Below, piece by piece: positions 1 to 64,000 of a stretch of DNA of 64,000 nt. Both the position numbers and the translations under genes were made by a program. The stretch is from an uncultured Planctomycetales bacterium (GTDB lineage: Bacteria > Omnitrophota > Gorgyraeia > Aquiviventales > Aquiviventaceae). The notes beneath the pieces are model-generated. The model had not been told where the DNA came from. It saw only the letters and a list, made by a program, of their open reading frames with translations, and made no database searches. The stretch spans positions 41,654-105,653 of the forward strand of contig CAYJTP010000001.1 of the NCBI GenBank assembly GCA_964373175.1, written 5' to 3'. Every line of letters begins with the position of its first letter. Position 1 is the stretch's first letter.

Positions 1-179
1 TGAAGGGCGGTCGTACAGGAGGAGGTCGCCACGGCATCCCCCGCTCCCACATAGCGAGCGAAGGCCTCTTCGAACTCCGCCACCCTCGGCCCCTGCGATA
101 CCCAACCGGTTTCAAGGACCTTCACGACCGCCTCGGCTTCAGCAGCCGTCAACGATGGCCTCGTGATAGGGATCCTCAT
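1..179 (-). CDS. DegT/DnrJ/EryC1-family sugar aminotransferase, N-terminal fragment (gene continues beyond window start)
   Basis: Reverse-strand translation from ATG at 179: MRIPITRPSLTAAEAEAVVKVLETGWVSQGPRVAEFEEAFARYVGAGDAVATSSCTTAL, a typical DegT N-terminus. The ATG overlaps the TGA of the upstream epimerase gene (ATGA). No stop before coordinate 1. Confidence 0.6.
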   Translation of the reverse strand, partial: MRIPITRPSLTAAEAEAVVKVLETGWVSQGPRVAEFEEAFARYVGAGDAVATSSCTTAL

Positions 180-1174
180 CGCTGCCGCCCTATGAGCTGT
201 TGTTTGCGCCATTCGATGAGCTCTTGCAGCCCCTCCCGCAGTGGGACCTCAGCCCTGAAACCCAACAGCTGTTCAGCTTTCTCCGTGCTTCCGACCCGAT
301 GCTGGACGAAGGTCTGGCCCTGCGGTCGATGCTCAGGCAGGAGCAAGGACCCAGTCAGGTCCAGGAGCTCCCGCACCAGTTCGTTGAGGGTGGTGTGAAC
401 CCCCATGCCGATATTGAACGCCTCATCGGTGGCAGAAGCTTTGAGCGCCATCACGTTAGCCCGGGCCGCATCCCCCACGAAGATGAAGTCGTAGGACTGG
501 GAGCCATCCCCGTAGATGAGGGGGGGCTGTCCCTCGTCGATCCGATCCAGCGTCTTCATGATCACGTTCGTATACGCACCGCGATCATCTTGACGAGGCC
601 CATAGACGTTCATGTACCGAAGCGCCACGTATTCCAACCCATAGCGATGGGAAAAGGCTCGGCACATCTGCTCGCCGGCAATCTTCGTCGCCCCATAGAA
701 CGTTCGATTTGCGAACGGATGCTCTTCGGTCATGGGCACCTGGAGGGCATCGCCGTAGACGGAAGCCGAGGAGGAGTAGACCAACCGCTTGACCTTGTTG
801 GCCACGCACGCCTCCAGCACATTGAAGGTGCCCTGAACGTTGACCTCGAACGCCGATCTCGGGTAGTCCTGACAGTGCAACAGCCAGAGCGCTGCCAGAT
901 GCACGACGCAGTCCACATCTCGCATCGCGGCGTTGAGCACATCAGCATGCAGGATGTTGCCACCCAGTTCGTAGATCGTCACGCGAGGATCTCGAAGTGC
1001 GGCTTCGAGATTCTTCAGGTTCCCCCTTGAAAAGTCGTCGTACACGATCACCTGCGCAACCTCCTCTTGTGTGAGGAGGTCGACCACGTGAGAACCGATA
1101 AAACCGGCTCCTCCAATGACGAGAACGCGCTTTCCCTTAAGGTCCATCCGGTTGGAGGTCTTCTCGCTGCTCAC
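176..1174 (-). CDS. NAD-dependent epimerase/dehydratase (SDR family, UDP-sugar 4-epimerase-like)
   Basis: 332 aa. N-terminal [15 protein letters not shown] Rossmann motif; YGATK (YxxxK) catalytic motif; overall UDP-glucose 4-epimerase-like layout. Confidence 0.85.
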   Translation of the reverse strand: MSSEKTSNRMDLKGKRVLVIGGAGFIGSHVVDLLTQEEVAQVIVYDDFSRGNLKNLEAALRDPRVTIYELGGNILHADVLNAAMRDVDCVVHLAALWLLHCQDYPRSAFEVNVQGTFNVLEACVANKVKRLVYSSSASVYGDALQVPMTEEHPFANRTFYGATKIAGEQMCRAFSHRYGLEYVALRYMNVYGPRQDDRGAYTNVIMKTLDRIDEGQPPLIYGDGSQSYDFIFVGDAARANVMALKASATDEAFNIGMGVHTTLNELVRELLDLTGSLLLPEHRPQGQTFVQHRVGSTEKAEQLLGFRAEVPLREGLQELIEWRKQQLIGRQR

Positions 1175-2240
1175 CGTAGGCCCGCCAGCCGAACAGGCCT
1201 GTGGCGGTGACCCTCGAGCGGTCGAGCTGCGCGCGGCTCAGCCAGCTGTCAAGATCCCGGGCATCGTAATAGAAGCGGATGGGTGCCGTGAGGCGATCGA
1301 ACCAGTCCGCCCACACCACCTGAAATGGGTAGCGGCTATACACCTTGAGTCTCGGAAATGCAACCCTTCTGACCAAGGGTCCGAGGAACGGGAGTGTCGA
1401 CGTGACCTGATACGGCACGATAAAGCCTGCCCAGTCTACCGCCGCTGACACAAATGAGATCACCTGTTGAGCTCCCTTGGGTAATCGGGTTGTGACAGTC
1501 CGCGCACACTCCAGCGTGAAGTTCACGACCGGACGACTCTTGCTATAGACCCAGATGAAGACTGAGCCTCCAGGCTTGACCAGCGAGGGCAGGCAGCGGA
1601 ATCCCGCTTCTGGGTCAGGCAGGTGATGGAGGACGCCGATACTATAGGCAAAGTCAAAGCCCCTGTGACGAAACGGCAGCCGATACAGGTTCGCTTGAAC
1701 CAAGTGCACGTTCGGCAAGTGCTGGGTGTTGCGCCTTGCGACATCGATGGCCGCACCGATATCGACGCCGACCATTTCGGCGCCCAGGGTGGCTGCGTTA
1801 TAGATGTGCCGCCCAAACCCACACCCCACGTCGATGCCCACCTTGCCAGGGAAGAACGATTCATCGACTGGCTCGATGTAGTAGAGGAAGTTTTCACGGA
1901 AGTCGGTGACCATCTCGGAGAACAAGGTCCACTGGTACCCAAAACTCTCCCGTGTCTTCTCGATGATCCGAACGAAGCCGTCCCGAGGTTTCTCTGCTGC
2001 CTCAACTGTCCTGTTCCGTCCGAGCCGAACCCCGTACCGATCTCTCAACGATGGCCAGAGGTCAAAGGCGTTCTCCAGCATACGGGGAATGCCGTTGACG
2101 ATCGGGTAGCTCAATCCGCAGCGGCACTCGAGCAGCCCTTCGAGGACTTCGTCTCGCCCTAGTGACTCGACAAAGGGGGTCAGCTCGAGCGTCCCCAAAT
2201 ATCCCGGACAGCGAAGCAGCTCAACGAGTAGACCGCGCAT
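1137..2240 (-). CDS. class I SAM-dependent methyltransferase with N-terminal Trm112-like zinc-ribbon domain
   Basis: 367 aa. N-terminus ...RCPGY...ECRCGLSYPIVNGIPRML resembles a Trm112/DUF343 ribbon. GIDVGCGFGRH is a SAM-binding motif I. Confidence 0.8.
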   Translation of the reverse strand: MRGLLVELLRCPGYLGTLELTPFVESLGRDEVLEGLLECRCGLSYPIVNGIPRMLENAFDLWPSLRDRYGVRLGRNRTVEAAEKPRDGFVRIIEKTRESFGYQWTLFSEMVTDFRENFLYYIEPVDESFFPGKVGIDVGCGFGRHIYNAATLGAEMVGVDIGAAIDVARRNTQHLPNVHLVQANLYRLPFRHRGFDFAYSIGVLHHLPDPEAGFRCLPSLVKPGGSVFIWVYSKSRPVVNFTLECARTVTTRLPKGAQQVISFVSAAVDWAGFIVPYQVTSTLPFLGPLVRRVAFPRLKVYSRYPFQVVWADWFDRLTAPIRFYYDARDLDSWLSRAQLDRSRVTATGLFGWRAYGEQREDLQPDGP

Positions 2241-2254
2241 ACGACCCTCTCAGA

Positions 2255-3322
2255 CTACCTCAACCCCAGCAGGCTTCGCAGCGACGCCTGGTGGTGGGTG
2301 GCCCATACCAGTGGCCCTGTCAGCTTCAGACGCATGAGCACATTGAGCATGACGAAGATGCCATGTTGGACAAACCCAGTTCGGGAGGCTTCGAGTTGTT
2401 GAAGCACCTGCTGAAACTCTTCGGCGCTGAGACGGTAATCCAGAATTTCAAAGAGCGTCTGAGCAGCAGGCCGTTTCGATGCCCTCGAGTCCTGGTTTCT
2501 ACAGTAGAGGGCCAGCTCGTAGGCAAGCGCCCAAAACAGATAGCGATTGACCGAGGACCTCCATCGACTGACCATCTGAGCGTGGGCCGGCCAGCGCGTC
2601 ACGTGGGCATCGCAATAGCGAGAGAGGCACTCCTCATAATCACGGGCCATCGACACGATGGTCCGTGCGCTTTGTGACTGACGAAGCTGCCGACAGCGCC
2701 AGAGCAGCCTGTCCACATGGCCGATCTGCCAGCGTTCGGCAATCTGGAACCACACGACAAAGTCTCCGAACCCGATGGGTCCTTGCTCATCAAACCGAAT
2801 GTCACCGAGAGCCGTGCGCCGGATCATGGCACCCGGAATGCCGATAGAGGATCGTCCAGAGCGCATTGTGCGCTCAATGTACTCCAACCCCGGTGTGACG
2901 GACGGGACGTCGCACTCCCTGACGCCAAGGCACTCCCCCGCGTCGCTGATCAACTCCCAGTCGGAGCACACCACCCCCACCTCGGGATGGTGAGAGAGAA
3001 ACGAGACGTACTCGCTGACGAGTCGAAGACTCCGCTCATCATGGTCGTGGAAGAAACAGATGAACTCCCCATGGCTTTCGTCGATGCAGAAATTATGATT
3101 GCGGTAGAGACCCTGATTGTGAGGATGGCGCACATATCGGATACGCGAATCCGCTAACGCCGCCTGACGGCAGACAGCCTCTGTCTCATCTGCTGAACCA
3201 TTATCACTGATCAGGATCTCGAGCGGAGCGTAGTCCTGGCCTTGGATACTCCTGAGGCCCTCGCGCAGTGCAGAGGCCCGATTGTATGTCGGCACACAGA
3301 TTGAGACGAGGGGCTCGCTCAT
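2255..3322 (-). CDS. glycosyltransferase family 2
   Basis: 355 aa. VSICVPTYNRASALREGLRSIQGQDY...ILISDNGSADET is the classic GT2 (GT-A) N-terminal signature with a DxD-like region. Confidence 0.8.
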   Translation of the reverse strand: MSEPLVSICVPTYNRASALREGLRSIQGQDYAPLEILISDNGSADETEAVCRQAALADSRIRYVRHPHNQGLYRNHNFCIDESHGEFICFFHDHDERSLRLVSEYVSFLSHHPEVGVVCSDWELISDAGECLGVRECDVPSVTPGLEYIERTMRSGRSSIGIPGAMIRRTALGDIRFDEQGPIGFGDFVVWFQIAERWQIGHVDRLLWRCRQLRQSQSARTIVSMARDYEECLSRYCDAHVTRWPAHAQMVSRWRSSVNRYLFWALAYELALYCRNQDSRASKRPAAQTLFEILDYRLSAEEFQQVLQQLEASRTGFVQHGIFVMLNVLMRLKLTGPLVWATHHQASLRSLLGLR

Positions 3323-3332
3323 ACGACCATCG

Positions 3333-4172
3333 CTAGTCCGGAAAGTAAGTCATCACAATCGGCTTCCAGGTGCGGCAGAAGAGGTCTTCGCAGAGGACAT
3401 CTCGAAATCCCCACGCCTCCACGGACAACCATTCCATCACGGGCGAATGGCCAAGCCGTCTCAATGGGGCGTAATAAAACGTATAGTTCAAGAACCCTGC
3501 CGCGAAGAGACACTGGGTGAGCCGCCGCCGTGTCGTCAGCCCCACATGCTGAGGATCATCGGTCCCTGGGGCATGGGAGATGACATAGCGCATTGGATTC
3601 TGCAGCCGAAAGACCGCTCGGAGGCGTTTGTAGAGCAACGAGAGCCTCAGGTAATTCAAGTTTGGCGTCTTGATCACCAAGGGGGCACCGGGCTTGAGGC
3701 ACCTCCGCGCTTCTTTCAGGACCTCCACCTTCACGTCATCGGTCACGTGCTCCATGAAATCGCCGGAAATGGCCCCGTCAAAGAAATGATCGGGAAAATC
3801 CAGATGACGGGCGTCCCCGCAGCGGGCCTCCCCTTGGATGCCGAACCGTTTGAGGTACTCGTTCGCTTTGACGATATGTTGTTCTTCCAGATCTTGGCCG
3901 TACACGATGGCGCCTTGAAGACCACAGTAGACCATCATGGCCCCATCCCCGCATCCAATATCGAGAATCCTCTTGGAGGGACGCGGATCCAGCAGGTGAA
4001 GGGCAACATCCTTGAGCCGCAGGAAATCGACATTCTTCCAACAACGCTGGTGAGACCGATCGCCACCCAGCACATCGGTCTCATTCAGATAGAAGTACCC
4101 TTTGAGCCAACCATCCTGCGGGTACTGATCGCGCACCAGTTGGTTCTGGTCGTGTCCCTTTACCTCAGGCAT
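3333..4172 (-). CDS. class I SAM-dependent methyltransferase
   Basis: 279 aa. ILDIGCGDGAMM motif I, then an acidic motif II (ISGDFMEHV) and LKPGAPLVI motif. Confidence 0.75.
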   Translation of the reverse strand: MPEVKGHDQNQLVRDQYPQDGWLKGYFYLNETDVLGGDRSHQRCWKNVDFLRLKDVALHLLDPRPSKRILDIGCGDGAMMVYCGLQGAIVYGQDLEEQHIVKANEYLKRFGIQGEARCGDARHLDFPDHFFDGAISGDFMEHVTDDVKVEVLKEARRCLKPGAPLVIKTPNLNYLRLSLLYKRLRAVFRLQNPMRYVISHAPGTDDPQHVGLTTRRRLTQCLFAAGFLNYTFYYAPLRRLGHSPVMEWLSVEAWGFRDVLCEDLFCRTWKPIVMTYFPD

Positions 4173-4187
4173 GGTTCTTCTCCTATC

Positions 4188-5396
4188 CTATCCATGGAGC
4201 ATCTCTCGGTAGAGCGCCAAGTACTTCTCAACCCCTTTTTCCAGATCGAAATACCTCTCGGCGACCCGCCGGCAGCGACGCCGCAGCTCTTCTCCTTCTT
4301 GAAGCAGTTGACGTAACTGAGACACGGCCAAACGGTAGGAATCGTGGGACAGGGTCCGAACGACCACCCCTACCCTCTCTCGCTCGATGAGCGTGTCGCA
4401 GTCGCCCACCCCTGCGGTGATCACAATGGGGACGCCACAGGCCAACGACTCTCCCACCTTGGTAGGGCAGGCAGCACGTGCGGAGCTGACAGGCTTCACG
4501 AGACACAAGCTGGCTCTTGCATGCCGGAGTGCCCCAGGGACCTCCTCATGGGGCAGGGAGTGGATTCGATACAATCGGGGATCAACGGGAAACCGCTTCT
4601 GATCTATCCGCCCATCGGTACTATAGGTGAGGAGTTCCCACTCTGCATCCGGAATCTGCTCCTGGACCAGGGAGAAAAAGGAGGACATCGCGTCAAGCGC
4701 ATACCACCCCTCCAACGACCCGATATGCACGAGTTTAAAGCCCTTCCCGTTGTTCTGGGAAAGATCCTCAGCCAGGGTAAATCGATTCAGATTGACACAG
4801 GTGGGGATCGCCACCGTGGGAACCTGGATGCCCCGTTCTGCTAACCGAGCATCGAGGATGTTCTTTCCGGCTTCGGAGAGGATCACGATCCCATCTGCGG
4901 CCTGAAAGAAGCGGCGTTCGCACCACTTCGTTGTCCGATAGAGCATCCCGTTTGTCTTCCACAGTCCTCCTTCAACCCGTTGCTCCGGCCAAAATCCCCG
5001 GAGATCAAACAGAAAGCGCGCCCGAGTCAGGTGTGTGACCCACAAGGCGAGCAGGGCCACCACATAGCCCCTGGCGTGAACAATGTCAGGTCGCCATCGG
5101 CTGCAAATCTTCCTCGTTGCCACAAGTCCCTGAAGCAGATCCCACACCGTTGACATCACGGGGGGTCGCTTGTGGTAGCGAAGGGGCAGCCAATGAATCC
5201 GTTGACTCCTGAGATGGCGGCGACATCTCGAGAGGTCATCGTCAGAGAGGGTCGTCTTTTCAAAGCTGACGACGAATAGCTTGATGCCTCCTCGGGCGAA
5301 CCGCTCCAGGTACGGAACAACCTGAGAACGGCCCAACGGATCGAGCAACCCATCGTATGAAAGGTAGAGACAGCGAACTCCAACGGTCCTGTCCAT
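4188..5396 (-). CDS. glycosyltransferase family 4 (GT-B, retaining)
   Basis: The track ORF (4188..5753) has a low-complexity N-terminal extension. Internal Met MDRTVGVRCLYLSYDGLLDPLGRSQVVPYLE (residue 120, coordinate 5396) coincides with the stop of the upstream gene. The C-terminal half has the GT4 E-x7-E-like region (PTKVGESLACGVPIV). Confidence 0.8.
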   Translation of the reverse strand: MDRTVGVRCLYLSYDGLLDPLGRSQVVPYLERFARGGIKLFVVSFEKTTLSDDDLSRCRRHLRSQRIHWLPLRYHKRPPVMSTVWDLLQGLVATRKICSRWRPDIVHARGYVVALLALWVTHLTRARFLFDLRGFWPEQRVEGGLWKTNGMLYRTTKWCERRFFQAADGIVILSEAGKNILDARLAERGIQVPTVAIPTCVNLNRFTLAEDLSQNNGKGFKLVHIGSLEGWYALDAMSSFFSLVQEQIPDAEWELLTYSTDGRIDQKRFPVDPRLYRIHSLPHEEVPGALRHARASLCLVKPVSSARAACPTKVGESLACGVPIVITAGVGDCDTLIERERVGVVVRTLSHDSYRLAVSQLRQLLQEGEELRRRCRRVAERYFDLEKGVEKYLALYREMLHG

Positions 5397-6853
5397 CAGA
5401 CAGCCTCTCGGGACGGTTCTCGCTGAAGCCCTAAGGCTGTCAGGAAAAGGAGGAGTGGCCACACGGACGCCCGGTGTCGAAAGAGCGTCCCGATGTTTCC
5501 CTCCAGTAGGGCCATTGCACTGCAAAACACGAGAATGATGGTCAGGATCAACTGTTGCCCTGGAGACCCCAAGATCGCCCTGGTAGCTCCTCGGAAGGCG
5601 AAGAACAGGAGTGGATACCAGAGGAGCATTTCCAGGGATCCGAGAAGCTCTGTCGAGGAGCGCGCCATCCACGGAGCGGGCAGGGTGAGCACTCCCACCA
5701 GACCAATCGGCAAGAACATGACCACCTTCACCATCGTATCCAAGCGAACCCATTCAAAAAACGGGGTGCGGGCATCGAGCATCCGGACCCTTCTTGAGTA
5801 TTCGATCCATCCTGCGAGCTTGTTCGGCTCAAGAGCCTGTTCCACGATTGCCCGCTGAAAGACCATCGTGTCCACATCTCGACACAACCGTAATAATGGA
5901 CCAGGAACCTTTCCGGAAGAGATCGAGTAACACGTGAATACCGCTGCCGCGAGGAACACTACCCTCAGCATTCTGATATGAACAACCCCATACAACACGC
6001 AATAGATGAGAAGCGCAGCCAGAAACAACGAACCGATGAAGGGATTGACCTTGGCCAGTACCCATGTCACCCCAAGTCCCGCAGCCCAGGTGATCCCGCG
6101 TCCTCGCCGGAATGGGAAAAGGAAAAGAGCCAGGGCCGTCAGCAGCAACGTGAACGACATCGGTTCTTTGAGATTCTGTGTCGACCAAAGAAAAAGGGAA
6201 GGCCAAAAAGCCGTCAGGAGTCCTGCCGCTCGGGCGGCGCGTTCCCGTAGGTACAGTCGGGCAATCCAGTAGGCCAAGATCCCCGCCCATGAGCCAAAGA
6301 GGCAATTCACGCCGAAGAAGGTCAGGGGGTGATAGCCAAGCCAGTAGGCGACAAGCCCGTTCCAGTAATCAAAGGCCACCCCCGCCGCACCGGACAAGCT
6401 CACAGAACCGAGTGCCTCGGGAGTGGGAAATTCACCCCGCTTCCAATGCTCTGCTAGCCAATAGCCGTTGGCGGCATAGCCGTAACCATCTGCAACGAAA
6501 AAGCCCCCGTTCTGGAACATGCCCATCGGTGTCTCGTACCAGATCCTCGGGCAAACACCATACAAGAGCAGGGCGACGATCACCCTCGTCAACAGCGCGG
6601 TCAGGAAGAGTCGTCGCACCCACTTGCTTTGAACAGGCTCGAGTCGCTGAAGCAACACGAGGGAACACAGCGTCCCTGCCCCTAACGCCACCCAGCCCAT
6701 CCTCAGTGGGGAAGGACTGATCGCCACCAGACACCCCAACAGGCTTAAGCCCAGAAGCCGAACCCCCCCTCGGTGCCGACGCGCAAACGCCAACACCTGG
6801 CTATTCCCCCACTGGCAGCGGAAGAAGCCACCCCCCAGCAGGATGCTACTCAT
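5396..6853 (-). CDS. polytopic inner-membrane protein, O-antigen polymerase/ligase-like or GT-C-like (function uncertain)
   Basis: About 486 aa, highly hydrophobic with at least 10 predicted helices, W/Y/G-rich loops and a large loop (GYGYAANGYWLAEHWKRGE...). The first codon of the track ORF is TTG at 6868; an ATG (MSSILLGGG) at 6853 is preferred. Confidence 0.45.
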   Translation of the reverse strand: MSSILLGGGFFRCQWGNSQVLAFARRHRGGVRLLGLSLLGCLVAISPSPLRMGWVALGAGTLCSLVLLQRLEPVQSKWVRRLFLTALLTRVIVALLLYGVCPRIWYETPMGMFQNGGFFVADGYGYAANGYWLAEHWKRGEFPTPEALGSVSLSGAAGVAFDYWNGLVAYWLGYHPLTFFGVNCLFGSWAGILAYWIARLYLRERAARAAGLLTAFWPSLFLWSTQNLKEPMSFTLLLTALALFLFPFRRGRGITWAAGLGVTWVLAKVNPFIGSLFLAALLIYCVLYGVVHIRMLRVVFLAAAVFTCYSISSGKVPGPLLRLCRDVDTMVFQRAIVEQALEPNKLAGWIEYSRRVRMLDARTPFFEWVRLDTMVKVVMFLPIGLVGVLTLPAPWMARSSTELLGSLEMLLWYPLLFFAFRGATRAILGSPGQQLILTIILVFCSAMALLEGNIGTLFRHRASVWPLLLFLTALGLQREPSREAV

Positions 6854-8480
6854 CGGTTTTCTGGGCAACCCCTTCTTCGATTTCGACCACGGTTCCTTGA
6901 AGCGTATATCGAGAAGAGATGAGGGTCAGTAGGTCTCCGATCCGGATCGCCTCTTTGTCTATCTGCAACTCTGCTGTCACCTGTAATCGATGGAGATCCA
7001 CCCTCCGAACGAGGTAAGGATCGCCGGATCTCTGAACCAACCGATAGACTTCTGCTGGCCCGAGGTCTGTTACCCTCGCAATCCTGCCGATCACCTGGCC
7101 TCCCCCGAACAACAGGTCGTCCGCCTTAACAGCCTTTGCTAGCGGCTCAGGGATTTCCTCCGCAACCAGTTGGACCACCTCCTTCCTCGGCACAGTTGCA
7201 GTTTGCTGTGGCGGGGTTTCGCGGATCTCCAGGACAACCACGTCCAAATCGTACTCATCGCTCCGAAGGGACAATGAACTCCCCACCTTCAGGGGCTCTC
7301 CACTGAAGAAAAGCCAAGTCCCCTTGGAGAAGCAGTGCAGCTTCACCCAGAGTTGTATGGTTGAGCTGGTGGGGCGTACCTGGAGAAACCGCTCGGGATT
7401 CACCTCGATGTCGACGCTGGGCAAAAATGGCACGGGGGGAACGAGGAGAAACTGGACCACCTCACCAACAGGGACCATCCTGGCATCGTAGATCGGATCG
7501 TTGGGAGTGATGAGATTGAGGGCGTCGGGCTCGAACTCAGGTATGCGCACCCGGATGTACCTCCAGGCCGGCTCCGGGGCTACGACCACCGTTTCCGCTG
7601 GCGGGGTTTCGCGGATCTCCAGGATGTCGCCGGAGAAGTCATAGCGCAGACTGCGGAGCATCAGGGAAGCCCCGACCTTGAGGAGCTTGTCGTCGAAAAT
7701 AACATGACCACCGCGCTCCCACCCCACGAGCCTCACCCAAAGCTCCACCTGCGGAACCGAAACCGTGAGGGGAAGTTGGAAAAAGCCCTTTTGCTCAAGG
7801 GGAATCCATGACAGCCGTGGATTCGCGACAGAGATTTTCCCATCGATGACCTGACCGACAACCTCCCCCCGGTGATCATAAATCGCATCGCCTCGGTTAA
7901 AAAAGCCTGCCAAGTCCATGGAGGCAATGTTTCCACGAAGCAGAACAAATGCCTCCCTCGGCAAACCGGGGCGGACCGTCCCGGAGAGACCGTATTGCGC
8001 CGACCGGAAGTCAATCGAGGAACCATTCGTGACAGGTCGCCCCTGGAAGTAAAATTTGCCGTCATCACGAGAGAGCTGCCCATGGAGCCGCAACCGGGTC
8101 ACGACCCGCTTTAAAGGCTTACCCGGCACGATCGGAATGTACTGGATAGAGCTGAAGTCGGCGAGTGCCGTCGACGGCTGAGGCGCAAAGGCCTCCAGGA
8201 TCTCTGCCAGAACCCTCCCTGTGGAATCGTGGTACACATCTCCAACTTGAATCTTGGAACTCACCGTGTCCTCCACCCGATCAAAGACACACGCCACTTC
8301 GATTGCGTCGCTGAGCTCCCATGGTCCACCAGGGTGCTGTGGGGCAGTTAAGATGCGATAGCTTGAAATGGCCACAACCCCCCCGGCAATGAGCAGTCCC
8401 GAGAGCACCAGATCAGCAAGGTTGATTATTCCAAAGAGTCTCCCCTGGTCATCAAGCAGACGTCTCATCGCAACCCTCAA
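6846..8480 (-). CDS. membrane-anchored protein of unknown function with four internal ~130-aa repeats
   Basis: 544 aa. N-terminal TM helix (IINLADLVLSGLLIAGGVVAISSY), then repeated segments such as VELWVRLVGWERGGHVIFDDKLLKVGASLMLRSLRYDFSGDILEIRETPP and IQLWVKLHCFSKGTWLFFSGEPLKVGSSLSLRSDEYDLDVVVLEIRETPP. A near-identical ~34-nt DNA repeat is spaced 390 bp apart. Confidence 0.55.
   Translation of the reverse strand: MRVAMRRLLDDQGRLFGIINLADLVLSGLLIAGGVVAISSYRILTAPQHPGGPWELSDAIEVACVFDRVEDTVSSKIQVGDVYHDSTGRVLAEILEAFAPQPSTALADFSSIQYIPIVPGKPLKRVVTRLRLHGQLSRDDGKFYFQGRPVTNGSSIDFRSAQYGLSGTVRPGLPREAFVLLRGNIASMDLAGFFNRGDAIYDHRGEVVGQVIDGKISVANPRLSWIPLEQKGFFQLPLTVSVPQVELWVRLVGWERGGHVIFDDKLLKVGASLMLRSLRYDFSGDILEIRETPPAETVVVAPEPAWRYIRVRIPEFEPDALNLITPNDPIYDARMVPVGEVVQFLLVPPVPFLPSVDIEVNPERFLQVRPTSSTIQLWVKLHCFSKGTWLFFSGEPLKVGSSLSLRSDEYDLDVVVLEIRETPPQQTATVPRKEVVQLVAEEIPEPLAKAVKADDLLFGGGQVIGRIARVTDLGPAEVYRLVQRSGDPYLVRRVDLHRLQVTAELQIDKEAIRIGDLLTLISSRYTLQGTVVEIEEGVAQKTDE
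7201..7234. repeat. direct repeat copy 1 (intragenic, domain duplication)
   Basis: gtttgctgtggcggggtttcgcggatctccagga recurs near-identically 390 bp downstream at 7591-7624. Confidence 0.6.
7591..7624. repeat. direct repeat copy 2 (intragenic, domain duplication)
   Basis: gtttccgctggcggggtttcgcggatctccagga. The 390 bp spacing equals 130 codons, matching the protein-level repeat. Confidence 0.6.
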
Positions 8481-10426
8481 ACGGATGTAGGGATGGTGTC
8501 TGGTCTTTCCTGTTGGACGCCCTCATGGTGACCATCCATAAAGGTGTGCTGCCACAGTTCAAACATGATCAACGCCCACAAGCGGTACCGGTGATCGTGA
8601 ATGCCCCTCGTATGCTCATCAATGAGCCTCTGGACCGCCGCCGGCCGAAAGATCCCTCGCCGAAGCGCACGGGGATCAAGCAGGATTTCCCGCATCCAAG
8701 GATTCAGCTCCTGTTGAAGCCACCGGCCAAGCGGGATCCCAAATCCCATTTTGGACCTTCTGAGGACCGCGCGCGGTAAGACGCCGCCCATCACCTGGCG
8801 AAGCAAGACCTTTGTGGTCAAGCCGCTGACCTTATAGTGAACCGGCAACCGCGCCGCATATTCCATGAGTCGGTGATCGAGAAACGGGGAGCGCACCTCC
8901 AGCGCATGGACCATGCTCGCGATGTCGACTTTGGCTAACAGGTCCTCAGGGAGGTAGCTGCCGATATCCACGGCCATCAAGCGATCAATCACGGAGGAAC
9001 AGGGCCTCTCCTGATAGAGATCCCGTATGAACTGGTCCGATCGGAATCCGTCTACCAGCGCTCGAAATTCACCGGTATACAGCCCGTTGAGCTCCTCCGG
9101 CATGAAGTAACTGATCCATCGGAGGTAACGAGCCTCGAGGGTGGGGTAGCCGCTCACCGCGTTGAAGAACCGCGCCAAGCGATGCAGTCGATCGGTCGTC
9201 GGACGTGTCGCGCCTTGGGCCCCCATCCGGCTAAACAGCCAGCCAGCGATCCGCTTGGCCGAACGGGGGAGCCGATCGATCTGCAACGACACCGCGGCTC
9301 CCACGTAGCGCGGATACCCTGCGAACGACTCATCTCCTCCGTCGCCGTTTAAGGCGACCGTCACGTGCTGACGAGTCTCCCGCGCGACGTAGAATGTCGG
9401 GAGAGCCGACGAATCCGCGTAGGGATCACCATAGTGACGGACCAACATCGGGACGACCGTGGTGGCGTCTGGCCTGACGATGAATTCGTGATGGTCAGTC
9501 CCAAAGGCCTTGGCGACCAATCGAGCGTACGTGAGTTCGCTGTGCTCCGTTTCCTCAAATCCAATCGAGAAGGTCTTGACCGGCCTGTCAGAGAGCCGTG
9601 CCATCATGGCCACCACGCTGCTGGAATCCAAGCCACCGCTTAAGAAGGCTCCTAACGGGACGTCCGACCTCAATCGAATCCGGACGGCTTCCTCAAAAAA
9701 ACTGAGGAACTCCTCTCCGGCTTCCTGCTGGCCCACAGCTCGTTTCGGCTCATACACGAGGTGCCAATAGCGCTCGACCCTCAGACCCCTGGCATCCACA
9801 ACAACGCGGTGAGCGGGTGGGACCTTGGAGATGCCGCTGAAGATGCTGCGTGGGCTTGGGACATATCCGTACGTCAGGTAGAGATCGACGGCCTGCGGGT
9901 CCAACGGACGTTCCACCTCAGGCCCAGCGAGAAGCGCCTGGAGCTCCGAAGCAAAGAGGAGCCGATGCCCGTTGGCTGAGTACCAGAGGGGCTTCTTGCC
10001 GAGCCTGTCCCGCGCCAGCAGGAGGCGCCGTTCTTTTTCGTCCCACAAGGCAAAGGCGAACATCCCTCGGAAGGACTGGAGGCAGTCGAGGCCATCTTCT
10101 TCGTACTGGTGCACGATCACTTCCGTGTCGCTCTCCGTTGTAAACCGGTGTCCTCTTGACTCCAAGTCGCGTCGCAGCTCCACATAGTTGTAGATCTCCC
10201 CGTTACAGATGACCCAGACAGAACGGTCTTCATTGGCTATCGGCTGCCGGCCCCCTGCGAGATCGATGATGGAAAGCCGCCGGTGACCGAACCCAATCGG
10301 TCCGTTCACGTAGAAGCCGGACCCGTCAGGTCCCCGGTGAGCGAGGCAGCTGGTCATGCGTTCCAGCCCCTCCCGGTCAATAGGTCTCTGCGTGTCGAAC
10401 GAGAGCATTCCTGCAATGCCACACAT
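8477..10426 (-). CDS. asparagine synthase (glutamine-hydrolysing) family amidotransferase (AsnB/WbpS-like)
   Basis: Start placed at MCGIAGMLSFD (Met-Cys N-terminus required for class II glutamine amidotransferases). The track ORF extends 113 codons further upstream and is probably spurious. Synthetase domain carries the PP-loop SGGLDSS. Confidence 0.85.
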   Translation of the reverse strand: MCGIAGMLSFDTQRPIDREGLERMTSCLAHRGPDGSGFYVNGPIGFGHRRLSIIDLAGGRQPIANEDRSVWVICNGEIYNYVELRRDLESRGHRFTTESDTEVIVHQYEEDGLDCLQSFRGMFAFALWDEKERRLLLARDRLGKKPLWYSANGHRLLFASELQALLAGPEVERPLDPQAVDLYLTYGYVPSPRSIFSGISKVPPAHRVVVDARGLRVERYWHLVYEPKRAVGQQEAGEEFLSFFEEAVRIRLRSDVPLGAFLSGGLDSSSVVAMMARLSDRPVKTFSIGFEETEHSELTYARLVAKAFGTDHHEFIVRPDATTVVPMLVRHYGDPYADSSALPTFYVARETRQHVTVALNGDGGDESFAGYPRYVGAAVSLQIDRLPRSAKRIAGWLFSRMGAQGATRPTTDRLHRLARFFNAVSGYPTLEARYLRWISYFMPEELNGLYTGEFRALVDGFRSDQFIRDLYQERPCSSVIDRLMAVDIGSYLPEDLLAKVDIASMVHALEVRSPFLDHRLMEYAARLPVHYKVSGLTTKVLLRQVMGGVLPRAVLRRSKMGFGIPLGRWLQQELNPWMREILLDPRALRRGIFRPAAVQRLIDEHTRGIHDHRYRLWALIMFELWQHTFMDGHHEGVQQERPDTIPTSV

Positions 10427-10434
10427 CGCTGATG

Positions 10435-11703
10435 TCAAGCGGCTACGCGACCTTCCCCTGACAGATGGAACAGCCCTCTGACAGCAAAGATGGAAAGATA
10501 CGGCCACATCGGGATTTGGAACCGGGGTGAGGTGACAAACAAGGCATGCAGGGCCGTCAGATACACGAGAGGGACATACAGGGGCACAAGCTGCCGCCAC
10601 GACCTGCGACACACGTACAGTCCCCAGAAACCGAGCAGGACGATCGAGGAATGGATCAGGAACAGCAGCCCTTTCACGGAAAGCTTTTCCCATTGACGTG
10701 TTCGCCACAAGGTCACACTGGCCTCTTGAAGTCCCACGAAGGTATTCCCGTGACTCGCAAACCATAAGTGGAGAAATCGCCTGCCGACGTTCTTCACGTA
10801 ATGAAACGGGTAGCGTCGCAACTGGCGCAGGGCCTCATGGCGCAGGAGGCGCTGCCGTTCTGATGGAGACACGTCCCGACCTAAGGACTTGAACGGTTCC
10901 CGGGTCATATAGTCCAGCTCGGTTGGGCCGTCCTTGTGGAACGCCAGCCACAGGCTCTTATCGTGCTGGTAGGTGCTGAGAAACACGAACTGTCTCGCGA
11001 CGAGAGAGCTGCGCACGGTCCAGGGAAGAACCGTCAGCACGAACCCGGCGAGCAACGCGACCCCCCAGCGGAGGACTTTTCGCTTTTCGTGCTTCATCAG
11101 GAGCAGGCTCGCCAGAAGAACCAGTGGGAGGTATTGCACCCGTGAACTCACCAGTGCCGTGAATCCCAGAGACACCCCCGTCCAGAAGTACCACCGGCTT
11201 CTCTGCAAGCGGAGTGCAGTGAACAAACTGAGAGAGGCAACCAGCAGGATGAGTGTGAACAGCGTTTCTGTCATCAGCAGCCCGGCATAGGCAATCGTCA
11301 CAGGTACACACGTGATGATCGCCGCCGCGCAAACAGCAACCCGCCGATTATTCATGACGTGATCAGCCAAGCGGTACGTGAGGAGGACGATCACGGCCCA
11401 CATGACAGCCTGGGCAGCACGCGCGGTCATGGGATTCGACCCGGTGACGGCATAGATCGTCCCCAAAAAGATGACGTACAGGGGGAGCCGGTCAATCTCG
11501 TACCCGGACTCCTCCCACCCGGGAAACCCCTGCCCCGAGGCCCAGCGCTGCGCCAACAGGTCATAGGCGCCCGCGTCACTGGCCACAGGCAACTGTGGAA
11601 ACCCCAGGACGTACAGGAGCCGCAGCGCCAGTGCGACTATGAACAGCATCGCTACAGGTCGGATGGAATCCTGTAAGAAATACGACCTCCAATGACCCTT
11701 CAT
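10435..11703 (-). CDS. GT-C fold membrane glycosyltransferase (ArnT/PMT-like, GT39/83-like)
   Basis: 422 aa, about 11 TM helices. First periplasmic loop SDAGAYDLLA resembles the D-E/D motif of ArnT/PMT enzymes. Large soluble region near the C-terminus. Confidence 0.65.
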   Translation of the reverse strand: MKGHWRSYFLQDSIRPVAMLFIVALALRLLYVLGFPQLPVASDAGAYDLLAQRWASGQGFPGWEESGYEIDRLPLYVIFLGTIYAVTGSNPMTARAAQAVMWAVIVLLTYRLADHVMNNRRVAVCAAAIITCVPVTIAYAGLLMTETLFTLILLVASLSLFTALRLQRSRWYFWTGVSLGFTALVSSRVQYLPLVLLASLLLMKHEKRKVLRWGVALLAGFVLTVLPWTVRSSLVARQFVFLSTYQHDKSLWLAFHKDGPTELDYMTREPFKSLGRDVSPSERQRLLRHEALRQLRRYPFHYVKNVGRRFLHLWFASHGNTFVGLQEASVTLWRTRQWEKLSVKGLLFLIHSSIVLLGFWGLYVCRRSWRQLVPLYVPLVYLTALHALFVTSPRFQIPMWPYLSIFAVRGLFHLSGEGRVAA

Positions 11704-11725
11704 GGCGAGAACCCAAGGATCTCCA

Positions 11726-12628
11726 TCAGATCCGATCCAACGGCGAGAGCGAAAGGCCTTTCAGCGAGTTAGGCCGGAACGTCTCATCAAATACCTTGAC
11801 CATCGTTAACCGATCCTCTTGCAGAAGCGTCGTCCCCTCCTGTGGATCCGCTGGGCATACCCATTCTTTTGCATTCAAGATCAGCCCAAGTGCATTCAGG
11901 CATGGGCGCCGTCGTTCAGGCGGCTCAACGACGATTTCAAGAATCTGGGAATGATCGCCCACGACGGCATACCCGACGGCCTGATCCTTGTGCGTGAAGA
12001 GATAGGAACGCACGAGGCCAAAGTGCATATGCCACGACACCCTTGCAAGTGATAGGAAGTCTTCCTTTGTCCTCCAGAGGAATTGCTCCCCCTGTTGTGC
12101 CAACTGGAAAAGCCTTTCTCCATCTGAAATGGGGATTGCCGATACATCCTCCATCGGCTCAGAACACAGCACCCTCTGGGTTGGAAACAGGTTCTCCGGA
12201 TGCCATCCTCTTTTCGCATACAGGGCCTGTTTCGAAGCCCATAACAATCCAATACCGATCTGCTCTCGCACCGCGAGCCGATCGAACTCCGCCAACAGTT
12301 GGCGTGCGACTCCCATGCCCCGATAGCTCTCTTGCGTGGCAACAAAACCAACCAGGCCGAGTCTGAACCCCGGAGGATGAACCAATCGAACAACGAGCGT
12401 ACCAACTACAGCGTCCCCCTCATTCAACACCAAACAGAAATTCCGTTCATCAGGAGAGAACGCCAGCGGGAACATCTGGCGGAGATCGCCTGTCCTGCCC
12501 TTTTTGATCACGAAGATGTCCTGCAAGAAACGCACCACAGGATCCGGAATGGTCCCCTGGCAAACCTGAACGGTACGGGGAAACCCCAGATCGGTTGTGA
12601 GGCCACGATTCTCCATCCCGTTTTCCAC
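11726..12628 (-). CDS. GNAT-family N-acetyltransferase
   Basis: 300 aa. VATQESYRGMGVARQLL matches the acetyl-CoA-binding motif A (Q/RxxGxG/A) of GNATs. Confidence 0.65.
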   Translation of the reverse strand: MENGMENRGLTTDLGFPRTVQVCQGTIPDPVVRFLQDIFVIKKGRTGDLRQMFPLAFSPDERNFCLVLNEGDAVVGTLVVRLVHPPGFRLGLVGFVATQESYRGMGVARQLLAEFDRLAVREQIGIGLLWASKQALYAKRGWHPENLFPTQRVLCSEPMEDVSAIPISDGERLFQLAQQGEQFLWRTKEDFLSLARVSWHMHFGLVRSYLFTHKDQAVGYAVVGDHSQILEIVVEPPERRRPCLNALGLILNAKEWVCPADPQEGTTLLQEDRLTMVKVFDETFRPNSLKGLSLSPLDRI

Positions 12629-12639
12629 GCGTGCGAGAA

Positions 12640-14082
12640 CTATTTGCCTGCAAAACGTAAGTACATGAAATCACACATCTGCTGGAACCACAGGGTTCCA
12701 TTCCAGTGAGGATTCGTGTGCTGCGTAGCCAGAAAGTCAGCGAGCTTGAACGCAAGGAGCACATTGTCGTCCATGCTGTTATTGAGGAACAGGCCATGTC
12801 TCCCGACACTGAGGAAACTGTCCAACCGGTGGAGGACCTCTAGCACCGGAAACAAATTGTCCTCAAAGTGCATGTCATACACAGGGTAGACGTATTCCAC
12901 CCGACGCGTGAAAAATCCCTCAATAATCGAGAGGTCCTCAATCAGGTTGGCCCGACGCACATCCGCCAATACAATCTCGTACAGCTCTCGCTCCGAGGCC
13001 TCCCACACGGCATCGCCCTTGGTACAGGTCAACTCAAAGAGCAGCACCGTCTTGCCGTCGGGCAGCATCTCCTTGCTGACATTTTTCTGCTCGGAGATCC
13101 GGTTACAGCGGTAGAACTCATCCAGGAGGTAACACCAGTGATAATCGGTAATTCTCTCTCGGTTGAGAACAAGGTAACAAAATCGAAGACTCCGATACCT
13201 AAGACGGCTGGCCAGCTGTTGGACTTCTTGGTCAAGCGGTGGATCAAACAACCGAACGATCAACGGCAAGGGTAGTGTCGAGATGACGCCGCTACACTCT
13301 ACATTTCGTTCCTTGCCTTGAATGGAAGCGCAGACCCCCTCAATCCGATTCCCGCTCCGAACGATCCGGTGAACGGGAGCCTGAAGGTGTATCTGACCGC
13401 CGGACGCCAGAATGCTTTGCGCCATTCGCTCGTACAGCAGGCCGATCCCGCCACGGGGATACAGATACTTGTTAAAATAGACCACCGGATCTACCTTGAT
13501 CCCGAAGGTACGTAGGAGAAGTTCTGTGAGGTTGAGTTTTGCTACGCGCTGCGCCTGGCACGAGGAAATCTGACAGGTCGGCAGACCCCACACCCGCTGC
13601 GAATATATGCCGAAGCAAAGGTCGTAAAGCGTGCGACCTAAATTCTTGACGCCCCATTCCTCAAAGGAAGAGTCCTTGGTCGGCGGTTGAACCCGCAGGG
13701 TTGCATTGGCCCTCAGATAGTCCCAAAGGATCCGTATCGCTAACCAAGGTTGAATACCGGTTAACAACTCCGTGATCTTGAGGGGGTAGGTAAAGTACTT
13801 CTTTCCAAGCAGGATACGCGCGCCGCGCTTGAGTATCCTTGGGTTCTCCCCAAAAAACGGCATCAGCTCACGGATAATACGGTGGCTTTCTTCCGTCCCC
13901 CGGAGATGAAAGGTGTGTGGTCCATAATCGAGCCGGTACCCATTGACCGTGATCGTCTTCCCTAACCCGCCCACCGAGTCATCCTTGTCAAAGACCACGA
14001 CCTCCTTCCCGAGCTGAGACAAGCGCCACGCCGTGGTGAGACCAGCCGGTCCCGCTCCTAGAATCGCGATGGGTTTCCTCAG
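12640..14082 (-). CDS. FAD/NAD(P)-binding oxidoreductase (amine-oxidase / UDP-galactopyranose-mutase superfamily); start codon uncertain
   Basis: The reading frame stays open upstream of the first canonical start (TTG at 14022) and encodes RKPIAILGAGPAGLTTAWRL, a GxGxxG dinucleotide-binding fold. An in-frame TGA lies at 14119-14121. No ATG/GTG/TTG occurs between that stop and the Rossmann motif; candidates are CTG at 14082 (GAGGAG 7 nt upstream) or ATC/ATT. Confidence 0.65.
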   Translation of the reverse strand: MRKPIAILGAGPAGLTTAWRLSQLGKEVVVFDKDDSVGGLGKTITVNGYRLDYGPHTFHLRGTEESHRIIRELMPFFGENPRILKRGARILLGKKYFTYPLKITELLTGIQPWLAIRILWDYLRANATLRVQPPTKDSSFEEWGVKNLGRTLYDLCFGIYSQRVWGLPTCQISSCQAQRVAKLNLTELLLRTFGIKVDPVVYFNKYLYPRGGIGLLYERMAQSILASGGQIHLQAPVHRIVRSGNRIEGVCASIQGKERNVECSGVISTLPLPLIVRLFDPPLDQEVQQLASRLRYRSLRFCYLVLNRERITDYHWCYLLDEFYRCNRISEQKNVSKEMLPDGKTVLLFELTCTKGDAVWEASERELYEIVLADVRRANLIEDLSIIEGFFTRRVEYVYPVYDMHFEDNLFPVLEVLHRLDSFLSVGRHGLFLNNSMDDNVLLAFKLADFLATQHTNPHWNGTLWFQQMCDFMYLRFAGK

Positions 14083-14101
14083 TTCTTCTCTCCTCGTCTC
14101 G

Positions 14102-15262
14102 CTACCAGCCCTGCCGAATCACCTGAACGATAAACTTGGCCTCTTCCGGTGTCACCCACGACCCACAAGGGATGGAAATGTAGTGGCTGGTGAAAGCATC
14201 GACGCCGGGCAACACGGTACGAAATTTCCGAAACACCTCGTACTGATCGTTGCGAACGTGCACAACCGAGGTCGCGATTCCATCCTTGCGCAGGTGCTGC
14301 ACAAAGGCCTCTCGATCGTCGACAAGCATGGTGAAGATCCAAAAGGCTGATGTGCCGTCCTGCAGCCGTTTGAGATGGCGCAGTTTCGGCAGCCCCTGCA
14401 GATGTTCCAAGTAGACGGACGCGTTTCTTCGATGCGCGCTCAGGATCTGATCGATGTACTTGAGCTGTTCAATGCCAATGGCAGCGGCGACGTTGTTCAT
14501 GTGAAACTTATATCCGTACTCCTCGACGTTGTAGTCCCAGAACAGCTCCTGTCGCCGCGCATCCCGGTCGATCCCGAACCACCGCAATTTCTTCCCACGC
14601 ACATAGTCCTTCTCCTCCCGACAGAACACGGCTCCTCCGTCGATCGTGGTGATGTGCTTGATCGCCTGGAATGAGAAGCAGACAAAGTCCGAGTGCGTGC
14701 CGATCTTCGCTCCCTTGTACTGGGCGCCAAACGCATGAGCCGCATCTTCAATCACCTTGAGCCCGGAGGACCGGGCGAGCGCATTGATCTCGTCAATGGT
14801 GGCTGGATCGCCCGCCCAATGCACATAGAGGATCGCCTTGGTCTTCTTGGTGATGTTGCGTTCAATTGAACGGATGTCGATGTTCCCTGTGTCCGGGTCG
14901 ATATCCGCCCAACGAATGGTTCCGCCTGCTGCCAGCACGGGCGAGTTTGTGGCCACACACGTCATGGGAGAAGAGATCACCTCATCCCCAGGACCTACTC
15001 CTGCCAGCCGCAGCGATAGTTGAATGGCGCTGGTGCCCGAGTTGAGCGCTAAGACATACGGATTCCCAATGTAGGCGGCAAGCTGGTGCTCGAATTCTCG
15101 AACTTGCTCGCCCTCGGTGACATAGCCGCTAAAGAGCACTTGGGTCAGTGGTGCGAGAACGCCCTCGGGCATGAAGACCTTGAAGAGCGGAATGGGGGAC
15201 CTCGTTTCAGGAGGCGGCTTCTGCGCGTCGATGGCGAGATGGGCGTGAGCGCGGTTCGTCAT
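14102..15262 (-). CDS. DegT/DnrJ/EryC1/StrS-family PLP-dependent sugar aminotransferase
   Basis: IPLFKVFMPEGV..., EFEHQLAAYIGNPYVLALNSGTSAIQLSL, and the PLP-lysine region FSFQAIKHITT. Start set at the ATG overlapping the upstream TGA (TGATG); the track ORF starts 16 codons earlier. Confidence 0.85.
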   Translation of the reverse strand: MTNRAHAHLAIDAQKPPPETRSPIPLFKVFMPEGVLAPLTQVLFSGYVTEGEQVREFEHQLAAYIGNPYVLALNSGTSAIQLSLRLAGVGPGDEVISSPMTCVATNSPVLAAGGTIRWADIDPDTGNIDIRSIERNITKKTKAILYVHWAGDPATIDEINALARSSGLKVIEDAAHAFGAQYKGAKIGTHSDFVCFSFQAIKHITTIDGGAVFCREEKDYVRGKKLRWFGIDRDARRQELFWDYNVEEYGYKFHMNNVAAAIGIEQLKYIDQILSAHRRNASVYLEHLQGLPKLRHLKRLQDGTSAFWIFTMLVDDREAFVQHLRKDGIATSVVHVRNDQYEVFRKFRTVLPGVDAFTSHYISIPCGSWVTPEEAKFIVQVIRQGW

Positions 15263-15927
15263 CAGGGAGTCCTCCGCTTTTCCAAGACCATCACGTAATA
15301 CATGTTCCACCAGAACGAGAGCTTGCGAAACGGTAGTGGGTAGGCCTCGACCACGTTAAAATCTGCCGCCAAGCGGTGCATGAGGCGTGGTGTAGTGAAG
15401 GTCACATGATCGGGATAGCGGGGCGGCCATTTCAGCAGGAGCATCCGTCCCAACGTCATAGTCAGATCATTCGGCACAAGGAGCATCACCCGCCCCCCAG
15501 CTTTCAACACTCGATGCGCCTCGTTCAGGACCACATCGGGCCTCTGGACATGTTCCAGCACCGCGATGAGCAGGACCACATCGACAGAGTTACCCTGAAA
15601 GGGCATCGCGTAGAGGTCGGCGCAGATCACCTTGCCGTGAGGGTTCTCAAACTTTTTCAGCCGTGTCCAGGAGACATCGAGTTGAATCGGGCGGATGTCG
15701 CTCCCTCGGAAGAAGAACCCTTCGCCGCATGCGCCTTCCACAATGATCTCCGCTGGGAACTGTCTGAGATGGTGCATGGTCTCGCGGACACAGAGACGGT
15801 AGAACCATCCGACAACACCTACGCATTGCTGATCATGGCCGTGAGCCTGAGCCACTTCTTCGTGGAGCAGGCGCTCCTGGAGCTGTTCCGCTGACTCCGA
15901 CGCGACTAAAGATGTGTTCACGCTCAT
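15262..15927 (-). CDS. class I SAM-dependent methyltransferase (Methyltransf_11-like)
   Basis: Start at MSVNTSL (ATGA overlap with upstream stop). VVLLIAVLEHVQRPDVVLNEAHRVLKAGGRVML is a typical motif II/III region. Confidence 0.75.
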   Translation of the reverse strand: MSVNTSLVASESAEQLQERLLHEEVAQAHGHDQQCVGVVGWFYRLCVRETMHHLRQFPAEIIVEGACGEGFFFRGSDIRPIQLDVSWTRLKKFENPHGKVICADLYAMPFQGNSVDVVLLIAVLEHVQRPDVVLNEAHRVLKAGGRVMLLVPNDLTMTLGRMLLLKWPPRYPDHVTFTTPRLMHRLAADFNVVEAYPLPFRKLSFWWNMYYVMVLEKRRTP

Positions 15928-16124
15928 GACATGAATTCGTAAAAATGGTTCTCGTGCATCTGGAAGGCGTCGAACAGGTCCCTGCCACACTGCTGCGTGG
16001 CGCCCATCCCGCCCACGAACGGTGCACGCTCCAGGATGACGACGGCCTGCTCCCCTTCAAGCAAATCGCGGGCCGCCGCCAGGCCGCAGGAACCCGCCCC
16101 CCGGATGACCACAGGCTTATTCAT
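15924..16124 (-). pseudogene. 66-aa N-terminal fragment of an FAD-dependent oxidoreductase (probable gene remnant)
   Basis: MNKPVVIRGAGSCGLAAARDLLEGEQAVVILERAPFVGGMGATQQ has a GxGxxG fold and a 'VGG' motif like CDS 12640..14082, but terminates after 66 aa. It overlaps the next genes at both ends. Confidence 0.4.
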
Positions 16125-17310
16125 GGCTGTCAAACCCCTTGCCGGCCCGCAGATAGACAGACAGTCCCGTTCGCCATCGCGTTCGGTGCTGGCTATGGAC
16201 CTGCCGGTAAAGAGCTCCCAGTCGGCGAGCGGTCTCATCCGCATGAAAGTGCTCACGCACCCTCGCTCGACCCGCCTGGCCCAAGGCCTCACATCGAGAG
16301 GGGTCCTTCAACAGCGTGGCAATGGCCTGAGCCAACGCCTGTGCAGAGCCCGGCTCTGTTAAGAGACCCGTGACACCATCTGCAATGACTTCCGGCATGG
16401 GGCCGAGTCGAAACGCCACGCAAGGTTTTCCCGCTGCCATCGCCTCCAACAGCACGAGTGGCAGCCCTTCGCTCAGAGACGGAAAGATGAACAGATCACT
16501 AAGGGCTAGCAGTTCCGGGATATCGCGACGAGTCCCAAGAAATCGGACGTGGGTTTGAAGACCCAGCGCCTCGGTTTGGCGTTCTAATTCCTGGCGGCAG
16601 CATCCGTTCCCAACGATGAGCCAATACAGCTTGGACAGACTCCCCTGGAGAAGGGTGAGCGTCTGAAGGACGAACCGGTGCCCTTTGGGCGGATCCAGCC
16701 TGCCGATGGTGATCAAGATCTTCGACCCCTCCGGAAGGCAGAGCTCTTCCTTCAGCCGACGGACCCGCTCCGAGCCGACGGTCTCAAACAGTTGCGGATC
16801 GATCGCGTTCGGAATCACAGAGCAACGCTCCTCAGGAATCCGAAACCGCCGAACCACGGATTGCTTCACAAAGTCGGAGACCGCCACAAAGTGGGCTACG
16901 CAGGTCCGAGCGGTCAGACGATCGATCCATTCCCGTTTCCCTGAACGTAGGTAAGGATCCGGGCTTTCGTACGCCGAACCCTGGACTGTCGAAATGACTG
17001 GGATTCCCATCGCCCTTGCGACAACGCGGCCATAGCAGTCGGCGCCAAACAACTGGGTGTGCATCGCATCAGGTCGGATCTGACGAATAAGATTACGGAG
17101 TCTCGGAATCGCGTTGACATCCAACAATCCGCGAAGCCCCAACCCGATGACTGGAATGCCATTCTTGAGAAACAGGTCGGCCATCGAGGTATCGGAAAAC
17201 AGATGCACTACCGTGTGGCAACAGTCGTGGTTCAATCGGACAACGTCATTCAAGAGGCGCCGTTCGGCACCACCGATCCCGAGGCTGTCGATCAGGTGGA
17301 GGATCCGCAT
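16117..17310 (-). CDS. glycosyltransferase family 4 (GT-B)
   Basis: Start at MRILHLIDSLGIGGAERR (ATGA overlap with upstream stop). C-terminal FIFPSLSEGLPLVLLEAMAAGKPCVA is the GT4 signature. The track ORF has a 90-aa low-complexity extension. Confidence 0.8.
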   Translation of the reverse strand: MRILHLIDSLGIGGAERRLLNDVVRLNHDCCHTVVHLFSDTSMADLFLKNGIPVIGLGLRGLLDVNAIPRLRNLIRQIRPDAMHTQLFGADCYGRVVARAMGIPVISTVQGSAYESPDPYLRSGKREWIDRLTARTCVAHFVAVSDFVKQSVVRRFRIPEERCSVIPNAIDPQLFETVGSERVRRLKEELCLPEGSKILITIGRLDPPKGHRFVLQTLTLLQGSLSKLYWLIVGNGCCRQELERQTEALGLQTHVRFLGTRRDIPELLALSDLFIFPSLSEGLPLVLLEAMAAGKPCVAFRLGPMPEVIADGVTGLLTEPGSAQALAQAIATLLKDPSRCEALGQAGRARVREHFHADETARRLGALYRQVHSQHRTRWRTGLSVYLRAGKGFDSHE

Positions 17311-19397
17311 CAGGGAAGCCACTTCGGCGGGTGGTGATGAAACCGCATGAGGGCCTCCAGACTCAGGTCCAGCCAGCGGAACGACCGCAGGGATCTCCGG
17401 ATGAAGTACAGGAACGCCAACCACCGAACCCACTCCGGGTCCACGCCGATAGTCTTCGCGTAGGTTCGGCATGAAGCCGAAACCCTCTTGCGCCAGTCCG
17501 GCTGCTCCAACCGAAGGACGTTTTGCCACACGTTCCCCCCTGTACGGACTTGGACGGCGTTCAGCCACAGATGGAACCAATCCAAGAACGGCAGTTCCCT
17601 CCGGTCGGATTCTTCCCAGTCAACGATCCCGCAGCGCTGCCCATCCCAAAGAAGATTGCAGGGATGGTAATCGCCATGCTGGCACACCGCAAACAATGGG
17701 CTCGTCGGAAGACCTTGGAGCTCCTGATCGAGGTTGGCGAGGACGCGGTAGACGTCCCGGTACGGCCATGTATAACGGGCCGGTTCGAGCCTCTCTTGAA
17801 GCTGAAGAGCTGCTCCCAACAGTTTGGCTCTGACAACGGATGGGCTCAACGGCACACGCGTCGCCGCATGGAACGCCCGGAGCCATTCCTGCGCGGCTTC
17901 CAAGGCACCATCAAGCTCACCACCCTGGAGATGTTCCACCGGAATACCCGCCATCTTTCGGTACACGAACACAGCCGTCTCGCCATGCACGATGGAATCC
18001 ACAGGGACGGGGAGTGGGCGGGAGAGTGGAGGAGGAAGTTCCTGACGCAATTGTTGTACGATCTCAAACTCACGACCTGCTCGGATCCGGTCCTCCGAGA
18101 CCGTCACCCATTTCAGGACGAATGACTGCCCACTCGATGTTGTCTCCCCTAGCCAGCGCATGGCCCCCTCGAGATTCGGAAGTGGGCGGAAGGAAACAGA
18201 CAGATGAGTGGGTTTGGACTGACCGCACCACGCCTCCCAGCGACCGCTCACGACTTCCTTGAGATGCTCCACGTCGTGTCCATGGGGATTCGCGAGCTCC
18301 TGGGGCTTGTGGACTAGCCAACTGGTGTGAGGGATGAGCCAATCCAGTAGTCCCCAGCTGGCCATCTGGATCTTGACCAGGGTCTTGAGGTTCCATGGCT
18401 TTCCCTGGTCCAGCTGACCCAGCCGAGTGGCGAATATCCCACGCTGGTCGGCCGGGATGAGTTCACGGATGTCGTGGTAGGAGGGGCGCGGCCAGAAGAG
18501 CCGGGGCTCTTGGAATCCCGCCTGTGCGAGGAGCCGACGATACCCCCATGTGGAGTGCGTGACGGTCCGATACGGTTTTCCCGTCCGCCACCTGGAATAG
18601 AGTGTCGCCACCCGGTAGGGCAGCACAGAGATATACCGAAGCTTTGTGTGAGGATCCGGTGCCCCTCGAAAGGCGTCAACGCTGAACCGATTCTCGATGC
18701 CTAAATACAGCCAGCCGCCTGGCCGCAAGATCCGTTGTGCTTCGCGCAACATGGCTAGCTGTTTCTCACGCGGATGCCCGTGACTCGCCAGAGGAACCCA
18801 CTCCAACACCCCATTCATGATCACCAGGTCAAAGGAATTCGACGTGAAGGGAAGCAGCCGTTCGTTTCCCCCACACAAGACCTTCACCTGCGCCTCGAGT
18901 CCCTGTTGGCGAATACGCAACGCCGTAAAGAGCGCTCGCTCAAAGGAAAGATCCATGCTCACGACGTGGGCGCCCCTCTGGGCCCACGCGGTCGTCAGCG
19001 TCCCGCAGCCACAGCCCAGATCGAGAACCCTCCATGGCTGCGGCAGCGGAGGCAGGTGGATGGCCCAGGCGATCCGCGTCGGATTCACCAACAGCTTATA
19101 GAGACCGGGACGATTCCACTCTCTGGCCAGCCGTTCTGCCTCTTCCAACCATCGCTCACTCCGGAGCGCCTCGAGCAGCTTCTGGGTCTCTTCCCGACCC
19201 AGCCGTTCCCAAAAGATCGGCGAGCGTGTGAGGATTGGGATGCCCTCCCGCACAGGCCACTCCAACCGGCACCGAGCGCATCGCAGAGCATCTTCCTGCT
19301 GAACCTCCGCTCCACAATTCGGACACGTGAGGTCTTGCTCTCCGCCGCCACGCGTGGCCGATCCTGCAAGAGGCTTGGCGAGCTCGATACCTGCCAC
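17310..19397 (-). CDS. tridomain protein: Trm112-like zinc ribbon + class I SAM methyltransferase + protein-kinase/APH-like kinase domain (WbdD-like O-polysaccharide chain terminator candidate)
   Basis: 695 aa. CPNCG...CARCRLEWPVREGIPIL ribbon; VLDLGCGCGTLT motif I; C-terminal HGDYHPCNLLWD (HGDxxxxN catalytic loop) and DWE (DFG-like) as in eukaryotic-like/aminoglycoside kinases. This is the same domain order as E. coli O9a WbdD. Confidence 0.7.
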   Translation of the reverse strand: MAGIELAKPLAGSATRGGGEQDLTCPNCGAEVQQEDALRCARCRLEWPVREGIPILTRSPIFWERLGREETQKLLEALRSERWLEEAERLAREWNRPGLYKLLVNPTRIAWAIHLPPLPQPWRVLDLGCGCGTLTTAWAQRGAHVVSMDLSFERALFTALRIRQQGLEAQVKVLCGGNERLLPFTSNSFDLVIMNGVLEWVPLASHGHPREKQLAMLREAQRILRPGGWLYLGIENRFSVDAFRGAPDPHTKLRYISVLPYRVATLYSRWRTGKPYRTVTHSTWGYRRLLAQAGFQEPRLFWPRPSYHDIRELIPADQRGIFATRLGQLDQGKPWNLKTLVKIQMASWGLLDWLIPHTSWLVHKPQELANPHGHDVEHLKEVVSGRWEAWCGQSKPTHLSVSFRPLPNLEGAMRWLGETTSSGQSFVLKWVTVSEDRIRAGREFEIVQQLRQELPPPLSRPLPVPVDSIVHGETAVFVYRKMAGIPVEHLQGGELDGALEAAQEWLRAFHAATRVPLSPSVVRAKLLGAALQLQERLEPARYTWPYRDVYRVLANLDQELQGLPTSPLFAVCQHGDYHPCNLLWDGQRCGIVDWEESDRRELPFLDWFHLWLNAVQVRTGGNVWQNVLRLEQPDWRKRVSASCRTYAKTIGVDPEWVRWLAFLYFIRRSLRSFRWLDLSLEALMRFHHHPPKWLP

Positions 19398-19398
19398 C

Positions 19399-20679
19399 TT
19401 AGCTTCCTCCTGCCAGCCGTCTGGCTAACTGCGCGAGGCGCTGATGCGCTAAGCCGTCGCAAGGACCACACACGAACCTGACCAAGCGTCTGCGCTCCTC
19501 TTCCAAATACCGAGGATTCTCTAAGAAGCGATTGATACCGGCAATGAGACTCTCTTCATCCTGGGCGACCCAGGTTGCCCCGGTGTCCCGCACGACCCGA
19601 AAATGGCGCTGCCAGTGATCGTGGTGGATGTTGCGCTCAAACACCTCCGGATGCGCCCCATCGAACGCCACGTTGACCACCGGCGTATCGACCAAGCACG
19701 CTTCCAAGGTGATCGTCGAAGCGATGTTGACCACGACCGCGCTGTGACGAAGGAGATTCGCGATGTGGGTACTTTCCTCAAGCGTGGGATCCCATCCGAG
19801 GACACGGGAAACCCGATGAAACCGGTCAAAACGAAGGTCCGGGATCGATTCGAACTGCTCGTATTGGAAGCTCTGGAGCGGATGGGGCCGACAGAGAAAT
19901 TGGGGATTCCCCACGAATCGTTTCTGACGAACCGCCTGCGCGATCCGCTCAATGAAAAACCCACTGTCGATCTGAGGCATTCCCGTCGCAAGCGTCACCA
20001 CAGGACGGGAAGGATCCAGTTGCAACCTGTGAAGGAACTCCTCCCTTGGGAGGAAGGTGGAGGGAGAAGCATACACATCAAACTGGAGCGCGCCGATCAC
20101 CTCCACCTGTTCGGGGACGTAGTGGTACCGCTGGATGGCTTGCTCCTTCATGATGTCATTCCACACCGCAAGGACATCCGGCCGCTCCAACATCAAGCCT
20201 TTCATCCCGGTGAGGTTGTCCCAACTGTGGACCGCGTAAAGCGTCTGCACCCCGGCTGCCCTCGCTTCCCGAATTAACGGCACGTCGCGTGTCGTCGAGA
20301 ACCCAACGGAAGCCACCACCAACAGGTCTGGCCTGAGCGCGGCGAGGACTTGTCGATAGTGCGCCGGCCGAAACGTGCGGTACGCGGTGTGGTGCATCTG
20401 CATCGCTGCCAGGAAGAGGCCCCGATGAGGCAGGCTCATCTGACAGACCTTCCACAGCGCACGCTCCCAGAGAGCCCGGCCAATCGGCTCGTCGATCAAG
20501 GGAAAGAATGAGACGCGGCCATCCCATCGAAACTCATTCACAAAGTGGGGATCCTCCGCACCGGGACTAAAGATGGCCAGGTGCGTGAGGGGATCAGTCA
20601 ACAGGGCCCTCGGGAATCCGCTGCGTAAGAGAAACCGCGCATAGCGTCCCAACGAGACAGAGAGCGCGATCGTCGACAT
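19399..20679 (-). CDS. surface-carbohydrate/capsule biosynthesis protein, putative GT-B-fold glycosyl- or phospho-transferase
   Basis: About 426 aa, soluble. C-terminal ASTITLEACLVDTPVVNVAFDG resembles GT-B nucleotide-sugar-binding segments of capsule/teichoic-acid-type transferases. The track ORF begins at GTG 20706; ATG at 20679 is preferred. Family assignment is tentative. Confidence 0.5.
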   Translation of the reverse strand: MSTIALSVSLGRYARFLLRSGFPRALLTDPLTHLAIFSPGAEDPHFVNEFRWDGRVSFFPLIDEPIGRALWERALWKVCQMSLPHRGLFLAAMQMHHTAYRTFRPAHYRQVLAALRPDLLVVASVGFSTTRDVPLIREARAAGVQTLYAVHSWDNLTGMKGLMLERPDVLAVWNDIMKEQAIQRYHYVPEQVEVIGALQFDVYASPSTFLPREEFLHRLQLDPSRPVVTLATGMPQIDSGFFIERIAQAVRQKRFVGNPQFLCRPHPLQSFQYEQFESIPDLRFDRFHRVSRVLGWDPTLEESTHIANLLRHSAVVVNIASTITLEACLVDTPVVNVAFDGAHPEVFERNIHHDHWQRHFRVVRDTGATWVAQDEESLIAGINRFLENPRYLEEERRRLVRFVCGPCDGLAHQRLAQLARRLAGGS

Positions 20680-20681
20680 CC

Positions 20682-21611
20682 CTACACACCGTTTGTCCGG
20701 ATCCACCAGTTCTTCATAGTCGCCAGTGGGGTTTTCACGGTATTGATCAGGAACCGCCTCCGAACTTGGCCCCCCGCCTTCTCATACGGCACCTGTTCCA
20801 GGTGAGTGAAGCGCCGCTCAGTCTTTTGGGCTAGAAAGCGCAGTTGCACGACATAGCGCTTCCGAATCTGCCAAAACCGAACGACGCGAAACCCACTCAC
20901 GTGTAACAGCAGCCTCGCTGTGCCCTCCCCATACATGAAGGGATGGTCAATTTGGGCATCGACCTTCAGGAACGAGGAGGCGCGAACGACATCCGGGACG
21001 TCCACATAGAGGAACCCGCCAGGTTTCACGAGCCGGTAGACACTGCGCAGCGTCCCCACAGGCTGAACCACATGATTCAAGGTCCGTGCCAGAATCACCA
21101 GATCAAAGGTTTCGGAGTCGAACTCCGATCCGTCGAACGCCTGTTGGAGCACCGGGATCCCCAACGCCCTCGCCCTTCCACAGGCCACTTCATTCGGTTC
21201 CACCCCAACCACCTGGACCCCGCAGGTCTCCCGCAGGAGCGCGAGAAGCCCACCTTGGTCACACCCGATCTCCAGGACCTTGGAATGGGGGGCAAACTGA
21301 GCGATTTCTTTGAGCCCCTGATCGACGAGCCACTGACCGAACGCTCGCTGCGCGGCTACTCGCTCTTCCCCGTTGTCGATCGTCTCGGTCAACAGTCGGT
21401 AATCATGTTGGTAAAATCGGCTATATCCCTCCGTGGACCACATCGGGTTGAAAAACAGCAACCCACACCGTCTGCAGAGGACAATCTGGATCGGGAAGCC
21501 GTACTTTTCATCGGTCGGCAGCCCTTTCAATCGGTCGGAGCCACAGAGCGTACAGACCCGAGATTGCAGGAAGAGACGGTACCGATCAAAGAGGGTCTGC
21601 GCGAATTCCAT
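20682..21611 (-). CDS. SAM-dependent methyltransferase with N-terminal Cys4 zinc-binding domain (Methyltransf_13-like; sugar C-/O-methyltransferase-like)
   Basis: 309 aa. CTLCGS...CRRCGLLFFNP zinc ribbon; VLEIGCDQGGLL motif I. Confidence 0.75.
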   Translation of the reverse strand: MEFAQTLFDRYRLFLQSRVCTLCGSDRLKGLPTDEKYGFPIQIVLCRRCGLLFFNPMWSTEGYSRFYQHDYRLLTETIDNGEERVAAQRAFGQWLVDQGLKEIAQFAPHSKVLEIGCDQGGLLALLRETCGVQVVGVEPNEVACGRARALGIPVLQQAFDGSEFDSETFDLVILARTLNHVVQPVGTLRSVYRLVKPGGFLYVDVPDVVRASSFLKVDAQIDHPFMYGEGTARLLLHVSGFRVVRFWQIRKRYVVQLRFLAQKTERRFTHLEQVPYEKAGGQVRRRFLINTVKTPLATMKNWWIRTNGV

Positions 21612-21613
21612 GC

Positions 21614-22510
21614 TCAGACGTAGCCCGGACTGACGGGCGACTTGACCCTGCGCAGCTTCGTGAGGATTGGGCGCTCCCGCTCATAGACCACCTTGTTTCC
21701 ATCTCCAAGGATAACAGGAACTGCCCGGACATACTTGACCAAGAGCTCTAACCCATGGGGCTCAAGGCTTGCCGCCTGGTCCGAGCCCCACATGGCTCGA
21801 TTGAGCGTGATGTGACGCTCGACCATGCAGGCTCCCAGGAGGGTCGCAACCACCGAGGGCATGACGCCGGTCTCATGCCCGCTGTATCCGATCGGACACT
21901 GAGGAACGCGCTCCTTCAGTCGGGCGATGAGGCTGAGATTCAACTCGTCATCTTCAGCAGGATACGTGGAGGTACAATGGAGAATCACGAGGTCCTGTCG
22001 GCCCAACACCTCCACGGCGTGCTCAATCTCCTCCATCGTGCTCATGCCGGTGGAAAGAATCACTGGTTTTCCCTTCGAGCGAGTATGGCGCAAGAGGTGG
22101 TCATCGGTGAGGGAGGCAGAAGCAATCTTGTAGCCAGGAGGATTGAATCGATCGATGAAATCAACGGATAGCTCATCCCAACATGAGGCGTACCAGAGGA
22201 TCCCTTGTTGTCTGCACGTCCGAACGATCTCGTCGTACTCCTCCTCGTCCAATTCCAGTCCACGTTTGAGGTCCCCGTTCGTCGGCCCAAACGGGTTCTC
22301 CCGAGGTCGGCTCAATTCCGCCGGGGTGTAGACGACGTCCACGGTTCTCTTTTGGAACTTGACCGCATCTGCCCCCGCGCGGACGGCCACATCGATGAGC
22401 TGTTTCGCTAGCTCGATGTCCCCGTTGTGATTAATCCCAATTTCCGCTGTGATGAAGCAGGGGTGTCCTTCCCCTACCTGACGACCACCGATGGACACCA
22501 CGCCACCCAT
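21614..22510 (-). CDS. N-acetylneuraminate-synthase (NeuB) family aldolase without C-terminal SAF domain
   Basis: 298 aa. CFITAEIGINHNGDIELAKQLID...DAVKFQ...IGYSGHETG are NeuB/PseI/LegI hallmarks. It ends before the SAF (antifreeze-like) domain. Confidence 0.8.
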   Translation of the reverse strand: MGGVVSIGGRQVGEGHPCFITAEIGINHNGDIELAKQLIDVAVRAGADAVKFQKRTVDVVYTPAELSRPRENPFGPTNGDLKRGLELDEEEYDEIVRTCRQQGILWYASCWDELSVDFIDRFNPPGYKIASASLTDDHLLRHTRSKGKPVILSTGMSTMEEIEHAVEVLGRQDLVILHCTSTYPAEDDELNLSLIARLKERVPQCPIGYSGHETGVMPSVVATLLGACMVERHITLNRAMWGSDQAASLEPHGLELLVKYVRAVPVILGDGNKVVYERERPILTKLRRVKSPVSPGYV

Positions 22511-22530
22511 GAACGCGCTTCTCCTTTTTT

Positions 22531-23382
22531 CTACCAGCAGGTTAACCCACCATCCACGATCACATTGGCTCCTGTCATGTAGGATGACGCATCAGAAACG
22601 AGGAACAGGACCGCCCCTTTGTACTCATCCCGATGCGCCATCCTTCCCAGTGGAACTCGATGGGAGTACTGTCGCACGAAACGAGACTCGTGCCCGTCAA
22701 ATACCCCGCCTGGCGAGAGGGCATTCACCCGGATTCCTTGCGTTGCCCAGTAGGTCGCCAGGTAACGGGTAAATTGAATGACACCCGCTTTCGTTGTGGC
22801 ATACGCAATGGGGGTGTTAAACGGCTGCCCCGTAGAGGGGTTTTTGACCCCCCGATAGATGCGGTGGTCAGGCGCCACCACCCCGGCCGTGGAGGCCACG
22901 TTGAGAAGGACCCCGCGGCGCTGCTTCAGCATGATCTTCCCGACCGCCTGGGTGCAAAGAAACAACCCGGTCAAATTGACTTCCAGGGCCTGTCTCCACA
23001 GCGCAGCGGGGTACTCCTCGAACGGAGCAAAGTAGGAGCGCGCCGTCCCCGCCCCTTGCTTCACGGTCATGGCCGCGTTGTTGATCAGGATATCCACCCG
23101 GCCACATATGTTGACCACCTGACGAACCATCTTGGCCACCTGATCCGGCTTGGTGATGTCTGTCCGGACTCCGAAGACCTCGGTGCCAAACTGGCCTTTG
23201 AGCGCGATCGTAGCCTCATGGATCGCCGCAGCGTCCTGATCGACCAACACCGACACTCCGCCGGCTTCGGCGATTGCCTCTGCGTGCTTGCGGCCAAGCA
23301 TCCCTGCCCCACCGGTGATCACCGCGACGCGTCCGGTCAAATCGAACAGCTCATGCACACTTCTCGACTTATCCCGCATCAC
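22531..23382 (-). CDS. SDR-family short-chain dehydrogenase/reductase
   Basis: VAVITGGAGMLG (TGxxxGxG), NNAA, YATTKAG (YxxxK). Confidence 0.85.
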   Translation of the reverse strand: MMRDKSRSVHELFDLTGRVAVITGGAGMLGRKHAEAIAEAGGVSVLVDQDAAAIHEATIALKGQFGTEVFGVRTDITKPDQVAKMVRQVVNICGRVDILINNAAMTVKQGAGTARSYFAPFEEYPAALWRQALEVNLTGLFLCTQAVGKIMLKQRRGVLLNVASTAGVVAPDHRIYRGVKNPSTGQPFNTPIAYATTKAGVIQFTRYLATYWATQGIRVNALSPGGVFDGHESRFVRQYSHRVPLGRMAHRDEYKGAVLFLVSDASSYMTGANVIVDGGLTCW

Positions 23383-24472
23383 AGGTCACTGCTTCACCGG
23401 TCAGCATTGAGCGCTTCACCGCCAGGGCGACCTTCAAACTTTGAAGCCCATCCCAGAGACTGACCTTGGGACTGGCCTGGCCTGTCAGACAGGCCAAGAA
23501 ATGCTTCCATTCAGACAGGAACAGGTGGTTCCGTTCAAGCCCATCGAACCGATACACGTGAGGTGCCTTGGAGCCGGCGTTCCACATCTGAACCGTCTGA
23601 CGGTCATCATCCCAGGCCATCTTTCCCTCGGATCCTACGACGAGACACGATCTCACCGGCGGCTGCTGCAGATAGTCCATATGGACGTGGACAGGAAGCA
23701 GCCGTCCGTCTTCGAGGGGAAAGGACAGCAATGCGGATACCGTATCTTCGGCGTCGACCTCGAGGCGTCCTGACCTGCCTCCGATGGCAAAGACCCGCCG
23801 TGGCGCGCCAAACAACCAGCACGCCATATCAAATTCATGGATCTGAGTTAACACGGCTCCTCCCCCGAGCTCAGCCCTCGCGGCGTAGCTCGTTCGGTAG
23901 TCCTCGTAAGGGTGCCATTGCGGCAGGTACTCCCCGATCTCCAACCGGGCCTCAAGGGGGGCCCCGACCGCCTGCTCTCGAAGCAACCGATGGAGCAGTT
24001 CAAGTCCGGGGTGGAAACGAAACTGGTAGCCCATCAATACCACGAGTTGCTTCTCCTCCACCAGCTGAAGCAGCCGATCCACCCCCTCCAAGGAATGTGA
24101 GAGGGGCTTCTCGATGAGCAGATGACATCCGGCCTGAGCACAGGCAAGAGCCACCGGGATGTGCAGCGCGGTGGGATTGGCGATGACCGCCACTTCCGGT
24201 TTTTGCGCAAGGGCTTCTTCAAGATCTCGGAAGGAGGTCACTCGATAGGCCGCTTCCAGAGAACGGCTTGGATCGATGGCCATCTCCTCGGTCAACACCG
24301 CTTGGGATCCTCGAACTCGATAGGCCAGAATTTCCACATCGGAACCTAAGAGCGCTCGGATGTTTCTAAGATGCCGCTGCCCGACCCCGCCAAGTCCCAC
24401 TATCAGGACTTTTCGGGGAATCACCGCTGGAGACACGCGACGTTCCCTGGTGAGGGTTGTCTGGTTGATCAT
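23369..24472 (-). CDS. Gfo/Idh/MocA-family NAD(P)-dependent oxidoreductase
   Basis: VLIVGLGGVGQRHLRN N-terminal Rossmann fold; EKPLS motif; C-terminal alpha/beta domain. ATGA overlap with the downstream gene. Confidence 0.85.
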   Translation of the reverse strand: MINQTTLTRERRVSPAVIPRKVLIVGLGGVGQRHLRNIRALLGSDVEILAYRVRGSQAVLTEEMAIDPSRSLEAAYRVTSFRDLEEALAQKPEVAVIANPTALHIPVALACAQAGCHLLIEKPLSHSLEGVDRLLQLVEEKQLVVLMGYQFRFHPGLELLHRLLREQAVGAPLEARLEIGEYLPQWHPYEDYRTSYAARAELGGGAVLTQIHEFDMACWLFGAPRRVFAIGGRSGRLEVDAEDTVSALLSFPLEDGRLLPVHVHMDYLQQPPVRSCLVVGSEGKMAWDDDRQTVQMWNAGSKAPHVYRFDGLERNHLFLSEWKHFLACLTGQASPKVSLWDGLQSLKVALAVKRSMLTGEAVTCDAG

Positions 24473-25218
24473 GCGGGATGCCGCTGAACCATCGGCTGCG
24501 GCAGGACCTTGCCCTCGTTACGAGCTTTCATGAGGCGCTCCGCCACGTGAAGCGATTCCTCGTAGTCAATCTCCACACACGGCTCCTGAATCCGAAAGGG
24601 CAGAACCCGGGGGCCTGTCATCGAATTCAATTTCAGAATCGTCTGTGATCGTATGACGTCGACGTATCCGTTCTGCCAGAACATCTCGGGGAGCATCTGA
24701 CGTGGCTGGTTGTAAGGCTCCGGAACCCCGTCGAGCTCAAGCAGGGGCTTCAGATACCTGTCAACGATCCTCCACATCTTGTACGGAGTCTGAACCGGCC
24801 ACGAAACGGATCGAAGAGCGGTCGCCTCCTGATGCGCCTCCAGGGCGTCGATCGCCGCAGCGATCGTCTCGACGTTCCTGACCGGACAGGTGGGGCGAAG
24901 GTGAACCACGAGATCCGGTTCGTATCCCTGCTGCTCTTTGAGCCACCTCATCGCGTGCTGAAACACAGGCAGATCCGGTGTCCGGTCCTGGGCCAGCTCC
25001 GCAGGTCTGAGGAACGGGACCTCCGCTCCTCCCGCTAACGCGACCTGGGCAATTTCCGGATCATCGGTTGAAACCACGGTCCTCGTGATGTACCCGCACG
25101 CCAGGGCGTCTTGGATCGTGTAAACGATCAGAGGTTTTCCATACACAGACCGAAGATTTTTTCGCGGAATTCCCTTCGATCCGCCACGGGCCGGAATGAG
25201 CGCTAGGATCTCAGACAT
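24469..25218 (-). CDS. acylneuraminate cytidylyltransferase family (CMP-nonulosonic acid synthetase, NeuA/PseF-like)
   Basis: Start at ATG MSEILALIPARGGSKGIPRKNL...GKPLIVYTI...VPFLRP. The track ORF starts at an upstream GTG. Confidence 0.8.
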   Translation of the reverse strand: MSEILALIPARGGSKGIPRKNLRSVYGKPLIVYTIQDALACGYITRTVVSTDDPEIAQVALAGGAEVPFLRPAELAQDRTPDLPVFQHAMRWLKEQQGYEPDLVVHLRPTCPVRNVETIAAAIDALEAHQEATALRSVSWPVQTPYKMWRIVDRYLKPLLELDGVPEPYNQPRQMLPEMFWQNGYVDVIRSQTILKLNSMTGPRVLPFRIQEPCVEIDYEESLHVAERLMKARNEGKVLPQPMVQRHPA

Positions 25219-26036
25219 GTCAGGTGTTCTCGGATGAAGGACAGGTGACGCCACGCTGCCCGGATCGGATCGTTTCCCGGAGGGGTCTCCAGGATTAACG
25301 GACCCTGATATCCGACGTCTTGCAATGCCGCGAAGCAGGCTGGAAAATCGACCGCCCCGGATCCCAGCTCCACATTCGGTCCACCCAACGGCCGATCCTT
25401 GATATGGACACCGCCAATGAGGGGGCCCAGGAGTCGGATGTCAGCCGGGATGTCAAATCCTAACGCCGCGGCGTTGCCCACGTCATAGTAGGCCTTCACC
25501 AGTGGATGATCAGCCTGCCGAATCACGTCAAGGATCTGCCACGCCGGCTGATCCATCTCCAGCGCGAACTCCACTTCGGCGGCTTCAGCTTCGGGCAGGG
25601 CTTCTCGCAGGCACGCGAGGAAGGCTGACCTGTCGTCTGCCGTCTGCAGCGCCGCGTCCTCCAGGATCGGAATCCCAATGCGCTTCGCACCGACAGACTG
25701 GGCCGCCTGGATCAGGTCGTGAAGCAGGTGCAGACGCTGGGTGCGTGCGTTGGGCTGCCCACGAAAGAAGGGCTGGGTCTTGAAGACGTCGGCGCAGATC
25801 GAGGAGAGGGGCAGACCATCCCGACGCGCCAATGCCTTCAGCCTGTTTCTCCCCTCGTGAGACAGCAACGGGTTCGATGCGACGTCCTCTGCTGTCACCA
25901 AGAGCTCGAACGCCGTAAACCCAATCTCCGTCGCCCACGCAAACTCCTGTTCCCATGTCTGCACCGGGAAGATCTGAAGCCGACCGTCCATCGATCGCGA
26001 CAGACGTCCCTGGAGGATTCCAATGCGGTTCGTCAT
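25203..26036 (-). CDS. sugar-phosphate isomerase/epimerase (xylose-isomerase-like TIM barrel)
   Basis: 277 aa. TIM-barrel AP-endonuclease-2/xylose-isomerase-like pattern (GFTAFELL..., HIKD..., ILETP). Confidence 0.65.
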   Translation of the reverse strand: MTNRIGILQGRLSRSMDGRLQIFPVQTWEQEFAWATEIGFTAFELLVTAEDVASNPLLSHEGRNRLKALARRDGLPLSSICADVFKTQPFFRGQPNARTQRLHLLHDLIQAAQSVGAKRIGIPILEDAALQTADDRSAFLACLREALPEAEAAEVEFALEMDQPAWQILDVIRQADHPLVKAYYDVGNAAALGFDIPADIRLLGPLIGGVHIKDRPLGGPNVELGSGAVDFPACFAALQDVGYQGPLILETPPGNDPIRAAWRHLSFIREHLTCLRS

Positions 26037-27487
26037 GTCTCAGTGCGCGCTGGGACCAGGGTGACTGACCGACCATGCAAGGGGATCACATAGTCGCGCC
26101 GCGCTCGAGCCAACTGCACCTCGACCCTCCTCCGGAAGTTGGCTCCTGCCTCGTTCAGTTCACCAACAATGGCGTCGCTCACCTGGCGCACGGTCTGATC
26201 ATCAAAGTATTTGTCCGTGGTTTCCCATTTCCCATCGGGAACGATCCGCCATCGATGGAACGACCAATCTCGATGTACGCCGAGTTGCATCCGTACCCGT
26301 GCCAGGACGTTCGAGGAACGCGTCGACCTGGGCCACTGCACACCATAGGCCAATGCTTTGCATCGCTGCAGTCGAACCCTCTGACCGTCTCGGCCGTTGA
26401 GCGATGCCAAGATGCACGCGGCGACTCGGTCATGAGCACGACCATCGACCCGATAGAACCAATCTTGAATCACGTCGGTGAGGCGCTGTCGAATGTGCGT
26501 GGGAACCTCAAAGCCACCTCGCAAGATCTCCCTCAGGTTCCCCTTCAGCTCCTCCTCTGAACCACACGGAATGCTGACCGCCTCGACCGAGGGGATCTTC
26601 ACCGCATCAGGCATCCATGCTGGCGACAGGGTTGGCACACCGACCATGCCGGCTTCCACCCCTGTGGTACAGTTCTTCTGAATGAGGGCTTTGGACCGGA
26701 GGATCCAACCTTCCACCGTTCCTGACTTCACTAAGTGCAAGTTCGGCAGAGGCTCCAGCAGTTCCTGATACCTGTCAGTGCGTTCAAATGGATGAGGTCG
26801 ATAGACAAACGTCGCCGTGGGGAATTCCCGGGCCAGGCCGTTCGACAACGCGGTCAAGCCTCTCATCAACTGCCGCTCGCGCTGCTGAACGCCCAACAGT
26901 TCCTGCTGATCCTGCCCAAACCACTTGACGGTTGCCGCGACAACGCTTTCCGGAGTGAGCGCGATCGGGTTGGCAAGCGGAAAGTTTCCATTGATGAGCA
27001 CCAGGGGCTGTCCGTATCGCTCGACATACCCGGACGCTTCCAGAGCTGCCCGACGCCATGGCTCCACATAGAAATCCGATCGGGGCGTCCCGGTGAGCCT
27101 GACCTGTCGTGACGAATACCTGCCGCTGCGAAGGACGTAGTCGGCCAACAGCAGCCCCCAGCTACAGAAAAACTCCGCCTGGTCTCGCAACGTCTGGTCG
27201 TCACCCATCGCCTCGGCATACATCTCGATGCTCGGGAGCACCCCTCCCTCTTTGTCCAAGACACCAAACGGAATGCCCGCTGACACGAGGGCCCGGACAA
27301 AGGGTTCGTTCGTTTTATGCATCTGATTCACCAGCACAAAGTCTGGGGCCAAGGCGGGGATTTCGCTCCATCGCAGGTTGTATGGGACGAGATGTGACAC
27401 GATCCCTTCTTGGCACAGCCGATGGGCCACCAACACTGCGCTGGGGATGTCCCGGTAGGGACTATCCACGATTAACGCGACCCGCAT
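26033..27487 (-). CDS. surface-carbohydrate biosynthesis protein, putative GT-B-fold (CMP-sugar-dependent?) transferase
   Basis: 484 aa, soluble. Same tentative family as 19399..20679 (paired hydrophobic beta-alpha segments, TGVEAGMVGVPTL). Assignment is tentative. Confidence 0.5.
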   Translation of the reverse strand: MRVALIVDSPYRDIPSAVLVAHRLCQEGIVSHLVPYNLRWSEIPALAPDFVLVNQMHKTNEPFVRALVSAGIPFGVLDKEGGVLPSIEMYAEAMGDDQTLRDQAEFFCSWGLLLADYVLRSGRYSSRQVRLTGTPRSDFYVEPWRRAALEASGYVERYGQPLVLINGNFPLANPIALTPESVVAATVKWFGQDQQELLGVQQRERQLMRGLTALSNGLAREFPTATFVYRPHPFERTDRYQELLEPLPNLHLVKSGTVEGWILRSKALIQKNCTTGVEAGMVGVPTLSPAWMPDAVKIPSVEAVSIPCGSEEELKGNLREILRGGFEVPTHIRQRLTDVIQDWFYRVDGRAHDRVAACILASLNGRDGQRVRLQRCKALAYGVQWPRSTRSSNVLARVRMQLGVHRDWSFHRWRIVPDGKWETTDKYFDDQTVRQVSDAIVGELNEAGANFRRRVEVQLARARRDYVIPLHGRSVTLVPARTET

Positions 27488-29010
27488 CCTCGGAATCCTT
27501 CCTCGGCCACCCGCAGGGCTCCTCGTCCGTCGACCAGCTGCTGTCCTGTCGAGGACATGTGGTCCTGTAATTGTTCATCGTCTCGCAAGCGGTTCACCAA
27601 ACGCGACACACGGGACAGCAGCCTTGGATCCCCTGCCCGGCCGGCGAACTGAACGGCTCCGAGACCAGCCAGGGCCTTCAGTTGTGCTCGTTGATTCTCG
27701 GCCACCTCAATAGCGATCGTTGGACATCCGACACAGGCCAGCTCATAGAGCGATTGCCCTCCCGCGGTAATCGCCACATCGGCCTGCACCATGTAGTCAA
27801 CCAGTTGCGTGGGGCTCTCCACGACACACACGGGACGCCTGAGTCGCTTGACCAGCGATCTGATCCGTTCTGGGTTTTTGAAAAACGGCCCAAGGATCGC
27901 GGTCACGCTGAACTCGCCTTTTAATTCCTCTAAGAGACCCAGCAACCCTGGCATCAGGTGATGGGGATCCGAACCACCCCCGAGCATCACCAACACCTCC
28001 TGCACTCTTGGGCGTGGTCTCCGTCTGGGAGGACTCCAAAATTCCGGACGAAGCAGGGCGTACGCTGGACCCAACAGGAACCGCGTGTCTCCCGATGAGG
28101 AACGGTAGGACAGGTTGCGCGCATGGGCACCGGGGCTGACGACCAGCTGACAGGGAAACGGAAAACGGCCCAGATCGTCAATGGCCATGACGAACAAGCC
28201 GGCCGCTCGCAAACGAAGGAGGTACTCTGCGTCCACATGGTAGGAATCCACCACGACCCCTTCGCACCGACACCGGGCGGAGATCGCCAGCGTGTGTAAC
28301 AGGTCGGACGGTCCACCTCGTTCGATACCATTCATGCGCTCACTCTGAAAACCAAGGCCGGACAGGTGCCTCTCCACACCAGGGTCCCCATCGGACAGGA
28401 AGCAGGAACTGAGCCCCTTTTTGAATGCGAAGGCCTTTGCCAACGCACAGCAGCGCTGGAAATGGCCCAGCCCGCTCTTCGCGCTCGCGTCCACACGGAA
28501 CAGCATCTGTCGTGGTTCCTGTTGGCGATCCCGGTACACGAACTCCAGCACCTCCCCTTCAGCAGATCGCCGCGTGAGAGCCAACACGAACCCAACCCGC
28601 TCAAATGCCTTTCGAGAGGCGTCGTTACCCGCTTTGACCAGCGCCACAACCCGCTCGATCCGATCCCACTTCAGTGCCAACTGGCATACGCGGCGGATGG
28701 CGCTCACCCCATACCCCTGTCCTCGTTCGGCAGAATCCACGCTGAGGTGAATGAAGACGTCAGGAATCTTTGCCTCCAGCCGAACATACCCGATGGGGGT
28801 CTTTGATTCATTGAGGATGACGAACAGCGTCACCGTGGGATCGCGCAGGACCCGGTGGTACCAGTTCTTGTGGAGCGGATACTCAATGGGTGTCATGTCG
28901 AAGGAGGCCCGGCGCGTCTCCGGTTCGTTCCTCCACTCCCAGATACGCCGGCAATCCTCCGGTGTCCCTCGCCGCAGTGTGACCGTCGGCGATCCCGCCA
29001 CCTCACGCAA
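27472..29010 (-). CDS. bifunctional PseH-like GNAT N-acetyltransferase / PseG-like UDP-2,4-diacetamido-2,4,6-trideoxyhexose hydrolase (MurG-like GT-B)
   Basis: N-terminal GNAT (TPEDCRRIWEWRNEPE..., VALVKAGNDASRKAFERVGF). C-terminal MurG/PseG-like domain (LVMLGGGSDPHH..., ITAGGQSLYELACVGCPTIAI). The track ORF starts at GTG 29058; TTG at 29010 is preceded by AGGAGG with a 6-nt spacer and sits 2 nt after the upstream stop. Confidence 0.7.
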   Translation of the reverse strand: MREVAGSPTVTLRRGTPEDCRRIWEWRNEPETRRASFDMTPIEYPLHKNWYHRVLRDPTVTLFVILNESKTPIGYVRLEAKIPDVFIHLSVDSAERGQGYGVSAIRRVCQLALKWDRIERVVALVKAGNDASRKAFERVGFVLALTRRSAEGEVLEFVYRDRQQEPRQMLFRVDASAKSGLGHFQRCCALAKAFAFKKGLSSCFLSDGDPGVERHLSGLGFQSERMNGIERGGPSDLLHTLAISARCRCEGVVVDSYHVDAEYLLRLRAAGLFVMAIDDLGRFPFPCQLVVSPGAHARNLSYRSSSGDTRFLLGPAYALLRPEFWSPPRRRPRPRVQEVLVMLGGGSDPHHLMPGLLGLLEELKGEFSVTAILGPFFKNPERIRSLVKRLRRPVCVVESPTQLVDYMVQADVAITAGGQSLYELACVGCPTIAIEVAENQRAQLKALAGLGAVQFAGRAGDPRLLSRVSRLVNRLRDDEQLQDHMSSTGQQLVDGRGALRVAEEGFRGCGSR

Positions 29011-30061
29011 CGTCACCCTCCTGCAGCGCTGATTCAGCCGCAATGGCTCGCCGCACACGCCTGCCGAGCAGCTCGTCGAAGCGCTCCGGCTTCACTCCTC
29101 CATCCAAATTCCCACACCGCAGGACCGCGATGTTGTCGCGGGTCAAGACCTCTCCCGAGATGAGCTGCCGAACCGCGAAGATACTCCGGCGCGCAAACTT
29201 CCTCAACTCCGCCTCAACGGCCTGGACCGTCTTTTCACCGGATCCCAAGGCTCGTTCTCCTTCGCGGATCTTCTGAACCATCTGGTGCAATTCATGGGGC
29301 TCAAGCGCAAACGAGTGATCCGGCCCAGGCAGTGCGTTGCTTAAGGTGAAATGCTTTTCGATGAGGTCCGCCCCTAAGGCGACGGCGGACAAGGGCCCAA
29401 CAACCGGATCGCGCGAGTGGTCTGAGAATCCCACGGGGACACCAAATGCGGCTTTCATGCTCGCAACCGCCCGGAGATTCAGAGACTCCAGGGGTGCAGG
29501 ATACGCCGCCGTACAGTGCATCAAGATCAGGTCGCCGTTTCCGGTCCGTCGGAATTCCTCAACCGTGTTGGACACCTCCTCCAAGTTCGCGGCGCCCGTG
29601 GAGATGATCACCGGCTTGCCCTTCTTCGCTATATGTCGCACGAGGGGAATGTGGGTCATCTCATAGGAGGCAATCTTGAAGGCGACCACGTAGGGGTGAA
29701 GACGATCTGCCGTCTCTTCGTCGAACACAGAAGCAAGGAAGAGGATGTCTTTTTCCCGACAGTAGGCCGACAGCTCCGGCAACCATTCATAGGGCATCTG
29801 CATCTCGGCGATGATGTCATAGATGGAACGAGGATCCTTCAGGTACTCGCTGTGGCCCGCCCCTTTTGGATAGAGCGTCTCCGCACGGAACAGTTGGAAC
29901 TTCACGGCATCGGCGTTGGCAGAGGCCGCCACATCGATGAGTCGCTTGGCCTGCTGAAGACTGCCGTTATGGTTGCTGCCCGCCTCCGCGATGATGCAAC
30001 AAGGCTGCCCGTCGCCGATCCATCGACTGCCAATCCGCACCTTGGAAACCCCTGGTGTCAT
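29003..30061 (-). CDS. pseI: pseudaminic acid synthase / N-acetylneuraminate synthase family with C-terminal SAF domain (PseI-like)
   Basis: 352 aa. CCIIAEAGSNHNGSLQQAKRLID...DAVKFQ...GFSDHS plus a C-terminal SAF domain. Adjacent to the PseH/G fusion. Confidence 0.8.
   Translation of the reverse strand: MTPGVSKVRIGSRWIGDGQPCCIIAEAGSNHNGSLQQAKRLIDVAASANADAVKFQLFRAETLYPKGAGHSEYLKDPRSIYDIIAEMQMPYEWLPELSAYCREKDILFLASVFDEETADRLHPYVVAFKIASYEMTHIPLVRHIAKKGKPVIISTGAANLEEVSNTVEEFRRTGNGDLILMHCTAAYPAPLESLNLRAVASMKAAFGVPVGFSDHSRDPVVGPLSAVALGADLIEKHFTLSNALPGPDHSFALEPHELHQMVQKIREGERALGSGEKTVQAVEAELRKFARRSIFAVRQLISGEVLTRDNIAVLRCGNLDGGVKPERFDELLGRRVRRAIAAESALQEGDVA
29017..29022 (-). promoter_or_regulatory. 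Shine-Dalgarno AGGAGG for the TTG start of the PseH/PseG fusion
   Basis: Perfect AGGAGG 6 nt upstream of the in-frame TTG at 29010. Confidence 0.4.
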
Positions 30062-30095
30062 TGTGCTGCCTGCATGCCTGCTGCCAAATCGCCTC

Positions 30096-32093
30096 TTACG
30101 GTTCCCGGAATACCGGCTGCACCGGTTCTCCTTGCAACCGACTTCTCACATCGTCCGATCGAATAGCCGTGGCCAGAACCTGCAGGGCTTCCCGATACGC
30201 GCGAAGCGTCTGCTCGACATCCGCGTCGCTGTGGCTGTACGAGATATTCTGGCCTCCAGAAAACAGGATTCCCCTCTTGACGCATTCTTGTTGGAACAAA
30301 CTTTTGAGCGCCAGAGACTGTCTTTCCCTGTCGTCTGTGAAGACGATCACGGTGCGAGGCGGCAGACCGATGCACTCGGTGGTACGCTCTAAGCCCAACG
30401 CTCGTGCCAGCGCGTTGTATCCGTCCTTCAGCTTCCGTCCCTGGTTCCACAGGTGCTGGATCACGTCTTTCTCCCGAATCTCCGTAATCGTCGCCATGGC
30501 CGCAGCAAGGGACAGCGTCTCTCCTCCAAAGGTACATGAGAAGAAGACCTCGTCGAACAGCTTCATGATCTCTGCCCGACCAACCACAGCCGCCAGAGGA
30601 TAGCCGTTGGCCATGGCTTTACCAAGGCAGGTCAGATCTGGGATAACCCCAAGGAGCTCTTGCGCCCCACCTACGGCCAGACGAAACCCAGTGATCACCT
30701 CGTCAAAGATCAACACGGCACCCTCGCGGTGGGCCAGCTCCCGGACCTGTTGCAAGAAGCCCTCGAGGGGCTCCACCACGCCGACGGGCTCCATGATGAC
30801 GGCTGCCACTTGGCCAGGATGCTCGGCGAAGATGCGCTTCAAGCTGTCAAGGTTGTTGTACTCAAACGGGATCGTGAGTTCCCGGACCACCTTTGGTACA
30901 CCGTTGTTCCGACTTGTCGTGCCGATGTACCAATCCTGCCAGCCGTGGTACCCGCAGCAGGTGATCAGATCGCGTCCGGTGTAGGCACGCGCCACCCTCA
31001 CCGCTCCGGCCGTCGCGTCGGATCCGTTCTTGGCAAAGCGGACCATCTGCGCAGACGGAATGATGCGGGTGAGCATCTCGGCCAGCTCCACTTCCAAGGG
31101 ATGAGGCAAGGTGAAGGTCGTCCCGTCTTCGAGCTGACGCAGCACCGCCTTCGTGACCGACGGATAGTTGTGACCGAGAATCACTGGCCCCAGGGCCATC
31201 GGGTAATCAATGTACTCGTTCCCGTCGACGTCCCACACACGACACCCCTGGCCACGCTTCAAGAACACAGGAGATGCTCCTTGGATAAACTGCGTGGGGC
31301 CTTTGCTGAACGTCTGCGAACACGAGGGGATCAAAACGCTCGCCTTTTTCTTGAGTTCAAGGGAACGAGCGAGCCTGCGACGGTTGATCTGGGCAAGAGC
31401 GGGTTCTCGTTCCAGAAGCTGAAGGATCTCTTTGAAACCAAAGGAGAGCCCGTTCGAACTGAGTCTCGCATAGACCGAGCGGACAAACTCCAGATCAGAC
31501 GGTTCATCCACTGCCCAATGGAGATTCAGCGGGGAGAGATCGACCTCATGTTCGACATTGCGGGTGCGAAAGCGACCCGACGTGCGGAGGTACGGTGTGA
31601 CATGCTCCCGTTCCGCAGATGACCGGGCCTCCTGGTGGGCCCTCTCTAGGGCCTGAAAACTGAAGACCTCCACATCGAGACCATCGGGATAAGTATAGCG
31701 GAGCGTGTTGGTGACATAGTCGTAGCCTCCCTCACGGTACGCAGCCACAACCCGATCCAACACCTCTGGGTCGATCAGCGGACAATCCGCTGTGATGCGG
31801 GCGACCACATCGGCCTTAACCTGCTTGGCCACCTCGTACGTGCGACCCAGGACATCGTGTTCGCTACCCCGAAGACATCGAATCCCGTCCTTCCGGCAGA
31901 ACTCGACAATGGCGTCATCGATGGGCTCTGTCGAGGTCGCGACCACCACCTCGTCCACCTGCCGAGCTTGGCGGACCTGACCGACCACCCGCTTGAGCAG
32001 TGGCATTCCAGCGACGTCCATGAGGACCTTCCCGGGTAACCGGGTTGAGCCCATTCGCGCCTGGATCACGGCCACCACCCGCTCCTCCTTCAT
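30096..32093 (-). CDS. fusion of SpsF/NeuA-like cytidylyltransferase and class-III (glutamate-1-semialdehyde aminomutase-like) PLP aminotransferase
   Basis: 665 aa. N-terminus VAVIQARMGSTRLPGKVL (SpsF/CMP-sugar synthetase-like). C-terminus HNYPSV..., FDEVITGFRLAVGGAQ..., LTCLGKAMANGYPL (class III aminotransferase with PLP lysine). Confidence 0.75.
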   Translation of the reverse strand: MKEERVVAVIQARMGSTRLPGKVLMDVAGMPLLKRVVGQVRQARQVDEVVVATSTEPIDDAIVEFCRKDGIRCLRGSEHDVLGRTYEVAKQVKADVVARITADCPLIDPEVLDRVVAAYREGGYDYVTNTLRYTYPDGLDVEVFSFQALERAHQEARSSAEREHVTPYLRTSGRFRTRNVEHEVDLSPLNLHWAVDEPSDLEFVRSVYARLSSNGLSFGFKEILQLLEREPALAQINRRRLARSLELKKKASVLIPSCSQTFSKGPTQFIQGASPVFLKRGQGCRVWDVDGNEYIDYPMALGPVILGHNYPSVTKAVLRQLEDGTTFTLPHPLEVELAEMLTRIIPSAQMVRFAKNGSDATAGAVRVARAYTGRDLITCCGYHGWQDWYIGTTSRNNGVPKVVRELTIPFEYNNLDSLKRIFAEHPGQVAAVIMEPVGVVEPLEGFLQQVRELAHREGAVLIFDEVITGFRLAVGGAQELLGVIPDLTCLGKAMANGYPLAAVVGRAEIMKLFDEVFFSCTFGGETLSLAAAMATITEIREKDVIQHLWNQGRKLKDGYNALARALGLERTTECIGLPPRTVIVFTDDRERQSLALKSLFQQECVKRGILFSGGQNISYSHSDADVEQTLRAYREALQVLATAIRSDDVRSRLQGEPVQPVFREP

Positions 32094-33445
32094 CGGGGTT
32101 CCTCCACCGCAGGGTGGATCTCGGAACCGACTCTCCCGCAGTGATGATCGATAAAATCCACCAGGCCCTTGTCGCGAAACCGTTCGAGGTACGCAAGGAC
32201 CTTCTCATACGGCAGGCCGTGCTTCTGAGCGATATCAAGGACCGTCATGCGGCCGTCAAAATACCGTGGCAGACAATCCATCAGGTAGTTCCACTGTCGT
32301 TGCTCCATCTCCACCTCTGGCCGGATGGAAGGATCGGCCGTCGGGATGTACAGGTCATACTTCGGGTGACTCAGGGCCACCAAACCATCGAATTTTCGAT
32401 GCAGCCGGCTATTGGTTTCCAGGATTCTGACCAAGTCAAGCACCACGTCGACAGCCTCCTCCAAACGATGTTCCGAGATAATGCGGTCCGTATCATGGCT
32501 TGAGTGATACTCCGGAAAGGGAAAGCGAGAGAGCGAAATCGTGGGAATCTCGTACCCCGGCGCTTCCCACACGGTCTCATCGTTGCCGACGATCTTCCGA
32601 AACCGGTCAGCAAAGAAGTCAGGGTGCCGATGCCGCAGCACCTGATGCATCGCCCGGTCCAGCTCAGAGGCCCCTGTAAACGACTCTTGGAGGGCGAATC
32701 GATTGTCATTACCGAGGCACTCCAGAAAGACGGCTCCCCTGAAATGCGCCAATTCGGCCTTGGTCCGAGGCGCCAGATAGAAGACGGTCCCATGATGCTC
32801 TGGGGCAATGATGAGGCGATAGCTGTAGCGCCGCTCCGACTGGCTCTTCAGGTGTTTCATGACCTCCACACCAACGACGACCCCGGAGATGTCATCGTTG
32901 GCCTGACCCGCATGGCAATTGTGGGCGTTCAGGACGATGGTGTCCTGCGTATCTCCGGGAAGCAGGTAATCGCAGACCTTCATCGTGCCGGCCTCGTGGA
33001 CCGTCTCGAGGATCACCTCATACGTTCCTGGCTCCAGCTGATTGGACAAGGTCTGCGGCACAGAGAATCCCCAATCCTTCTGACCAACTTTGTAGTACAG
33101 GTCGCAATGATAGACCAGGGCGTCTGGCCATGTCGGATGGAAGAAGAGGTGCCGTTTCAACTCTTCTCGATCCACCGTGCCCTGAAACGGTTGTGAGTAG
33201 CCGATGACCCCAAGCGGATGCGCGAGGCCGTCATACACCACCCGACCGTGGCGACGGATCTCGGCGCGTCGGACTTCCCATTTCCACGGAATGACCCAGC
33301 CGTTATGTTCCTGACCAGACGCGTACGCATGGACCGTGAAGGGTAGCTCTTCACAGAGCAGTTCTGTACATCGGTCCAGGCCGCTGGAGACCGGAGCCAA
33401 CCGGAGAGGGTACAACGTTCGTAAGAGGTTCAGCATACCTGCCAT
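32090..33445 (-). CDS. DUF4910 / M28-aminopeptidase-like domain protein with C-terminal winged helix
   Basis: 451 aa. Central region with His/Asp/Glu-rich metal-site-like segments (AHNCHAGQANDDISGVVVG..., IAPEHHG). Architecture resembles aminopeptidase-like-domain proteins found in glycan loci. Tentative. Confidence 0.5.
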   Translation of the reverse strand: MAGMLNLLRTLYPLRLAPVSSGLDRCTELLCEELPFTVHAYASGQEHNGWVIPWKWEVRRAEIRRHGRVVYDGLAHPLGVIGYSQPFQGTVDREELKRHLFFHPTWPDALVYHCDLYYKVGQKDWGFSVPQTLSNQLEPGTYEVILETVHEAGTMKVCDYLLPGDTQDTIVLNAHNCHAGQANDDISGVVVGVEVMKHLKSQSERRYSYRLIIAPEHHGTVFYLAPRTKAELAHFRGAVFLECLGNDNRFALQESFTGASELDRAMHQVLRHRHPDFFADRFRKIVGNDETVWEAPGYEIPTISLSRFPFPEYHSSHDTDRIISEHRLEEAVDVVLDLVRILETNSRLHRKFDGLVALSHPKYDLYIPTADPSIRPEVEMEQRQWNYLMDCLPRYFDGRMTVLDIAQKHGLPYEKVLAYLERFRDKGLVDFIDHHCGRVGSEIHPAVEEPR

Positions 33446-33450
33446 GAGGG

Positions 33451-34032
33451 TTAGGACGTGTCCTCGGGTCGAACCAATCCAAACAACACCTCGTCCACGT
33501 AGGGGCCGTTACAGGCATACTGCTGAGGCCGAAGCCCCTCTTGGATGAACTGGGCCTTTCGGAGCGCCTTGGCGGACCCGATGTTGGTGGCGTAGCAGCC
33601 TGCGGTCACCTTGTGGAGCCCCAGCTCACGGAAGGCGTACTCAGTCACGAGCCGAATCGCCTCCGTGGCGTACCCCTGCCCCCACGCCGATTTCTCGCCG
33701 ATCAGGAAGCCCAGGTCCGCCGTCCGGTGAGCCCAGTTGATCGGCCCCAATTTAATATTGCCGATGTGCCGATCCCCCGCCTTCAGGATGATGGCCAGGA
33801 ACAGATAGTCAGGGTTTCGCGTGATCTGGGTCACGTAGTCCTCCAACGAAGCTCGGGTGTGCTGGACAAAGCGGCATTCCAGGTATTGGGTCACCTCTTG
33901 ATCATTCATCCAGCGGCAATACGCCTCCGTCACATCAGCAGTCTGTATTGGTCGAAGAGAGATCCGCTTGCCTGCAAGGAGCGGCCGGTGAACGGCAACG
34001 GTCCCGCTCGGGTCGTTGGCGATCGTGGTCAT
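33451..34032 (-). CDS. GNAT-family N-acetyltransferase (RimL-like)
   Basis: 193 aa. HIGNIKLGPINWAHRTADLGFLIGEKSAWGQGYATEA is the RimL-like acyl-CoA-binding core. Confidence 0.75.
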   Translation of the reverse strand: MTTIANDPSGTVAVHRPLLAGKRISLRPIQTADVTEAYCRWMNDQEVTQYLECRFVQHTRASLEDYVTQITRNPDYLFLAIILKAGDRHIGNIKLGPINWAHRTADLGFLIGEKSAWGQGYATEAIRLVTEYAFRELGLHKVTAGCYATNIGSAKALRKAQFIQEGLRPQQYACNGPYVDEVLFGLVRPEDTS

Positions 34033-35063
34033 CCCGCCCCCACCGTCTTCAGGCGCAGCCCCCTCGCATCGTAGCCAGCCCTGTCCATCATGGCGGCTTC
34101 CACATACCGGCGCGGTGTGTAAAACCGCTGCCCAAGCCGCAGCTGGCTGACGAGATTCTCTCCCGCGTCGTTCAACACCGTTTTGATCACGAGGGTCCCG
34201 TCGTGGGTGGCCACTGAGACACCCTCTGGCCCCTTGCGATAGATGAGCCCAGCCTGGAATGGATGGAATGGCCCATCGTCAGCATGGGCCGTGCAGCCCT
34301 TCAGTCGAACCCGCTTGCCGTTCAAGAACGTCGCCGCACCTGCATACGGATTATCGAACGCGCAGAGGAAGGCTTCGAGATCCTTCGTCCCCCATGCCCA
34401 ATCGGCGTATCCGTGATGGGCGGTCGACAGACGAGGAAAGTAGCTGCTCGTCGCCTCGTCCAGGCGCACCCGCCTGAAGGTCGTGCCTTCACGGACTTGC
34501 TGGAGGAATTCCTCGAGAAACTGTTGGCCCTCCTCGAGGACGATCGCGACGTCATCGGCTGGAATCCTTGCGGACTCAGGAAGGACATACTCCTGGGCCT
34601 TAATCACGTCGCCAACGTCAAGTTCTTCCTCGATCAGCTGGATGTAACAGCCCCACTGTCGGTCCCGGCGCATGATCCGCCAGGAGTGGTGCGCCCCGCC
34701 CCGGTAACGCGGCAAGGGGATGGGATGAACGTTGACGAACCGCTCTGCCAACAACTCCAGGAGTGGTTTCTTAAACACCCACGCTGGACCCATCGCCACC
34801 CCCAGGGTCGTTGGATGGATGTGTCGCGGAACCCGTTCATCGTCGTTGATCTCCTCCGAGCTGAAGCAGGGCAGATCCGCACGACGAAGCGCCTCTGCCA
34901 AGGTCAGTCCCTCTGCTGTCACAGGCTCCTCAGCGTGTCGCGGAGCGGTAAAAATGGTGGCGGCAAATCCCAGGGACTCAAGCTTGGGCGCTATTCGGGC
35001 AAGCAGCGCTCCACCCCCAATGATGAGGAGATGGTCGATCGGACCAAAACAGATCGTTGGCAT
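34029..35063 (-). CDS. formyltransferase family (Fmt/ArnA-N-terminal-like sugar N-formyltransferase candidate)
   Basis: 344 aa. Formyl_trans_N-like core (FVNVHPIPLPRYRGGAHHSW, with the SLLP-equivalent catalytic region) plus a C-terminal domain. Confidence 0.7.
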   Translation of the reverse strand: MPTICFGPIDHLLIIGGGALLARIAPKLESLGFAATIFTAPRHAEEPVTAEGLTLAEALRRADLPCFSSEEINDDERVPRHIHPTTLGVAMGPAWVFKKPLLELLAERFVNVHPIPLPRYRGGAHHSWRIMRRDRQWGCYIQLIEEELDVGDVIKAQEYVLPESARIPADDVAIVLEEGQQFLEEFLQQVREGTTFRRVRLDEATSSYFPRLSTAHHGYADWAWGTKDLEAFLCAFDNPYAGAATFLNGKRVRLKGCTAHADDGPFHPFQAGLIYRKGPEGVSVATHDGTLVIKTVLNDAGENLVSQLRLGQRFYTPRRYVEAAMMDRAGYDARGLRLKTVGAG

Positions 35064-35069
35064 GAGACG

Positions 35070-35900
35070 CTAGGAGACCCGAACGTTGAGTCCCGCCTGT
35101 TTCATGTAGGCCCTGGCTTTAATGACGCTCTGGTCCGTAAAGTGGAAAATGGAGGCCGCCGCAACGGCGGAGGCTCCTCCGAGCGTCACCGCTTCCACGA
35201 GATGCTGGAGCGTTCCTGCCCCACCAGCCACAATGACCGGGCAGTCCACGGCATCGGCGACGGCTCGAATCAGCCTTAGGTCATAGCCCAATCCGGTTCC
35301 GTCCCGATCGATGGACGTCAAAAAGATCTCCCCTGCCCCTGCCTCGAGCGCAGTCCGAGTCCAGCAGACCGGTTCGAGACCTGTCGGCTCCTTGCCCCCC
35401 TGTATGAACACCTCGTAACGATCCGGCACAACCTGCTTCGCATCGATGGCCACGACCACACTTTGGCTGCCGAAACGGACCGCGCAGTCCCCGATCAGCT
35501 TGGGGTTTAAGACGGCCGCCGTGTTGATGGCAACTTTATCCGCTCCTGCCTCAAGCAACCTTCGAGCATCCTCAACCGTTCTCACGCCGCCGCCAACGGT
35601 CAGCGGCATGAAGCAGGCCTCGGCCGCCTTCGCAACGACTTCGAGAAGGGTGGAACGATTTTCCTGGGTCGCTGTAATGTCCAGGAATACCAACTCATCG
35701 GCCCCTTGCGCGTCGTAGACCTTTGCAGCGGTGACTGGGTGCCCCACGTCCCGAAAATTATCGAACCGGATGCCCTTGACGCAGCGACCGTTCGACACGA
35801 GCAATGTCGGAATGAGGCGAATCTTCAGCGGGCACACGCACTCCGCCGTCGACCCTTCGACGCGGGCCACGGCCTCCCCGGCCCGCCTGGAGAACAGCAT
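35070..35900 (-). CDS. HisF-like imidazole-glycerol-phosphate-synthase cyclase subunit homolog (WbuY-like)
   Basis: [22 protein letters not shown]...DELVFLDI...AINTAAV matches HisF. Start uncertain: ATG at 35900 chosen, GTG at 35840 or ATG at 35996 possible. The track ORF (to 36086) carries a Pro/Arg-rich extension. Confidence 0.7.
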
Positions 35901-36004
35901 GCCGGGGCGGGCTGGCCGTGGGCCCTTGCTCAGGATGTCACCCCGAATGGGCGAAGAACAGGTGCCACCCCGCATTGGCGGGGTGGGGCTCCACATCTGG
36001 AGTG

Positions 36005-36646
36005 CTAAGTCGGCCATGTGACAAAGTTGCGCAGAAGTTTCAGACCCGCCATCTGGCTTTTCTCTGGATGGAATTGCACAGCCCACAGATTCCGGTCATG
36101 GAGGGCGACAGCGACCGGTCCACCATAGTTGCAGGTTGCGATCACGAACTCCGGGCGGTCACTCACAAAGTGATAACTGTGTGCGAAGTACAGGACCGGT
36201 TCCGGGCCTAAACCCTGAAAGAGCCAACTCTCGGTTGTGGGGTAGACCGTATTCCATCCCATATGCGGGACACGCAACTGTCGGCTGTTATTCAACGGTC
36301 TAACCCGGCCGGGGAGCCAGCGGAGCCCCTCATGAAAGCCGTGTTCGTATCCCTCATGGGCAAGGATCTGCATGCCCAGGCAGATTCCAAGAAACGGTTT
36401 TCCCTTTTGTCGAACCTCCTCATCCAGGACATCAATCCACCCCCCAGACTTCAAGTTCTTCATGCATTCCCCAAACGCCCCGACCCCGGGTAGCACAATC
36501 CGATCGGCTGCTTCGAGATCCTCAGGCCGGTCCATCACGGTGACCTGCGCACCCACGGTCTCCAAGGCCTTTGCGACAGAACGGAGGTTCCCGGTCCCGG
36601 CATTAATGACCGCCACACTGACCCTGGAAGATGAGCGGGGATTCAT
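36005..36646 (-). CDS. HisH-like class-I glutamine amidotransferase subunit homolog (WbuX-like)
   Basis: [14 protein letters not shown], catalytic GICLGMQ (Cys), and HFHPEKS (His/Glu). Start at the ATG overlapping the upstream TGA (ATGA). Confidence 0.8.
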
Positions 36647-37803
36647 TCGCGCGGCTGAGTCCGATCCCAAAGCGGTTGGTCCCAAAGAGCCGTTCCCCGC
36701 TCCGCGTTGGATGGATCGTGCTGGTAGGGGGCGACCGCATGGCCTAAGGCGATCTTCATGAACTCCTCTTCCGTAATCCCGACGGCCTTTAAGAAAAGAT
36801 CGAGGCTGGCCGGACGTTTGCCGTCGTACGCCGCCTCAAGCCGGAGCGCTTCCTCCCGTGAGGTCATCTTCCCTTCCCGCAGGTCTTTACTCACCAGATG
36901 GGCCGTCCGTCCAAACCCGCGCTTGATGAACTTCAGATAATCCCGCACCCCCTGCATGAAGCACTCGATCTTTTCATACCCGTATTCCGGCGGGACCCCC
37001 TCCACCTGTTCTTCCTTCCATCCAAGCTCTCGTTTGATGATCTCAGCTTGCGCCTTGGTCTCCCAGGGGATGTAGCTCCCCAAACAGATGGAGCGGTAAT
37101 TCAGCGCTCGTAATTCCTCGATCGGCGGGTACGCAAAGGGCTCCAGGTCCCGCATCGTGATCCCTTTCCCCAGCATCCCCAGCATATCCTCGGCGGTGAT
37201 TCCCAGGTTGACGAACCGGTTAAAGCGACGCTCGTCTACTTCTTCCTCTTCCTGATACGTGTAGTAGCTCGTATACTCAGCGCTGGGCTCTCCCCAGATG
37301 ACCAAGGGGACTTTGAACTTCACCGCAATGTGCATCGGATAGGCGAAGATCCCGGTATGGCAGTGCCAGCAGAAGTCCCCCTTGCGGATCAGCGCCTCCA
37401 GCATGAGCCGTCGGACAACCTGCCAGTTTGGACGAAACTTCAAGTAGTCGACCCCCAACGTCTTCATGGTCCGCTCAGTATTCGCCAGCACGGTTGGACG
37501 CATAAAGCCGTGATCGAAGGTGACCACCAGCGGCTTGAGATGGTAGCGCACCACCACGGTGTAGAGGGTAAACGTGCTGTCCTTGCCACCAGAAAACGGC
37601 ACAAGACAGTCATAAGGGTGCTTGTCGCGGTAGTGATCGAGGATCGCGATCAGCTCCTTCTCCTTCTGCTGCCAATCGATGTGCTTCTGTTTGTACTCAA
37701 TCTGGCGGCAGACGTTGCAAACGCCCTCCCCATCAAACACGATCGTCTCCTGGGTTTCCGGCAGCACACAACGGCTGCACCGTTTGAGCTCGGTCATCGG
37801 CAT
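36643..37803 (-). CDS. N-acetyl sugar amidotransferase, PP-loop ATP pyrophosphatase family (PseA/WbuZ-like)
   Basis: 386 aa. N-terminal Cys4 (CSRCVLP...CNVC), then PP-loop LVPFSGGKDST. This family pairs with HisH/HisF-like proteins for acetamidino-sugar formation. Confidence 0.8.
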   Translation of the reverse strand: MPMTELKRCSRCVLPETQETIVFDGEGVCNVCRQIEYKQKHIDWQQKEKELIAILDHYRDKHPYDCLVPFSGGKDSTFTLYTVVVRYHLKPLVVTFDHGFMRPTVLANTERTMKTLGVDYLKFRPNWQVVRRLMLEALIRKGDFCWHCHTGIFAYPMHIAVKFKVPLVIWGEPSAEYTSYYTYQEEEEVDERRFNRFVNLGITAEDMLGMLGKGITMRDLEPFAYPPIEELRALNYRSICLGSYIPWETKAQAEIIKRELGWKEEQVEGVPPEYGYEKIECFMQGVRDYLKFIKRGFGRTAHLVSKDLREGKMTSREEALRLEAAYDGKRPASLDLFLKAVGITEEEFMKIALGHAVAPYQHDPSNAERGTALWDQPLWDRTQPRE

Positions 37804-38834
37804 ACCTCAGATGGAGCCACGCTGGGAACAGCTCCGGCTGCGCAGGCCACTTCCCGGCCAAGACGGGCTGACGCGTGGGCCGCGACGACCACTTCAAGGA
37901 CCCGAAGGGCGTCCTCTCCAGACACGCGGGGGACGGCTTCTCCCTTGAGACAGCTCAGGAATTCCTTGAGCTCCTCCAGATACAGCACGTTTGGATCGAG
38001 AGGGGTCGGGATCGTCTCCCAGCAGCGCGTGTCGGCCCGGTACCATCGCAGGCCCTCCAGATAGTCCCAGATGAGCGTGCCCTCTGTGCCGATGACTTTG
38101 CAGGTCCGCGTGTAGGCCCGTTGGGCGCAGTCCAGGTGGAGGCTCGCGCGCCAGCCATTGCTCAACGACAGCCAGAGCAGCGCAAGATCCTCCGCATCCA
38201 TTTGTAAATCGCTCAGATGTGCGGTCAGCGCGGTGACCGTTTCCACCTCGCCCGCAAGCCAGCGCACATAATCAATTTCATGGGAGGCGTCGAGCAGTAT
38301 GCCCCCTCCCAATGCCGCGTGAGCCGTATAACTTTCCTCGTAGTGTTGAGCGGGACGCCAGTCAGGAAGGTACTGGCCGAACTCGGCCTGGATGAACAAC
38401 ACGCGACCCACCCGGCCTTCATCGACCCAAGCCTTGAGGCGCTGGAGACCAGGATGGAACCGGAGCTGATACCCGACCTGAATCACCCGAGAACTCAGGC
38501 GGGCCATGGCGCACAGATCGGCCACGCCCTCGAGCGTGTGAGAGATCGGCTTTTCAATGAACACGTGAGCCCCATGCTGGATGGCTTGCCGAGCAGGCTC
38601 CACGTGAAGAGCAGGAGGCGTGCAAATCAACACCCCTTGGGGCAGACGATCGAACCCCTCCGCGATGCTGCAACAAGGCACGACGCCCAACTCACGAACC
38701 ACCCCGTTGAGCCGATCCGGCAGAGGATCATAGGCAAACAATTCCTTGATCCCTAAGGTCCGGAGGTTGAGAAGATGTCGCCGGCCGATGGAGCCGCATC
38801 CTAAGACGAAGAGTCGTGGGGGGCTATTGACCAT
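37794..38834 (-). CDS. Gfo/Idh/MocA-family oxidoreductase
   Basis: RLFVLGCGSIGRRHL N-terminus, EKPIS motif. Start ATG at 38834 (alternative at 38840). The track ORF is longer. Confidence 0.8.
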   Translation of the reverse strand: MVNSPPRLFVLGCGSIGRRHLLNLRTLGIKELFAYDPLPDRLNGVVRELGVVPCCSIAEGFDRLPQGVLICTPPALHVEPARQAIQHGAHVFIEKPISHTLEGVADLCAMARLSSRVIQVGYQLRFHPGLQRLKAWVDEGRVGRVLFIQAEFGQYLPDWRPAQHYEESYTAHAALGGGILLDASHEIDYVRWLAGEVETVTALTAHLSDLQMDAEDLALLWLSLSNGWRASLHLDCAQRAYTRTCKVIGTEGTLIWDYLEGLRWYRADTRCWETIPTPLDPNVLYLEELKEFLSCLKGEAVPRVSGEDALRVLEVVVAAHASARLGREVACAAGAVPSVAPSEVCR

Positions 38835-40023
38835 ACGCATCCAGCACCTTGGTGACCGCTTCGATGCAATCTTCCACGTCCGCATCAGTCATGCTGTGAA
38901 ACAGCGGCAAGCTGATCAGGCGACGATAGGCCTCCTCGGCCACGGGGTATTCCCCTCCTCGGTAACCAAACCGGTGCCGATAGTACGGGTGCAGATGGAC
39001 CGGGATGTAGTGGACATTGACCCCCAGGCCTTCGGCCCGCAGCGCTTTGAAGATCTCCGCCCTCTCCACGTGCAGCTTCGACAAGTCCAGTTGAACAGGG
39101 TACAGATGCCACGCCGGTGTGGCATCGGGTCGCACCACCGGTGGCATCACCCCTCCCAGGTCCTTGAAGACCCTGGTATAGCGCATCGCAATCTGCTGAC
39201 GGCGCTCCAGATTTCGATCAAGCCGCTTGAGTTGGGATAACCCCAGCGCACATCCGATATCTGAGAGGCGATAGTTATACCCCAACGCGACCATCTCATA
39301 GTACCAGTCACCGCCCGCTTCACGCTCGTGGACGTCGTGCTCGATCCCCTGGTTGCGGAAGATGCGCAGTTGACGGGCAAATTCCGCGTTGTCCGTCGTC
39401 ACCATGCCCCCCTCTCCCGTCGTGATATGCTTCACGGGATGAAAACTGAAGACGGTCATATGGCTGACCGACCCGACCCGGCGACCTCGAAGCTCTGCGC
39501 CCAGCGCATGACAGGCATCCTCAATCACGACCAGTCCCTGTCGTTCGGCCAACGCGACGAGCGCATCGAGATCGGCCGGATGCCCCGCGTAGTCCACCGG
39601 GAGGATGGCTTTTGTCCTGGCTGTGACCGCCTGCGCGACACGGTTCGGATCAAGGTTCAACGTATCGGGGCAGACGTCGCAGAACACGGGCAACGCCCCT
39701 TGGTACAACAGGGCATTGGCCGTCGCGCAGAACGTCAGCGGGGTGGTCACCCCTTCATCCCCAGGCCCCAACCCAGCCGCAAAGACCGCTCCATGAAGCG
39801 CGGCAGTGCCGGAAGAGAAGGCCACAGCGTAACGACTCCCGACACGAGCCGCGAGGGCCGCTTCGAACTGCTCGACGACCGGACCGGTCGTCAACCAGTC
39901 CGACCGCAGGACTTCCAGGACCCCCTGGAGATCCTCCTCGAGCACCTCATGGTGCCCATACGGCAACCGTCTCTGGCGGACCGGTTGTCCCCCGTCGACC
40001 GCCAAGGTAGGTAGCGCCTTCAT
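38824..40023 (-). CDS. pseC: DegT-family aminotransferase (PseC-like UDP-4-amino-4,6-dideoxy-N-acetyl-beta-L-altrosamine transaminase)
   Basis: VLEEDLQGVLEVLRSDWLTTGP..., and FSFHPVKHITTGEGG (PLP lysine). Immediately downstream of the PseB-like gene. ATG at 40023; the preceding GTG at 40026 is used by the track. Confidence 0.8.
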   Translation of the reverse strand: MKALPTLAVDGGQPVRQRRLPYGHHEVLEEDLQGVLEVLRSDWLTTGPVVEQFEAALAARVGSRYAVAFSSGTAALHGAVFAAGLGPGDEGVTTPLTFCATANALLYQGALPVFCDVCPDTLNLDPNRVAQAVTARTKAILPVDYAGHPADLDALVALAERQGLVVIEDACHALGAELRGRRVGSVSHMTVFSFHPVKHITTGEGGMVTTDNAEFARQLRIFRNQGIEHDVHEREAGGDWYYEMVALGYNYRLSDIGCALGLSQLKRLDRNLERRQQIAMRYTRVFKDLGGVMPPVVRPDATPAWHLYPVQLDLSKLHVERAEIFKALRAEGLGVNVHYIPVHLHPYYRHRFGYRGGEYPVAEEAYRRLISLPLFHSMTDADVEDCIEAVTKVLDAYGQ

Positions 40024-40033
40024 CACCGGGGAC

Positions 40034-41014
40034 TCACCTCGAAAACTGCCCGATCATCTGATGCAACCGCTCCCCGCTCAGCCAATCCGTATTGGTGTTG
40101 CTAGCGTAGCGGGTGCCGGGCTTCATCGGCCGGCCTCCCGACCAGCTCTGTCCGTCCCACCAAGGATGAGCGGGCTGGATGATGTACATATCATCAAATT
40201 CGAGGGCCTGGGCGACTTCGTCCTCGGAAATGAGCACCTCATGGAGTTTCTCTCCTGGCCGGATGCCAATGAGCTCCACTTGAGCGTCCGGTGCAATGGC
40301 TTTCGCTAGGTCCATGATCGCCATGCTGGGAATTTTTGGCACAAACACCTCCCCGCCCTGCATCTGCTGGACACAGCGAATCACAAAGTGTACCCCTTGC
40401 TCGAGCGTGATCCAAAAGCGTGTCATCCGAGAGTCGGTAATCGGCAGCCGGCCGTTCTCGCGTTTGCCCAGGAACAGGGGGATCACGCTGCCCCGGCTGC
40501 CCACGACATTGCCATAGCGCACACAACTAAAACGCGGGCCCTCCGCACCGGAGTACGCATTGCTGTGAATACAGAGCTTCTCCGCACACAGTTTTGTCGC
40601 GCCATACAGGTTGACCGGATTGACCGCTTTATCAGAGCTGACCAGCATGACCCTCTTGACCCCCTGATCGATCGCGGCCTCCACGACGTTCCGCGAGCCC
40701 ATCACATTGGTCATGATCGCTTCGATGGGATTGTACTCACAGGTTGGGATCTGCTTTAAGGCTGCGGCATGCACGACGATCTCGACACCGTTGAAGGCCC
40801 GTTCCAGTCGTTCCCGGTCCCTGACATCCCCGATGAAATACCGAAGACAGGGATGGTCAAAGCCGGATTGCCGCATCTCATGCTGTTTGAGCTCATCCCG
40901 ACTGAAGACGATGAGTTTCTTGGGCTGATAATCCCGCAGGACGACTTCTACGAATTTCCGCCCAAACGATCCAGTGCCACCTGTGACGAGAATCGTTCGA
41001 CCGTTAAGCTCCAT
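40034..41014 (-). CDS. pseB: UDP-N-acetylglucosamine 4,6-dehydratase (inverting), PseB/FlaA1/CapD-like
   Basis: NGRTILVTGGTGSFGRKFVE..., YGATKLCAEKL. Short SDR-like protein of the Polysacc_synt_2 type. ATG at 41014 gives the typical 7-residue lead-in before ILVTGG; ATG at 41035 is also possible. Confidence 0.85.
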   Translation of the reverse strand: MELNGRTILVTGGTGSFGRKFVEVVLRDYQPKKLIVFSRDELKQHEMRQSGFDHPCLRYFIGDVRDRERLERAFNGVEIVVHAAALKQIPTCEYNPIEAIMTNVMGSRNVVEAAIDQGVKRVMLVSSDKAVNPVNLYGATKLCAEKLCIHSNAYSGAEGPRFSCVRYGNVVGSRGSVIPLFLGKRENGRLPITDSRMTRFWITLEQGVHFVIRCVQQMQGGEVFVPKIPSMAIMDLAKAIAPDAQVELIGIRPGEKLHEVLISEDEVAQALEFDDMYIIQPAHPWWDGQSWSGGRPMKPGTRYASNTNTDWLSGERLHQMIGQFSR

Positions 41015-42323
41015 TGGACGCTCGGCTCCCTCCATCGTTTGGAATCAGTTGGACGGCCACCCTTCTGCCATCGGGATAGACCCACTCGTAAGGAACGAAG
41101 AAGGGTGCGGCGCTCCGGGCCTTGATATCCGCCTGTTCACCCCTCAAACCAAAATCGGCCAGGGGGCCCACGACATGAAATGCTGCGACCTCTTGCGATT
41201 CGAGCAAGGTACGCTTGCTGTTCGCCTGCCGAACACACATCTTCACCGTGTAGAATTGGGGGAGCAGGGGAACAGCGCGGAAACGACAACCGATCACGTC
41301 GTCCCCCTCCATGGCATTCAGAAGCTGTCCATCGAGAGTCATGTTCGCAGCAAAGATTTCACCGAATCCGCTGTTAATCGAGATCCAGACGTAGGGTTTC
41401 TCCACCCTCTGCCGCGCAAAGATGTGCACGGCAATATCGATGTCGTCTCCCGGATGAAAGATCGTCGTTGGCTGACCCTTCGCGTTCCTCAACACGACCC
41501 GCCTCACTTGGATGACTCCCAGGCCTTGGGTCGCGAGTGAACCTTCGGTGACAGCGGAAAGATACGCCGCCACCGTCTCCTCCGGGGAGCCGACGTCCCG
41601 CAGTTGTCCGCCATCCAGCCAGATCGTCCGATCACAGAGACTCTCGATGGCCCCCATGTTGTGGCTGACGAAGAGGACGGTCCGACCCTCGCTGGCGACG
41701 TTGCCCATCCTTCCCAGACACTTCTTCTGGAACGCCGCGTCTCCTACAGCCAGCACTTCATCAACCAAGAGGATCTCCGGCTCCAAGTGGGCGGCGACCG
41801 CGAAAGCCAGTCGCACGTACATGCCGCTCGAGTAATGCTTCACCGGGGTATCCAGGAACCTCTCCACCTCGGAAAAGGCGACAATCGCATCGAATTTGCG
41901 CGTGATCTCCGCTGTTCTCATCCCCAAGATGGCGCCGTTCAAGAACACGTTCTCCCGACCCGTCAATTCTGGGTGGAACCCAGTCCCCACCTCCAACAAC
42001 GACCCCACTCGCCCCCGGACCGCTGCGAATCCCTCCGTGGGTTCTGTGATGCGGGAGAGGAGTTTCAGCAACGTGGTCTTGCCTGCTCCGTTGCGGCCGA
42101 TCACCCCCATCACCTCGCCCGGCCTGACCTCGAAGGAGACATCCTTCAGGGCCCAGATCATCCCACTGTCCGAGGCTCGGGAACAGGAAGGCGATCTTCT
42201 CAAGCGTCGAAAGGGAGCGTTCCAGGCCTCCGTCAAGGTGTCTCGAAGCGTGCGGTAGCGCTCCGGCTGACCGATGCGGTAGCGCTTGCTGAGATTCTTG
42301 ACGTCGATGGCGACATGGGTCAT
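41004..42323 (-). CDS. wzt: ABC transporter ATP-binding protein Wzt (O-polysaccharide/teichoic-type exporter) with C-terminal carbohydrate-binding-like extension
   Basis: 439 aa. Walker A GRNGAGKTT, signature YSSGMYVRLAF, Walker B LLVDE, then a ~180-aa extra C-terminal beta-rich domain. Confidence 0.85.
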   Translation of the reverse strand: MTHVAIDVKNLSKRYRIGQPERYRTLRDTLTEAWNAPFRRLRRSPSCSRASDSGMIWALKDVSFEVRPGEVMGVIGRNGAGKTTLLKLLSRITEPTEGFAAVRGRVGSLLEVGTGFHPELTGRENVFLNGAILGMRTAEITRKFDAIVAFSEVERFLDTPVKHYSSGMYVRLAFAVAAHLEPEILLVDEVLAVGDAAFQKKCLGRMGNVASEGRTVLFVSHNMGAIESLCDRTIWLDGGQLRDVGSPEETVAAYLSAVTEGSLATQGLGVIQVRRVVLRNAKGQPTTIFHPGDDIDIAVHIFARQRVEKPYVWISINSGFGEIFAANMTLDGQLLNAMEGDDVIGCRFRAVPLLPQFYTVKMCVRQANSKRTLLESQEVAAFHVVGPLADFGLRGEQADIKARSAAPFFVPYEWVYPDGRRVAVQLIPNDGGSRASNGA

Positions 42324-42326
42324 GGC

Positions 42327-43214
42327 CTACACCACATCAGCAAACGTCTTCTCCATGCGACGAAAGTACACGACCCCACCTGCGAGGAGCACGGCCACCG
42401 CGAACGCCGATACGAGAACCAGTGGTCCAGGGCTTCCCGTCTTGCCCAGCAGGGCCCAACGAAATCCTTCCACGACACCGGCCATCGGATTCAGCCCATA
42501 CAGAATGCGCCAGGATTCCGGAACGAGACTGCTTGGATACGCGATCGGCGTGGCAAACAGCCAGACCTGGGCCAGAAACGGAATCGTATAGCGGACGTCC
42601 CGGTACTTCACATTCATCGCCGACAGCCAGAGACCCACGGAGAGAGCCGTGGCAATGGCCAATCCGATGAACAGGGGCGTCAACCAGATCGCCGCTGTAG
42701 GAACGATCCCGTAATAGAGCATCATGCCGATCAAGACCACGAAGGCAACGCCAAAATCCACCAACCCGGCCAGAACCGCAGCGAGGGGGATGATCAGGCG
42801 CGGAAAATAGATCTTCTTGATCAGGTGTTGGTTGGCGATCAGGCTGTTTCCCGACTCCGTGAGCGCATGGGCAAAGAGCTGCCACGGGACCAGGGCCGCG
42901 TACGCGAAAATCGGGTACGGGATTCCATCAGATGGCACCTTGGCCAATCGACCAAAAAAGATGCTGAAGACGACCATCGTGAGAAACGGCTGCAGGATGG
43001 CCCACGCCGCTCCGAGCGCCGTCTGTTTATAGCGCACCTTGATATCCCGCCAGATCAGGAAATACAACAACTCGCGGTATTCCCAGAGCTCCTTCAGCTG
43101 GAGGGAGACGAAGCCCTTGGTCGGCTGAATCACCACGACGGGGACCGGCACCGATGGCACGGAAAGGAGATCCGCCTCCGGCAACGGGTGTGCAATGTCC
43201 GTGATGTGGGACAT
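42327..43214 (-). CDS. wzm: ABC-2 type transporter permease Wzm
   Basis: 295 aa, 6 TM helices, ABC2_membrane pattern (LWEYRELLYFLIWRDIKVRYKQTALG). Confidence 0.85.
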   Translation of the reverse strand: MSHITDIAHPLPEADLLSVPSVPVPVVVIQPTKGFVSLQLKELWEYRELLYFLIWRDIKVRYKQTALGAAWAILQPFLTMVVFSIFFGRLAKVPSDGIPYPIFAYAALVPWQLFAHALTESGNSLIANQHLIKKIYFPRLIIPLAAVLAGLVDFGVAFVVLIGMMLYYGIVPTAAIWLTPLFIGLAIATALSVGLWLSAMNVKYRDVRYTIPFLAQVWLFATPIAYPSSLVPESWRILYGLNPMAGVVEGFRWALLGKTGSPGPLVLVSAFAVAVLLAGGVVYFRRMEKTFADVV

Positions 43215-44078
43215 CTACCGTGGTGGGCTCTTCGACCGCCGATTCGATCCAAGGGGCAACAGCGGTTTCTCGTCTACTCGGTTCAGACGATACCGTATGG
43301 CCTGGCTCACATACTGCCGAAACCGAATATACCACTGCTTCAGGTCAGCAGGAGCGCGATCCCCGTAGTTCAGCTGTTGGACGGAAGGCTGGGTGTGATC
43401 GATTCCCACCCCTCCTTCCGTGGTCACGGTATAGAGCAGCGACATCATGGCGCTGCCATCACAGCGTCCGAAACAGGCGTACATGGTGGGGGAGGCTACC
43501 CCAAGCAGGCGATCCTCTAGAGCCAGCCAATAGGTCCCAAACGGGGCGATCTCTGCGCGACCGGCCTGGACCACGTGACCTCGAGGGTCGAAGATTTCAT
43601 ACTGATAAGACGCCACGCGCGCATAGTCGTTCTTCGTACTGATATTCATCAGGACGAGACCGCAGGATTGGACGGTCGAATCGACAAAGTGTACGGAAAA
43701 GCCGTGGTAGCGATGGGGTCTCCCTGAATGGTTGATCGAGGAGGGAGGGGTATACACCACATGGGTAAATCCCCCGCCTCTGAGATAGTAGTGATACCGG
43801 TCTTTCTTGTAGGGCCGGTCGCTCAGGAGGATGGTTTCAACCAAGCCCTTCTGTCCGTCTCTGATGGAGGGTTGCAAGAACGCGTGATCCAGTTCAATGG
43901 AGGCAACACCCTGGAGAGGCTCCCCGTCATTCCACACGTGTTCCTTGAAGACCCGACCCTGCTCATCACGAGCCCGAAGAAGGACCATGTATCGCTGCCC
44001 TTCATCACACCGCAAGACGGTTCTCATCCCCTCATGGATCTGGAAGTTGAATGGGAGCCAATCCTTGGAAATTTCCAT
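43215..44078 (-). CDS. hypothetical protein, no recognisable family
   Basis: 287 aa, soluble, no motifs recognised. Tightly coupled (1-nt gap) to wzm. Confidence 0.5.
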   Translation of the reverse strand: MEISKDWLPFNFQIHEGMRTVLRCDEGQRYMVLLRARDEQGRVFKEHVWNDGEPLQGVASIELDHAFLQPSIRDGQKGLVETILLSDRPYKKDRYHYYLRGGGFTHVVYTPPSSINHSGRPHRYHGFSVHFVDSTVQSCGLVLMNISTKNDYARVASYQYEIFDPRGHVVQAGRAEIAPFGTYWLALEDRLLGVASPTMYACFGRCDGSAMMSLLYTVTTEGGVGIDHTQPSVQQLNYGDRAPADLKQWYIRFRQYVSQAIRYRLNRVDEKPLLPLGSNRRSKSPPR

Positions 44079-44080
44079 CC

Positions 44081-44881
44081 TTAGAGGTGGTGGAGATTAA
44101 AATCGTCTGTCGTCTGGGTCAGGAGCCACCCTTTCCCCTTCGGACCTCGGACGAAGTACAGGTAGCGCGACGACGTCTTGAATTCCACCTCAAACAGCTC
44201 GCCCAGGTCGACCCAGAGACTGGGAACGAACGCGACGTCTTGGGTCACGTACCTCCATGGGGCTGACCCTTCTTTCAGGCCGAACGTATAGGTCAACCGT
44301 GTTGGCCTGTGCCGGTACGCATCCCAAGGGGCACACACGATGGCGGTCACGCGCGCTCCGTCCTTGGGCACCCAAAAGATCCGTTCCCGCGCATAGTTAT
44401 TGCGCGAGGCACTGGAGTGCACACAATCAAGCGTCCGCCGGATACGCCTGCTCTGATAACATGCGTAAAAGATGGGTGCCAGCCGGTGATGGTCCACGCA
44501 AAAACCTGCTGGATACCCCTCACGCTCCGTCCAGGCAAAACACACACCGCGGAGATCCGACTTGTTCAGCAGGGGTTCGAGCGACAGGCACTGGCTCTGA
44601 TGGTAGGGGAGGCGGACCCGAATCAGGTGGGCCGAACCCTTATCGAGGACCATGGCGTGAAACAGCATGGGTTCCCGAAATGTCTCATCGCAGACTGCAT
44701 GGCAGTAGGTGCATAACAGATGGGTGTCAAACCCATCGGCACACAACACGGGGAGACAGGAGCTGCCTCGGGCCACGTACCGACTCACCGCCCCAAAGAG
44801 ATCGCTTCCCAGTGATTCGACCTGGATTCGATCCGCGTCGTTGAGCTCCGTTGATCGCTGCATCGAGATGGTGGTCATCTT
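44081..44881 (-). CDS. hypothetical protein (Cys/His-rich), no recognisable family
   Basis: Start at MTTISMQRS, 1 nt after the upstream stop. Contains CxxC pairs (LLCTYCHAVCDETF). The track ORF extends 46 codons further. Confidence 0.45.
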   Translation of the reverse strand, partial: KMTTISMQRSTELNDADRIQVESLGSDLFGAVSRYVARGSSCLPVLCADGFDTHLLCTYCHAVCDETFREPMLFHAMVLDKGSAHLIRVRLPYHQSQCLSLEPLLNKSDLRGVCFAWTEREGYPAGFCVDHHRLAPIFYACYQSRRIRRTLDCVHSSASRNNYARERIFWVPKDGARVTAIVCAPWDAYRHRPTRLTYTFGLKEGSAPWRYVTQDVAFVPSLWVDLGELFEVEFKTSSRYLYFVRGPKGKGWLLTQTTDDFNLHHL

Positions 44882-45840
44882 TTCACGGCACCTCTGCTGA
44901 ACGCTTTTGCCCACGCGACACACGCCTTCGCGCGTTGGGGCCCGAGAACCCAATCGAGGCTCCTTCGTGCCCTGTGCTTCAACGTCGAACTGTAGAAATA
45001 GGTGATCTGATACCTCCAAAAAACCAGCCGCAGAGCTCTGGCTTTGGCCACAGCATGGTTCGAGCCCTGCAGGTTCAGTGCAGGTCTTTCGACCGGAGGG
45101 GCGGCCTTCGCCAACACCCGTAAGCCTCTTCCTTCATCCCCCACAACACAAGAAGAAAATCCAACCTGTCCCAGCAGGGACAAAAACGATGGGCGTGTGA
45201 AGAGCCGTAAATGCTGGGCCCCGAGGAACTCGCCCAGGTGGTGGCGAGGCTTCCAGGCATTGGGGACTTCAAGATACAACCGTCCGTCCGGTCTCAAGAG
45301 AGTCTTCACCCGCGTCAGAAAGGCGCAGGGGTCAGAGACATGCTCCAACACCCGCAAGGCGGCCACCAGATCAAATCTCCCTGGAGGCAGGGACGCCTCC
45401 TCGAAAGTCCCTCGCCGGATATCCAACCCGTACGCCCGTTGCCCAAACCGGGCAAAGGCGGAGGGCTCGATGCCGCACGTCTCCCATCCCAGCCGATGAA
45501 ATCTCAACAGGAAGGAACCCTCGGAGCAACCAATGTCCAGCACCCTCCCCCTCTGCCTGAGATGGGGAGCCGCCCAGTGAAAATCTTCCTCGGCCTGACG
45601 CCCCTTCCACCACAGGTGCTCCTCACTTGGGGTGTCTTCCGCCCGCAACGTTTCGTAGAGTCGTGTTAACTCCCCAGGCTCCAGTTGCGGCCGAGAGTAC
45701 ACCAATCCGCAGGTCTGACACATCACCTTCACTACGCGGGCCCGTTCCAGCCCCAATCGCTGGAGGTACGCATCCCGGCGCAGCACGTAGACCGGCACCG
45801 CCGCCCAGGAACCACACACAAGACACGGGACGTCCTTCAT
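44875..45840 (-). CDS. SAM-dependent methyltransferase with N-terminal Cys4 zinc-binding domain (Methyltransf_13-like)
   Basis: CLVCGS...CQTCGLVYSRP ribbon; VLDIGCSEGSFLL motif I. Start at the ATG in an ATGA overlap. Confidence 0.75.
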   Translation of the reverse strand: MKDVPCLVCGSWAAVPVYVLRRDAYLQRLGLERARVVKVMCQTCGLVYSRPQLEPGELTRLYETLRAEDTPSEEHLWWKGRQAEEDFHWAAPHLRQRGRVLDIGCSEGSFLLRFHRLGWETCGIEPSAFARFGQRAYGLDIRRGTFEEASLPPGRFDLVAALRVLEHVSDPCAFLTRVKTLLRPDGRLYLEVPNAWKPRHHLGEFLGAQHLRLFTRPSFLSLLGQVGFSSCVVGDEGRGLRVLAKAAPPVERPALNLQGSNHAVAKARALRLVFWRYQITYFYSSTLKHRARRSLDWVLGPQRAKACVAWAKAFSRGAVKR

Positions 45841-46541
45841 CGGCTGTATTCTCCTGAGCCACACAATTGTAGGAGAGCCTGCGCGAGCCTCAATCCATCC
45901 TCGTCATGGAGATCGACCTGGCTACTCACATCCCGGACTGGAACTAACCCGATTCGATCTCCAAGCCGTCTACCAGATCGAACGATGTCGGCTCGAATGG
46001 CGGTCGCCATCCCCGCCAACTCCTTATAGGTAGGTTGCACCTGATGACGCGTATGATCTCCCTCCTCAGGGTGGAGCTGCTCGAGGCTGTTTTCCGAAAA
46101 CCGCCAGAAGCGATGGCGCTCCTCCCGAGCGGCAAAGACCGTATCCAATCCTTCTGTCTGAAGCACCTCGACGACATCGTCGATCAGCCCTGGTGGCCGG
46201 ATCGGATGCGTCACCTCGAGCAAGACCACAATATCCACCGGGTAAGAGTCCTCTTGCTCGAGCCACTGGAGGCAATGTTGGAGGACCTGAATCATCGGCA
46301 CCCCTGCAGCCGCGAGGTGGGGTGGTCGGAAAAAGGGGACCTCCGTCCCGTAACCCCTGGCCACCTCCGCGACCACGGCGCTATCCGTAGAGACGAGAAT
46401 CCGGTCCAGACATGTCGCCTGACGTGCGGCCTCAATCGTGTAGGTGAGCACCGGTTTTCCACACAGCAGGGACTCTGGTGTCATCTGGGCCTCCGGGTCA
46501 CTGCCCCGGAGCGGGATGATCGCTACCGTGTTCAGATGCAT
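45837..46541 (-). CDS. NeuA-family cytidylyltransferase (CMP-ulosonic acid synthetase-like), divergent
   Basis: VAIIPLRGS...GKPVLTYTIEAARQ...ILVSTDS...EVPFFRP follows the CMP-NeuAc synthetase pattern but lacks the GSKG loop. Confidence 0.65.
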   Translation of the reverse strand: MHLNTVAIIPLRGSDPEAQMTPESLLCGKPVLTYTIEAARQATCLDRILVSTDSAVVAEVARGYGTEVPFFRPPHLAAAGVPMIQVLQHCLQWLEQEDSYPVDIVVLLEVTHPIRPPGLIDDVVEVLQTEGLDTVFAAREERHRFWRFSENSLEQLHPEEGDHTRHQVQPTYKELAGMATAIRADIVRSGRRLGDRIGLVPVRDVSSQVDLHDEDGLRLAQALLQLCGSGEYSR

Positions 46542-47920
46542 GATCGCCCTTCCAGCCATCGTGCGAGAAATGCCAGCGTGCGATCAACCGCCCCGCTCTC
46601 CTGTTGGATCAGGCGAGCCCCGGCAGTCCGAATCGCCTGAAGTGGAGCGTGGCCGGTCAGAACGTCAACCGCTCGGCTCGCCAGAGTCATGGGTGAATCC
46701 ACCTCAAGCCCTGGCCAAGCCTCCAACAACTGCGTAGTGGCGGTTCGCCAAAGATTCATATGGGGGCCAAAGAGGGGTGGCACCCCGTGCGCTAATGGCT
46801 CTAGGGGGTTATGGCCCCCTCTCCGTTCATTGATTGGGACAAGACTGGACCCAATAACGGCCACATCGGCCGCACCATAGATCGTCCGGAGCTCCCCAAA
46901 CGTATCCACTACTAACGCGTCGTACCGCCCCAACTCTGGCGTAGGATGTTGGGCCACCGCGGTTCGCGTCATGACCCTGAAGCCATGTTCCCTGACCCGT
47001 CCCACCATTGCGGGAACGTCGTGAAGCCAGCGTGGCGCGATGATCAACCGGCTGCTCGGAAGGCTCGCCCGGATCAGGCTGAAGGCCTCAAGCATGGTTC
47101 CAATTTCTCCTGGAGGCAGGCTCCCAGCAATCATGACGCGATCCTCTTCTCGAAGGCCGAGGCTACCCCGAAGCGCTTGACGCTCCGCTGGAGAGAGTTG
47201 GAGATGGCTCAGATCCCCTTCCAATTTCCCTGTGACGGCCAACCGATCGGTCGGCACCCCCAGCGAACGAAAGGCGTCGTAATCGGCTTCGCTTTGGACC
47301 GCGATGGCATCGAGCGTGCGGTGGACGCCCAAGGCGAGCGAACGTCGCAAACACGGGTTCGCCACGTGCACATTCCGAGTAAGCACGGCGTTCACCAGCA
47401 CCGTTGTCACCCCTCGCCGCTTCGCATGCTTGAGGAGCGTTGGGAAATAGGCATTCGCCACAAACACCAACGCCTTAGGATTCAACCGGCGGACCACGCG
47501 CGAGACTGGAAGTGAGGTATCCCAAGGTGGGAATGCCACCCGCCCTGGACCATACCACTGGCGGAGCAGCCCGTGTGCATCGTACGAATCGGTGGAGAAA
47601 TAACACGGGTCTCCTCCCGCTTCCAATTGGCGAATCAGGGACTGCGCCATGATCACCTCACCGCCAGAATTCATATGGATCCACAGCGGTTTGGTCCCAT
47701 CATACTGTTCGAGCTCTGCCGGCAACCACCCCCACTGATCCCAAAACCGACGGACCATCAGATCGTGCACAGCGCGACGAGGGTGCAGCAGCACGCGCTT
47801 CGTCAAGGTAATTGGGAAATACGCATACGCCAATGCTGCATAGGGCATCTGATAGCGAGCCCACGTGGTCCAGCGCTCCTGGGCGCTGCGGAACTCACCG
47901 GTCGAGGGATTCCCCATCAC
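46532..47920 (-). CDS. 3-deoxy-D-manno-octulosonic-acid transferase-like glycosyltransferase (GT30, KdtA/WaaA family)
   Basis: 462 aa. N-terminal LWIHMNSGGEV (WaaA HxxSxGE-like) and a C-terminal GT-B domain (VVDTFGELRTIYGAADVAVIGSSL). Confidence 0.7.
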   Translation of the reverse strand: MMGNPSTGEFRSAQERWTTWARYQMPYAALAYAYFPITLTKRVLLHPRRAVHDLMVRRFWDQWGWLPAELEQYDGTKPLWIHMNSGGEVIMAQSLIRQLEAGGDPCYFSTDSYDAHGLLRQWYGPGRVAFPPWDTSLPVSRVVRRLNPKALVFVANAYFPTLLKHAKRRGVTTVLVNAVLTRNVHVANPCLRRSLALGVHRTLDAIAVQSEADYDAFRSLGVPTDRLAVTGKLEGDLSHLQLSPAERQALRGSLGLREEDRVMIAGSLPPGEIGTMLEAFSLIRASLPSSRLIIAPRWLHDVPAMVGRVREHGFRVMTRTAVAQHPTPELGRYDALVVDTFGELRTIYGAADVAVIGSSLVPINERRGGHNPLEPLAHGVPPLFGPHMNLWRTATTQLLEAWPGLEVDSPMTLASRAVDVLTGHAPLQAIRTAGARLIQQESGAVDRTLAFLARWLEGRSCI

Positions 47921-49698
47921 GTCCGCAAGATGTATTCGACCAACCGGAACGGAAAGTCATCCTTCACGTGCAGGAGTTCAAGCCTAGCCCGTTCAAACAT
48001 CGATAACCAGCGCGCCGTCGTGGTTGGCAAGCCCTGCCACGTCAGGGGATGGATGATGTACTGGTAAAACAGCGGATGGATGCGGTCCGGAAACGGCAGT
48101 GCCTTAACCTCTTCATCCGACAGGCGGTTGAATTCCCCGACAAAGATATACCGCCCGGGGAACTGCCGCTTGAGCCCCGCAAAGAGCTGGACGACCGGCT
48201 CTTCGCCATCTCGCAGGAACTCATGGAAGGACATGATGCCGTTGAAGGCACCAACCTCCTTGACCTCGCTGGCAAACGTCTCTGGTCGGGTGAAATCGCC
48301 CTTGACCAGCCGAATGCGGTCAGTCAATCCGGCCTCTGCTACACGGCGCCGGGCCTCCTCAAGCGCCTCCTCTGAGATGTCGATCCCGATACCCCGAAGA
48401 GCCGGATCCAACCGACAGAAGGCAATGAGCGTTTCGCCAGATCCGCAGCCGAGATCAGCGAACGTCCGCACACCCCGCTTGGTCAGCTCTGACACGACCC
48501 AGGGATAGTTTGATTTGCCCGTGTAGTAACTGCCGCGGGCCAGCCAATCCCCTCGGCGGACGAAACCCACGCCGTAGCGCTTTTCCTCGCGTAGTGCGGG
48601 CACGAGTTCGTAGAGCAGACACGCATAGGCGCCGACCGCTCCAAAGGACATGGCCAGCACGGGATCGGTGAAGAGCCACTCGCCGCGGTCGGTGAGGGCA
48701 AATCGGTCCCCTTCTTTCTGCAGCACGCGGTCGGCAAAGGCGAGGAAGTGCAGCACGCCATCCAAGAGGTACGTGTTGAGTCCACATTCCGCGGCCAATT
48801 CTTTGACGGTCTTGGGACCGCTGCGGCGCAGCACCTCGAAGACACCGGTCTCGTGGAGAGCAAACAGGATAAAGGCCCTTGCGTACCCATTCCGAATGTT
48901 CTGAGACCACGTTTTCACATCGTCCCCAAGCCAACCCTCTTTCAGATCAGTGCCGCCGGCGCCATTGCCAGACAGTAGCGGGGCAGCGGGTGCCTCCGGA
49001 TAACGCAACAGCTGTTCCGCCAGCCAGAAATCCAAGGGGGTATGGATATCGATTGACGTGCGAAAATCATTCGTTTCCACAATGTCCACGCGCGAGCCCA
49101 CACGCTGGCCTGCTCGGATGAGCGACGCTCTGGTGGCGCAGGCCACGCCGGTATCCTCCCGGTAGAGGTACGCCTTGCGGCTCTGCCGGGAGGTATAGGT
49201 CGCTAATTCTGGCGCAAGCCGCTGGAAACCTTCCGGCGTCCGATGCCAGTAGTTTTTGTGCGTCTTGTACCCTGAGAAGACGGTTTCCAACTCGGGATGA
49301 GCCGCAAGCCGATGGACGCACTCCCGGATTATGTCCGGCGTCCGGAACAGGTCCGTCGTCTGCAGGTACACGACGATGTCAAACGTGATTCCCCGCAGTT
49401 GTTCGTACGTGACGAGGGCGTGCTGGAGCATGGGCTCGGCAGGTACAGAGTCCTCAGCGAGCTCGCGCGGACGAAGAAACGGGACCTCAGCTCCAGCGTC
49501 GCGGGCGATGCGGGCGACACGCTCATCCTCGGTGCTCACGAGCACGACATCGCACACCCCGGAGACCTTCGCGTGCTCGATGGTATGGACTAGGAGGGGT
49601 TTGCCGCCGATCGGCAGCAGGTTCTTACCCGGCAAGCCCTTTGAACCGGCCCGTGCCCCGATGATCGCGATTGTCCTTGGCAGCGCGGCTGGCATCAC
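47917..49698 (-). CDS. fusion: NeuA-family cytidylyltransferase + class I SAM O-methyltransferase (with dimerisation/wHTH-like linker)
   Basis: 593 aa. IAIIGARAGSKGLPGKNLLPIGGKPLLVHTIEHA...VPFLRP (CMP-sugar synthetase). C-terminal FADLGCGSGETL motif I, preceded by a winged-helix-like segment as in plant-type O-MTs. Confidence 0.75.
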   Translation of the reverse strand: MMPAALPRTIAIIGARAGSKGLPGKNLLPIGGKPLLVHTIEHAKVSGVCDVVLVSTEDERVARIARDAGAEVPFLRPRELAEDSVPAEPMLQHALVTYEQLRGITFDIVVYLQTTDLFRTPDIIRECVHRLAAHPELETVFSGYKTHKNYWHRTPEGFQRLAPELATYTSRQSRKAYLYREDTGVACATRASLIRAGQRVGSRVDIVETNDFRTSIDIHTPLDFWLAEQLLRYPEAPAAPLLSGNGAGGTDLKEGWLGDDVKTWSQNIRNGYARAFILFALHETGVFEVLRRSGPKTVKELAAECGLNTYLLDGVLHFLAFADRVLQKEGDRFALTDRGEWLFTDPVLAMSFGAVGAYACLLYELVPALREEKRYGVGFVRRGDWLARGSYYTGKSNYPWVVSELTKRGVRTFADLGCGSGETLIAFCRLDPALRGIGIDISEEALEEARRRVAEAGLTDRIRLVKGDFTRPETFASEVKEVGAFNGIMSFHEFLRDGEEPVVQLFAGLKRQFPGRYIFVGEFNRLSDEEVKALPFPDRIHPLFYQYIIHPLTWQGLPTTTARWLSMFERARLELLHVKDDFPFRLVEYILRT

Positions 49699-51356
49699 CC
49701 CTCCAGGGAACTCACGGACGCAGCGGTGGGGACGTGGGGTCGCTCATGGATAAGCTCGATGACGCGCGCCACACGCTGTGCCCGCCGCTCGTCACGGCCT
49801 TGGTGGATCCCGTGATAGTGGTACACGCTGGCGAGCGGCGTGTACACGATCTGGTGGCCCTCCGCCAGCACCTTCTTTGCCCAATCTCGATCTTCAACAC
49901 CGTTGAGCTGCTCGTCGAACGGGATTCGTTGCCACACGGCCTTGCAGATCATCGAGTTCGCGTTATGGAAGAAGTAGTCCTGCCCATGTTGCATGCGCCG
50001 CTCTGCTCCAAATGTCGTCCATAAGTCCCGTTTATCAAAATGACTCGTATCGGGCATCGGCTCTTGTCGGCCATAGGCAGCCGCCACAAATGGGAGTCGG
50101 CCATAGCCCGTCGCCCGTTCGCATGCGAAGCCCTCGAGCCACCGGTCGTGGACCGGGATGCAGTGGGCCGACAGGTTGACCACCCATGGGCAGTGCGCGG
50201 CGTCAATGCCCCGATTGAGGGCGCGGCCGAAACTGAACTCATCATCACGCATGGTGAGGACGCGGCACTCGAACTGGCGCGCGACCTCTACCGACTCATC
50301 CGACGAGTCGTTGTCCACGACGATGATCTCCTTCGGCGGCCGCTGCTGGTTGAGGAGGGCCCACAGCGAGCGACGCAGCCATCCGGCTTCGTTCTTGGTC
50401 CGAATGACCACGGAAATCTCCAGTGGCAACCCCGAACTCCTCACAGTCCACGGAACCACCATCCCGAAGGTCATGGGCTCGCCGGGCTCGCGGTCATACA
50501 GCAACTGCGCGCCCTCCAGGCGAGCCGTCATGGCAGGCGTGAAGCCTTTCAGCTTAGGCACCATCTCAACGTCGCTCGAGGCCAAACGACTGCCGGCTCG
50601 TAGGGACCGTCGGGCAACTAGGCTTGGCGCAAACGCCAGCGGCGATTCGCCCTGGGGAACCGCAGCCAGCTGTGCTGCTCCTTGCTGAAACGTGGAAACC
50701 AGCGACTCGTGTTCCCGCACGTAGGTGACCAGCCGCGCGAACTCATGTGGATAGAGGCTTCCCTGGTGCTCAGGTCCTCCAAGGCTTCGGTTCAAGGTCA
50801 ATCCCTTCAAAATCGTCTCGGCTCCGGCCAATGCCCCGTTCAGGGCTCGCCACGGCTCTGGAAACTCATCAGAATAGCCCACGCCCCATCCGAGCTCACG
50901 AACCTGTTGTCTGAGTCTGAACCACTCCGACAGCCGCTCGCCGCGGTTCATGACGATGACGACCAGATGGACTAACCGCTCGTCAACCGGCCCCAGGTCG
51001 AGGTCAACTGTAGCATTGTTGTCGATGAGCAGCAGCATCGGCTTCTGGCAGGTTCGAAGCGCCAGGAGGGACTGGAAGCCCTGAAGGTCTCTGGGACGGA
51101 GGAGATAGCCTGCCGCATCACGGAGTAGCGGCTGATGCAGATCGTCGGAGCTCGAGATTTCGAGGTAGGGATCAAGGTCACAGGCCCTCGCGCTCTGGCA
51201 TAGCTGCTGTGCCACATGGTTCGAAACCCATGGTCGCCGTGGGATGACCACACCAGAAACCTTGCACTCCACAGCCCACTCGATGAGTCGTAGTCCTCGT
51301 TCAGGCGCCTGCTGCTCAATCATCAGTTCAGCGAGGAGTTGCCGCGGTGTGCTCAT
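49695..51356 (-). CDS. fusion: degenerate NeuB-like (TIM-barrel) domain + GT2 glycosyltransferase
   Basis: C-terminal ISVVIRTKNEAGWLRRSLWALLNQQ...IIVVDNDSSDES is GT2. The N-terminal ~300 aa has NeuB-like spacing (GWGVGYSDEF versus NeuB IGYSDHT) but lacks the His. Start at the ATG in an ATGA overlap (MSTPRQL). Confidence 0.6.
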   Translation of the reverse strand: MSTPRQLLAELMIEQQAPERGLRLIEWAVECKVSGVVIPRRPWVSNHVAQQLCQSARACDLDPYLEISSSDDLHQPLLRDAAGYLLRPRDLQGFQSLLALRTCQKPMLLLIDNNATVDLDLGPVDERLVHLVVIVMNRGERLSEWFRLRQQVRELGWGVGYSDEFPEPWRALNGALAGAETILKGLTLNRSLGGPEHQGSLYPHEFARLVTYVREHESLVSTFQQGAAQLAAVPQGESPLAFAPSLVARRSLRAGSRLASSDVEMVPKLKGFTPAMTARLEGAQLLYDREPGEPMTFGMVVPWTVRSSGLPLEISVVIRTKNEAGWLRRSLWALLNQQRPPKEIIVVDNDSSDESVEVARQFECRVLTMRDDEFSFGRALNRGIDAAHCPWVVNLSAHCIPVHDRWLEGFACERATGYGRLPFVAAAYGRQEPMPDTSHFDKRDLWTTFGAERRMQHGQDYFFHNANSMICKAVWQRIPFDEQLNGVEDRDWAKKVLAEGHQIVYTPLASVYHYHGIHQGRDERRAQRVARVIELIHERPHVPTAASVSSLEG

Positions 51357-52483
51357 CGATCCCACTCGGTCGCCATCGCACAGAGCACCCGTTCGTGCGT
51401 GGTGGAATGATCCAGGCCTAACTGACGAAGCCATGGCCGGCAGACGAAACGCGTGAAGGCCTCAGCGGCCTGCGCGAGGTTCATCATCCGCCCGTTCAAC
51501 GTCGGATGCCCGCTCCATCGGGCATGGCGGAGGAACACCGTCTCCAAGGGACTGTAGATGATGTCGTAGCAGACAGTGGTACGAGGCAACCGACTGCAGC
51601 TCACCAGCGAGACCTCCTGATTACGCTGGATGTCTCCGACGGACTTCCAATACCAGTCCTCACGGAACACATCCTCTGCTCCCGGGGTGCCAGCAAGGAC
51701 TTCAGGATGGGCCGGCCCAAGCGCGGAATATGGCTCCAAGCAAGTCCACCGACCGTCCCGCAACTTTCGGATACCCCCCTGTCCCTTTACCGTCGCGTTG
51801 ATGACCAGATCCACTTGAGGCAGGTGGTGGACGATCATTCCTTCATCGATTGCGGTCAACCGTCCGGACCGCGTCCCTGCTAGACGCTCCACTAGATGCT
51901 GCGCCTGGGGTTGCGTTCGATTCGCAATGATCAGCTCGCCCTGCAGCATCTGGTCCCAGAGATAGAAGGCCAGCGCTTGAGCCGCACCCCCTGCTCCCAG
52001 TAACAGCACACGCGCACGGGAGAGATCTGAGAAGAGGGGCTGGCTGCCGCCAGCAGCCGGCGAAGTCAAGGCGCGCAGCCCGCCCAGCCCATCGGTGTTG
52101 TAGCCTACAAGCCGCCCATCTGCTCCCCGGGCGATGACGTTGACGGCGCCGATACGTTCAGCCAGTAGGTCGAGCTCGTCCAGCAAAGGGATCACGGCCA
52201 CCTTGTAGGGCACTGTCACGCTGCCGCCCAAGAAGGCGTCACTGCACCGCAGTAGCTGGATGACCTGAGACAACTGATCCTGCGAGACGTCGAAGGGAAC
52301 GTAGACCGCTTCAAGGCCAAGCGCGGCAAATGCCGCGTTCCATAGGCGTGGGCTCTTCGCATACGTCGAGGGCGTATCGCCCAGGATCGCGGCGATGCGC
52401 TTGCCCTGCAGTGCCGCCACGTCAAGCGGGTTGGTCACCAGCCGCTGGAGTTCCTCAAGCCACGTGTCCTGGGTGGTCGTCAT
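51353..52483 (-). CDS. shikimate 5-dehydrogenase (AroE) family oxidoreductase homolog
   Basis: 376 aa. N-terminal substrate-binding pattern (GDTPSTYAKSPRLWNAAF, NVTVPYK) and the glycine-rich NAD(P) site VLLLGAGGAAQA. Confidence 0.7.
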   Translation of the reverse strand: MTTTQDTWLEELQRLVTNPLDVAALQGKRIAAILGDTPSTYAKSPRLWNAAFAALGLEAVYVPFDVSQDQLSQVIQLLRCSDAFLGGSVTVPYKVAVIPLLDELDLLAERIGAVNVIARGADGRLVGYNTDGLGGLRALTSPAAGGSQPLFSDLSRARVLLLGAGGAAQALAFYLWDQMLQGELIIANRTQPQAQHLVERLAGTRSGRLTAIDEGMIVHHLPQVDLVINATVKGQGGIRKLRDGRWTCLEPYSALGPAHPEVLAGTPGAEDVFREDWYWKSVGDIQRNQEVSLVSCSRLPRTTVCYDIIYSPLETVFLRHARWSGHPTLNGRMMNLAQAAEAFTRFVCRPWLRQLGLDHSTTHERVLCAMATEWDR

Positions 52484-53325
52484 GCAACCCTCACCAGCCC
52501 AGCCGTCAGCCTCCGTCCAACAGCGGGAGCCATCGTTTCGAGCTGCTGCATGAGCTGCCCAAACGCCCCGTAGTCTAACGCCTGCAGGGGATCCACGGCT
52601 GCCTGCTCCGGTGTTGGATGGACGTCAATCAAGATCCCATCGGCACCAATCGCCAGGGCCGCGCGCGCCACGGGGGCGACATACGGCCGTCGAAACGTTG
52701 CGTGACTCGGATCAACCAAGATGGGGAGGTGCGTGTACTCTTGCGCCGCGGGAACCACCTGGAGGTCCACGATGAAGCGCGACGTAGGCGCATGGGTATG
52801 AGGCGCGACGATGCCGCGCTCGCACAAAACAACCTGTGAATTGCCGCCAGCGAGGAGATACTCAGCGGCCCCGAGCCAGTCGCGCAAGCTGGCTCCAAAG
52901 TGGCGCTTGAGGAGAACGGGTTTGCCTATTTTCGAAACGGCTTCAAGGAGCGGAACGTTCTGCATGTTGCGCGAGCCGATCTGCAGCATGTCGGCATAGG
53001 TGGCCACCACTTCCACCACCCGCACATCCATCACTTCCGTGACGACCGGTAACCCTGCGGCGTCCCCGGCTTCGCGCAGGTACCGCAGGCCTTCTTCACG
53101 CAATTCAAACATTGTGGTGTTCCGATACGGAAATGTGAGCGGCTTGAACGCCCCGCCACGCAACATCTGCGCCCCAAGCTCCTTGACGCGGTGGGCAATC
53201 TCACGGATCTGCGCGCGACTCTCGACCACACAAGGGCCAGCAATCACCGTGAAGGTCTCAGCGCCTATCGCGTGACCGCCAACCGTCACGATCGTCTTGT
53301 GGGTTGGGGTTCGCCGGGCTGCCAA
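52480..53325 (-). CDS. DAHP-synthase-I-beta / Kdo8P-synthase family aldolase, divergent active-site motif; start uncertain
   Basis: KTIVTVGGHAIGAETFTVIAGPCVVES...LRGGAFKPLTFPY (canonical KPRTSPY)...PILVDPSH. The track ORF (to 53517) would overlap the upstream gene by 154 nt; TTG at 53325 is provisionally chosen. Confidence 0.6.
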   Translation of the reverse strand: MAARRTPTHKTIVTVGGHAIGAETFTVIAGPCVVESRAQIREIAHRVKELGAQMLRGGAFKPLTFPYRNTTMFELREEGLRYLREAGDAAGLPVVTEVMDVRVVEVVATYADMLQIGSRNMQNVPLLEAVSKIGKPVLLKRHFGASLRDWLGAAEYLLAGGNSQVVLCERGIVAPHTHAPTSRFIVDLQVVPAAQEYTHLPILVDPSHATFRRPYVAPVARAALAIGADGILIDVHPTPEQAAVDPLQALDYGAFGQLMQQLETMAPAVGRRLTAGLVRVA

Positions 53326-53363
53326 GGGAAGGTTGTGCTCTAGGTCACTGGGTGAGATGTCTT

Positions 53364-54416
53364 TCAGTCCGCTCCTCCTCCGCTCCTGGCTAGCGCTGGC
53401 GAGAGGTTGACCACGCGTCGTTGCGCCGACGACTGGTAAATGGCTTCCATGACCTCGGCCAGCCGCACACCGCTGTCCACGACATTGGCTTCCGGGGTCG
53501 TTCGCGTCTCGACGCATCGCAGGAACGACTCCAGTTCGAGCTTCACCTGATCCACCGGGCCTAGGCTCGGCAGGTTCAGCCGAATACCCCCCTCATTGAC
53601 CAACTGCCATACCCCCTCGCGCAACGCATGGTGCACGCGAAACAACTCTACGGTCCCAGTCTCGACATCCGCTTCGATGGTCGCCTTTGACCCACAGACC
53701 ACGAGCTCTTTGGTGGTCTTGGCGTGTGGAACGACACGGTCGTTCCACCGACCAGGCTGAATATAGCCGGACTCCACGTGAGCAAGCACCCCATTGGGGT
53801 AGGTAAGCAGCACGACTGACAGATCTTCCAACCCACGATTCAAGTGATCGCGGGTCACGGCGAAGACCTCTTCAGGCTCGGCCGCCAGCAACCAGTTGAT
53901 CAAGTCAATGAAGTGGATGGCATCCGTGTGCGTGACGCCCACGTCGGTCCGCGCACGCTTAAATCCCATGAACCGTCCTGAGAAATAGCGGAGGCCGCCC
54001 AGCGTCCCCAGCGCGAGCTGCTGCTTGATCCACTGCGCGATCGGATGGACACGATAGTAGTAGCCGACCTGGACGATCCGGCCGGTCTGCGCAACCAGCT
54101 CGCTGAGTTCCCGCGCCTCGGCCGCCGTCATCGTCATTGGCTTCTCAATGAACGTATCCTTGCCAGCGGTCAGTGCCTCACGGCAGAGCATTCCGTGCGT
54201 ATCTGTCGCCGTCACGATGTCCACCACGTCCACTGTTGGCAACCAGGATCGGAAGTCAACACCAACCCGCTCACGCGGAACCCCACATGCCACAGCCCAC
54301 GTGTGCCGCTTGGGCAACACCTCTGCGACCCACAACGACTCTCGGTAGCCAAGCTCAAGCCACGCCTTCAGGTGGACCTGGCCGAAGCCGCCTAACCCAA
54401 TCTGGAGCACGTTCAT
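53364..54416 (-). CDS. Gfo/Idh/MocA-family oxidoreductase
   Basis: MNVLQIGLGGFGQVHL, EKPMT motif, 350 aa. Confidence 0.8.
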   Translation of the reverse strand: MNVLQIGLGGFGQVHLKAWLELGYRESLWVAEVLPKRHTWAVACGVPRERVGVDFRSWLPTVDVVDIVTATDTHGMLCREALTAGKDTFIEKPMTMTAAEARELSELVAQTGRIVQVGYYYRVHPIAQWIKQQLALGTLGGLRYFSGRFMGFKRARTDVGVTHTDAIHFIDLINWLLAAEPEEVFAVTRDHLNRGLEDLSVVLLTYPNGVLAHVESGYIQPGRWNDRVVPHAKTTKELVVCGSKATIEADVETGTVELFRVHHALREGVWQLVNEGGIRLNLPSLGPVDQVKLELESFLRCVETRTTPEANVVDSGVRLAEVMEAIYQSSAQRRVVNLSPALARSGGGAD

Positions 54417-54502
54417 CTGGTGTTCTTCAACCGCTCCTTACTACACGGTACGTCACGACAGGGAGGAATCACGTGCTGCAGGAGCTGGCTAAGAGAGCCA
54501 CT

Positions 54503-55162
54503 TCAAAGAATCGCGCTCGCTGGCTTAGATGAAGAGGCGGCTTGCTTTCGCACGATTTCTTTGACCTCTTGGCCAGTCTGCTCGAAACGCCGGCCACAGC
54601 GTGCACAGCGTCCAGTGGCATGGGAGACTACCGGTGTAAACGGAAGCCGCTGCCCACACACGCACATCCATCCCTGAAGTCTCGCCGGGTTACCGTACAT
54701 CAGTGCAAACGCCGGCACATCGTGCGTGACCACCGCACCGGCTCCGATGAATGCCTGCTCCTCAATCGTCAGGCCGCAGACGATCGTCGCATTCGCGCCA
54801 ATGCTCGCTCCGCGCCGGACACGTGTTGGTATGTATCCCGTCGCCGGGTCCTTGGGGAACGCTGAGCGGGGATCCTTCACATTGGTAAAGACAGCCGAAG
54901 GACCGCAGAAGACGTCGTCCTCCAGGGTCACCCCCGCGTAGATCGACACGTTATTCTCGATCTTCACCCGGTTGCCAATACTGACCCCCTTACCGATCAA
55001 CACGTTTTGCCCTAGCCGGCAGTCACGACCGATGCGCGCACCGCCCATCACGTGCGAAAAATGCCACACGTGCGTCCCTGGTCCGATCACCGCGCCAAGA
55101 TCCACCACGGCCGTGGGATGAATCATAACCGCCTGCTTGGCAGATTTCAGAGCCTGACCCAT
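54503..55162 (-). CDS. wbpD: hexapeptide-repeat (left-handed beta-helix) sugar N-acetyltransferase, WbpD/PglD-like, with C-terminal zinc ribbon
   Basis: Repeated [LIV]G..x..x hexapeptides (IGRDCRLGQNVLIGKGVSIGNRVKIENNVSI). C-terminal CVCG...CARCG. Confidence 0.75.
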   Translation of the reverse strand: MGQALKSAKQAVMIHPTAVVDLGAVIGPGTHVWHFSHVMGGARIGRDCRLGQNVLIGKGVSIGNRVKIENNVSIYAGVTLEDDVFCGPSAVFTNVKDPRSAFPKDPATGYIPTRVRRGASIGANATIVCGLTIEEQAFIGAGAVVTHDVPAFALMYGNPARLQGWMCVCGQRLPFTPVVSHATGRCARCGRRFEQTGQEVKEIVRKQAASSSKPASAIL

Positions 55163-56214
55163 GCGCCTCCACGATCCATCGACTGCTGGGCCGCATCCAG
55201 CACCCGCAGCACCCGCAAGCCGCCCTCACCGTCGCTGAGCGGTTGCTTCCCTTGGCGGACACACTCCAAGAAGTGTTCACACTCAAGCTTCAGCGGCTCA
55301 GTCAAGTCGATGCGGGGAATCCGGATGTCACCGCTGCGCAGCGTGATCCACCAGTCACCGTACGAATCATAATCACGCATCGCCCCCTTATCGTAGATGC
55401 GCAGCTTCTCGGTCGGCTCCATGTCATCGAACGTCACCATCTTCTGGCTGCCTACCACGGTCACCTTGCGAATCTTGTGCGGATCGAGCCAACTCAGGTG
55501 GATGTGGGCGAGTGGCTCGTCTGAAAACTTCAGCGTCACGAAGACGACGTCCTCAACCTTCTCCTGGACGTAGCACGCGCCGTGCGCCGCGACAGCAACG
55601 GGCAGTTCCCCGAGCAGATCGAGAATCATCGAGACATCGTGAGAGCCAAGGCTCCACAGCACATTCTCATCTCTACGGATCTGCCCGAGGTTGAGCCGCT
55701 GCGTATAGATGTAGTGCACCGTCCCGAGCTCACCAGATTCCACCAAGCGCTTGAGCGCTAGAAAGGCGGGGTGGTATCGCAAGAGATGGCCAACCATCAG
55801 GCACCGGCATTGCACTTTGGCCAACTTGATACACTGCTCTGCATCAGCCAACAGGAGCGCAACGGGTTTTTCGATGAACACATGCTTGCCCGCCTCGAGT
55901 GCCTGCAGGCCAAACTGAGCATGGGTCACCGCTGGGGTCGCAATCACCACCGCCTCGATCGATTCGTCTGAAAAAATGGGGGCGGTGGTCTTGACATACC
56001 GAACCTTAGGAAATGCGCGCCGCATGGCGTCCAGCCGTTCGTCCAGGATGTCGCAGCAATAGACGAGTTCGGACCCGGGTAATTGGTGAAACTCCCGCAC
56101 GAGATTCTTGCCCCAGTCCCCACACCCAATCACCGCCAGGCGTACAGGCGCTGTTGTCTCGGCGCGATCTGCAGATCTGCGTGTGGTTCTTGGGGCGGCC
56201 GCACGCACAGTCAT
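55147..56214 (-). CDS. wbpB: Gfo/Idh/MocA oxidoreductase, WbpB-like UDP-N-acetylglucosaminuronate 3-dehydrogenase candidate
   Basis: [20 protein letters not shown] motif. Adjacent to the LbH acetyltransferase, as in WbpB-WbpD pairs. Start at the ATG in an ATGA overlap. Confidence 0.75.
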
Positions 56215-57167
56215 CGGACCACCGACGCAAGGGACTGGGCGAACCAGGCAATGCTGCGCTGGAGGCCGTCCGACAACGTGGTCTTCGGCTCCCACCCTTT
56301 GAGCGTTCTCCTGGCCACACTGATGTCAGGGCGACGCTGCTTCGGATCGTCCTGCGGGAGTGACCGGAATTCAATCCGGCTCTTGCTCTTCGTTCCCTGA
56401 ACGTGCTTGAGAATGGTTTCTGCGAGACGGAGGATGGTCCACTCCTCGGGGTTGCCAAGGTTCACTGGGTCGGGGTGTGAGATGGTCATAAGCTGGGTGA
56501 TGCCTTCGATCAAATCATCAATGTAGCAGAAGCTGCGGGTCTGGCTCCCGTCGCCAAAGACGGTCAGGGGCTCCCCGCGCAAAGCCTGCGTGATGAAGGT
56601 GGGGATGGCGCGGCCGTCGTCCATCCTCATCCGGGGTCCAAACGAATTGAAGATGCGAGCGATCCGTGTCTCGACGCCATGTTCGCGGTGATAGGCCATC
56701 GTGAGGGCTTCCGCGAACCGTTTGGCCTCATCGTAGACGCCGCGAGGCCCGACTGGGTTGACGTGGCCCCAGTAGGATTCGGGCTGGGGATGGACCTGCG
56801 GATCGCCGTAGACCTCCGAAGTTGACGCCAAGAGGAACTTGGCCTGCTTGGCCTTGGCGATCCCCAGGGCATTAAGGGTTCCAAGGGAGCCGACCTTGAG
56901 GGTTTGGATCGGGTACTTGAGGTAATCGTGTGGACTGGCGGGCGAGGCGAAGTGCAGGACGTAGTCGACAGGACCATCCGGCTCGTACGGTTTGCTGACG
57001 TCGTGTTGCACAAACGCGAATCGGGCGTGGGTCTTGAGGTTGGCGACGTTGTCCATCTTTCCCGTGATCAGGTTGTCCACGCAGAGCACCTCATGGCCGC
57101 CTTCGATCAGCCGGTCGCACAGGTGCGAGCCGATGAACCCTGCCCCGCCGGTGACGAGGATTCTCAT
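56211..57167 (-). CDS. UDP-glucuronate decarboxylase (UDP-xylose synthase) / extended-SDR NDP-sugar dehydratase family
   Basis: [29 protein letters not shown] (YxxxK), UXS/ArnA-C-terminal-like length and pattern. Confidence 0.8.
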
Positions 57168-57418
57168 GAAGCCAGCGGTCCTCCTTCAGCGGCTTCGAGG
57201 AACGGCTGCTCTAGCGTCACCGTGAAGTCCAGGAACCGATGCAGGAGCTTGATGCCCCGATGCTTGTTCGAGGTGCGCTTGATGAAGCCTTTGCGTTCCA
57301 GGGCGTTGAGGCGGTCGACGGCGGATTTGTACGAGGCGATCTGGCAGTTGGCTTGGATCTCGCGGATAAAGGGGGCGCGCTGGTTCTGCGCCAGATAGCG
57401 CTGGATATACTCCAGCAC
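57164..57418 (-). CDS. small LexA-N-terminal-domain-like winged-helix DNA-binding protein (putative transcriptional regulator)
   Basis: 84 aa. [45 protein letters not shown] closely follows the LexA DNA-binding-domain consensus (..PPSIREIA..LGL.S.S.V..HL.ALE.KGYI.R). No peptidase domain. Confidence 0.55.
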
Positions 57419-57506
57419 GGCCTGTTGTTTACTGGTAAGTTTGGTCAGTCCAGGGCCTTAAGCAGAGTAAAAATTACTATCAACCGGTGAGCAATTATTA
57501 ACATAC
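57419..57506 (-). promoter_or_regulatory. AT-rich intergenic region upstream of the LexA-like gene with inverted repeat AGTAA-N3-TTACT; candidate internal promoter/operator
   Basis: The only AT-rich stretch in the cluster. Minus-strand reading contains TTGATA and TA-rich hexamers compatible with a sigma70-like promoter. Confidence 0.35.
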
Positions 57507-58655
57507 TTAGGGAACCTTGTCAAACGCTTTCTGGGCCTTCGGGGCCCCCAGAATCTGCTGGATGTCCTCCACCACACGACGCAACTGGGCACTCGAAAGT
57601 TCTGGATAGAGGGGAAGCGCCAGGACCTCGGCAGCTGCGCGTTCGGCCACAGGGTATCGCTCTGGCCGGCTGCCCAGAAAGGCGAGGGCTGGCTGGTGTG
57701 GGAGGATAAGTGGATAGACCACCTGGACACCGATACCTTCCTGGGTTAACCCTTCGTAGAGCCTCTCCCGTTGGGAGCACCGGATCACATACAATGAAAA
57801 CACGTGCCAGCACTCAGGGCGTTCCTCTGGCAGGGTGAGCCACTCGGTTAAGCCAGTGCTGGTGAACAGCGCCCGATACGTCTGAGCATGTTGCCGCCTG
57901 GCACGGGTCCATGCCTCGAGGTGGGGGAGCTTCGCCCGCAAGATCGCTGCCTGGAGTTCATCTAAGCGACTGTTCTTCCCCGGCAGGACGTGCACGTACT
58001 TCTCTCGACTGCCATGGACCCGAAGCAGACGAAGGCGCTCGGCGAGGTCGGCATCGTGAGTCACGACCAGTCCCCCGTCACCGTACGCCCCAAGAGGCTT
58101 GCTCGGATAAAAGCTGAAGCAGCCAGCACGGCCAAACGACCCCACAGGCACACCGCGATACCGCGCGCCGAGCGCCTGGGCACAGTCCTCAATCACCGCA
58201 AGATGGTGCCGTGTGGCGAATTCCATGAGGGGGGCCATGTCGCATGGGTGGCCATACAGGTGGACGGGGAGCACAGCCTTGGTTCGAGGGGTCAGCTGGG
58301 CTTCCAGGTGAGAAGGGTCGAGCGTAAAGGTCAGCGGATCAATGTCCACAAAGACCGGGATAGCCCCCATGGTGACAATCGCTTCCGCCGTGGCAAAAAA
58401 CGAAAACGCACTCGTGATCACCTCATCGTTGGGACCGATCCCACAAGCCCGCAAGGACAGCTCCAGCGCATCGGTCCCTGAGGCAACGGCAACGGCGTGC
58501 GTGGTGCCACAGTAGGCAGCCAGTTCCTGCTCGAGCGCTTCGACTTCGGGTCCAAGGATGAACTGTCCCTTGGCGAACACGCGCTGAATTGCCGCATCGA
58601 TCGCAGGTTTGAGGCTGGCGTACTGCGCCTTCAAGTCCACTAAGGGAATCTTCAT
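57507..58655 (-). CDS. wbpE: DegT-family aminotransferase (WbpE-like UDP-2-acetamido-2-deoxy-3-oxo-glucuronate aminotransferase candidate)
   Basis: MKIPLVDLKAQY... and FSFYPSKPLGAYGDGG (PLP lysine), 382 aa. Confidence 0.8.
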   Translation of the reverse strand: MKIPLVDLKAQYASLKPAIDAAIQRVFAKGQFILGPEVEALEQELAAYCGTTHAVAVASGTDALELSLRACGIGPNDEVITSAFSFFATAEAIVTMGAIPVFVDIDPLTFTLDPSHLEAQLTPRTKAVLPVHLYGHPCDMAPLMEFATRHHLAVIEDCAQALGARYRGVPVGSFGRAGCFSFYPSKPLGAYGDGGLVVTHDADLAERLRLLRVHGSREKYVHVLPGKNSRLDELQAAILRAKLPHLEAWTRARRQHAQTYRALFTSTGLTEWLTLPEERPECWHVFSLYVIRCSQRERLYEGLTQEGIGVQVVYPLILPHQPALAFLGSRPERYPVAERAAAEVLALPLYPELSSAQLRRVVEDIQQILGAPKAQKAFDKVP

Positions 58656-58676
58656 CGTATGGGGGTCCGAGGAGGA

Positions 58677-59630
58677 TCAGCGGCTTGCGGTGCGAGCGTA
58701 GCCGTTTTGAAACCACGCCACCGTATGCGCCAAGCCTTCAGCAAACCGAACGGTTGGCTGCCACTTCAGGTGCTGAGCAGCTTTGGAAATATCCGCGAGG
58801 GTTCGACGCACATCTCCAGGACGCGGCGGGGTAAATTGTGGCGAGATCGACAGCCCCAGGACCGTATTGAGCTGAGCAAGCAGATCTAAGACCGAGTAGC
58901 TTTCTCCGCAGCCGACATTGAAGACTTCCCCACTCACGCCTGGCGCGGTGGCGGCTCGAATGGTCACCTCGACGACATTCTCAATATACGTGAAGTCACG
59001 CGATTGCAGCCCATCCCCATGCACCGGTGGCGATTCGTGTCGCAGTAAGCACGTGATGAACTTCGGCACCACCACCGCATACTCGTTCTCCAGACTTTGC
59101 CGCGGACCAAACACATTGAAATAGCGCAAGGCGACCGTCTCCAGTCCGAAGCTGCGGGCAAAGAGTTGGCAGTAGTGCTCTGCGCTCAGTTTGGACATCG
59201 CATAGGGGGAAACCGGCGCCACCGGTTGCACTTCTCGTAGGGGGACGCGGTCCGTCTCGCCATACACGGAACTGGACGATGCAAACACGACCCGTTTCAC
59301 CTTCGCCGCGACAGCCGCCGCCAGGAGATTCACGGTTCCCAGCACATTGACCTCGGTGTAGCCGCAGGGATCCTCCATCGATTTGGGCACGCTGCGCCAG
59401 GCAGCCTCGTGGATCACATAGTCGATGTCTTTCACAGCTCGTCGGACAGCCTGTCGGTCACGGATATCCCCGCTGATGAGTTCGAGGCGGGTCTGGACAC
59501 TCGCGAGGTTGTCCGATCGGCCGGTGGAGAGATCATCCAGAACCCGGACCGCGTGTCCCTCGCGGACGAGCCGCTCGACAATGTGAGACCCAATGAATCC
59601 GGCACCGCCGGTGACCAGATACCGGGCCAT
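58677..59630 (-). CDS. NAD-dependent epimerase/dehydratase (UDP-sugar 4-epimerase-like, WbpP-type)
   Basis: [30 protein letters not shown] (YxxxK). Confidence 0.85.
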   Translation of the reverse strand: MARYLVTGGAGFIGSHIVERLVREGHAVRVLDDLSTGRSDNLASVQTRLELISGDIRDRQAVRRAVKDIDYVIHEAAWRSVPKSMEDPCGYTEVNVLGTVNLLAAAVAAKVKRVVFASSSSVYGETDRVPLREVQPVAPVSPYAMSKLSAEHYCQLFARSFGLETVALRYFNVFGPRQSLENEYAVVVPKFITCLLRHESPPVHGDGLQSRDFTYIENVVEVTIRAATAPGVSGEVFNVGCGESYSVLDLLAQLNTVLGLSISPQFTPPRPGDVRRTLADISKAAQHLKWQPTVRFAEGLAHTVAWFQNGYARTASR

Positions 59631-59653
59631 GCTAGCGAAGGCCTGGGACTGTG

Positions 59654-61021
59654 TTAGAGTGTCGTGACATGAGGCGCGGCGCTACGTCCCCGACCGTACT
59701 GGTTGCGGGTGTCCACAATCACTGGGGCGTGGCGCAGCACAAGGTCATAATCGACATTTGAATGGTTCGTCAGCACCACCACACAATCAGTCTGTTTGAG
59801 CAGGCTGGCCTCCAAGGGCATGGAGCGGACCATACGACCATTGAGCTGGACGGTGGGCACGTAGGGATCATGATACCGCACCTCAGCCCCACGCCGCTGC
59901 AGTTCCTGGGCCACCTCAAACGTGGGAGAGTCGCGGGTATCGTTGACGTCTTTCTTGTACGCCAGCCCAAGCAGGAGGATCCGCGAGCCGTTGAGCGATT
60001 TGCGATGGTCATTGAGCGCAGCCGCGACTTTTTCCACAACGTGGTGCGGCATGTACCGATTGGTCTGATCCGCCAGCTCGATAAACCGCGCTTCAAACCC
60101 GTGAAGCCGAGCTTTCCAGGCGAGGTACATCGGATCCGAGGGGATGCAATGTCCGCCGATCCCGGGACCTGGATAAAAGCCCATGAACCCAAACGGCTTG
60201 GTCTTCGCGGCCTCGATGACCTCCCAGACGTCGAGTCCGAGCTTGTCACACATCAGGGTAATCTCGTTGACTAAGCCGATGTTGACCGCTCGAAAGGTGT
60301 TCTCCAGCAGCTTCACCATCTCGGCGACCTTGGTGGAGGAGACCGGGACAACGCGCGTGACGACCTGGCGGTAGAGCAACTGGGCGACTTTCAAGCACGT
60401 GGGTGTGACCCCGCCGATGACCTTGGGGATCGTCCGGGTCGTAAACTGGGCATTGCCCGGATCAATCCGTTCCGGCGAGAAGGCGAGGCAAAAGTCGCGG
60501 CCGACTGTGAATCCTCGCGCCTCCAGCATCGGGAGGATCACCTCATCGGTCGTTCCAGGATAGGTCGTGCTCTCAAGGACGATCAACTGGCCAGGGCGGA
60601 GGGCGTTAGCAATCTCTTGTGCGGCTGAGAGGATATAGGAGATATCCGGCTCGCGGGTTTTTCGTAACGGGGTCGGCACACAGATGATGATCGCATCCAG
60701 GTCAGCCAACTGGGTAAAGGTCGCTGTCGCCGCGAGCCGTTTCGAGCGGACCAACTGGGTGAGTTTCCCGCTGGCAACATCCGCAATGTAGGAGCGACCG
60801 GCGTTCACCTGCGTGACACGGTTGAGGTCCAGATCGATACCCGTGACACGAAACCCTTCGGTGGCAAACTCGACGGCCAAGGGCAATCCCACATAGCCCA
60901 AGCCGATGACGCCAATCCGCGCGGTCTTCGTGCGCAGCCGCTGCTCCAGTTGCTTAAGGCTGGTAGGCTGGTGGGAAGATGCCGACGAATGTTTAGCAGT
61001 GCGAAGGCGCGCCGGGCTCAT
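59654..61021 (-). CDS. wbpA: UDP-N-acetyl-D-glucosamine/mannosamine 6-dehydrogenase (WbpA/WecC family)
   Basis: IGVIGLGYVGLPLAVEFA...; nucleotide-sugar dehydrogenase three-domain layout with catalytic Cys region (GGHCIPSDP). Confidence 0.8.
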   Translation of the reverse strand: MSPARLRTAKHSSASSHQPTSLKQLEQRLRTKTARIGVIGLGYVGLPLAVEFATEGFRVTGIDLDLNRVTQVNAGRSYIADVASGKLTQLVRSKRLAATATFTQLADLDAIIICVPTPLRKTREPDISYILSAAQEIANALRPGQLIVLESTTYPGTTDEVILPMLEARGFTVGRDFCLAFSPERIDPGNAQFTTRTIPKVIGGVTPTCLKVAQLLYRQVVTRVVPVSSTKVAEMVKLLENTFRAVNIGLVNEITLMCDKLGLDVWEVIEAAKTKPFGFMGFYPGPGIGGHCIPSDPMYLAWKARLHGFEARFIELADQTNRYMPHHVVEKVAAALNDHRKSLNGSRILLLGLAYKKDVNDTRDSPTFEVAQELQRRGAEVRYHDPYVPTVQLNGRMVRSMPLEASLLKQTDCVVVLTNHSNVDYDLVLRHAPVIVDTRNQYGRGRSAAPHVTTL

Positions 61022-62322
61022 TCCACCATAGGCCCCCGACCCACACCGACATAGCGAAATCCCAGGCGCCGCAAGGCGGCTGGATCGTAGAGATTGCGCC
61101 CATCCGCCACGAACGGCTGCCGCATCAGCTTCTTGATCCGGTTGAAATCGAGTCCCTTGAATTCATCCCATTCAGTGACAATTGCCAGACAATCCGCGCC
61201 GCACGCCGCATCATAGACATCCTTGCAGAACGTCACGCCCTGAAACACCCCATCGGCATGCGGCATGGCCTTGGGGTCGAACACCCGAACCTGCGCCCCT
61301 TCTTGCTGGAGCATGCGGATGATGTCAATGGCAGGGGCTTCGCGCAGATCATCCGTGTTGGGCTTAAACGCCAGGCCGAGCACCCCGATCGTCTTGTTGT
61401 TCAAATTCCAGAGGCTTTTGGCAATCTGTTTCACAAAGAGTTCCCGTTGCTCCTGGTTCACATGGGCAACGGCTTTCAAGATGGGCATCTCGACGCCAAG
61501 TTTTTCCGCGATGCGGATAAAGGCGGAGACATCCTTGGGAAAACAGTAGCCCCCATAGCCCACGCCGGCATCCAAGAACGCCCGGCCGATCCGTTTGTCC
61601 AGCCCCATGCCTTCAGTGACCTTAACGACATCAGCCCCGACCCGATCGCAGAGCTGCGCAATCGCATTGATGTACGAGACTTTCATGGCCAGAAATGAGT
61701 TGGAGGCGTGCTTGATCAGTTCGGCGCTCTTGATATCGGTGATGACCAAGGGGGCCTGCAACGGTTTGTAGAGTTTCACCAACGTATCTTTCGCCCGCTT
61801 GGTTTCCACCCCCAGGACGACACGGTCCGGATGTAGGAAGTCCTGGATCGCGGATCCCTCCCGCAGGAATTCGGGATTCGAGGCCACATCGAAGGCGACC
61901 CCGCGGTGGGCCGCCACACGCATCGTGCGCTTGATCCACTCCCCTGTTTCCACCGGAACCGTGCTTTTCTCGACGATCAACCGATACGAACGTATGGCAT
62001 GGGCGATCTCGCGACAGACGTTTTCCACCGCGGACAGATCGGCCTCCCCATTGGGGCGAGCCGGGGTGCCGACACAAATAAATATGACCAGACTCTGCTC
62101 AGCCGCCTCCTTGATGGAGGAGACCAATCGAAGTCGCTTCTCACTCAAGCCCCGGTGGACGAGCTCCTCCAGCCCGGGCTCGTAAAACGGGACCTGCCCT
62201 TTCTTGAGGAGGGTGAGCTTCTTCTGGTCATGATCCACCATGACCACTTGATTGCCCAAATCGGCAAAACAGGCTCCCGTCACCAATCCCACATGACCGG
62301 CGCCCACAATGCTAATATCCAT
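61018..62322 (-). CDS. ugd: UDP-glucose 6-dehydrogenase
   Basis: MDISIVGAGHVGLVTGACFADLGNQV...; catalytic GYGGYCFPKD. Confidence 0.85.
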   Translation of the reverse strand: MDISIVGAGHVGLVTGACFADLGNQVVMVDHDQKKLTLLKKGQVPFYEPGLEELVHRGLSEKRLRLVSSIKEAAEQSLVIFICVGTPARPNGEADLSAVENVCREIAHAIRSYRLIVEKSTVPVETGEWIKRTMRVAAHRGVAFDVASNPEFLREGSAIQDFLHPDRVVLGVETKRAKDTLVKLYKPLQAPLVITDIKSAELIKHASNSFLAMKVSYINAIAQLCDRVGADVVKVTEGMGLDKRIGRAFLDAGVGYGGYCFPKDVSAFIRIAEKLGVEMPILKAVAHVNQEQRELFVKQIAKSLWNLNNKTIGVLGLAFKPNTDDLREAPAIDIIRMLQQEGAQVRVFDPKAMPHADGVFQGVTFCKDVYDAACGADCLAIVTEWDEFKGLDFNRIKKLMRQPFVADGRNLYDPAALRRLGFRYVGVGRGPMVE

Positions 62323-62344
62323 GACGACTCACCACAGGGTTCAG

Positions 62345-62385
62345 GAAGGAAGCAGGATCCCTACCGTCTTGCAGAAGTGTTTATT
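62345..62385 (-). promoter_or_regulatory. candidate sigma70-type promoter for the glycan operon (TTGTGG-N18-TATAAT)
   Basis: Minus-strand TATAAT at 62352-62357 with a TTG-containing -35 box about 18 nt upstream, within the 105-nt gap between lptD and ugd. It is the only good -10 hexamer seen between genes. Confidence 0.35.
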
Positions 62386-62427
62386 ATAATGCAGCGTCCA
62401 CGAACCCACAAGGCCATTTCCCTGCTG

Positions 62428-64000
62428 TTAGCGCTTGGCCACCGGTGAGAAGGGGCTGCTCTGCGAACCAATCTTGGGTTGGTGGTACGATTCCGCCAGT
62501 CGGATGGGAAGCTCTGGATAGGCCTTCAAGGTCAGCGTAAAGTAGAGCTCTTCCCCGTATTCCCGATCGACGTGATAGACGGCCTCCGCCACCCAGTCAT
62601 GGAGGTCGCGCGTCAGCGTGTACTGGGTTTCTCGCAGATTGTGAAACCGCTTCGAGCTTCCGGCCACTTCCTTCCAGGTGTAGCGGTGAAACATCCCAAT
62701 CTGCCACTTCTCGCTCAACCGCCAATCGAATTCCGCGACCGTTTCGGTCTTATCGTTGTAGGAATAGCGATGGCCGAGGCCGAGGTACCATTGGCCTTTC
62801 GGCAGCGAGAGCGCAACAGCCCCTTCAGCGTGAGGCCCAACCTTGAACGCGCGTCGTGGGGGAGGCGCTTGGATGCCCGGAACCTGCTGGGCCTGGGACG
62901 GTTGCTGGCCTCCTCCCACCATCACGAGATCGAGATTCCATGCTGTCACCCGCTCGTCCCGCACCCCTTTGGGGAAATGGCTGGGGTAGGACCAATTGGT
63001 TTCGAGGCGCATCCACGGCCACGGGTAAAGCTCCAGCTTAAACGACCAATCCCCCACCCGCCCGCCCTGTTTGTTCCCGATTCCGCGAAAGGTGTAGGGG
63101 AGCGACGTCAAGAACCTGGCGAGGTCGACGCTCCGGGGGTTGCCTGACGCGTCGGGGCGTTTCGTCTGCAGCTTGTTCTCGATGCCAAAGGAGAGTTGGT
63201 TCGTAGGAGCCGAGGCGGCGGCAAAACTCAACAGATCGTTCGGGACGGTCGGTGGATGGATGTAGCTATAACCCACCGTGGGGGTGAGGACATGGCGCAG
63301 TTGATGGATATTCAGGCCAAGCCAATTCGTCAAGACCGGAACAATGCGGAACAGCTTGAGGCTCGCATCAGCCCCCGTCGAGAACTGCCCGCTGACGACA
63401 TCCCGCTTCCCCTGAGGTCGCTCAGAGCCCCCCTGCTTGTCTTTGGTGTAATAGGCCTGTTGGATATTGACCCTTGGGGTCACCAGAATCGGCCGAAAGA
63501 GGTTTAAGGCGTAACTGAACCCTTGTGACCACGTCGCCTTGACGACATCCGTGTCGGCATCCGAATGGGCCGTTCTGGTCTGGAGATTGGCAACGCTCGC
63601 CCCTGAGCTCGTGTACAGATTGGTCTCGCCGATTCGTTGTGACACGACATTAATCGACGCCTCTGGAAACGCTTCCGTCCCTCCCTGGAACCGGTTGACC
63701 CGCTTCTTGGCCAGGAGGCTTAAGGTGAAATGGGGGTCGTTGGTGACCATGGAGATGAAGCTCTCCGGGGTATCGTCGGCCACATATTCCTCTCGGAATA
63801 AGAGGTCTTTTCGAAAATTCGCATCGCTGAACTTCTGGAAATCGGTCACCACAGTTGTATCAGGGAGGATCGGCCAGTTGTGGCGCACCAGGACACGATA
63901 GCGCTTCAACGCGGCACCCTTCGGCAACTGCGCTTTAGGATCTGAGACGGTAAAATTGCGATTATCGAAGTACACCTTGACGATGCCTTTCCCGAAGTTG
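62428..64000 (-). CDS. lptD: LPS-assembly protein LptD (OstA family), C-terminal beta-barrel portion; gene continues beyond window end
   Basis: 515+ aa of beta-strand-rich sequence with alternating aromatic residues and a C-terminal F/Y-rich end typical of OMP barrels. OstA_C-like motifs; no start found within the window. Confidence 0.7.
   Translation of the reverse strand, partial: NFGKGIVKVYFDNRNFTVSDPKAQLPKGAALKRYRVLVRHNWPILPDTTVVTDFQKFSDANFRKDLLFREEYVADDTPESFISMVTNDPHFTLSLLAKKRVNRFQGGTEAFPEASINVVSQRIGETNLYTSSGASVANLQTRTAHSDADTDVVKATWSQGFSYALNLFRPILVTPRVNIQQAYYTKDKQGGSERPQGKRDVVSGQFSTGADASLKLFRIVPVLTNWLGLNIHQLRHVLTPTVGYSYIHPPTVPNDLLSFAAASAPTNQLSFGIENKLQTKRPDASGNPRSVDLARFLTSLPYTFRGIGNKQGGRVGDWSFKLELYPWPWMRLETNWSYPSHFPKGVRDERVTAWNLDLVMVGGGQQPSQAQQVPGIQAPPPRRAFKVGPHAEGAVALSLPKGQWYLGLGHRYSYNDKTETVAEFDWRLSEKWQIGMFHRYTWKEVAGSSKRFHNLRETQYTLTRDLHDWVAEAVYHVDREYGEELYFTLTLKAYPELPIRLAESYHQPKIGSQSSPFSPVAKR

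Follow-up and report, generated by a model that had tools for sequence, protein, structure and literature searches.

We propose that the 64,000-nucleotide stretch of DNA analysed here (the window) carries, at 12640-14082 on the minus strand, an intact and functional gene for a 480-residue FAD enzyme with a UDP-galactopyranose mutase fold, and that translation of this enzyme would start at a CTG codon. We assign this reading a probability of about 0.6. The non-canonical start is indirectly supported by family-invariant residues whose codons all precede the first canonical start codon, by changes in this segment that are synonymous only, and by a position that resembles that of the start codons of orthologs. 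The elements discussed below are the following:

14102-15262, minus strand: DegT/PseC-like aminotransferase gene, TAG stop at 14104-14102, product 386 aa
14121-14119, minus strand: in-frame TGA, 5' boundary of the open reading frame (direct reading and translation)
14097-14095, minus strand: ACG, alternative near-cognate codon, 4 nt past the stop of the upstream gene
14095-14090, minus strand: Shine-Dalgarno-like GAGGAG, separated from CTG by the 7-nt spacer AGAAGAA
14082-14080, minus strand: CTG, most likely the initiation codon, 8 codons ahead of the first Gly of GxGxxG
14070-14068 and 14064-14062, minus strand: ATC and ATT, lesser alternative near-cognate codons (direct reading)
14058-14041, minus strand: GAGPAG codons, the dinucleotide-binding GxGxxG loop, residues 9-14 (translation)
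14022-14020, minus strand: TTG, first canonical start codon, residue 21 within the first helix; the listing of the open reading frame begins here
13996-14007, minus strand: AAGGAGG followed after 2 nt by GTG 13998, the start in public gene calls
12640-14082, minus strand: proposed full coding sequence, 480 codons from CTG plus the TAG stop at 12642-12640

Start region and junction with the aminotransferase gene

On the minus strand the in-frame TGA is followed by FGRAGSETRREE, CTG (14082-14080), RKPIAILGAGPAGLTTAWR and TTG (14022-14020). Direct reading of this strand from 14118 to 14023 revealed no in-frame ATG, GTG or TTG, and the other two frames are likewise free of these codons in the same interval. 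The TTG lies 12 codons past the first glycine of GxGxxG, so that no canonical start precedes the indispensable residues of strand 1 and of the glycine loop, as expected for a CUG-initiated gene. An earlier note on this DNA had placed the motif 5' of the first ATG/GTG/TTG and had described the CTG with GAGGAG 7 nt upstream as well as the in-frame TGA; all of these coordinates were borne out. Its choice of initiators, CTG or ATC/ATT, was incomplete: these codons are present, and ATC (14070) and ATT (14064) are the only in-frame ATN codons between TGA and TTG, but the ACG at 14097-14095 had been missed. The note had also passed over the TAG of the aminotransferase gene, which ends 19 nt before CTG in a frame one base behind.

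The GAGGAG would pair with the anti-Shine-Dalgarno sequence at -8.4 kcal/mol. This places it in roughly the top 7% of the window background; the underlying energy scan over all open reading frames suffers from noise in G+C-rich DNA of this kind and served only as a rough ranking. Other genes of the window carry GGAG/GAGG motifs 5-9 nt ahead of their starts, and the 7-nt spacing before CTG falls within the functional range of about 5-9 nt (PMC2268962). The initiation region is less stably folded than 187 of 200 shuffled sequences. A DegT gene lies immediately upstream in the orthologs too, with gaps of 5-6 nt, which identifies coupling as the ancestral arrangement; the 19-nt gap found here exceeds that of classical tightly coupled pairs. 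Re-initiation is enhanced by a Shine-Dalgarno sequence and favoured by a short intercistronic distance (PMC2268962). Aminotransferase and flavoenzyme genes are most likely co-transcribed: no terminator and only two weak promoter-like matches were detected between 13800 and 14500, and an Rfam scan of the whole window gave no match, with no riboswitch or known leader at the junction.

We propose that the CTG would be read by initiator fMet-tRNA, giving a protein that begins fMet-Arg-Lys-Pro-Ile-Ala-Ile-Leu-Gly-Ala-Gly. The weak codon may be helped by the good Shine-Dalgarno sequence at optimal 7-nt spacing and by the unstructured, purine-rich initiation region, and it would probably also receive ribosomes by translational coupling, directly after they terminate at the aminotransferase TAG. 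Output is expected to be low, by analogy roughly 1-2% of an AUG start, since in E. coli CUG gives 1-2% of AUG initiation, with AUA, AUC and AUU in the same group (bioRxiv 10.1101/063800). As to the history of the junction, an ancestral ATG may have followed the upstream stop within a few bases, which is its place in the nearest orthologs, and been lost in this lineage, possibly via ATG to ACG at 14097-14095; the CTG downstream of the ribosome-binding site would then have taken over initiation or retained it.

Two more general departures from the standard code were also considered. UGA as a sense codon was rejected, since TGA is the commonest stop of the window (closing 27 of its 52 long open reading frames) and another in-frame stop lies 10 codons further up. 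A general relaxation of start-codon choice is unsupported: among the 70 minus-strand open reading frames of at least 150 codons, whose translations were inspected by eye, only the start-less extension of the flavoenzyme contains a recognisable conserved motif.

Start position in orthologs and related strains

A canonical start stands 6-25 codons before the first Gly in 72 of 76 distinct orthologous loci (mode 9-10), and the CTG, at 8 codons, agrees with this position, which supports the non-canonical start. Orthologs of 72-74% identity cover 99-100% of the 480-codon product. G9, G11, P12, G14 and W19 are invariant in an alignment of 34 sequences, and all five are encoded upstream of TTG. The comparison of start regions proposed in the earlier note revealed no ortholog without the motif and none with a start 3' of it.

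The CTG lineage is represented by three assemblies only. L084 (ERR4904390), an independent assembly of another run, is identical to the window in CTG and flanks; an exact look-up of the 452-aa public product returned no contig, and L084 was reached via an exact match of the neighbouring aminotransferase product, whose 386 aa are recorded from other assemblies as well. L001 (SRR22388040), which stems from a different project, is a diverged sister strain with 97.9% identity and keeps both CTG and Shine-Dalgarno sequence. Across the CTG and the GAGGAG there is no base difference among these three assemblies, which come from three runs and at least two projects. A scan of JGI metagenomes for close relatives gave nothing above 64% identity, and a scan of GTDB species representatives, a set from which the window's own genome is absent, nothing above 74-76%.

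There is a minor but real possibility that the full Rossmann domain is instead translated from another near-cognate codon, either ACG 14097-14095, ATC 14070 or ATT 14064. Older literature on E. coli gives for ACG, AUC and AUU initiation levels close to that of CUG. The ACG sits where orthologs have their ATG (4 nt past the DegT stop compared to 5-6 nt in the junction alignment), would be within reach of re-initiating ribosomes, and possibly marks the position of the ancestral ATG; a start there would give 13 residues before the first Gly, close to the 11-12 of the nearest orthologs. However, ACG overlaps the Shine-Dalgarno sequence, and the pairing available upstream of it is weak (-6.2 kcal/mol). 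It is followed by AGG AGA GAA GAA, that is, by the rarest Arg codons here (10% and 4.6%) and the minor Glu codon, and this rarity points to a ribosome-binding site rather than to coding sequence. ATC has GAGG (14080-14077) 6 nt upstream, but ATC and ATT would leave 4 and 2 residues before the first Gly, while orthologs have at least 6, and L001 has ATC in place of ATT 14064. From ACG through CTG the two strains do not differ, and therefore the strain comparison does not discriminate CTG from ACG.

An unrelated Acidobacteriota locus of the family (L028) also has CTG at the homologous start, exactly where sister loci carry TTG (L073) or GTG (L023); L028 comes from a long-read metagenome-assembled genome, in which a base error at this CTG is possible. 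The CTG might be a selected low-output signal instead of a tolerated defect, sensitive to initiation-factor stringency, that has arisen repeatedly in the family and sets the dose of a glycan-modifying flavoenzyme relative to the aminotransferase translated before it. We regard such a role as rather unlikely. If it were true, CUG-initiated genes would be systematically hidden in uncultivated bacteria, since gene callers truncate them.

Selection on the reading frame and the fate of other explanations

Across the 480 codons the window and L001 differ by 20.5 synonymous and 9.5 non-synonymous changes (dN/dS 0.14), a synonymous excess with a binomial p of 7e-7, and neither strain has a frameshift or stop within them. 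This pattern indicates purifying selection on the gene since the two strains diverged, with the codon real and maintained in both, as expected for a CUG-initiated gene. The 20 codons that precede TTG contain three differences, all synonymous (p about 0.03); this N-terminal signal consists of three substitutions between two strains, and dS of about 0.06 implies a short time with CTG.

It is very unlikely that the start was lost and that the gene is now a young pseudogene or yields only a product from TTG 14022 or GTG 13998, shortened at its N-terminus and devoid of FAD. CUG is an inefficient initiator (10.1101/063800), gene decay occurs in this cluster, as indicated by a decayed 66-aa paralog remnant 2 kb away, and GTG 13998, with AAGGAGG just upstream, is the choice of gene callers. 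Against this stand the low dN/dS since the split of two CTG-bearing strains, where a pseudogene would approach 1 and collect frameshifts or internal stops, and the retention of all family-invariant residues upstream of TTG. In the structural model a product from residue 21 or 29 would be without strand 1, glycine loop and first helix. As a start, GTG 13998 is probably spurious: its 2-nt spacer is too short, and the AAGGAGG is accounted for by its coding of the conserved K-E-V-V of strand 2. Upstream of TTG 14022 Shine-Dalgarno pairing is weak (-3.9 kcal/mol).

The product on record at NCBI and Logan nevertheless comprises 452 aa from GTG 13998, since gene-finding software shortens this protein when no ATG, GTG or TTG precedes its FAD-binding motif. 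Because this public protein lacks the FAD-binding core, its modelling or expression would be predicted to give a dead enzyme, and the form for use should be the 480 residues from CTG.

Even less credit is due to a fusion with the aminotransferase by programmed +1 frameshifting near its TAG, or to a Rossmann piece supplied in trans by the 66-aa open reading frame at 16124-15924; we consider both extremely unlikely. The flavoenzyme frame is indeed +1 relative to DegT, with only 13 sense codons between the in-frame TGA and CTG, and the 66-aa frame, which has its own ATG, covers the family's strand 1, GxGxxG, first helix and strand 2. Yet by direct reading CGG CAG GGC TGG TAG C contains no slippery sequence or slippery P-site codon and allows no re-pairing at TGG TAG C or its neighbours, none of the 120 best homologs is fused (all have 452-501 residues), and orthologs keep the two genes apart by a stop and an ATG. 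Moreover, the 66-aa fragment loses family similarity after about residue 47-63, and L001 has the same CTG arrangement but a methyltransferase gene in its place. A sequencing or assembly error that hides a true ATG, or an indel that hides a canonical start, is practically negligible: its sole support is the prior rarity of CTG starts (two AUG-to-CUG switches among 61,358 reconstructed AUG starts; PMC5622118), while three assemblies agree over CTG and Shine-Dalgarno sequence, one of them from a distinct strain that differs at 30 other sites of the gene, and no homopolymer run lies near the CTG. Between the two options left by the earlier note, the error is effectively excluded by L084 and L001 and the rare non-canonical start is supported indirectly.

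Comparison with related enzymes and known near-cognate starts

The gene belongs to a large cluster for glycan synthesis and directly follows the DegT-type aminotransferase gene. Its product matches Pfam Amino_oxidase (3e-25, 89.8 bits, cut-off 19.8) and NAD_binding_8 (1.9e-18, 66.9 bits, cut-off 21.9), which together with the N-terminal GxGxxG places it in the flavin amine-oxidase/UDP-galactopyranose-mutase-like superfamily. An AF2 model (pLDDT 86.9) assigns residues 5-8 to strand 1 and residues 12-23 to the first helix. From these matches and the predicted fold, the protein is a UDP-galactopyranose-mutase-like FAD-dependent oxidoreductase. In sequence and fold the best match is to eukaryote-type UDP-galactopyranose mutases (PDB 4dsg from Trypanosoma cruzi; 3ute and 3ukh from Aspergillus fumigatus), with E = 4e-14 over residues 4-400 and TM 0.79. 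Like them, it has an N-terminal GxGxxG FAD domain, here encoded in a nucleotide-sugar and glycan cluster; identity is only 18-20%, though, and the protoporphyrinogen oxidase fold is nearly as close (TM 0.75). The NCBIfam equivalog model for UDP-galactopyranose mutase, TIGR00031, gives 45.4 bits, far from its cut-off of 303.75. The best family matches, nearly end to end, are NF005548 and NF005547 (4e-90 and 3e-83), PRK07208-type FAD oxidoreductases named 'hypothetical protein', which share the Amino_oxidase and NAD_binding_8 architecture. With 302.7 bits against the NF005548 (PRK07208.1-4) equivalog cut-off of 389, the flavoenzyme belongs to a related subfamily and is not an equivalog.

The missing canonical start is a real, conserved oddity and most likely reflects a CTG start; near-cognate CTG starts are already known and rare. 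In E. coli infC and pcnB start at AUU, and well-curated genomes contain a very small share of annotated CTG, ATT, ATC and ATA starts. The present gene is a comparatively well-supported natural case of a bacterial gene under selection without an ATG, GTG or TTG start, in a phylum without genetics, and the second possible case in the same family (L028) suggests that such starts are under-counted.

Like other bacterial genes with near-cognate starts, the flavoenzyme gene has a single near-cognate codon behind a normally spaced Shine-Dalgarno sequence, an essential N-terminus upstream of the canonical starts, and an expression expected to be low (CUG at 1-2% of AUG in E. coli; 10.1101/063800). In contrast to infC, it shows no sign of autoregulatory logic; its host is uncultivated and probably belongs to the Omnitrophota, and ribosomes that terminate 19 nt upstream probably contribute to initiation at its CTG. 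Non-AUG starts are accompanied by stronger or more conserved Shine-Dalgarno sequences (Belinky, Rogozin and Koonin 2017, PMC5622118). In agreement with the start-codon switches described in that study, a canonical start appears to have been replaced in one lineage, with a strong Shine-Dalgarno sequence beside the weaker codon. In contrast to those switches, the whole junction is remodelled here, beyond one base, and while switches to CUG are extremely rare in those data (PMC5622118), a second possible CTG case occurs here in the same protein family.

Probable translation ahead of the first canonical start codon

The flavoenzyme frame lies one base further on than the frame of the aminotransferase gene before it. 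Translation from the upstream TGA onward gives FGRAGSETRREE-L-RKPIAILGAGPAGLTTAWR-L-SQLGKEVVVFDKDD..., where the first L is CTG and the second TTG.

Features of the start region (window positions, in order of transcription)
14102-15262, minus strand: upstream neighbour, DegT/PseC-type aminotransferase gene, stop TAG 14104-14102
14121-14119, minus strand: TGA, in-frame upstream bound of the flavoenzyme ORF (direct reading)
14097-14095, minus strand: ACG, further near-cognate codon, overlapping the ribosome-binding site
14095-14090, minus strand: GAGGAG, Shine-Dalgarno-like, 7 nt before CTG
14082-14080, minus strand: CTG, first Leu of the ORF and candidate start (direct reading)
14058-14041, minus strand: codons of the glycine-rich motif GAGPAG, 5' of TTG
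14022-14020, minus strand: TTG, second Leu and earliest in-frame ATG/GTG/TTG (ORF listing)
12642-12640, minus strand: TAG, flavoenzyme stop (translation)

The earlier note had placed the motif 5' of any ATG/GTG/TTG, which holds, and direct reading confirmed all its coordinates, those of TGA and CTG included, as well as GAGGAG and its 7-nt spacing. Of its sole plausible initiators, CTG or ATC/ATT, all are present, but ACG had been overlooked; the aminotransferase stop 19 nt before CTG was likewise absent from it.

Translation of the complete Rossmann domain, with initiation at one non-canonical codon or another, has a probability that we put at about 0.8. G9, G11, P12, G14 and W19, all encoded 5' of TTG, are invariant in a 34-sequence family alignment. 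The AlphaFold model (pLDDT 86.9 overall, 90-94 over the first 20 residues) predicts strand 1 of the FAD-binding domain at residues 5-8, the glycine loop at 9-14 and the first helix at 12-23, so that the codons 5' of TTG would encode strand 1, the loop and most of this helix. Initiation at TTG (residue 21) would yield a product without any of these elements, and initiation at GTG 13998 (residue 29) one that is also missing part of strand 2. In the comparison of ortholog starts, as proposed earlier, 72 of 76 distinct loci have ATG (42), GTG (22) or TTG (8) located 6-25 codons 5' of the first Gly, with a mode of 9-10, and the CTG of the window lies 8 codons before it. The GxGxxG motif is present at all 76 loci; orthologs starting at the downstream TTG without it, named in the earlier note as counter-evidence, were not found among them.

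A sister strain (contig L001, SRR22388040, a different project) shares 97.9% identity over the flavoenzyme gene, with 20.5 synonymous versus 9.5 non-synonymous differences (dN/dS = 0.14; binomial p = 7e-7 for the synonymous excess). Within the 20-codon stretch that begins with CTG and precedes TTG, all three differences are synonymous (CCC/CCA, ATT/ATC, GCT/GCG; p ~0.03). Since CTG is already found in both strains, purifying selection on the gene persisted without a canonical start, and the selection data contradict a young pseudogene or truncated product.

The initiating codon

The codon used is probably CTG, which we hold somewhat less firmly. Anti-Shine-Dalgarno pairing is strongest there among the candidates (-8.4 kcal/mol, ~top 7% of window positions), compared to -6.2 for ACG, -5.6 for ATC and ATT, and -3.9 kcal/mol for TTG. 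The spacing of GAGGAG to CTG is optimal, and other starts of the window that are likely to be true have a similar GGAG/GAGG at 5-9 nt. The initiation region is less stably folded than 187 of 200 shuffled versions and should therefore be accessible.

ACG 14097-14095 may be a mutated ancestral ATG: it follows the aminotransferase stop by 4 nt, and the nearest orthologs (72-74% identity) have ATG 5-6 nt after that stop. Yet this codon overlaps the ribosome-binding site and is followed by AGG AGA GAA GAA, the rarest Arg codons and the minor Glu codon in the window, so that this stretch looks like a binding site rather than coding sequence. Initiation at ATC or ATT instead of CTG would leave four or two residues ahead of the glycine loop, below any ortholog. 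Public gene calls start at GTG 13998, and the product on record at NCBI and Logan has 452 aa. Within 13996-14007 (minus strand), AAGGAGG ends just 2 nt before this GTG and is part of the codons for the conserved strand 2 residues Lys-Glu-Val-Val; gene callers that rely on ribosome-binding sites are probably misled by it.

The family may contain a second, independent CTG start: in the Acidobacteriota MAG MFD04944.bin.1.4 (locus L028, ~2989-3016), CTG stands nine codons before the first Gly, a position occupied by TTG in the close relative L073 and by GTG in the close relative L023, and no further canonical start is within reach. Since this is a long-read assembly, a base error there is possible; if there is none, near-cognate CTG arose twice in ~76 family loci. 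In two further long-read Acidobacteriota MAGs, the ortholog is in frame with an upstream methyltransferase ORF without a nearby start (L081, ~2940-3013) or matches in segments only (L082), probably due to indel errors or gene fusions.

Rejected explanations and strain mosaicism

The earlier note had offered a non-canonical start or a sequence error. The former is supported indirectly by the conserved residues, purifying selection and ortholog start positions; sequencing or assembly error is effectively excluded by the concordance of three assemblies. The Logan assembly of run ERR4904390 (L084) equals the window over the whole junction, including CTG, and the exact aminotransferase product is present in records of other assemblies. 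L001 keeps an identical GACGAGGAGAGAAGAACTGAGGAAACC stretch, with 30 differences elsewhere within the gene, and 27 nt from GACGAGG through CTG to AAACC are invariant. Just upstream, two substitutions (TAG CGA to TCG TGA; window 14101-14104, L001 4506-4509) shift the aminotransferase stop by one codon and the gap to CTG from 19 to 16 nt. A reading of UGA as sense is ruled out, since TGA closes 27 of the window's 52 long ORFs, and an additional stop lies ten codons upstream in the same frame. A +1 frameshift fusion with the aminotransferase was rejected for want of a slippery site at the junction and of fused homologs among the 120 best hits.

A 66-aa ORF (15924-16124, minus strand; MNKPVVIRGAGSCGLAAARDLLEGEQAVVILERAPFVGGMGAT...), whose ATG shares bases with the stop codon of the GT4 glycosyltransferase gene before it, represents the N-terminal Rossmann portion of another family member (40-50% identity to ortholog N-termini), cut short past ~50-60 residues and probably a decayed paralog. 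The idea that this fragment provides the missing piece in trans fails because L001 lacks it. L001 has instead a 305-aa methyltransferase gene (1690-2650), where the window (15955-16175) has only ~220 nt with the fragment; L001 2544-2613 and window 16109-16178 share 88.6% identity, which may reflect a duplication at the junction. Over window 5139-8344, further downstream, nucleotide identity to L001 falls to 65-75%, compared to ~95% on the other side, and by these alignments the glycan cluster is mosaic between the strains.

Probable translational coupling and the glycan cluster

From general knowledge of initiation, initiator fMet-tRNA would pair with CUG despite a mismatch at the first codon position. 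CUG starts in E. coli reach ~1-2% of the AUG level (bioRxiv 10.1101/063800), and raised IF3 inhibits initiation at non-canonical codons (PMC2268962). We propose that the strong ribosome-binding site raises site occupancy, while termination shortly upstream would provide a high local ribosome supply; re-initiation in E. coli is enhanced by Shine-Dalgarno sequences and declines with greater intercistronic distance, to background at 40 nt (PMC2268962). Coupling is probably ancestral, since the orthologs keep the order aminotransferase-then-flavoenzyme with a minimal gap. As a result, flavoenzyme would be made at a low, fixed ratio to aminotransferase. The methyltransferase stop and aminotransferase start overlap by one base (TGATG, 15260-15264, minus strand), and overlapping or abutting pairs are common elsewhere in the minus-strand cluster, which fits a single long translationally coupled operon.

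The flavoenzyme contains the Pfam domains Amino_oxidase and NAD_binding_8, and its nearest NCBIfam models are uncharacterised PRK07208 models, with scores under their cut-offs. Eukaryote-type UDP-galactopyranose mutases are the nearest solved structures (sequence E = 4e-14, fold TM 0.79), followed by protoporphyrinogen oxidase. The surrounding glycan-synthesis cluster spans at least 60 kb, nearly all on the minus strand, and comprises glycosyltransferases, methyltransferases, NeuB-type synthases with cytidylyltransferases, a GNAT acetyltransferase, an ArnT/PMT-like transferase, an asparagine synthase, a Kdo transferase and UDP-glucose dehydrogenases. A sugar-nucleotide-modifying enzyme is a reasonable guess, possibly with pyranose-furanose mutase activity. 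For one housekeeping-like gene of the window, every one of the nearest named relatives belongs to Candidatus Omnitrophota.

The near-cognate start appears genuine and is conserved, CTG being the most probable codon, and the gene itself is probably functional. The main value lies in a corrected gene model for the flavoenzyme, and also in a well-documented natural near-cognate example from an uncultivated lineage. Such a start is of a known but rare kind, AUG-to-CUG switches numbering 2 in 61,358 (PMC5622118).

Follow-up and report, generated by a model that had tools for sequence, protein, structure and literature searches.

Five genes at positions 21614-26036 of the window (the whole stretch of 64,000 nucleotides that was analysed) form a real and widely conserved gene cassette, known here from the genes alone. 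Its most likely product, on a modest balance of the evidence, is a second CMP-activated 3-deoxy-2-ulosonic (sialic-acid-like) acid made from a sugar phosphate. With about the same confidence, we consider that its route is the phosphorylated one of animals and Bacteroides, and not the free-sugar route of NeuB, PseI, and LegI.

The ORF list and the Pfam assignments showed that five minus-strand ORFs fill the block exactly. These encode a UlaE-like xylose-isomerase-fold TIM barrel of 277 aa (25203-26036; AP_endonuc_2, 3.4e-33), a NeuA/ElaB-like cytidylyltransferase of about 251-261 aa (24469-25254; CTP_transf_3, 8e-21), a Gfo/Idh/MocA oxidoreductase of 367 aa (23369-24472; GFO_IDH_MocA N- and C-terminal domains), an SDR of 283 aa (22531-23382; adh_short), and a SAF-less, NANS-like, putative ulosonate-phosphate synthase of 298 aa (21614-22510; NeuB, 2.1e-75, covering model positions 1-241 of 241). 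All are co-directional and separated by overlaps or gaps of 2-20 bp, so the block is consistent with a single operon. The same five-gene set was found again in the loci of relatives across many phyla, and the compact block proposed by an earlier sequence-only reading is therefore not a chance juxtaposition. The module most likely extends past the block to position 19399, gaining a class I SAM methyltransferase of 309 aa (20682-21611, minus strand; Methyltransf_23) and a BFO_1060-like protein, a candidate transferase, of 435 aa (19399-20706, minus strand; NCBIfam NF046086, 74 bits, below the cutoff of 200).

That the synthase lacks a SAF domain, as the sequence-only reading had stated, was confirmed: no Pfam match to SAF was found in the protein. 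This is the antifreeze-like domain that gives Arg314 to the partner subunit in NeuB, PseI, and LegI. In the alignment the protein stops at the linker, and the start of the methyltransferase gene lies 3 bp beyond the stop codon, which leaves no space for a SAF remnant. Its relatives have 285-303 aa and close with a common conserved ExP...KLRR tail. The family comprises more than 8000 relatives, with 60-70% identity across bacterial phyla and Thermoplasmata, and 97 of the 298 synthase columns of its alignment are at least 95% conserved. The absence of SAF is thus not a truncation; the short form defines a large family. The AlphaFold model is a complete barrel (pLDDT 88, pTM 0.86), and Foldseek matched it to NeuB, PseI, and a 285-residue Leptospira structure (6NCS).

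Human NANS was the best reference for the synthase in both search directions (41% identity, 216 bits). The SAF-bearing synthase of the window's Pse-like module (29003-30061; NeuB and SAF by Pfam) had 39% identity and 184 bits, and BT1714 (33% identical), PseI, N. meningitidis NeuB, SpsE, and 6NCS scored 124-142 bits. The NANS and BT1714 reference sequences were confirmed by exact look-up. Against the NCBIfam models TIGR03569 (NeuB_NnaB) and TIGR03586 (PseI), the synthase reached 245 and 202.6 bits, below the cutoffs of 399.65 and 340.25. Phylogenetic placement in an NJ tree put the short-synthase family sister to NANS with 100% bootstrap and BT1714 on the next branch (63%), distant from PseI, NeuB, and the window's SAF-bearing synthase, which clusters with B. 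subtilis SpsE (94%). The block is accordingly separate from the Pse-like module, as had been suggested, and its synthase is no duplicate, since the two belong to different clades and the cassette also occurs at loci where PseB, PseC, LegB, and LegC genes are missing (L053, L058, L070, L071, L080). A Kdo pathway (KdsA/KdsC/KdsB) was rejected as well: the KdsB models gave at most 47 bits with the cytidylyltransferase against cutoffs of at least 155, and the synthase is of the NeuB type, not DAHP_synth_1.

The active site is intact, and strong purifying selection acts on the synthase. Residues E23, K51, Q53, K128, S131, S153, S210, H212, E231, H233, and D244 align with residues of N. meningitidis NeuB, so that the ligands of the catalytic metal (compare His215 and His236) and of PEP are conserved. 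Ser133 occupies the position of the catalytic Glu134 of the meningococcal enzyme, with no acidic residue there, and the IASASLTD segment around it hardly varies within the family. This serine counts against the route proposed here. Lys54, directly after the FQ motif, and the α2-β2 loop F74-G75-x-T77-x-G79-D80-x-K82 are common only to NANS and BT1714 among the compared references; in the alignment they are absent from N. meningitidis NeuB, PseI, SpsE, 6NCS, and the window's SAF-bearing synthase. They lie near the expected position of the phosphate and may bind it.

The likeness to NANS extends to the motifs IGYSGHETG, ERHITL, and GSD..ASLEP, to the Lys after FQ, and to the F/W-G-x-T-x-G-D/E-x-K loop. 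The pathway would also be alike, with condensation on a sugar phosphate followed by dephosphorylation and CMP activation. The differences are that NANS, which is also a Kdn-9-P synthase, carries a C-terminal AFP/SAF domain where the window protein ends at the linker, that two residues present in the loop of NANS and BT1714 are missing here, and that Ser stands at the Glu134/Asp position. A SAF/AFP domain is found in both of the phosphosugar synthases that have been characterised (NANS and BT1714), an observation that also counts against the proposal.

The partner genes were counted in 56 well-flanked loci. An HAD protein of the KdsC/Kdn-9-P-phosphatase type adjoins the synthase in 48 of them, and in 21 of the 56 the synthase and the HAD occur alone. 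The best matches of these HAD partners are BT1713 in the PDB and the KDN-9-P phosphatase and KdsC models; in the closest HAD-bearing relative (L167) the gene order is XI-CTP-GFO-SDR-NeuB-HAD. A GmhA-like isomerase (SIS) is present in 22 loci. Neither an HAD phosphatase nor a GmhA-like gene was found by tblastn and profile HMM searches of the whole window, and the HAD partner is also missing at three related loci (L166, L170, L085). The phosphatase must then be encoded elsewhere, and the dephosphorylation step rests on a gene not seen here. Together, the HAD and GmhA-like partners and the motifs common only to NANS and BT1714 indicate a sugar-phosphate substrate, which agrees with the earlier suggestion of a precursor different from that of the Pse-like module. 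Only one conservative residue distinguishes the synthases of cassette loci from those of HAD-only loci; this near-identity suggests that the accessory enzymes act after condensation and that one substrate is used throughout.

Among the closest known systems is the Kdn pathway of Bacteroides thetaiotaomicron, with the Kdn-9-P synthase BT1714, the phosphatase BT1713, and an adjacent cytidylyltransferase. Its three-enzyme logic and the adjacency of synthase, C0-type HAD, and CTP_transf_3 are seen in the locus L087, and the Lys-Arg and loop motifs are shared with the window synthase. BT1714 carries a SAF domain and is only 33% identical to the window synthase, and it is therefore not its orthologue. 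The Bacteroides locus is without Gfo, SDR, and TIM-barrel genes, whereas the window is without the phosphatase.

We take mannose-6-phosphate as the most likely substrate. It is possible, although we judge it unlikely, that the synthase instead joins PEP to D-glycero-D-manno-heptose 7-phosphate, which GmhA produces, and so yields a C10 3-deoxy-ulosonic acid 10-phosphate that is then dephosphorylated, CMP-activated, and edited. The fusion of the GmhA-like isomerase to the synthase (P0098) and the adjacency of the two genes fit heptose-7-phosphate better and count against mannose-6-phosphate. The SIS partner lies at or near the cutoff of the GmhA equivalog (212 bits against 209.45; fragments 206 and 193 bits), and the seven-gene cassettes lack any heptose kinase or nucleotidyltransferase to divert the product. 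In lineages that lack LPS, the gene is also commoner beside the synthase (10/14 vs. 12/52, p = 0.0013, by a statistic that ignores phylogeny), the shorter loop and the absence of the capping SAF domain point the same way, and Magnetospirillum is reported to contain CMP-linked C10 ulosonic acids, for which no genes are assigned (bioRxiv 10.64898/2026.04.20.719630). However, the loci of the window and its closest relatives have no GmhA-like gene, a GmhA-type enzyme could equally convert Fru-6-P to Man-6-P, and the nearest characterised enzymes take hexose-6-phosphates. SAF-less NeuB genes also occur in Kdn producers such as Streptomyces, where the gene of S. scabiei may be tied to a Kdn teichulosonic acid. 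The SAF-less NeuB sequence of S. scabiei (PMC8208679) and a Kdn teichulosonic acid (PMC11481543) have each been reported.

Three enzymes neighbouring the synthase are probably a unit for epimerisation after activation and not precursor enzymes. The cytidylyltransferase scored 137 bits with the NCBIfam PseF model, below the cutoff of 205.7; its GTG start lies 52 nt inside the upstream gene, and the real start is therefore probably a few codons later, and relatives have 251 and 256 aa. In cassette loci its orthologues have 50-58% identity and those of the Gfo/Idh/MocA enzyme 46-53%. The SDR gave 171 bits with a PRK09186-type NCBIfam model, below the cutoff. The best PDB matches of Gfo, cytidylyltransferase, and SDR are 3EZY, 6IFD, and 6UH2, the models used to solve ElaA (Gfo), ElaB (CTP), and ElaC (SDR), which epimerise C8 of CMP-Leg5,7Ac2 in Acinetobacter baumannii KL49 (PMC13656337). 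The likeness to Ela rests on these common nearest structures, not on the Ela sequences themselves, and on the three families lying side by side in a nonulosonate locus, an arrangement kept in the window's relatives. A PtmA/LegF/PtmF-type trio is known from legionaminic acid clusters (PMC4481668), and the PtmA/PtmF/LegF-type proteins of the Azospirillum thermophilum Leg cluster are 47%, 35%, and 32% identical to the window's SDR, Gfo, and cytidylyltransferase. The Gfo protein is thus a putative ElaA/PtmF-like dehydrogenase that would oxidise a hydroxyl of the CMP-sugar, and the SDR a putative ElaC/PtmA-like ketoreductase. In contrast to Ela, the window trio has a phosphosugar-type synthase and a TIM barrel as its partners in place of lga/leg genes, and no LegB, LegC, or NeuC-type gene occurs in the block. 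The sequence-only reading had offered a Kdn/Leg-like or novel derivative as an example of the second ulosonic acid; the separate ulosonic-acid module holds, and the Leg-like part is unsupported because dehydratase, aminotransferase, and NeuC genes are all missing from the cassette. Substrate recognition by the Ela proteins is proposed to involve two N-acetyl groups, and the likely Kdn-type substrate of the window has neither, which counts against the route proposed here.

The TIM barrel matches UlaE best in the PDB (3CQH, 71 bits; every other match below 29 bits), with a weak match to YcjR (6WN6, E = 0.0076), and keeps all four metal/catalytic residues of UlaE (E155, D185, H211, E251). By score and context it falls outside the UlaE/SgbU L-ribulose-5-phosphate 3-epimerases: it scored 81 bits with the NCBIfam model of that family against a cutoff of 317, and its context is polysaccharide biosynthesis, not ascorbate or pentulose catabolism. 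The gene occurs together with the window-type SDR (19/20 loci vs. 4/36, p = 4e-10), and it is fused to HAD in P0203 and to CTP_transf_3 in P0308 and P0342. It is a putative metal-dependent epimerase acting beside a keto group. A comparable set, YcjS/YcjR/YcjQ of E. coli, combines a Gfo dehydrogenase, an epimerase of the xylose-isomerase fold, and a reductase, which oxidise, epimerise next to the ketone, and reduce (PMC11543891). The Ycj proteins and UlaE differ from the window set in serving glucoside and pentulose-phosphate catabolism, and the Ycj reductase is not an SDR.

Ordinary CMP-Kdn might instead be made with no editing of the product, the Gfo, TIM-barrel, and SDR enzymes supplying or recycling hexose phosphate, for example by redox-assisted 2-epimerisation of Glc-6-P; we regard this as rather improbable. 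In its favour, the nearest likeness of the TIM barrel is to UlaE, which epimerises a sugar phosphate, and HAD-XI fusions exist. In Serratia, a Kdn-producing capsule locus carries NeuB fused to a COG1082 TIM-barrel domain (PMC9000132), a pairing that also counts for the favoured route. With only neuA beside this fusion, and neither Gfo nor SDR as partners, the locus makes ordinary Kdn, so the TIM barrel may not epimerise a keto intermediate. On the other hand, many loci manage with the synthase and the HAD alone, Man-6-P is a metabolite of universal occurrence, the active site of the synthase is unchanged between contexts, the CTP-XI fusions and the Ela precedent put the enzymes after activation, and Gfo and SDR resemble PtmF/PtmA-type proteins of nonulosonate clusters. 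The same Serratia strains also yield some Neu5Ac, with Kdn:Neu5Ac at about 20:1 (PMC9000132), and NANS is the closest characterised relative, but a synthase acting on ManNAc-6-phosphate, with Neu5Ac or its epimer as the module product, is very unlikely given this ratio and given that no supply genes for ManNAc-6-P (NanE, NanK, GNE, NeuC type) recur beside the family. It is more doubtful still that the trio of cytidylyltransferase, Gfo, and SDR serves as an Ela-type epimerase of the neighbouring Pse-like sugar, with the short synthase a redundant or inactive paralogue, because, although Ela acts on a diamino nonulosonate (PMC13656337) and the Pse-like module lies directly upstream, that module has its own cytidylyltransferase (30096-32093), the five genes stay together at loci without Pse/Leg genes, and the synthase is conserved as described above.

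In the route that we favour, the SAF-less synthase would join PEP to an aldose phosphate (mannose-6-phosphate being the likeliest) to form a Kdn-like nonulosonate 9-phosphate; a KdsC-type HAD phosphatase encoded outside the window would strip the phosphate; and the cytidylyltransferase, judging from its family, would form the CMP-sugar. By analogy with ElaA/B/C and YcjS/R/Q, the Gfo/Idh/MocA enzyme may then oxidise the CMP-sugar at one secondary hydroxyl, the UlaE-like TIM barrel may invert the stereocentre neighbouring the ketone, and the SDR may reduce the ketone to a stereoisomer of the initial acid. The order of the steps and the carbon that would be edited are purely analogical.

The two genes downstream would complete the module. 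A methyltransferase occupies the same position in L001 and L166 (56% identity) and related methyltransferases adjoin the cassette in L083 and L085, which suggests that the window's methyltransferase belongs to the module and probably O-methylates its sugar. The BFO_1060-like protein has 64% identity to its positional counterpart in L166 and 24% identity (1e-22) to a 480-aa family found beside the cassette in 10-11 loci; we infer that it is a candidate glycosyltransferase for the CMP-sugar of the module, which it would transfer to a surface polysaccharide. The acceptor may be the surface polysaccharide, dependent on an ABC transporter, that the remaining genes of the window encode. In Alteromonas sp. 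a30, the cassette adjoins a Maf flagellin glycosyltransferase.

The window is one long minus-strand gene array with content typical of an ABC-transporter-dependent surface polysaccharide locus, including Wzm/Wzt (41004-43214), an LptD fragment (62428-63975) and many sugar-nucleotide enzymes. Exactly five ORFs, overlapping or separated by 2-20 bp, occupy the minus strand of positions 21614-26036. Pfam searches identified them, in transcription order, as an AP_endonuc_2 TIM barrel (25203-26036), a CTP_transf_3 cytidylyltransferase (24469-25254), a Gfo/Idh/MocA oxidoreductase (23369-24472), an SDR (22531-23382) and a 298-aa synthase with NeuB as its only domain (21614-22510). ORF count and domain content agree with the five-gene block described in a sequence-only reading, which had proposed a second NeuB/NeuA module; the finding is real and that reading was essentially right.

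The Pse-like module upstream is separate and owns its synthase and cytidylyltransferase. On the minus strand it comprises PseB (40034-41035), PseC (38824-40026), a NeuB synthase with a SAF domain (29003-30061) and a GNAT-PseG fusion with the GNAT domain N-terminal (27472-29058), along with a WbuX/HisH/HisF amidotransferase, a formyltransferase and a GNAT. The SAF-bearing synthase scored higher with NeuB_NnaB than with PseI, both under cutoff, despite the PseB/PseC/PseG-type genes nearby. Within this module, 30096-32093 (minus strand) encodes a 665-aa fusion of CTP_transf_3 with a glutamate-1-semialdehyde-aminomutase-like class III aminotransferase, and the aminotransferase part reached 462 bits with NF004856, slightly below the cutoff of 486. 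The minus-strand gene between module and block (26033-27487) encodes a TIGR04396 "surface carbohydrate biosynthesis protein" (244 bits, cutoff 125) that also matches the BFO_1060 glycosyltransferase model; a 52% identical gene holds the equivalent position in L166, a locus from another genome bearing a synthase homologue. On the other side of the block, a methyltransferase (20682-21611) and a BFO_1060-like protein (19399-20706) have conserved positions in L166, and genes related to them border the cassette at other loci. A 695-aa fusion of a SAM methyltransferase and an APH-type phosphotransferase domain (17310-19397, minus strand) lies immediately downstream of the module.

A search of 5.8 billion proteins returned at least 8000 scored relatives of the synthase, and among the best 120 of these nearly all had 285-307 aa, PF03102 as sole domain and 65-81% identity. 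More than 500 loci (~60-70% identity) turned up when species-representative genomes were scanned, in Cyanobacteria/Melainabacteria, Acidobacteriota, Chloroflexota, Planctomycetota, Myxococcota, Desulfobacterota, candidate-phyla bacteria, Actinobacteria and one Thermoplasmata archaeon. In contigs binned as Alistipes, Anaerovoracaceae and Muribaculaceae (L019, L020, L062) the synthase had Gastranaerophilales-type synteny, which suggests mis-binning or recent transfer. The missing C-terminal SAF domain noticed earlier is a family-wide trait, and the proteins end exactly where SAF starts in the animal sialic acid 9-phosphate synthase NANS and in the Bacteroides thetaiotaomicron Kdn-9-P synthase BT1714. 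Conservation was ≥95% at 97 of the 298 columns in an alignment of 76 members. The AlphaFold model has a complete barrel (pLDDT 88, pTM 0.86), with a less confident 55-90 loop and a C-terminal helix bearing the invariant E279/P281/K285-L286-R287, and its Foldseek matches were Neisseria meningitidis NeuB, PseI, SpsE and the 285-residue Leptospira structure 6NCS. Family-wide length, conserved C-terminal tail and folded model rule out a truncation or pseudogene. A 2021 survey reported that SAF is absent from ~30% of catalogued NeuB-family sequences, from environmental organisms, and gave no function for them (PMC8208679).

The synthase failed the NCBIfam equivalogs NeuB_NnaB (245 vs. 399.65) and PseI (202.6 vs. 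340.25). For comparison we used human NANS (confirmed by exact look-up as NP_061819.2) and BT1714, which we reached in gut metagenome contigs by way of its neighbour BT1713, a protein known from the PDB: the 346-aa ORF beside a 100% identical BT1713 copy was, by exact look-up, the B. thetaiotaomicron "sialic acid synthase". Among the references compared, the best BLASTP match was NANS (216 bits, 41% identity), followed by the window's SAF-bearing synthase (184, 39%), 6NCS (142, 32%), BT1714 (140, 33%), PseI (129, 36%), N. meningitidis NeuB (127, 30%) and SpsE (124, 31%); in the reverse direction, the top scores of NANS fell on family members. In a bootstrapped neighbour-joining tree (251 columns, reference set without bona fide LegI), the family was monophyletic (100%) and sister to NANS (100%), with BT1714 as the next branch (63%), and the SAF-bearing synthase grouped with Bacillus subtilis SpsE (94%). 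Different clades and 39% identity exclude a duplicate of the neighbouring PseI-like gene and uphold the separateness of the two modules. Orthology with BT1714 was rejected because that enzyme has SAF and just 33% identity; the pathway logic is still common to both.

The synthase retains every metal and PEP ligand of N. meningitidis NeuB, and has Ser at the Glu134 position. A Lys after the FQ motif, the loop F/W-G-x-T-x-G-D/E-x-K/R and an S/T-D...S motif are common only to the family, NANS and BT1714, and the latter two are the enzymes known to take sugar 6-phosphates (PMC6200933; PMC8208679).

We clustered the ORFs around 82 loci and ran tblastn with the window's proteins. The dominant partner was a ~165-aa C0-type HAD (48 of the 56 loci with at least 4 kb on both sides; sole partner in 21 of these), whose best PDB match was the Kdn-9-P phosphatase BT1713 and whose best NCBIfam models were Kdn-9-P phosphatase and KdsC. 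A GmhA-like SIS protein, scoring up to 212 against the GmhA equivalog cutoff of 209.45, was seen at 22 loci and, in the homologous protein P0098, forms one chain with the synthase. Searches of the window with tblastn and with profile HMMs (made from 66 and 24 family members) turned up neither a HAD phosphatase nor a GmhA-like/SIS gene. The remaining four genes of the block, TIM barrel (XI), cytidylyltransferase (CTP), oxidoreductase (GFO) and SDR, recur as a unit in other genomes. The order is NeuB-XI-GFO-CTP-SDR-HAD-SIS in Polyangiaceae and Planctomycetota, CTP-HAD-NeuB-XI-GFO-SDR-SIS in Chloroflexia, and CTP-NeuB-XI-GFO-SDR or XI-GFO-CTP-SDR at other loci. Gene order is exactly that of the window in its closest relatives: L166 (synthase 80% identical) has the same flanks and lacks the HAD, and in L167 (75%) the HAD (5405-5917) directly follows the synthase. 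The cassette is widespread, and its usual phosphatase is absent from the window's copy. No published description of it was found in literature searches.

Alteromonas sp. a30 has a variant, NeuB-HAD-CTP-SDR-XI-SDR-SDR with methyltransferases, adjoining a Maf flagellin glycosyltransferase, and plasmids of Azospirillum thermophilum and Methylomagnum ishizawai carry NeuB-HAD pairs with different accessory genes. In the latter (L168, plasmid pRS11DPr1, ~4886-10498), a split transketolase-like pair, a class III aminotransferase and an SDR precede synthase and HAD. A different recurrent setting of synthase and HAD, at ~10001 (L009, L014, L042, L054, L064-L066, L068), is a cluster of CDP-deoxyhexose or branched-sugar style: RfbF-like nucleotidyltransferase, dehydratase/epimerase, DegT/E1-like protein, YerE-like thiamine-diphosphate enzyme, FkbM methyltransferase, GT2 and GtrA. 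At L171, two KpsC/KpsS-type "Capsule_synth" genes (5617-8645) stand between a 334-aa NeuB homologue and the XI-GFO-CTP-SDR set, a hint of a Kdo-transferase-like enzyme for the cassette sugar in some lineages.

The best solved relatives of the oxidoreductase, cytidylyltransferase and SDR (3EZY, 6IFD and 6UH2) are exactly the search models for ElaA (Gfo/Idh/MocA), ElaB (CTP-transferase) and ElaC (SDR) of Acinetobacter baumannii KL49, where CMP activation is followed by oxidation of the C8 hydroxyl and reduction of the ketone from the other face to give 8-epi-legionaminic acid (PMC13656337). The same trio is found in legionaminic clusters as PtmF/LegF/PtmA (PMC4481668), and identities to the A. 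thermophilum PtmA/PtmF/LegF-type trio were 47% (SDR), 35% (Gfo) and 32% (cytidylyltransferase). The TIM barrel comes closest to UlaE, whose four metal/catalytic residues it retains, and it is tightly coupled to the window-type SDR (19 of 20 vs. 4 of 36 loci; Fisher p=4e-10). An exhaustive HMMER search found natural fusions of it to HAD (P0203), CTP_transf_3 (P0308, P0342) and glyoxalase; NeuB-TIM-barrel fusions of the Serratia kind were absent from a word-indexed search with the TIM-barrel protein. The YcjS/R/Q pathway joins a Gfo dehydrogenase and a reductase with a TIM-barrel epimerase whose site of action lies next to the ketone (PMC11543891), and the four-gene aci module of Acinetobacter, compared with the three ela genes, inverts a second centre (PMC9676051).

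Gene content and its conservation, synthase clade, active-site retention, partner statistics and gene fusions were all observed directly, and on them we base the following route. The synthase would condense PEP and an aldose phosphate, the phosphate would be taken off by a HAD whose gene lies outside the window, and the cytidylyltransferase would activate the acid. Next, the Gfo, TIM-barrel and SDR enzymes could change the configuration of the CMP-sugar at one or two stereocentres, and the methyltransferase (20682-21611) and BFO_1060-like protein (19399-20706) may modify and transfer it. Only one conservative residue differs between synthases of loci with and without accessory genes; therefore the substrate should be a common metabolite and the accessory enzymes should act after condensation. 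Our default choice is mannose-6-phosphate, which would yield a Kdn-type acid, because of NANS, BT1714 and the Kdn-producing bacteria with NeuB-TIM-barrel fusions (PMC9000132). The cassette combines a phosphosugar-type, NANS-like, SAF-less synthase with an Ela-like activation/epimerisation unit and a UlaE-like epimerase.

The family could instead condense heptose-7-phosphate with PEP, with GmhA and HAD encoded nearby or elsewhere, to give a CMP-activated ten-carbon 3-deoxy-ulosonic acid that is then epimerised and methylated. We hold this to be unlikely on balance, even though the GmhA-synthase fusion and adjacency fit heptose-7-phosphate, the cassettes contain no other consumer of it, and the loop is shorter in the family than in NANS. 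Lineages that lack LPS are also enriched for GmhA beside the synthase (p=0.0013, with no correction for phylogeny), and CMP-linked C10 ulosonic acids have been reported with no genes assigned (bioRxiv 10.64898/2026.04.20.719630). If true, genes would for the first time be assigned to the "higher-carbon ulosonic acids" that mass spectrometry has recently revealed, and such sugars would be widespread, from candidate-phyla bacteria to Thermoplasmata. Ordinary CMP-Kdn, with the Gfo, TIM-barrel and SDR enzymes supplying the precursor, seems quite improbable beside a synthase so uniform across contexts. The kinship with NANS notwithstanding, Neu5Ac made via ManNAc-6-P is very improbable. That the Ela-type trio serves the Pse-like module is the least credible proposal, as cassettes frequently occur on their own, with neither Pse nor Leg genes.

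One ABC-transporter-exported polysaccharide of this organism probably carries at least two chemically different ulosonic acids. The family forms one very large, highly conserved SAF-less clade, the bacterial/archaeal sister of the animal sialic acid 9-phosphate synthase, and is relevant to how the phosphorylated sialic acid route of eukaryotes arose. Its near-constant pairing with a Kdn-9-P/Kdo-8-P-type phosphatase and the recurrent four-enzyme activation/epimerisation unit make the SAF-less group approachable. They lead to a pathway, open to experimental testing, for surface sugars of a widespread class that current genome mining based on NeuB/PseI/LegI would mislabel as sialic or pseudaminic acid. 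The cassette also provides candidates for the genes behind new Kdn stereoisomers or C10 ulosonic acids.

A possible third acid-sugar module lies in the same operon at 45837-54416 (minus strand). It contains a type I-beta DAHP synthase (52480-53517; 352.6 against an NCBIfam cutoff of 335), a shikimate-dehydrogenase-like gene, a Gfo/Idh/MocA gene, a degenerate NeuB C-terminal piece fused to GT2, a CTP_transf_3-methyltransferase fusion, a WaaA-like Kdo-transferase homologue and one further CTP_transf_3. This gene content suggests a CMP-activated heptulosonic-type sugar.

What the first reader, a model, noticed from the sequence alone, without database searches (positions are those of the whole stretch)
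27472..41014. Pseudaminic-acid-type nonulosonic acid module with acetamidino, N-formyl and extra N-acyl remodelling genes
PseB-like (40034..41014), PseC-like, a PseH-PseG fusion and a PseI-like synthase with SAF domain form a near-complete Pse pathway. Interleaved are a PP-loop N-acetyl sugar amidotransferase with HisH/HisF-like partners (acetamidino formation), a formyltransferase, a RimL-like GNAT, an M28/DUF4910 aminopeptidase-like protein (possible de-N-acetylase), a Gfo/Idh/MocA oxidoreductase and a cytidylyltransferase-aminotransferase fusion. Together these predict a heavily N-modified (Am, Fo, Ac) nonulosonic acid.
Basis: partly seen in the sequence, partly recalled or inferred. Interest (0 to 1): 0.65.

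Follow-up and report, generated by a model that had tools for sequence, protein, structure and literature searches.

The report
Pseudaminic-type sugar-acid operon with N-remodelling cassette
Twelve back-to-back genes encode the synthesis, activation and nitrogen decoration of a pseudaminic-acid-type nine-carbon sugar acid for a cell-surface polymer; the unusual part is a widespread, uncharacterised enzyme trio at its core (an oxidoreductase plus a fused activating enzyme and aminotransferase).

Summary

**What passes the curated profiles:** PseB, PseC, PseG and the WbuX amidotransferase pass NCBIfam cut-offs. The synthase, the two GNATs and the cytidylyltransferase domain do not pass the PseI, PseH or PseF cut-offs, so they are family-level assignments only.

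**What the comparison with 80 related loci shows:** These loci come from about 20 lineages. The Gfo/Idh/MocA oxidoreductase and the cytidylyltransferase/class-III aminotransferase fusion are not add-ons. They belong to a conserved core: PseB, PseC, oxidoreductase, SpsF-type cytidylyltransferase + aminotransferase, GNAT/PseG, NeuB.
- The oxidoreductase is fused to the other two domains in 21 loci.
- It is replaced by an aldo-keto reductase in 12 loci.
- No separate PseF occurs in these loci.

**The true add-on:** It is a six-gene cassette (WbuX, HisH-like, HisF-like, formyltransferase, GNAT, DUF4910/M28) inserted into this core. The same six genes recur in the same order in a Syntrophales genome.

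**Best reading:** A CMP-activated, Pse-type nonulosonic acid carrying acetamidino, formyl and acetyl groups, destined for an ABC-transporter-exported polymer.

**Open point:** I found no paper characterising the oxidoreductase/aminotransferase pair. My best guess is that it adds a third amino group, but this is inferred, not shown.

**Verdict:** A new variant of a known kind, of moderate interest.

The parts
40034..41014 (-). PseB: UDP-GlcNAc 4,6-dehydratase (inverting). The ORF could also start at 41035.
   Evidence: TIGR03589 scores 489.3 bits vs cut-off 407.75; LegB model scores 56.6 vs 475. Polysacc_synt_2 E = 1e-100. Found next to the fusion in 65 of 80 related loci at about 65% identity.
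38824..40026 (-). PseC: UDP-4-keto-6-deoxy-L-AltNAc 4-aminotransferase (DegT family).
   Evidence: TIGR03588 scores 466.4 vs 423.5; LegC model scores 235.8 vs 420. Present in 69 of 80 related loci at about 61% identity.
37794..38840 (-). Gfo/Idh/MocA NAD(P) oxidoreductase (Gfo1), the partner of the cytidylyltransferase/aminotransferase fusion. The start is probably the ATG at 38840 or 38834.
   Evidence: Three Gfo/Idh/MocA Pfam domains. Orthologues (38-48% identity) lie directly upstream of the fusion, or are fused to its N-terminus in proteins of about 1028 aa in 21 loci. An aldo-keto reductase takes this position in 12 loci. Best PDB matches are weak: 3Q2I/3Q2K at 74 bits, also 6O15 and 6Z3B.
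36643..37803 (-). WbuX-type PP-loop N-acetyl-sugar amidotransferase (forms an acetamidino group).
   Evidence: TIGR03573 scores 349.8 vs 203.2. SGGKDS PP-loop motif visible in the translation. 59-63% identical homologues in 8 related loci.
36005..36646 (-). HisH-like glutaminase subunit (WbuY role). The ATG at 36646 overlaps the WbuX stop by 4 nt.
   Evidence: TIGR01855 scores 221.5 vs 105.4. The Cys (GICLGMQ) and His-Pro-Glu (FHPEKS) triad is visible. Follows WbuX in 6 related loci.
35070..35840 (-). HisF-like barrel (WbuZ role: ammonia conduit). Start uncertain, between 35840 and 35900.
   Evidence: WbuZ TIGR03572 scores 291.2 vs 299.7; hisF scores 303 vs 294.6. The alignment to solved HisF shows Leu where the cyclase Asp of 'CLDV' sits. 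Seven homologues in related loci have Gln or Leu at that position.
34029..35063 (-). Formyltransferase with N- and C-terminal domains (Fmt/ArnA type).
   Evidence: Formyl_trans_N E = 8e-10 and Formyl_trans_C E = 8e-8. Best PDB matches are Met-tRNA formyltransferase and ArnA. The motif NVHPIPLPRYRG ... DVGD is visible. Co-occurs with DUF4910 in 4 of the 6 loci that carry this type.
33451..34032 (-). Stand-alone GNAT N-acyltransferase (Acetyltransf_3, RimL-like).
   Evidence: PF13302 E = 4e-29. PseH model scores 31.5 vs 93.1. Present in 25-27 of 80 loci, and in 7 of the 8 loci that carry WbuX.
32090..33445 (-). DUF4910/DUF2172/M28-like protein with a C-terminal winged helix (Cj1295-type candidate de-N-acylase).
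   Evidence: PF16254 E = 5e-54, PF09940 E = 2e-19, PF04389 E = 1e-6. Full-length match to PDB 3K9T, E = 4e-43. PMC3068675 links this protein family to replacement of the 5-N-acetyl of Pse.
30096..32093 (-). Fusion of an SpsF-type cytidylyltransferase (aa 1-~235) with a GSA-aminomutase-like class-III PLP aminotransferase (aa ~240-665).
   Evidence: CTP_transf_3 E = 7e-36 and Aminotran_3 E = 5e-54. N-terminal domain: PseF 35.8 vs 205.7. C-terminal domain: PRK06209 462.8 vs 486, HemL 286.8 vs 527. PDB: 6OEW for the N-domain, GSA aminomutases and C-6' aminotransferases for the C-domain. All 120 best database hits share the fused architecture at 62-72% identity. PLP lysine (GKAMANG) and nucleotide-binding Arg/Lys are invariant.
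29003..30061 (-). NeuB-family nonulosonic acid synthase with SAF domain.
   Evidence: NeuB E = 4e-83 and SAF E = 1e-5. NeuB_NnaB 344.8 vs 399.65; PseI 302.9 vs 340.25. Best PDB matches: SpsE 1VLI at 298 bits, PseI 8H2C at 205 bits. 65-69% identical to the synthase in the Dehalococcoidia and Planctomycetia loci.
27472..29010 (-). GNAT (N-terminal, PseH role) fused to the PseG UDP-sugar hydrolase (C-terminal).
   Evidence: PseG TIGR03590 scores 165.4 vs 153.55 for aa 165-512. The GNAT domain scores PseH 28.6 vs 93.1. Present in 61 of 80 related loci.
26033..27487 (-). Candidate nonulosonic-acid transferase.
   Evidence: TIGR04396 scores 244.3 vs 125; BFO_1060 glycosyltransferase domain scores 112.9 vs 200. 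BFO_1060/Tanf_01245 is the genetically supported Pse-derivative transferase of Tannerella (PMC5420450). An RPHP motif is shared with the second such gene at 19399-20706. No PDB relative by sequence.
41004..43214 (-). Context: Wzt (with Wzt_C carbohydrate-binding domain) and Wzm ABC exporter, directly upstream in the same transcriptional direction.
   Evidence: ABC_tran plus Wzt_C, and ABC2_membrane. Wzt/TagH-type NCBIfam hits.

Best explanation
The interval is one co-directional operon segment. It makes a CMP-activated, Pse-type 5,7-diamino nonulosonic acid, re-decorates its nitrogens and hands it to a glycosyltransferase.

**Steps supported by equivalog-level profiles**
- PseB converts UDP-GlcNAc to the 4-keto-6-deoxy-L-sugar.
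- PseC aminates C4.
- PseG removes UDP.

**Steps supported at family level only**
- The GNAT fused to PseG acylates N4.
- The NeuB/SAF enzyme condenses the hexose with PEP.
- The SpsF-type domain of the fusion makes the CMP-sugar. It is the only cytidylyltransferase in the related loci.

**Inferred: the oxidoreductase/aminotransferase pair**
Gfo1 and the class-III aminotransferase domain act as an oxidise-then-transaminate pair on the nine-carbon acid or its CMP ester. This would turn a free hydroxyl (C8, or C4) into a third amino group.

**Inferred: the inserted six-gene cassette**
- The DUF4910/M28 protein removes an N-acetyl group.
- The formyltransferase re-acylates the freed amine with formate.
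- The free GNAT acetylates another amine.
- WbuX, with the HisH-like glutaminase and a HisF-like barrel that lacks the cyclase Asp, converts an acetamido group to an acetamidino group.

**Fate of the product**
The TIGR04396-type transferase probably installs the product in a polymer. That polymer would be exported by the adjacent Wzm/Wzt ABC transporter.
For: **Equivalog hits above cut-off:** PseB, PseC, PseG, WbuX.

**Operon packing:** Tight spacing with no excess of terminator-like sites.

**Conserved gene order:** PseB, PseC, (GNAT), Gfo or AKR, cytidylyltransferase+aminotransferase, GNAT/PseG, NeuB in 80 loci from many phyla.
- 48 loci have the complete core.
- In 58 loci the oxidoreductase is adjacent or fused.
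- The triple fusions have the domain order Gfo, cytidylyltransferase, aminotransferase (also P0072 and P0100).
- The same three genes occur unfused in the cultured haloarchaeon Halorussus aquaticus.
- Only 1 of 80 loci holds a second, PseF-like cytidylyltransferase.

**Aminotransferase relatives:** The nearest characterised relatives act on aldehydes or ketones rather than alpha-amino acids: GSA aminomutase, GntE, aminopentol aminotransferase and the aminoglycoside C-6' aminotransferases.

**Cassette mobility:** WbuX, HisH, HisF, Fmt, GNAT, DUF4910 recur in the same order in Syntrophales locus L005, but placed after NeuB.
- Window-type Fmt co-occurs with DUF4910 in 4 of 6 loci.
- WbuX co-occurs with the free GNAT in 7 of 8 loci.

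**HisF-like gene:** The Asp-to-Leu/Gln change is seen here and in 7 homologues.

**Literature:**
- Cj1295-family protein and replacement of the 5-N-acetyl of Pse (PMC3068675).
- A deacetylase plus a formyltransferase in the Kuenenia CMP-NulO cluster (SugarBase preprint).
- Unfused GNAT, PseG, GSA-aminomutase, cytidylyltransferase, acetyltransferase, HisF, HisH in the L. pneumophila Sg6/12 O-antigen locus (PMC3694923).
Against: - PseI, PseH and PseF equivalog cut-offs are not met.
- The synthase is closest to SpsE, which belongs to a legionaminic pathway that also uses a PseG-like enzyme. The final configuration is therefore not fixed.
- No paper I could find describes a triamino nonulosonic acid.
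- An aldo-keto reductase replaces Gfo in 12 loci. That family usually reduces carbonyls, which fits oxidation-amination less well.
- Thirty of the 48 complete loci have no or only one recognisable class of N-acyltransferase. A third amine would then stay free, or go unmodified by anything I recognised.
- Stand-alone relatives of the aminotransferase (about 45% identity) sit in rhizobial megaplasmid glycan loci without PseB, PseC or NeuB. The family is therefore not tied to nonulosonic acids.
- Which nitrogen receives which group cannot be read from sequence.
Confidence: 0.7

Rival explanations
1. The product is an ordinary 5,7-diamino nonulosonic acid. The oxidoreductase and class-III PLP domain do something other than add an amine. 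Options include epimerising a hydroxyl- or amine-bearing carbon (the class-III fold includes racemases and the GenB-type 6'-epimerase), swapping an amine for a hydroxyl, or tailoring an N-acyl side chain.
For: - An aldo-keto reductase can replace Gfo.
- A Vibrio Pse cluster has an SpsF-like cytidylyltransferase fused to an aldo-keto reductase and followed by a dehydrogenase, with no class-III enzyme reported (PMC7371886).
- Class-III epimerases and racemases appear among the PDB relatives.
- No triamino nonulosonic acid was found in the literature searched.
- Many complete loci carry a single acyltransferase class.
Against: - A PLP epimerase would not need an obligatory, often fused, NAD(P) oxidoreductase.
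- The pairing of a dehydrogenase with an aminotransferase is the standard route from hydroxyl to amine (WbpB/WbpE, KdnB/KdnA and aminoglycoside 6'-amination, cited from established knowledge).
- This window carries three acyl-transfer genes plus an amidotransferase, more than two nitrogens need.
Confidence: 0.35
2. The sugar is not pseudaminic acid in configuration. It would be a legionaminic-type or other stereoisomer, because the later enzymes are of the SpsE/SpsF/SpsG type used by B. subtilis for legionaminic acid.
For: - The synthase matches SpsE best (298 bits, against 205 for PseI).
- The cytidylyltransferase domain is SpsF-like rather than PseF-like (JGI names).
- B. subtilis uses SpsG, SpsE and SpsF for Leg (PMC7439481).
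Against: - PseB (inverting) and PseC pass their equivalog cut-offs, while the LegB and LegC models score far below theirs.
- No NeuC/LegG-type hydrolysing 2-epimerase domain appeared in any ORF scanned across the window.
Confidence: 0.2
3. The WbuX/HisH/HisF trio amidates a different sugar of the same polymer. The candidate is a 2,3-diacetamido-2,3-dideoxy-uronic acid made by the WbpA/B/D/E-like genes at 53364-62322, as WbpG does in P. aeruginosa and AglXYZ in Methanococcus.
For: - The window carries two UDP-sugar dehydrogenases, two further Gfo genes, an LbH acetyltransferase and a second DegT.
- An AglZ/HisF2 model also matches the HisF-like gene (255 bits vs 310).
Against: - The trio lies inside the nonulosonic-acid operon here.
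- It recurs inside or directly after that operon in 8 related loci from different phyla, usually with the free GNAT.
- Acetamidino Pse and Leg are well known, for example C. jejuni Pse5Am7Ac (PMC3068675) and the Legionella O-antigen locus.
Confidence: 0.15
4. The HisH/HisF-like and class-III 'HemL-like' genes are housekeeping histidine and haem genes that merely sit in the cluster.
For: The general hisH and hisF equivalog models are passed. The class-III domain is routinely named glutamate-1-semialdehyde aminomutase.
Against: - The HisF-like protein lacks the cyclase Asp.
- The HemL model scores 287 against a cut-off of 527.
- The class-III domain is covalently fused to a cytidylyltransferase.
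- All these genes are co-conserved with PseB, PseC and NeuB.
Confidence: 0.03

Closest known systems
Campylobacter jejuni / Helicobacter pylori CMP-pseudaminic acid pathway (PseB, C, H, G, I, F)
   Same: PseB, PseC and PseG equivalogs are present. So are a GNAT, a NeuB-family synthase and a CTP_transf_3 activating enzyme. The order of chemistry is the same.
   Different: - No PseF-type enzyme: activation is by an SpsF-type domain fused to a class-III aminotransferase.
- A Gfo/Idh/MocA enzyme is obligatory.
- The GNAT is fused to PseG.
- The synthase and GNATs fall below the PseI and PseH cut-offs.
Bacillus subtilis sps legionaminic acid pathway (SpsM, C, D, G, E, F; PMC7439481)
   Same: The synthase is closest to SpsE (1VLI). 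The cytidylyltransferase is SpsF-like. A PseG-like hydrolase is used.
   Different: B. subtilis starts from a retaining dehydratase (SpsM) and makes Leg. Here the first two enzymes are PseB and PseC equivalogs. B. subtilis has no class-III aminotransferase or Gfo partner.
Legionella pneumophila serogroup 6/12 O-antigen locus (PMC3694923)
   Same: It has adjacent GNAT, PseG, GSA-aminomutase-like, cytidylyltransferase, acetyltransferase, HisF and HisH genes in a Wzm/Wzt-exported O-antigen locus.
   Different: The genes are unfused there. I could not fetch that locus to check for a Gfo/AKR partner or for PseB and PseC. The function of those genes is not established there either.
WbuX/WbuY/WbuZ, C. 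jejuni PseA, P. aeruginosa WbpG, Methanococcus AglXYZ (acetamidino formation)
   Same: A WbuX-family PP-loop enzyme above its cut-off, partnered by a HisH-like glutaminase and a HisF-like barrel that lacks the cyclase Asp.
   Different: The substrate is presumed to be a (CMP-)nonulosonic acid rather than FucNAc or ManNAc3NAcA. This was not tested.
C. jejuni Cj1295 (aminopeptidase-like polysaccharide biosynthesis protein, PIRSF015244)
   Same: Same Pfam architecture (DUF2172/DUF4910/M28-like), with a full-length match to the solved family member 3K9T. In C. jejuni it sits next to PseB/PseC and is required for replacing the 5-N-acetyl of Pse.
   Different: The replacement group here would be formyl (or acetyl) rather than di-O-methylglyceroyl. 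The amidase activity is hypothetical in both cases.
Dehydrogenase/aminotransferase couples that aminate sugars (WbpB/WbpE, GnnA/GnnB, KdnB/KdnA for Kdo8N, aminoglycoside 6'-amination)
   Same: An NAD(P) oxidoreductase is obligatorily paired with a PLP aminotransferase. The best PDB matches of Gfo1 (3Q2I and 3Q2K) are, from my memory, WlbA UDP-GlcNAcA 3-dehydrogenases.
   Different: The aminotransferase is of the class-III (GSA-aminomutase-like) type, not DegT. It is fused to a CMP-forming enzyme. The substrate and position are unknown.
Vibrio sp. B9-25K2 Pse cluster with an SpsF-like/aldo-keto reductase fusion (PMC7371886)
   Same: An SpsF-type cytidylyltransferase after PseC replaces the missing NeuA/PseF and is physically joined to an oxidoreductase.
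   Different: No class-III aminotransferase is reported there. A separate dehydrogenase follows instead.

Membership tests
Pseudaminic acid pathway | PseB: inverting UDP-GlcNAc 4,6-dehydratase (TIGR03589 equivalog) | tested here: met
   489.3 bits vs cut-off 407.75.
Pseudaminic acid pathway | PseC aminotransferase (TIGR03588 equivalog) | tested here: met
   466.4 vs 423.5.
Pseudaminic acid pathway | PseH N-acetyltransferase (TIGR03585 equivalog) | tested here: not met
   The GNAT fused to PseG scores 25-29 bits and the free GNAT 31.5 bits, vs cut-off 93.1. GNAT fold only.
Pseudaminic acid pathway | PseG UDP-sugar hydrolase (TIGR03590 equivalog) | tested here: met
   163.7-165.4 vs 153.55, a marginal pass.
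Pseudaminic acid pathway | PseI synthase (TIGR03586 equivalog) | tested here: not met
   302.9 vs 340.25. NeuB_NnaB scores higher at 344.8 vs 399.65. Best PDB matches: SpsE 298 bits, PseI 205 bits.
Pseudaminic acid pathway | PseF cytidylyltransferase (TIGR03584 equivalog) | tested here: not met
   The fused N-domain scores 35.8 vs 205.7. It is a CTP_transf_3 member of the SpsF type.
Pseudaminic acid pathway | Product has the L-glycero-L-manno configuration | not testable with these tools
   Needs NMR or standards.
Legionaminic acid pathway | LegB and LegC equivalogs, and a NeuC/LegG-type hydrolysing 2-epimerase | tested here: not met
   LegB 56.6 vs 475; LegC 235.8 vs 420. No Epimerase_2-type hit in any ORF scanned.
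WbuX/Y/Z glycosyl amidation system | WbuX-family PP-loop amidotransferase (TIGR03573) | tested here: met
   349.8 vs 203.2. SGGKDS motif present.
WbuX/Y/Z glycosyl amidation system | HisH-like glutaminase and HisF-like partner encoded next to WbuX | tested here: met
   HisH scores 221.5 vs 105.4 and its triad is visible. Gene order WbuX, HisH, HisF here and in 6 related loci.
WbuX/Y/Z glycosyl amidation system | WbuZ equivalog (TIGR03572), as distinct from true HisF | tested here: inconclusive
   291.2 vs 299.7, just below the cut-off, while the hisF model is passed (303 vs 294.6). However, the cyclase Asp is replaced by Leu, as in 7 homologues.
Sugar N-formyltransferases (Fmt/ArnA fold) | Formyl_trans_N catalytic core with the Asn-His...Asp motif, plus Formyl_trans_C | tested here: met
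   Both Pfam domains are above their gathering scores. NVH...D motif seen by inspection. The substrate was not tested, and no close solved sugar formyltransferase was found.
Cj1295 / PIRSF015244 aminopeptidase-like glycan proteins | DUF2172 + DUF4910/M28-like architecture and homology to a family member | tested here: met
   Pfam hits. 3K9T at E = 4e-43 over aa 4-416. I did not run a direct alignment to Cj1295.
Glutamate-1-semialdehyde 2,1-aminomutase (HemL) | HemL equivalog (TIGR00713) | tested here: not met
   286.8 vs 527.3. The paralogue model PRK06209 scores 462.8 vs 486.
BFO_1060 / Tanf_01245 nonulosonic-acid transferases | BFO_1060 glycosyltransferase domain (NF046086) | tested here: inconclusive
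   112.9 vs 200 for 26033-27487, but the broader TIGR04396 model is passed (244.3 vs 125).

The most novel reading that the evidence does not exclude
The conserved trio is a Gfo (or aldo-keto) oxidoreductase, an SpsF-type cytidylyltransferase and a class-III aminotransferase. It occurs next to PseB, PseC and NeuB in bacteria and archaea of many phyla. On this reading it converts a Pse-type sugar into a so-far undescribed triamino nonulosonic acid (8-amino or 4-amino). This window's cassette would then dress three nitrogens with formyl, acetyl and acetamidino groups.
Probability: 0.3. Interest if true: 0.8.

Novelty: new variant of a known kind. Interest (0 to 1): 0.55.

Why it matters
Nonulosonic acids shape how microbial surfaces carry charge, are recognised by phages and immune systems, and assemble flagella, S-layers and O-antigens. 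Their chemistry outside pathogens is largely unmapped.

This window shows two things.
- A common, unstudied version of the Pse pathway exists in uncultured Acidobacteriota, Dehalococcoidia, Planctomycetota, Omnitrophota and others. It also occurs in a few cultured strains, such as Halorussus aquaticus. In it, the activating enzyme is welded to an aminotransferase and an oxidoreductase.
- A portable six-gene cassette appears to exchange N-acetyl for formyl and acetamidino groups.

If the trio adds a third amine, it defines a new sugar class and a set of enzymes useful for chemoenzymatic synthesis. If it does not, it still marks an unexplained, very widespread step in sialic-acid-like sugar biosynthesis. 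That step is directly testable with purified enzymes.

Tried and rejected
**Legionaminic pathway.** Considered because the synthase resembles SpsE. Kept only as a minor rival because the PseB and PseC equivalogs pass, LegB and LegC fail, and no NeuC-type enzyme is present.

**Gfo1 + PseC as a WbpB/WbpE-like 3-amination pair.** Rejected. The DegT is a PseC equivalog, and Gfo1 orthologues are fused to the cytidylyltransferase/aminotransferase in 21 loci. A 3-amino hexose would also block pyranose closure of the nine-carbon acid (chemical reasoning).

**Housekeeping HisH/HisF and HemL.** Rejected on the loss of the cyclase Asp, the failed HemL cut-off, and co-conservation with the sugar genes.

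**Test against a solved glycan.** I hoped S. fredii NGR234, whose K-antigen is a Pse polymer, would carry the aminotransferase in its rkp-3 region. The plasmid hit turned out to be a stand-alone homologue in a different glycan locus without PseB, PseC or NeuB. It gives no test, and it weakens any family-wide substrate inference.

**Literature.** Searches for a characterised cytidylyltransferase/class-III fusion, for DUF4910 and for triamino or 8-amino nonulosonic acids found nothing decisive.

**Source organism.** Exact-sequence look-ups gave only an unnamed metagenome contig.

**Not done.** I did not run structure prediction. A fold match to GSA aminomutase or to a GT-B fold would not have settled substrate or position.

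Full report
**1. What is in the sequence**

The whole 64-kb window is one minus-strand gene array of even GC content, about 0.58-0.62. Between 27472 and 41035 lie twelve ORFs. They overlap by 4-17 nt or are separated by 5-34 nt. The only longer spacer, about 105-165 nt, lies before the HisF-like gene. Promoter-like and terminator-like matches are no more frequent than in shuffled sequence. The interval therefore reads as part of one long operon.

In transcription order, Pfam and NCBIfam give the following:

| Gene | Result (bits vs curated cut-off) |
|---|---|
| PseB | TIGR03589, 489 vs 408 |
| PseC | TIGR03588, 466 vs 423.5 |
| Gfo/Idh/MocA oxidoreductase | three Pfam domains |
| WbuX N-acetyl-sugar amidotransferase | TIGR03573, 350 vs 203 |
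| HisH-like glutaminase | TIGR01855, 221 vs 105 |
| HisF-like barrel | hisF 303 vs 294.6; WbuZ 291 vs 299.7 |
| Formyltransferase | Formyl_trans_N and Formyl_trans_C |
| Free GNAT | Acetyltransf_3 |
| DUF4910/DUF2172/M28-like protein | with a winged helix |
| Cytidylyltransferase + aminotransferase | CTP_transf_3 fused to Aminotran_3 |
| Synthase | NeuB + SAF |
| GNAT fused to PseG | TIGR03590, 164-165 vs 153.6 |

**2. Where the Pse label is solid and where it is not**

Only PseB, PseC and PseG pass equivalog cut-offs.
- The synthase scores 303 against a PseI cut-off of 340, and scores higher on the NeuB_NnaB model (345 vs 400).
- Its best solved relative is B. subtilis SpsE (298 bits), ahead of PseI (205 bits).
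- The two GNATs score 25-31 bits against a PseH cut-off of 93.
- The cytidylyltransferase domain scores 36 against a PseF cut-off of 206.

In B. subtilis, SpsE, a PseG-like SpsG and SpsF act in a legionaminic acid pathway (PMC7439481). These later enzymes therefore do not fix the configuration.

The Pse assignment rests on three points.
- The inverting dehydratase PseB and the aminotransferase PseC pass their cut-offs.
- The LegB and LegC models score very low (57 vs 475 and 236 vs 420).
- No NeuC-type hydrolysing 2-epimerase appeared in any ORF I scanned across the window.

**3. The core is a widespread variant pathway**

The 665-aa fusion protein has thousands of relatives. The best 120 all share the CTP_transf_3 + Aminotran_3 architecture at 62-72% identity. 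They come from Nitrospiraceae, Thermodesulfobacteriota, Dehalococcoidia, Syntrophales, Bathyarchaeota and others. Two are further fused to Gfo/Idh/MocA domains.

I then scanned one genome per species, using patterns taken from the aminotransferase domain. The scan gave at least 585 relatives. The 80 best cover the whole fusion and come from about 20 class- or phylum-level lineages, including a Woesearchaeote.

I mapped every window protein onto these 80 loci.
- The recurring order is PseB, PseC, (free GNAT), oxidoreductase, cytidylyltransferase+aminotransferase, GNAT/PseG, NeuB.
- Counts out of 80: PseC 69, PseB 65, NeuB 70, GNAT/PseG 61.
- The oxidoreductase is a separate Gfo1 orthologue in about 35 loci, is fused N-terminally in 21 (domain order Gfo, CTP, AT), and is replaced by an aldo-keto reductase in 12.
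- 48 loci have the complete set.
- Only one locus has a second cytidylyltransferase.

The SpsF-type domain must therefore be the activating enzyme of this pathway.

The same three genes occur unfused, next to NeuB, DegT and SDR genes, on a plasmid of the cultured haloarchaeon Halorussus aquaticus.

In the window, Gfo1 and the fusion are separated by six genes. The fusions in other genomes still tie them together functionally.

**4. The accessory cassette**

WbuX, HisH, HisF, formyltransferase, free GNAT and DUF4910 are each present in only 5-27 of the 80 loci. In Syntrophales locus L005 the same six genes occur in the same order, with one extra ORF, but after NeuB rather than between Gfo1 and the fusion. 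They therefore behave as a portable unit.

Within it:
- WbuX co-occurs with the free GNAT in 7 of 8 loci.
- The window-type formyltransferase co-occurs with DUF4910 in 4 of 6 loci.
- Other loci carry different formyltransferases, sometimes together with a PIG-L-type deacetylase (AHPDDE motif read by eye).

This pairing of a deacylase with a formyltransferase parallels the Kuenenia CMP-nonulosonic acid cluster. There, free-amine and N-formyl sugars were observed (SugarBase preprint).

The DUF4910 protein matches the solved family member 3K9T over its full length (E = 4e-43). In C. jejuni, the family member Cj1295 is required for a Pse derivative whose 5-N-acetyl is replaced. Its authors proposed that it cleaves that amide (PMC3068675).

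The HisF-like protein is very close to true HisF. However, it has Leu where the catalytic Asp of 'CLDV' lies, and seven homologues in related loci have Gln or Leu there. That fits an ammonia-channel partner for WbuX rather than a histidine enzyme.

**5. How it most likely works**

*Shown at profile level:* UDP-GlcNAc goes to the 4-keto-6-deoxy-L-sugar (PseB), then to the 4-amino sugar (PseC). UDP is removed by PseG.

*Family level:* N-acylation by the GNAT fused to PseG, condensation with PEP by NeuB/SAF, and CMP activation by the SpsF-type domain.

*Inferred:* Gfo1 and the class-III domain form an oxidise-then-transaminate couple acting at the level of the nine-carbon acid or its CMP ester.

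Reasons for this inference:
- The oxidoreductase is obligatory and often covalently joined.
- The class-III domain's nearest characterised relatives transaminate aldehydes or ketones: GSA aminomutase, GntE, aminopentol aminotransferase and the aminoglycoside C-6' aminotransferases.
- The invariant PLP lysine and nucleotide-binding residues argue that both domains are active.
- At the hexose stage, the only free secondary hydroxyl (C3) becomes the ring oxygen of the nine-carbon acid. Amination there would prevent pyranose formation. This is chemical reasoning, not a tool result.
- After condensation, only the C4-OH and C8-OH are free.

C8 would give a methyl ketone, a typical class-III substrate. 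C4 oxidation of sialic acids by Gfo/Idh/MocA enzymes also has precedent: from memory, YjhC and NanOx correspond to PDB 6O15 and 6Z3B, which appear among the Gfo1 matches.

The window's three acyl-transfer genes plus an amidotransferase would suit three nitrogens.

I hold this step at roughly 0.3-0.4 for these reasons:
- No triamino nonulosonic acid turned up in the literature searched.
- Aldo-keto reductases usually reduce carbonyls.
- Many complete loci show only one acyltransferase class.
- Stand-alone relatives of the aminotransferase occur in rhizobial glycan loci without PseB, PseC or NeuB.

**6. Context**

Directly upstream are Wzm and Wzt, the latter with a Wzt_C domain. Directly downstream, overlapping the PseG stop, is a TIGR04396 protein with partial similarity to the BFO_1060/Tanf_01245 Pse-derivative transferase of Tannerella. 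Further downstream is a WbdD-like methyltransferase-kinase.

The sugar is thus probably built into an ABC-transporter-exported polymer, as is the polylegionaminic O-antigen of Legionella. The serogroup 6/12 locus of Legionella contains an unfused version of GNAT, PseG, class-III aminotransferase, cytidylyltransferase, acetyltransferase, HisF and HisH (PMC3694923).

A Vibrio Pse cluster has an SpsF-like enzyme fused to an aldo-keto reductase, proposed to replace NeuA (PMC7371886). Leptospira has an adjacent cytidylyltransferase, an aminotransferase of unassigned role and a second synthase (PMC3438082).

I found no study that assigns a function to the oxidoreductase/aminotransferase pair.

**7. 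Verdict**

The individual modifications (acetamidino, formyl, acetyl) are known chemistry for Pse and Leg, so the cluster is a new variant of a known kind.

The added value is twofold.
- The Gfo gene and the fusion define a widespread, uncharacterised branch of the pathway.
- The remaining six genes form a mobile remodelling cassette.

The source organism is an unnamed metagenomic bacterium.

Noticed in passing
window 19399-27487: A second ulosonic-acid module follows directly. It comprises a xylose-isomerase-like TIM barrel (25203-26036), a CTP_transf_3 closer to PseF than the fused domain (24469-25254; 137 vs 206 bits), a Gfo gene, an SDR, a NeuB without SAF (21614-22510; 39% identical to NeuB1) and a methyltransferase. 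It is bracketed by two TIGR04396/BFO_1060-like putative transferases. Four of these genes (NeuB2, the cytidylyltransferase, Gfo2 and the SDR) also sit just upstream of the Pse-like core in Omnitrophota locus L011.
   Followed up: partly
window 45837-53517: A possible third and fourth CMP-sugar branch. It holds a small CTP_transf_3, a Kdo-transferase-like GT30, a CTP_transf_3 fused to an O-methyltransferase, and a NeuB-C-terminal/SAF-like region fused to a GT2. It also holds a shikimate-dehydrogenase-like gene and a DAHP/KDO8P-synthase-like gene (PRK08673, 353 vs 335 bits). Dehalococcoidia loci L006 and L009 likewise have an SpsF-like gene plus a DAHP-synthase-like gene upstream of PseB. This may encode a CMP-activated 7- or 8-carbon ulosonic acid.
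   Followed up: no
window 17310-19397 and 41004-43214: A methyltransferase + APH-kinase protein resembles the WbdD chain terminator. Together with Wzt carrying a Wzt_C domain, it points to an ABC-transporter-dependent polymer with a capped end.
   Followed up: no
window 53364-62322: A WbpA/B/D/E-like set: two Gfo genes, an LbH acetyltransferase, a DegT, two epimerase/dehydratase genes and two UDP-sugar dehydrogenases. It suggests a 2,3-diacetamido-uronic acid in the same glycan, which would be an alternative target for the WbuX amidotransferase.
   Followed up: partly
L022, L034, L073 and other Acidobacteriota loci, between GNAT-PseG and NeuB: Many acidobacterial versions of the operon insert one or two short formyltransferase-like genes and a PIG-L-type deacetylase (AHPDDE motif) at this position. 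This looks like a different solution to the same deacylate-then-formylate idea.
   Followed up: partly
L082 (S. fredii NGR234 pNGR234b, locus coordinates 11920-23166): A stand-alone class-III aminotransferase (45% identical to the fusion's C-domain) lies about 8 kb from a DUF4910 homologue (28%). The glycan locus has GT2 genes but no PseB, PseC or NeuB. The two families therefore also associate outside nonulosonic-acid clusters.
   Followed up: partly
window 43215-45019, 5396-6868, 62428-63975: Several ORFs of 287-515 aa inside the cluster have no Pfam or NCBIfam match at all.
   Followed up: no
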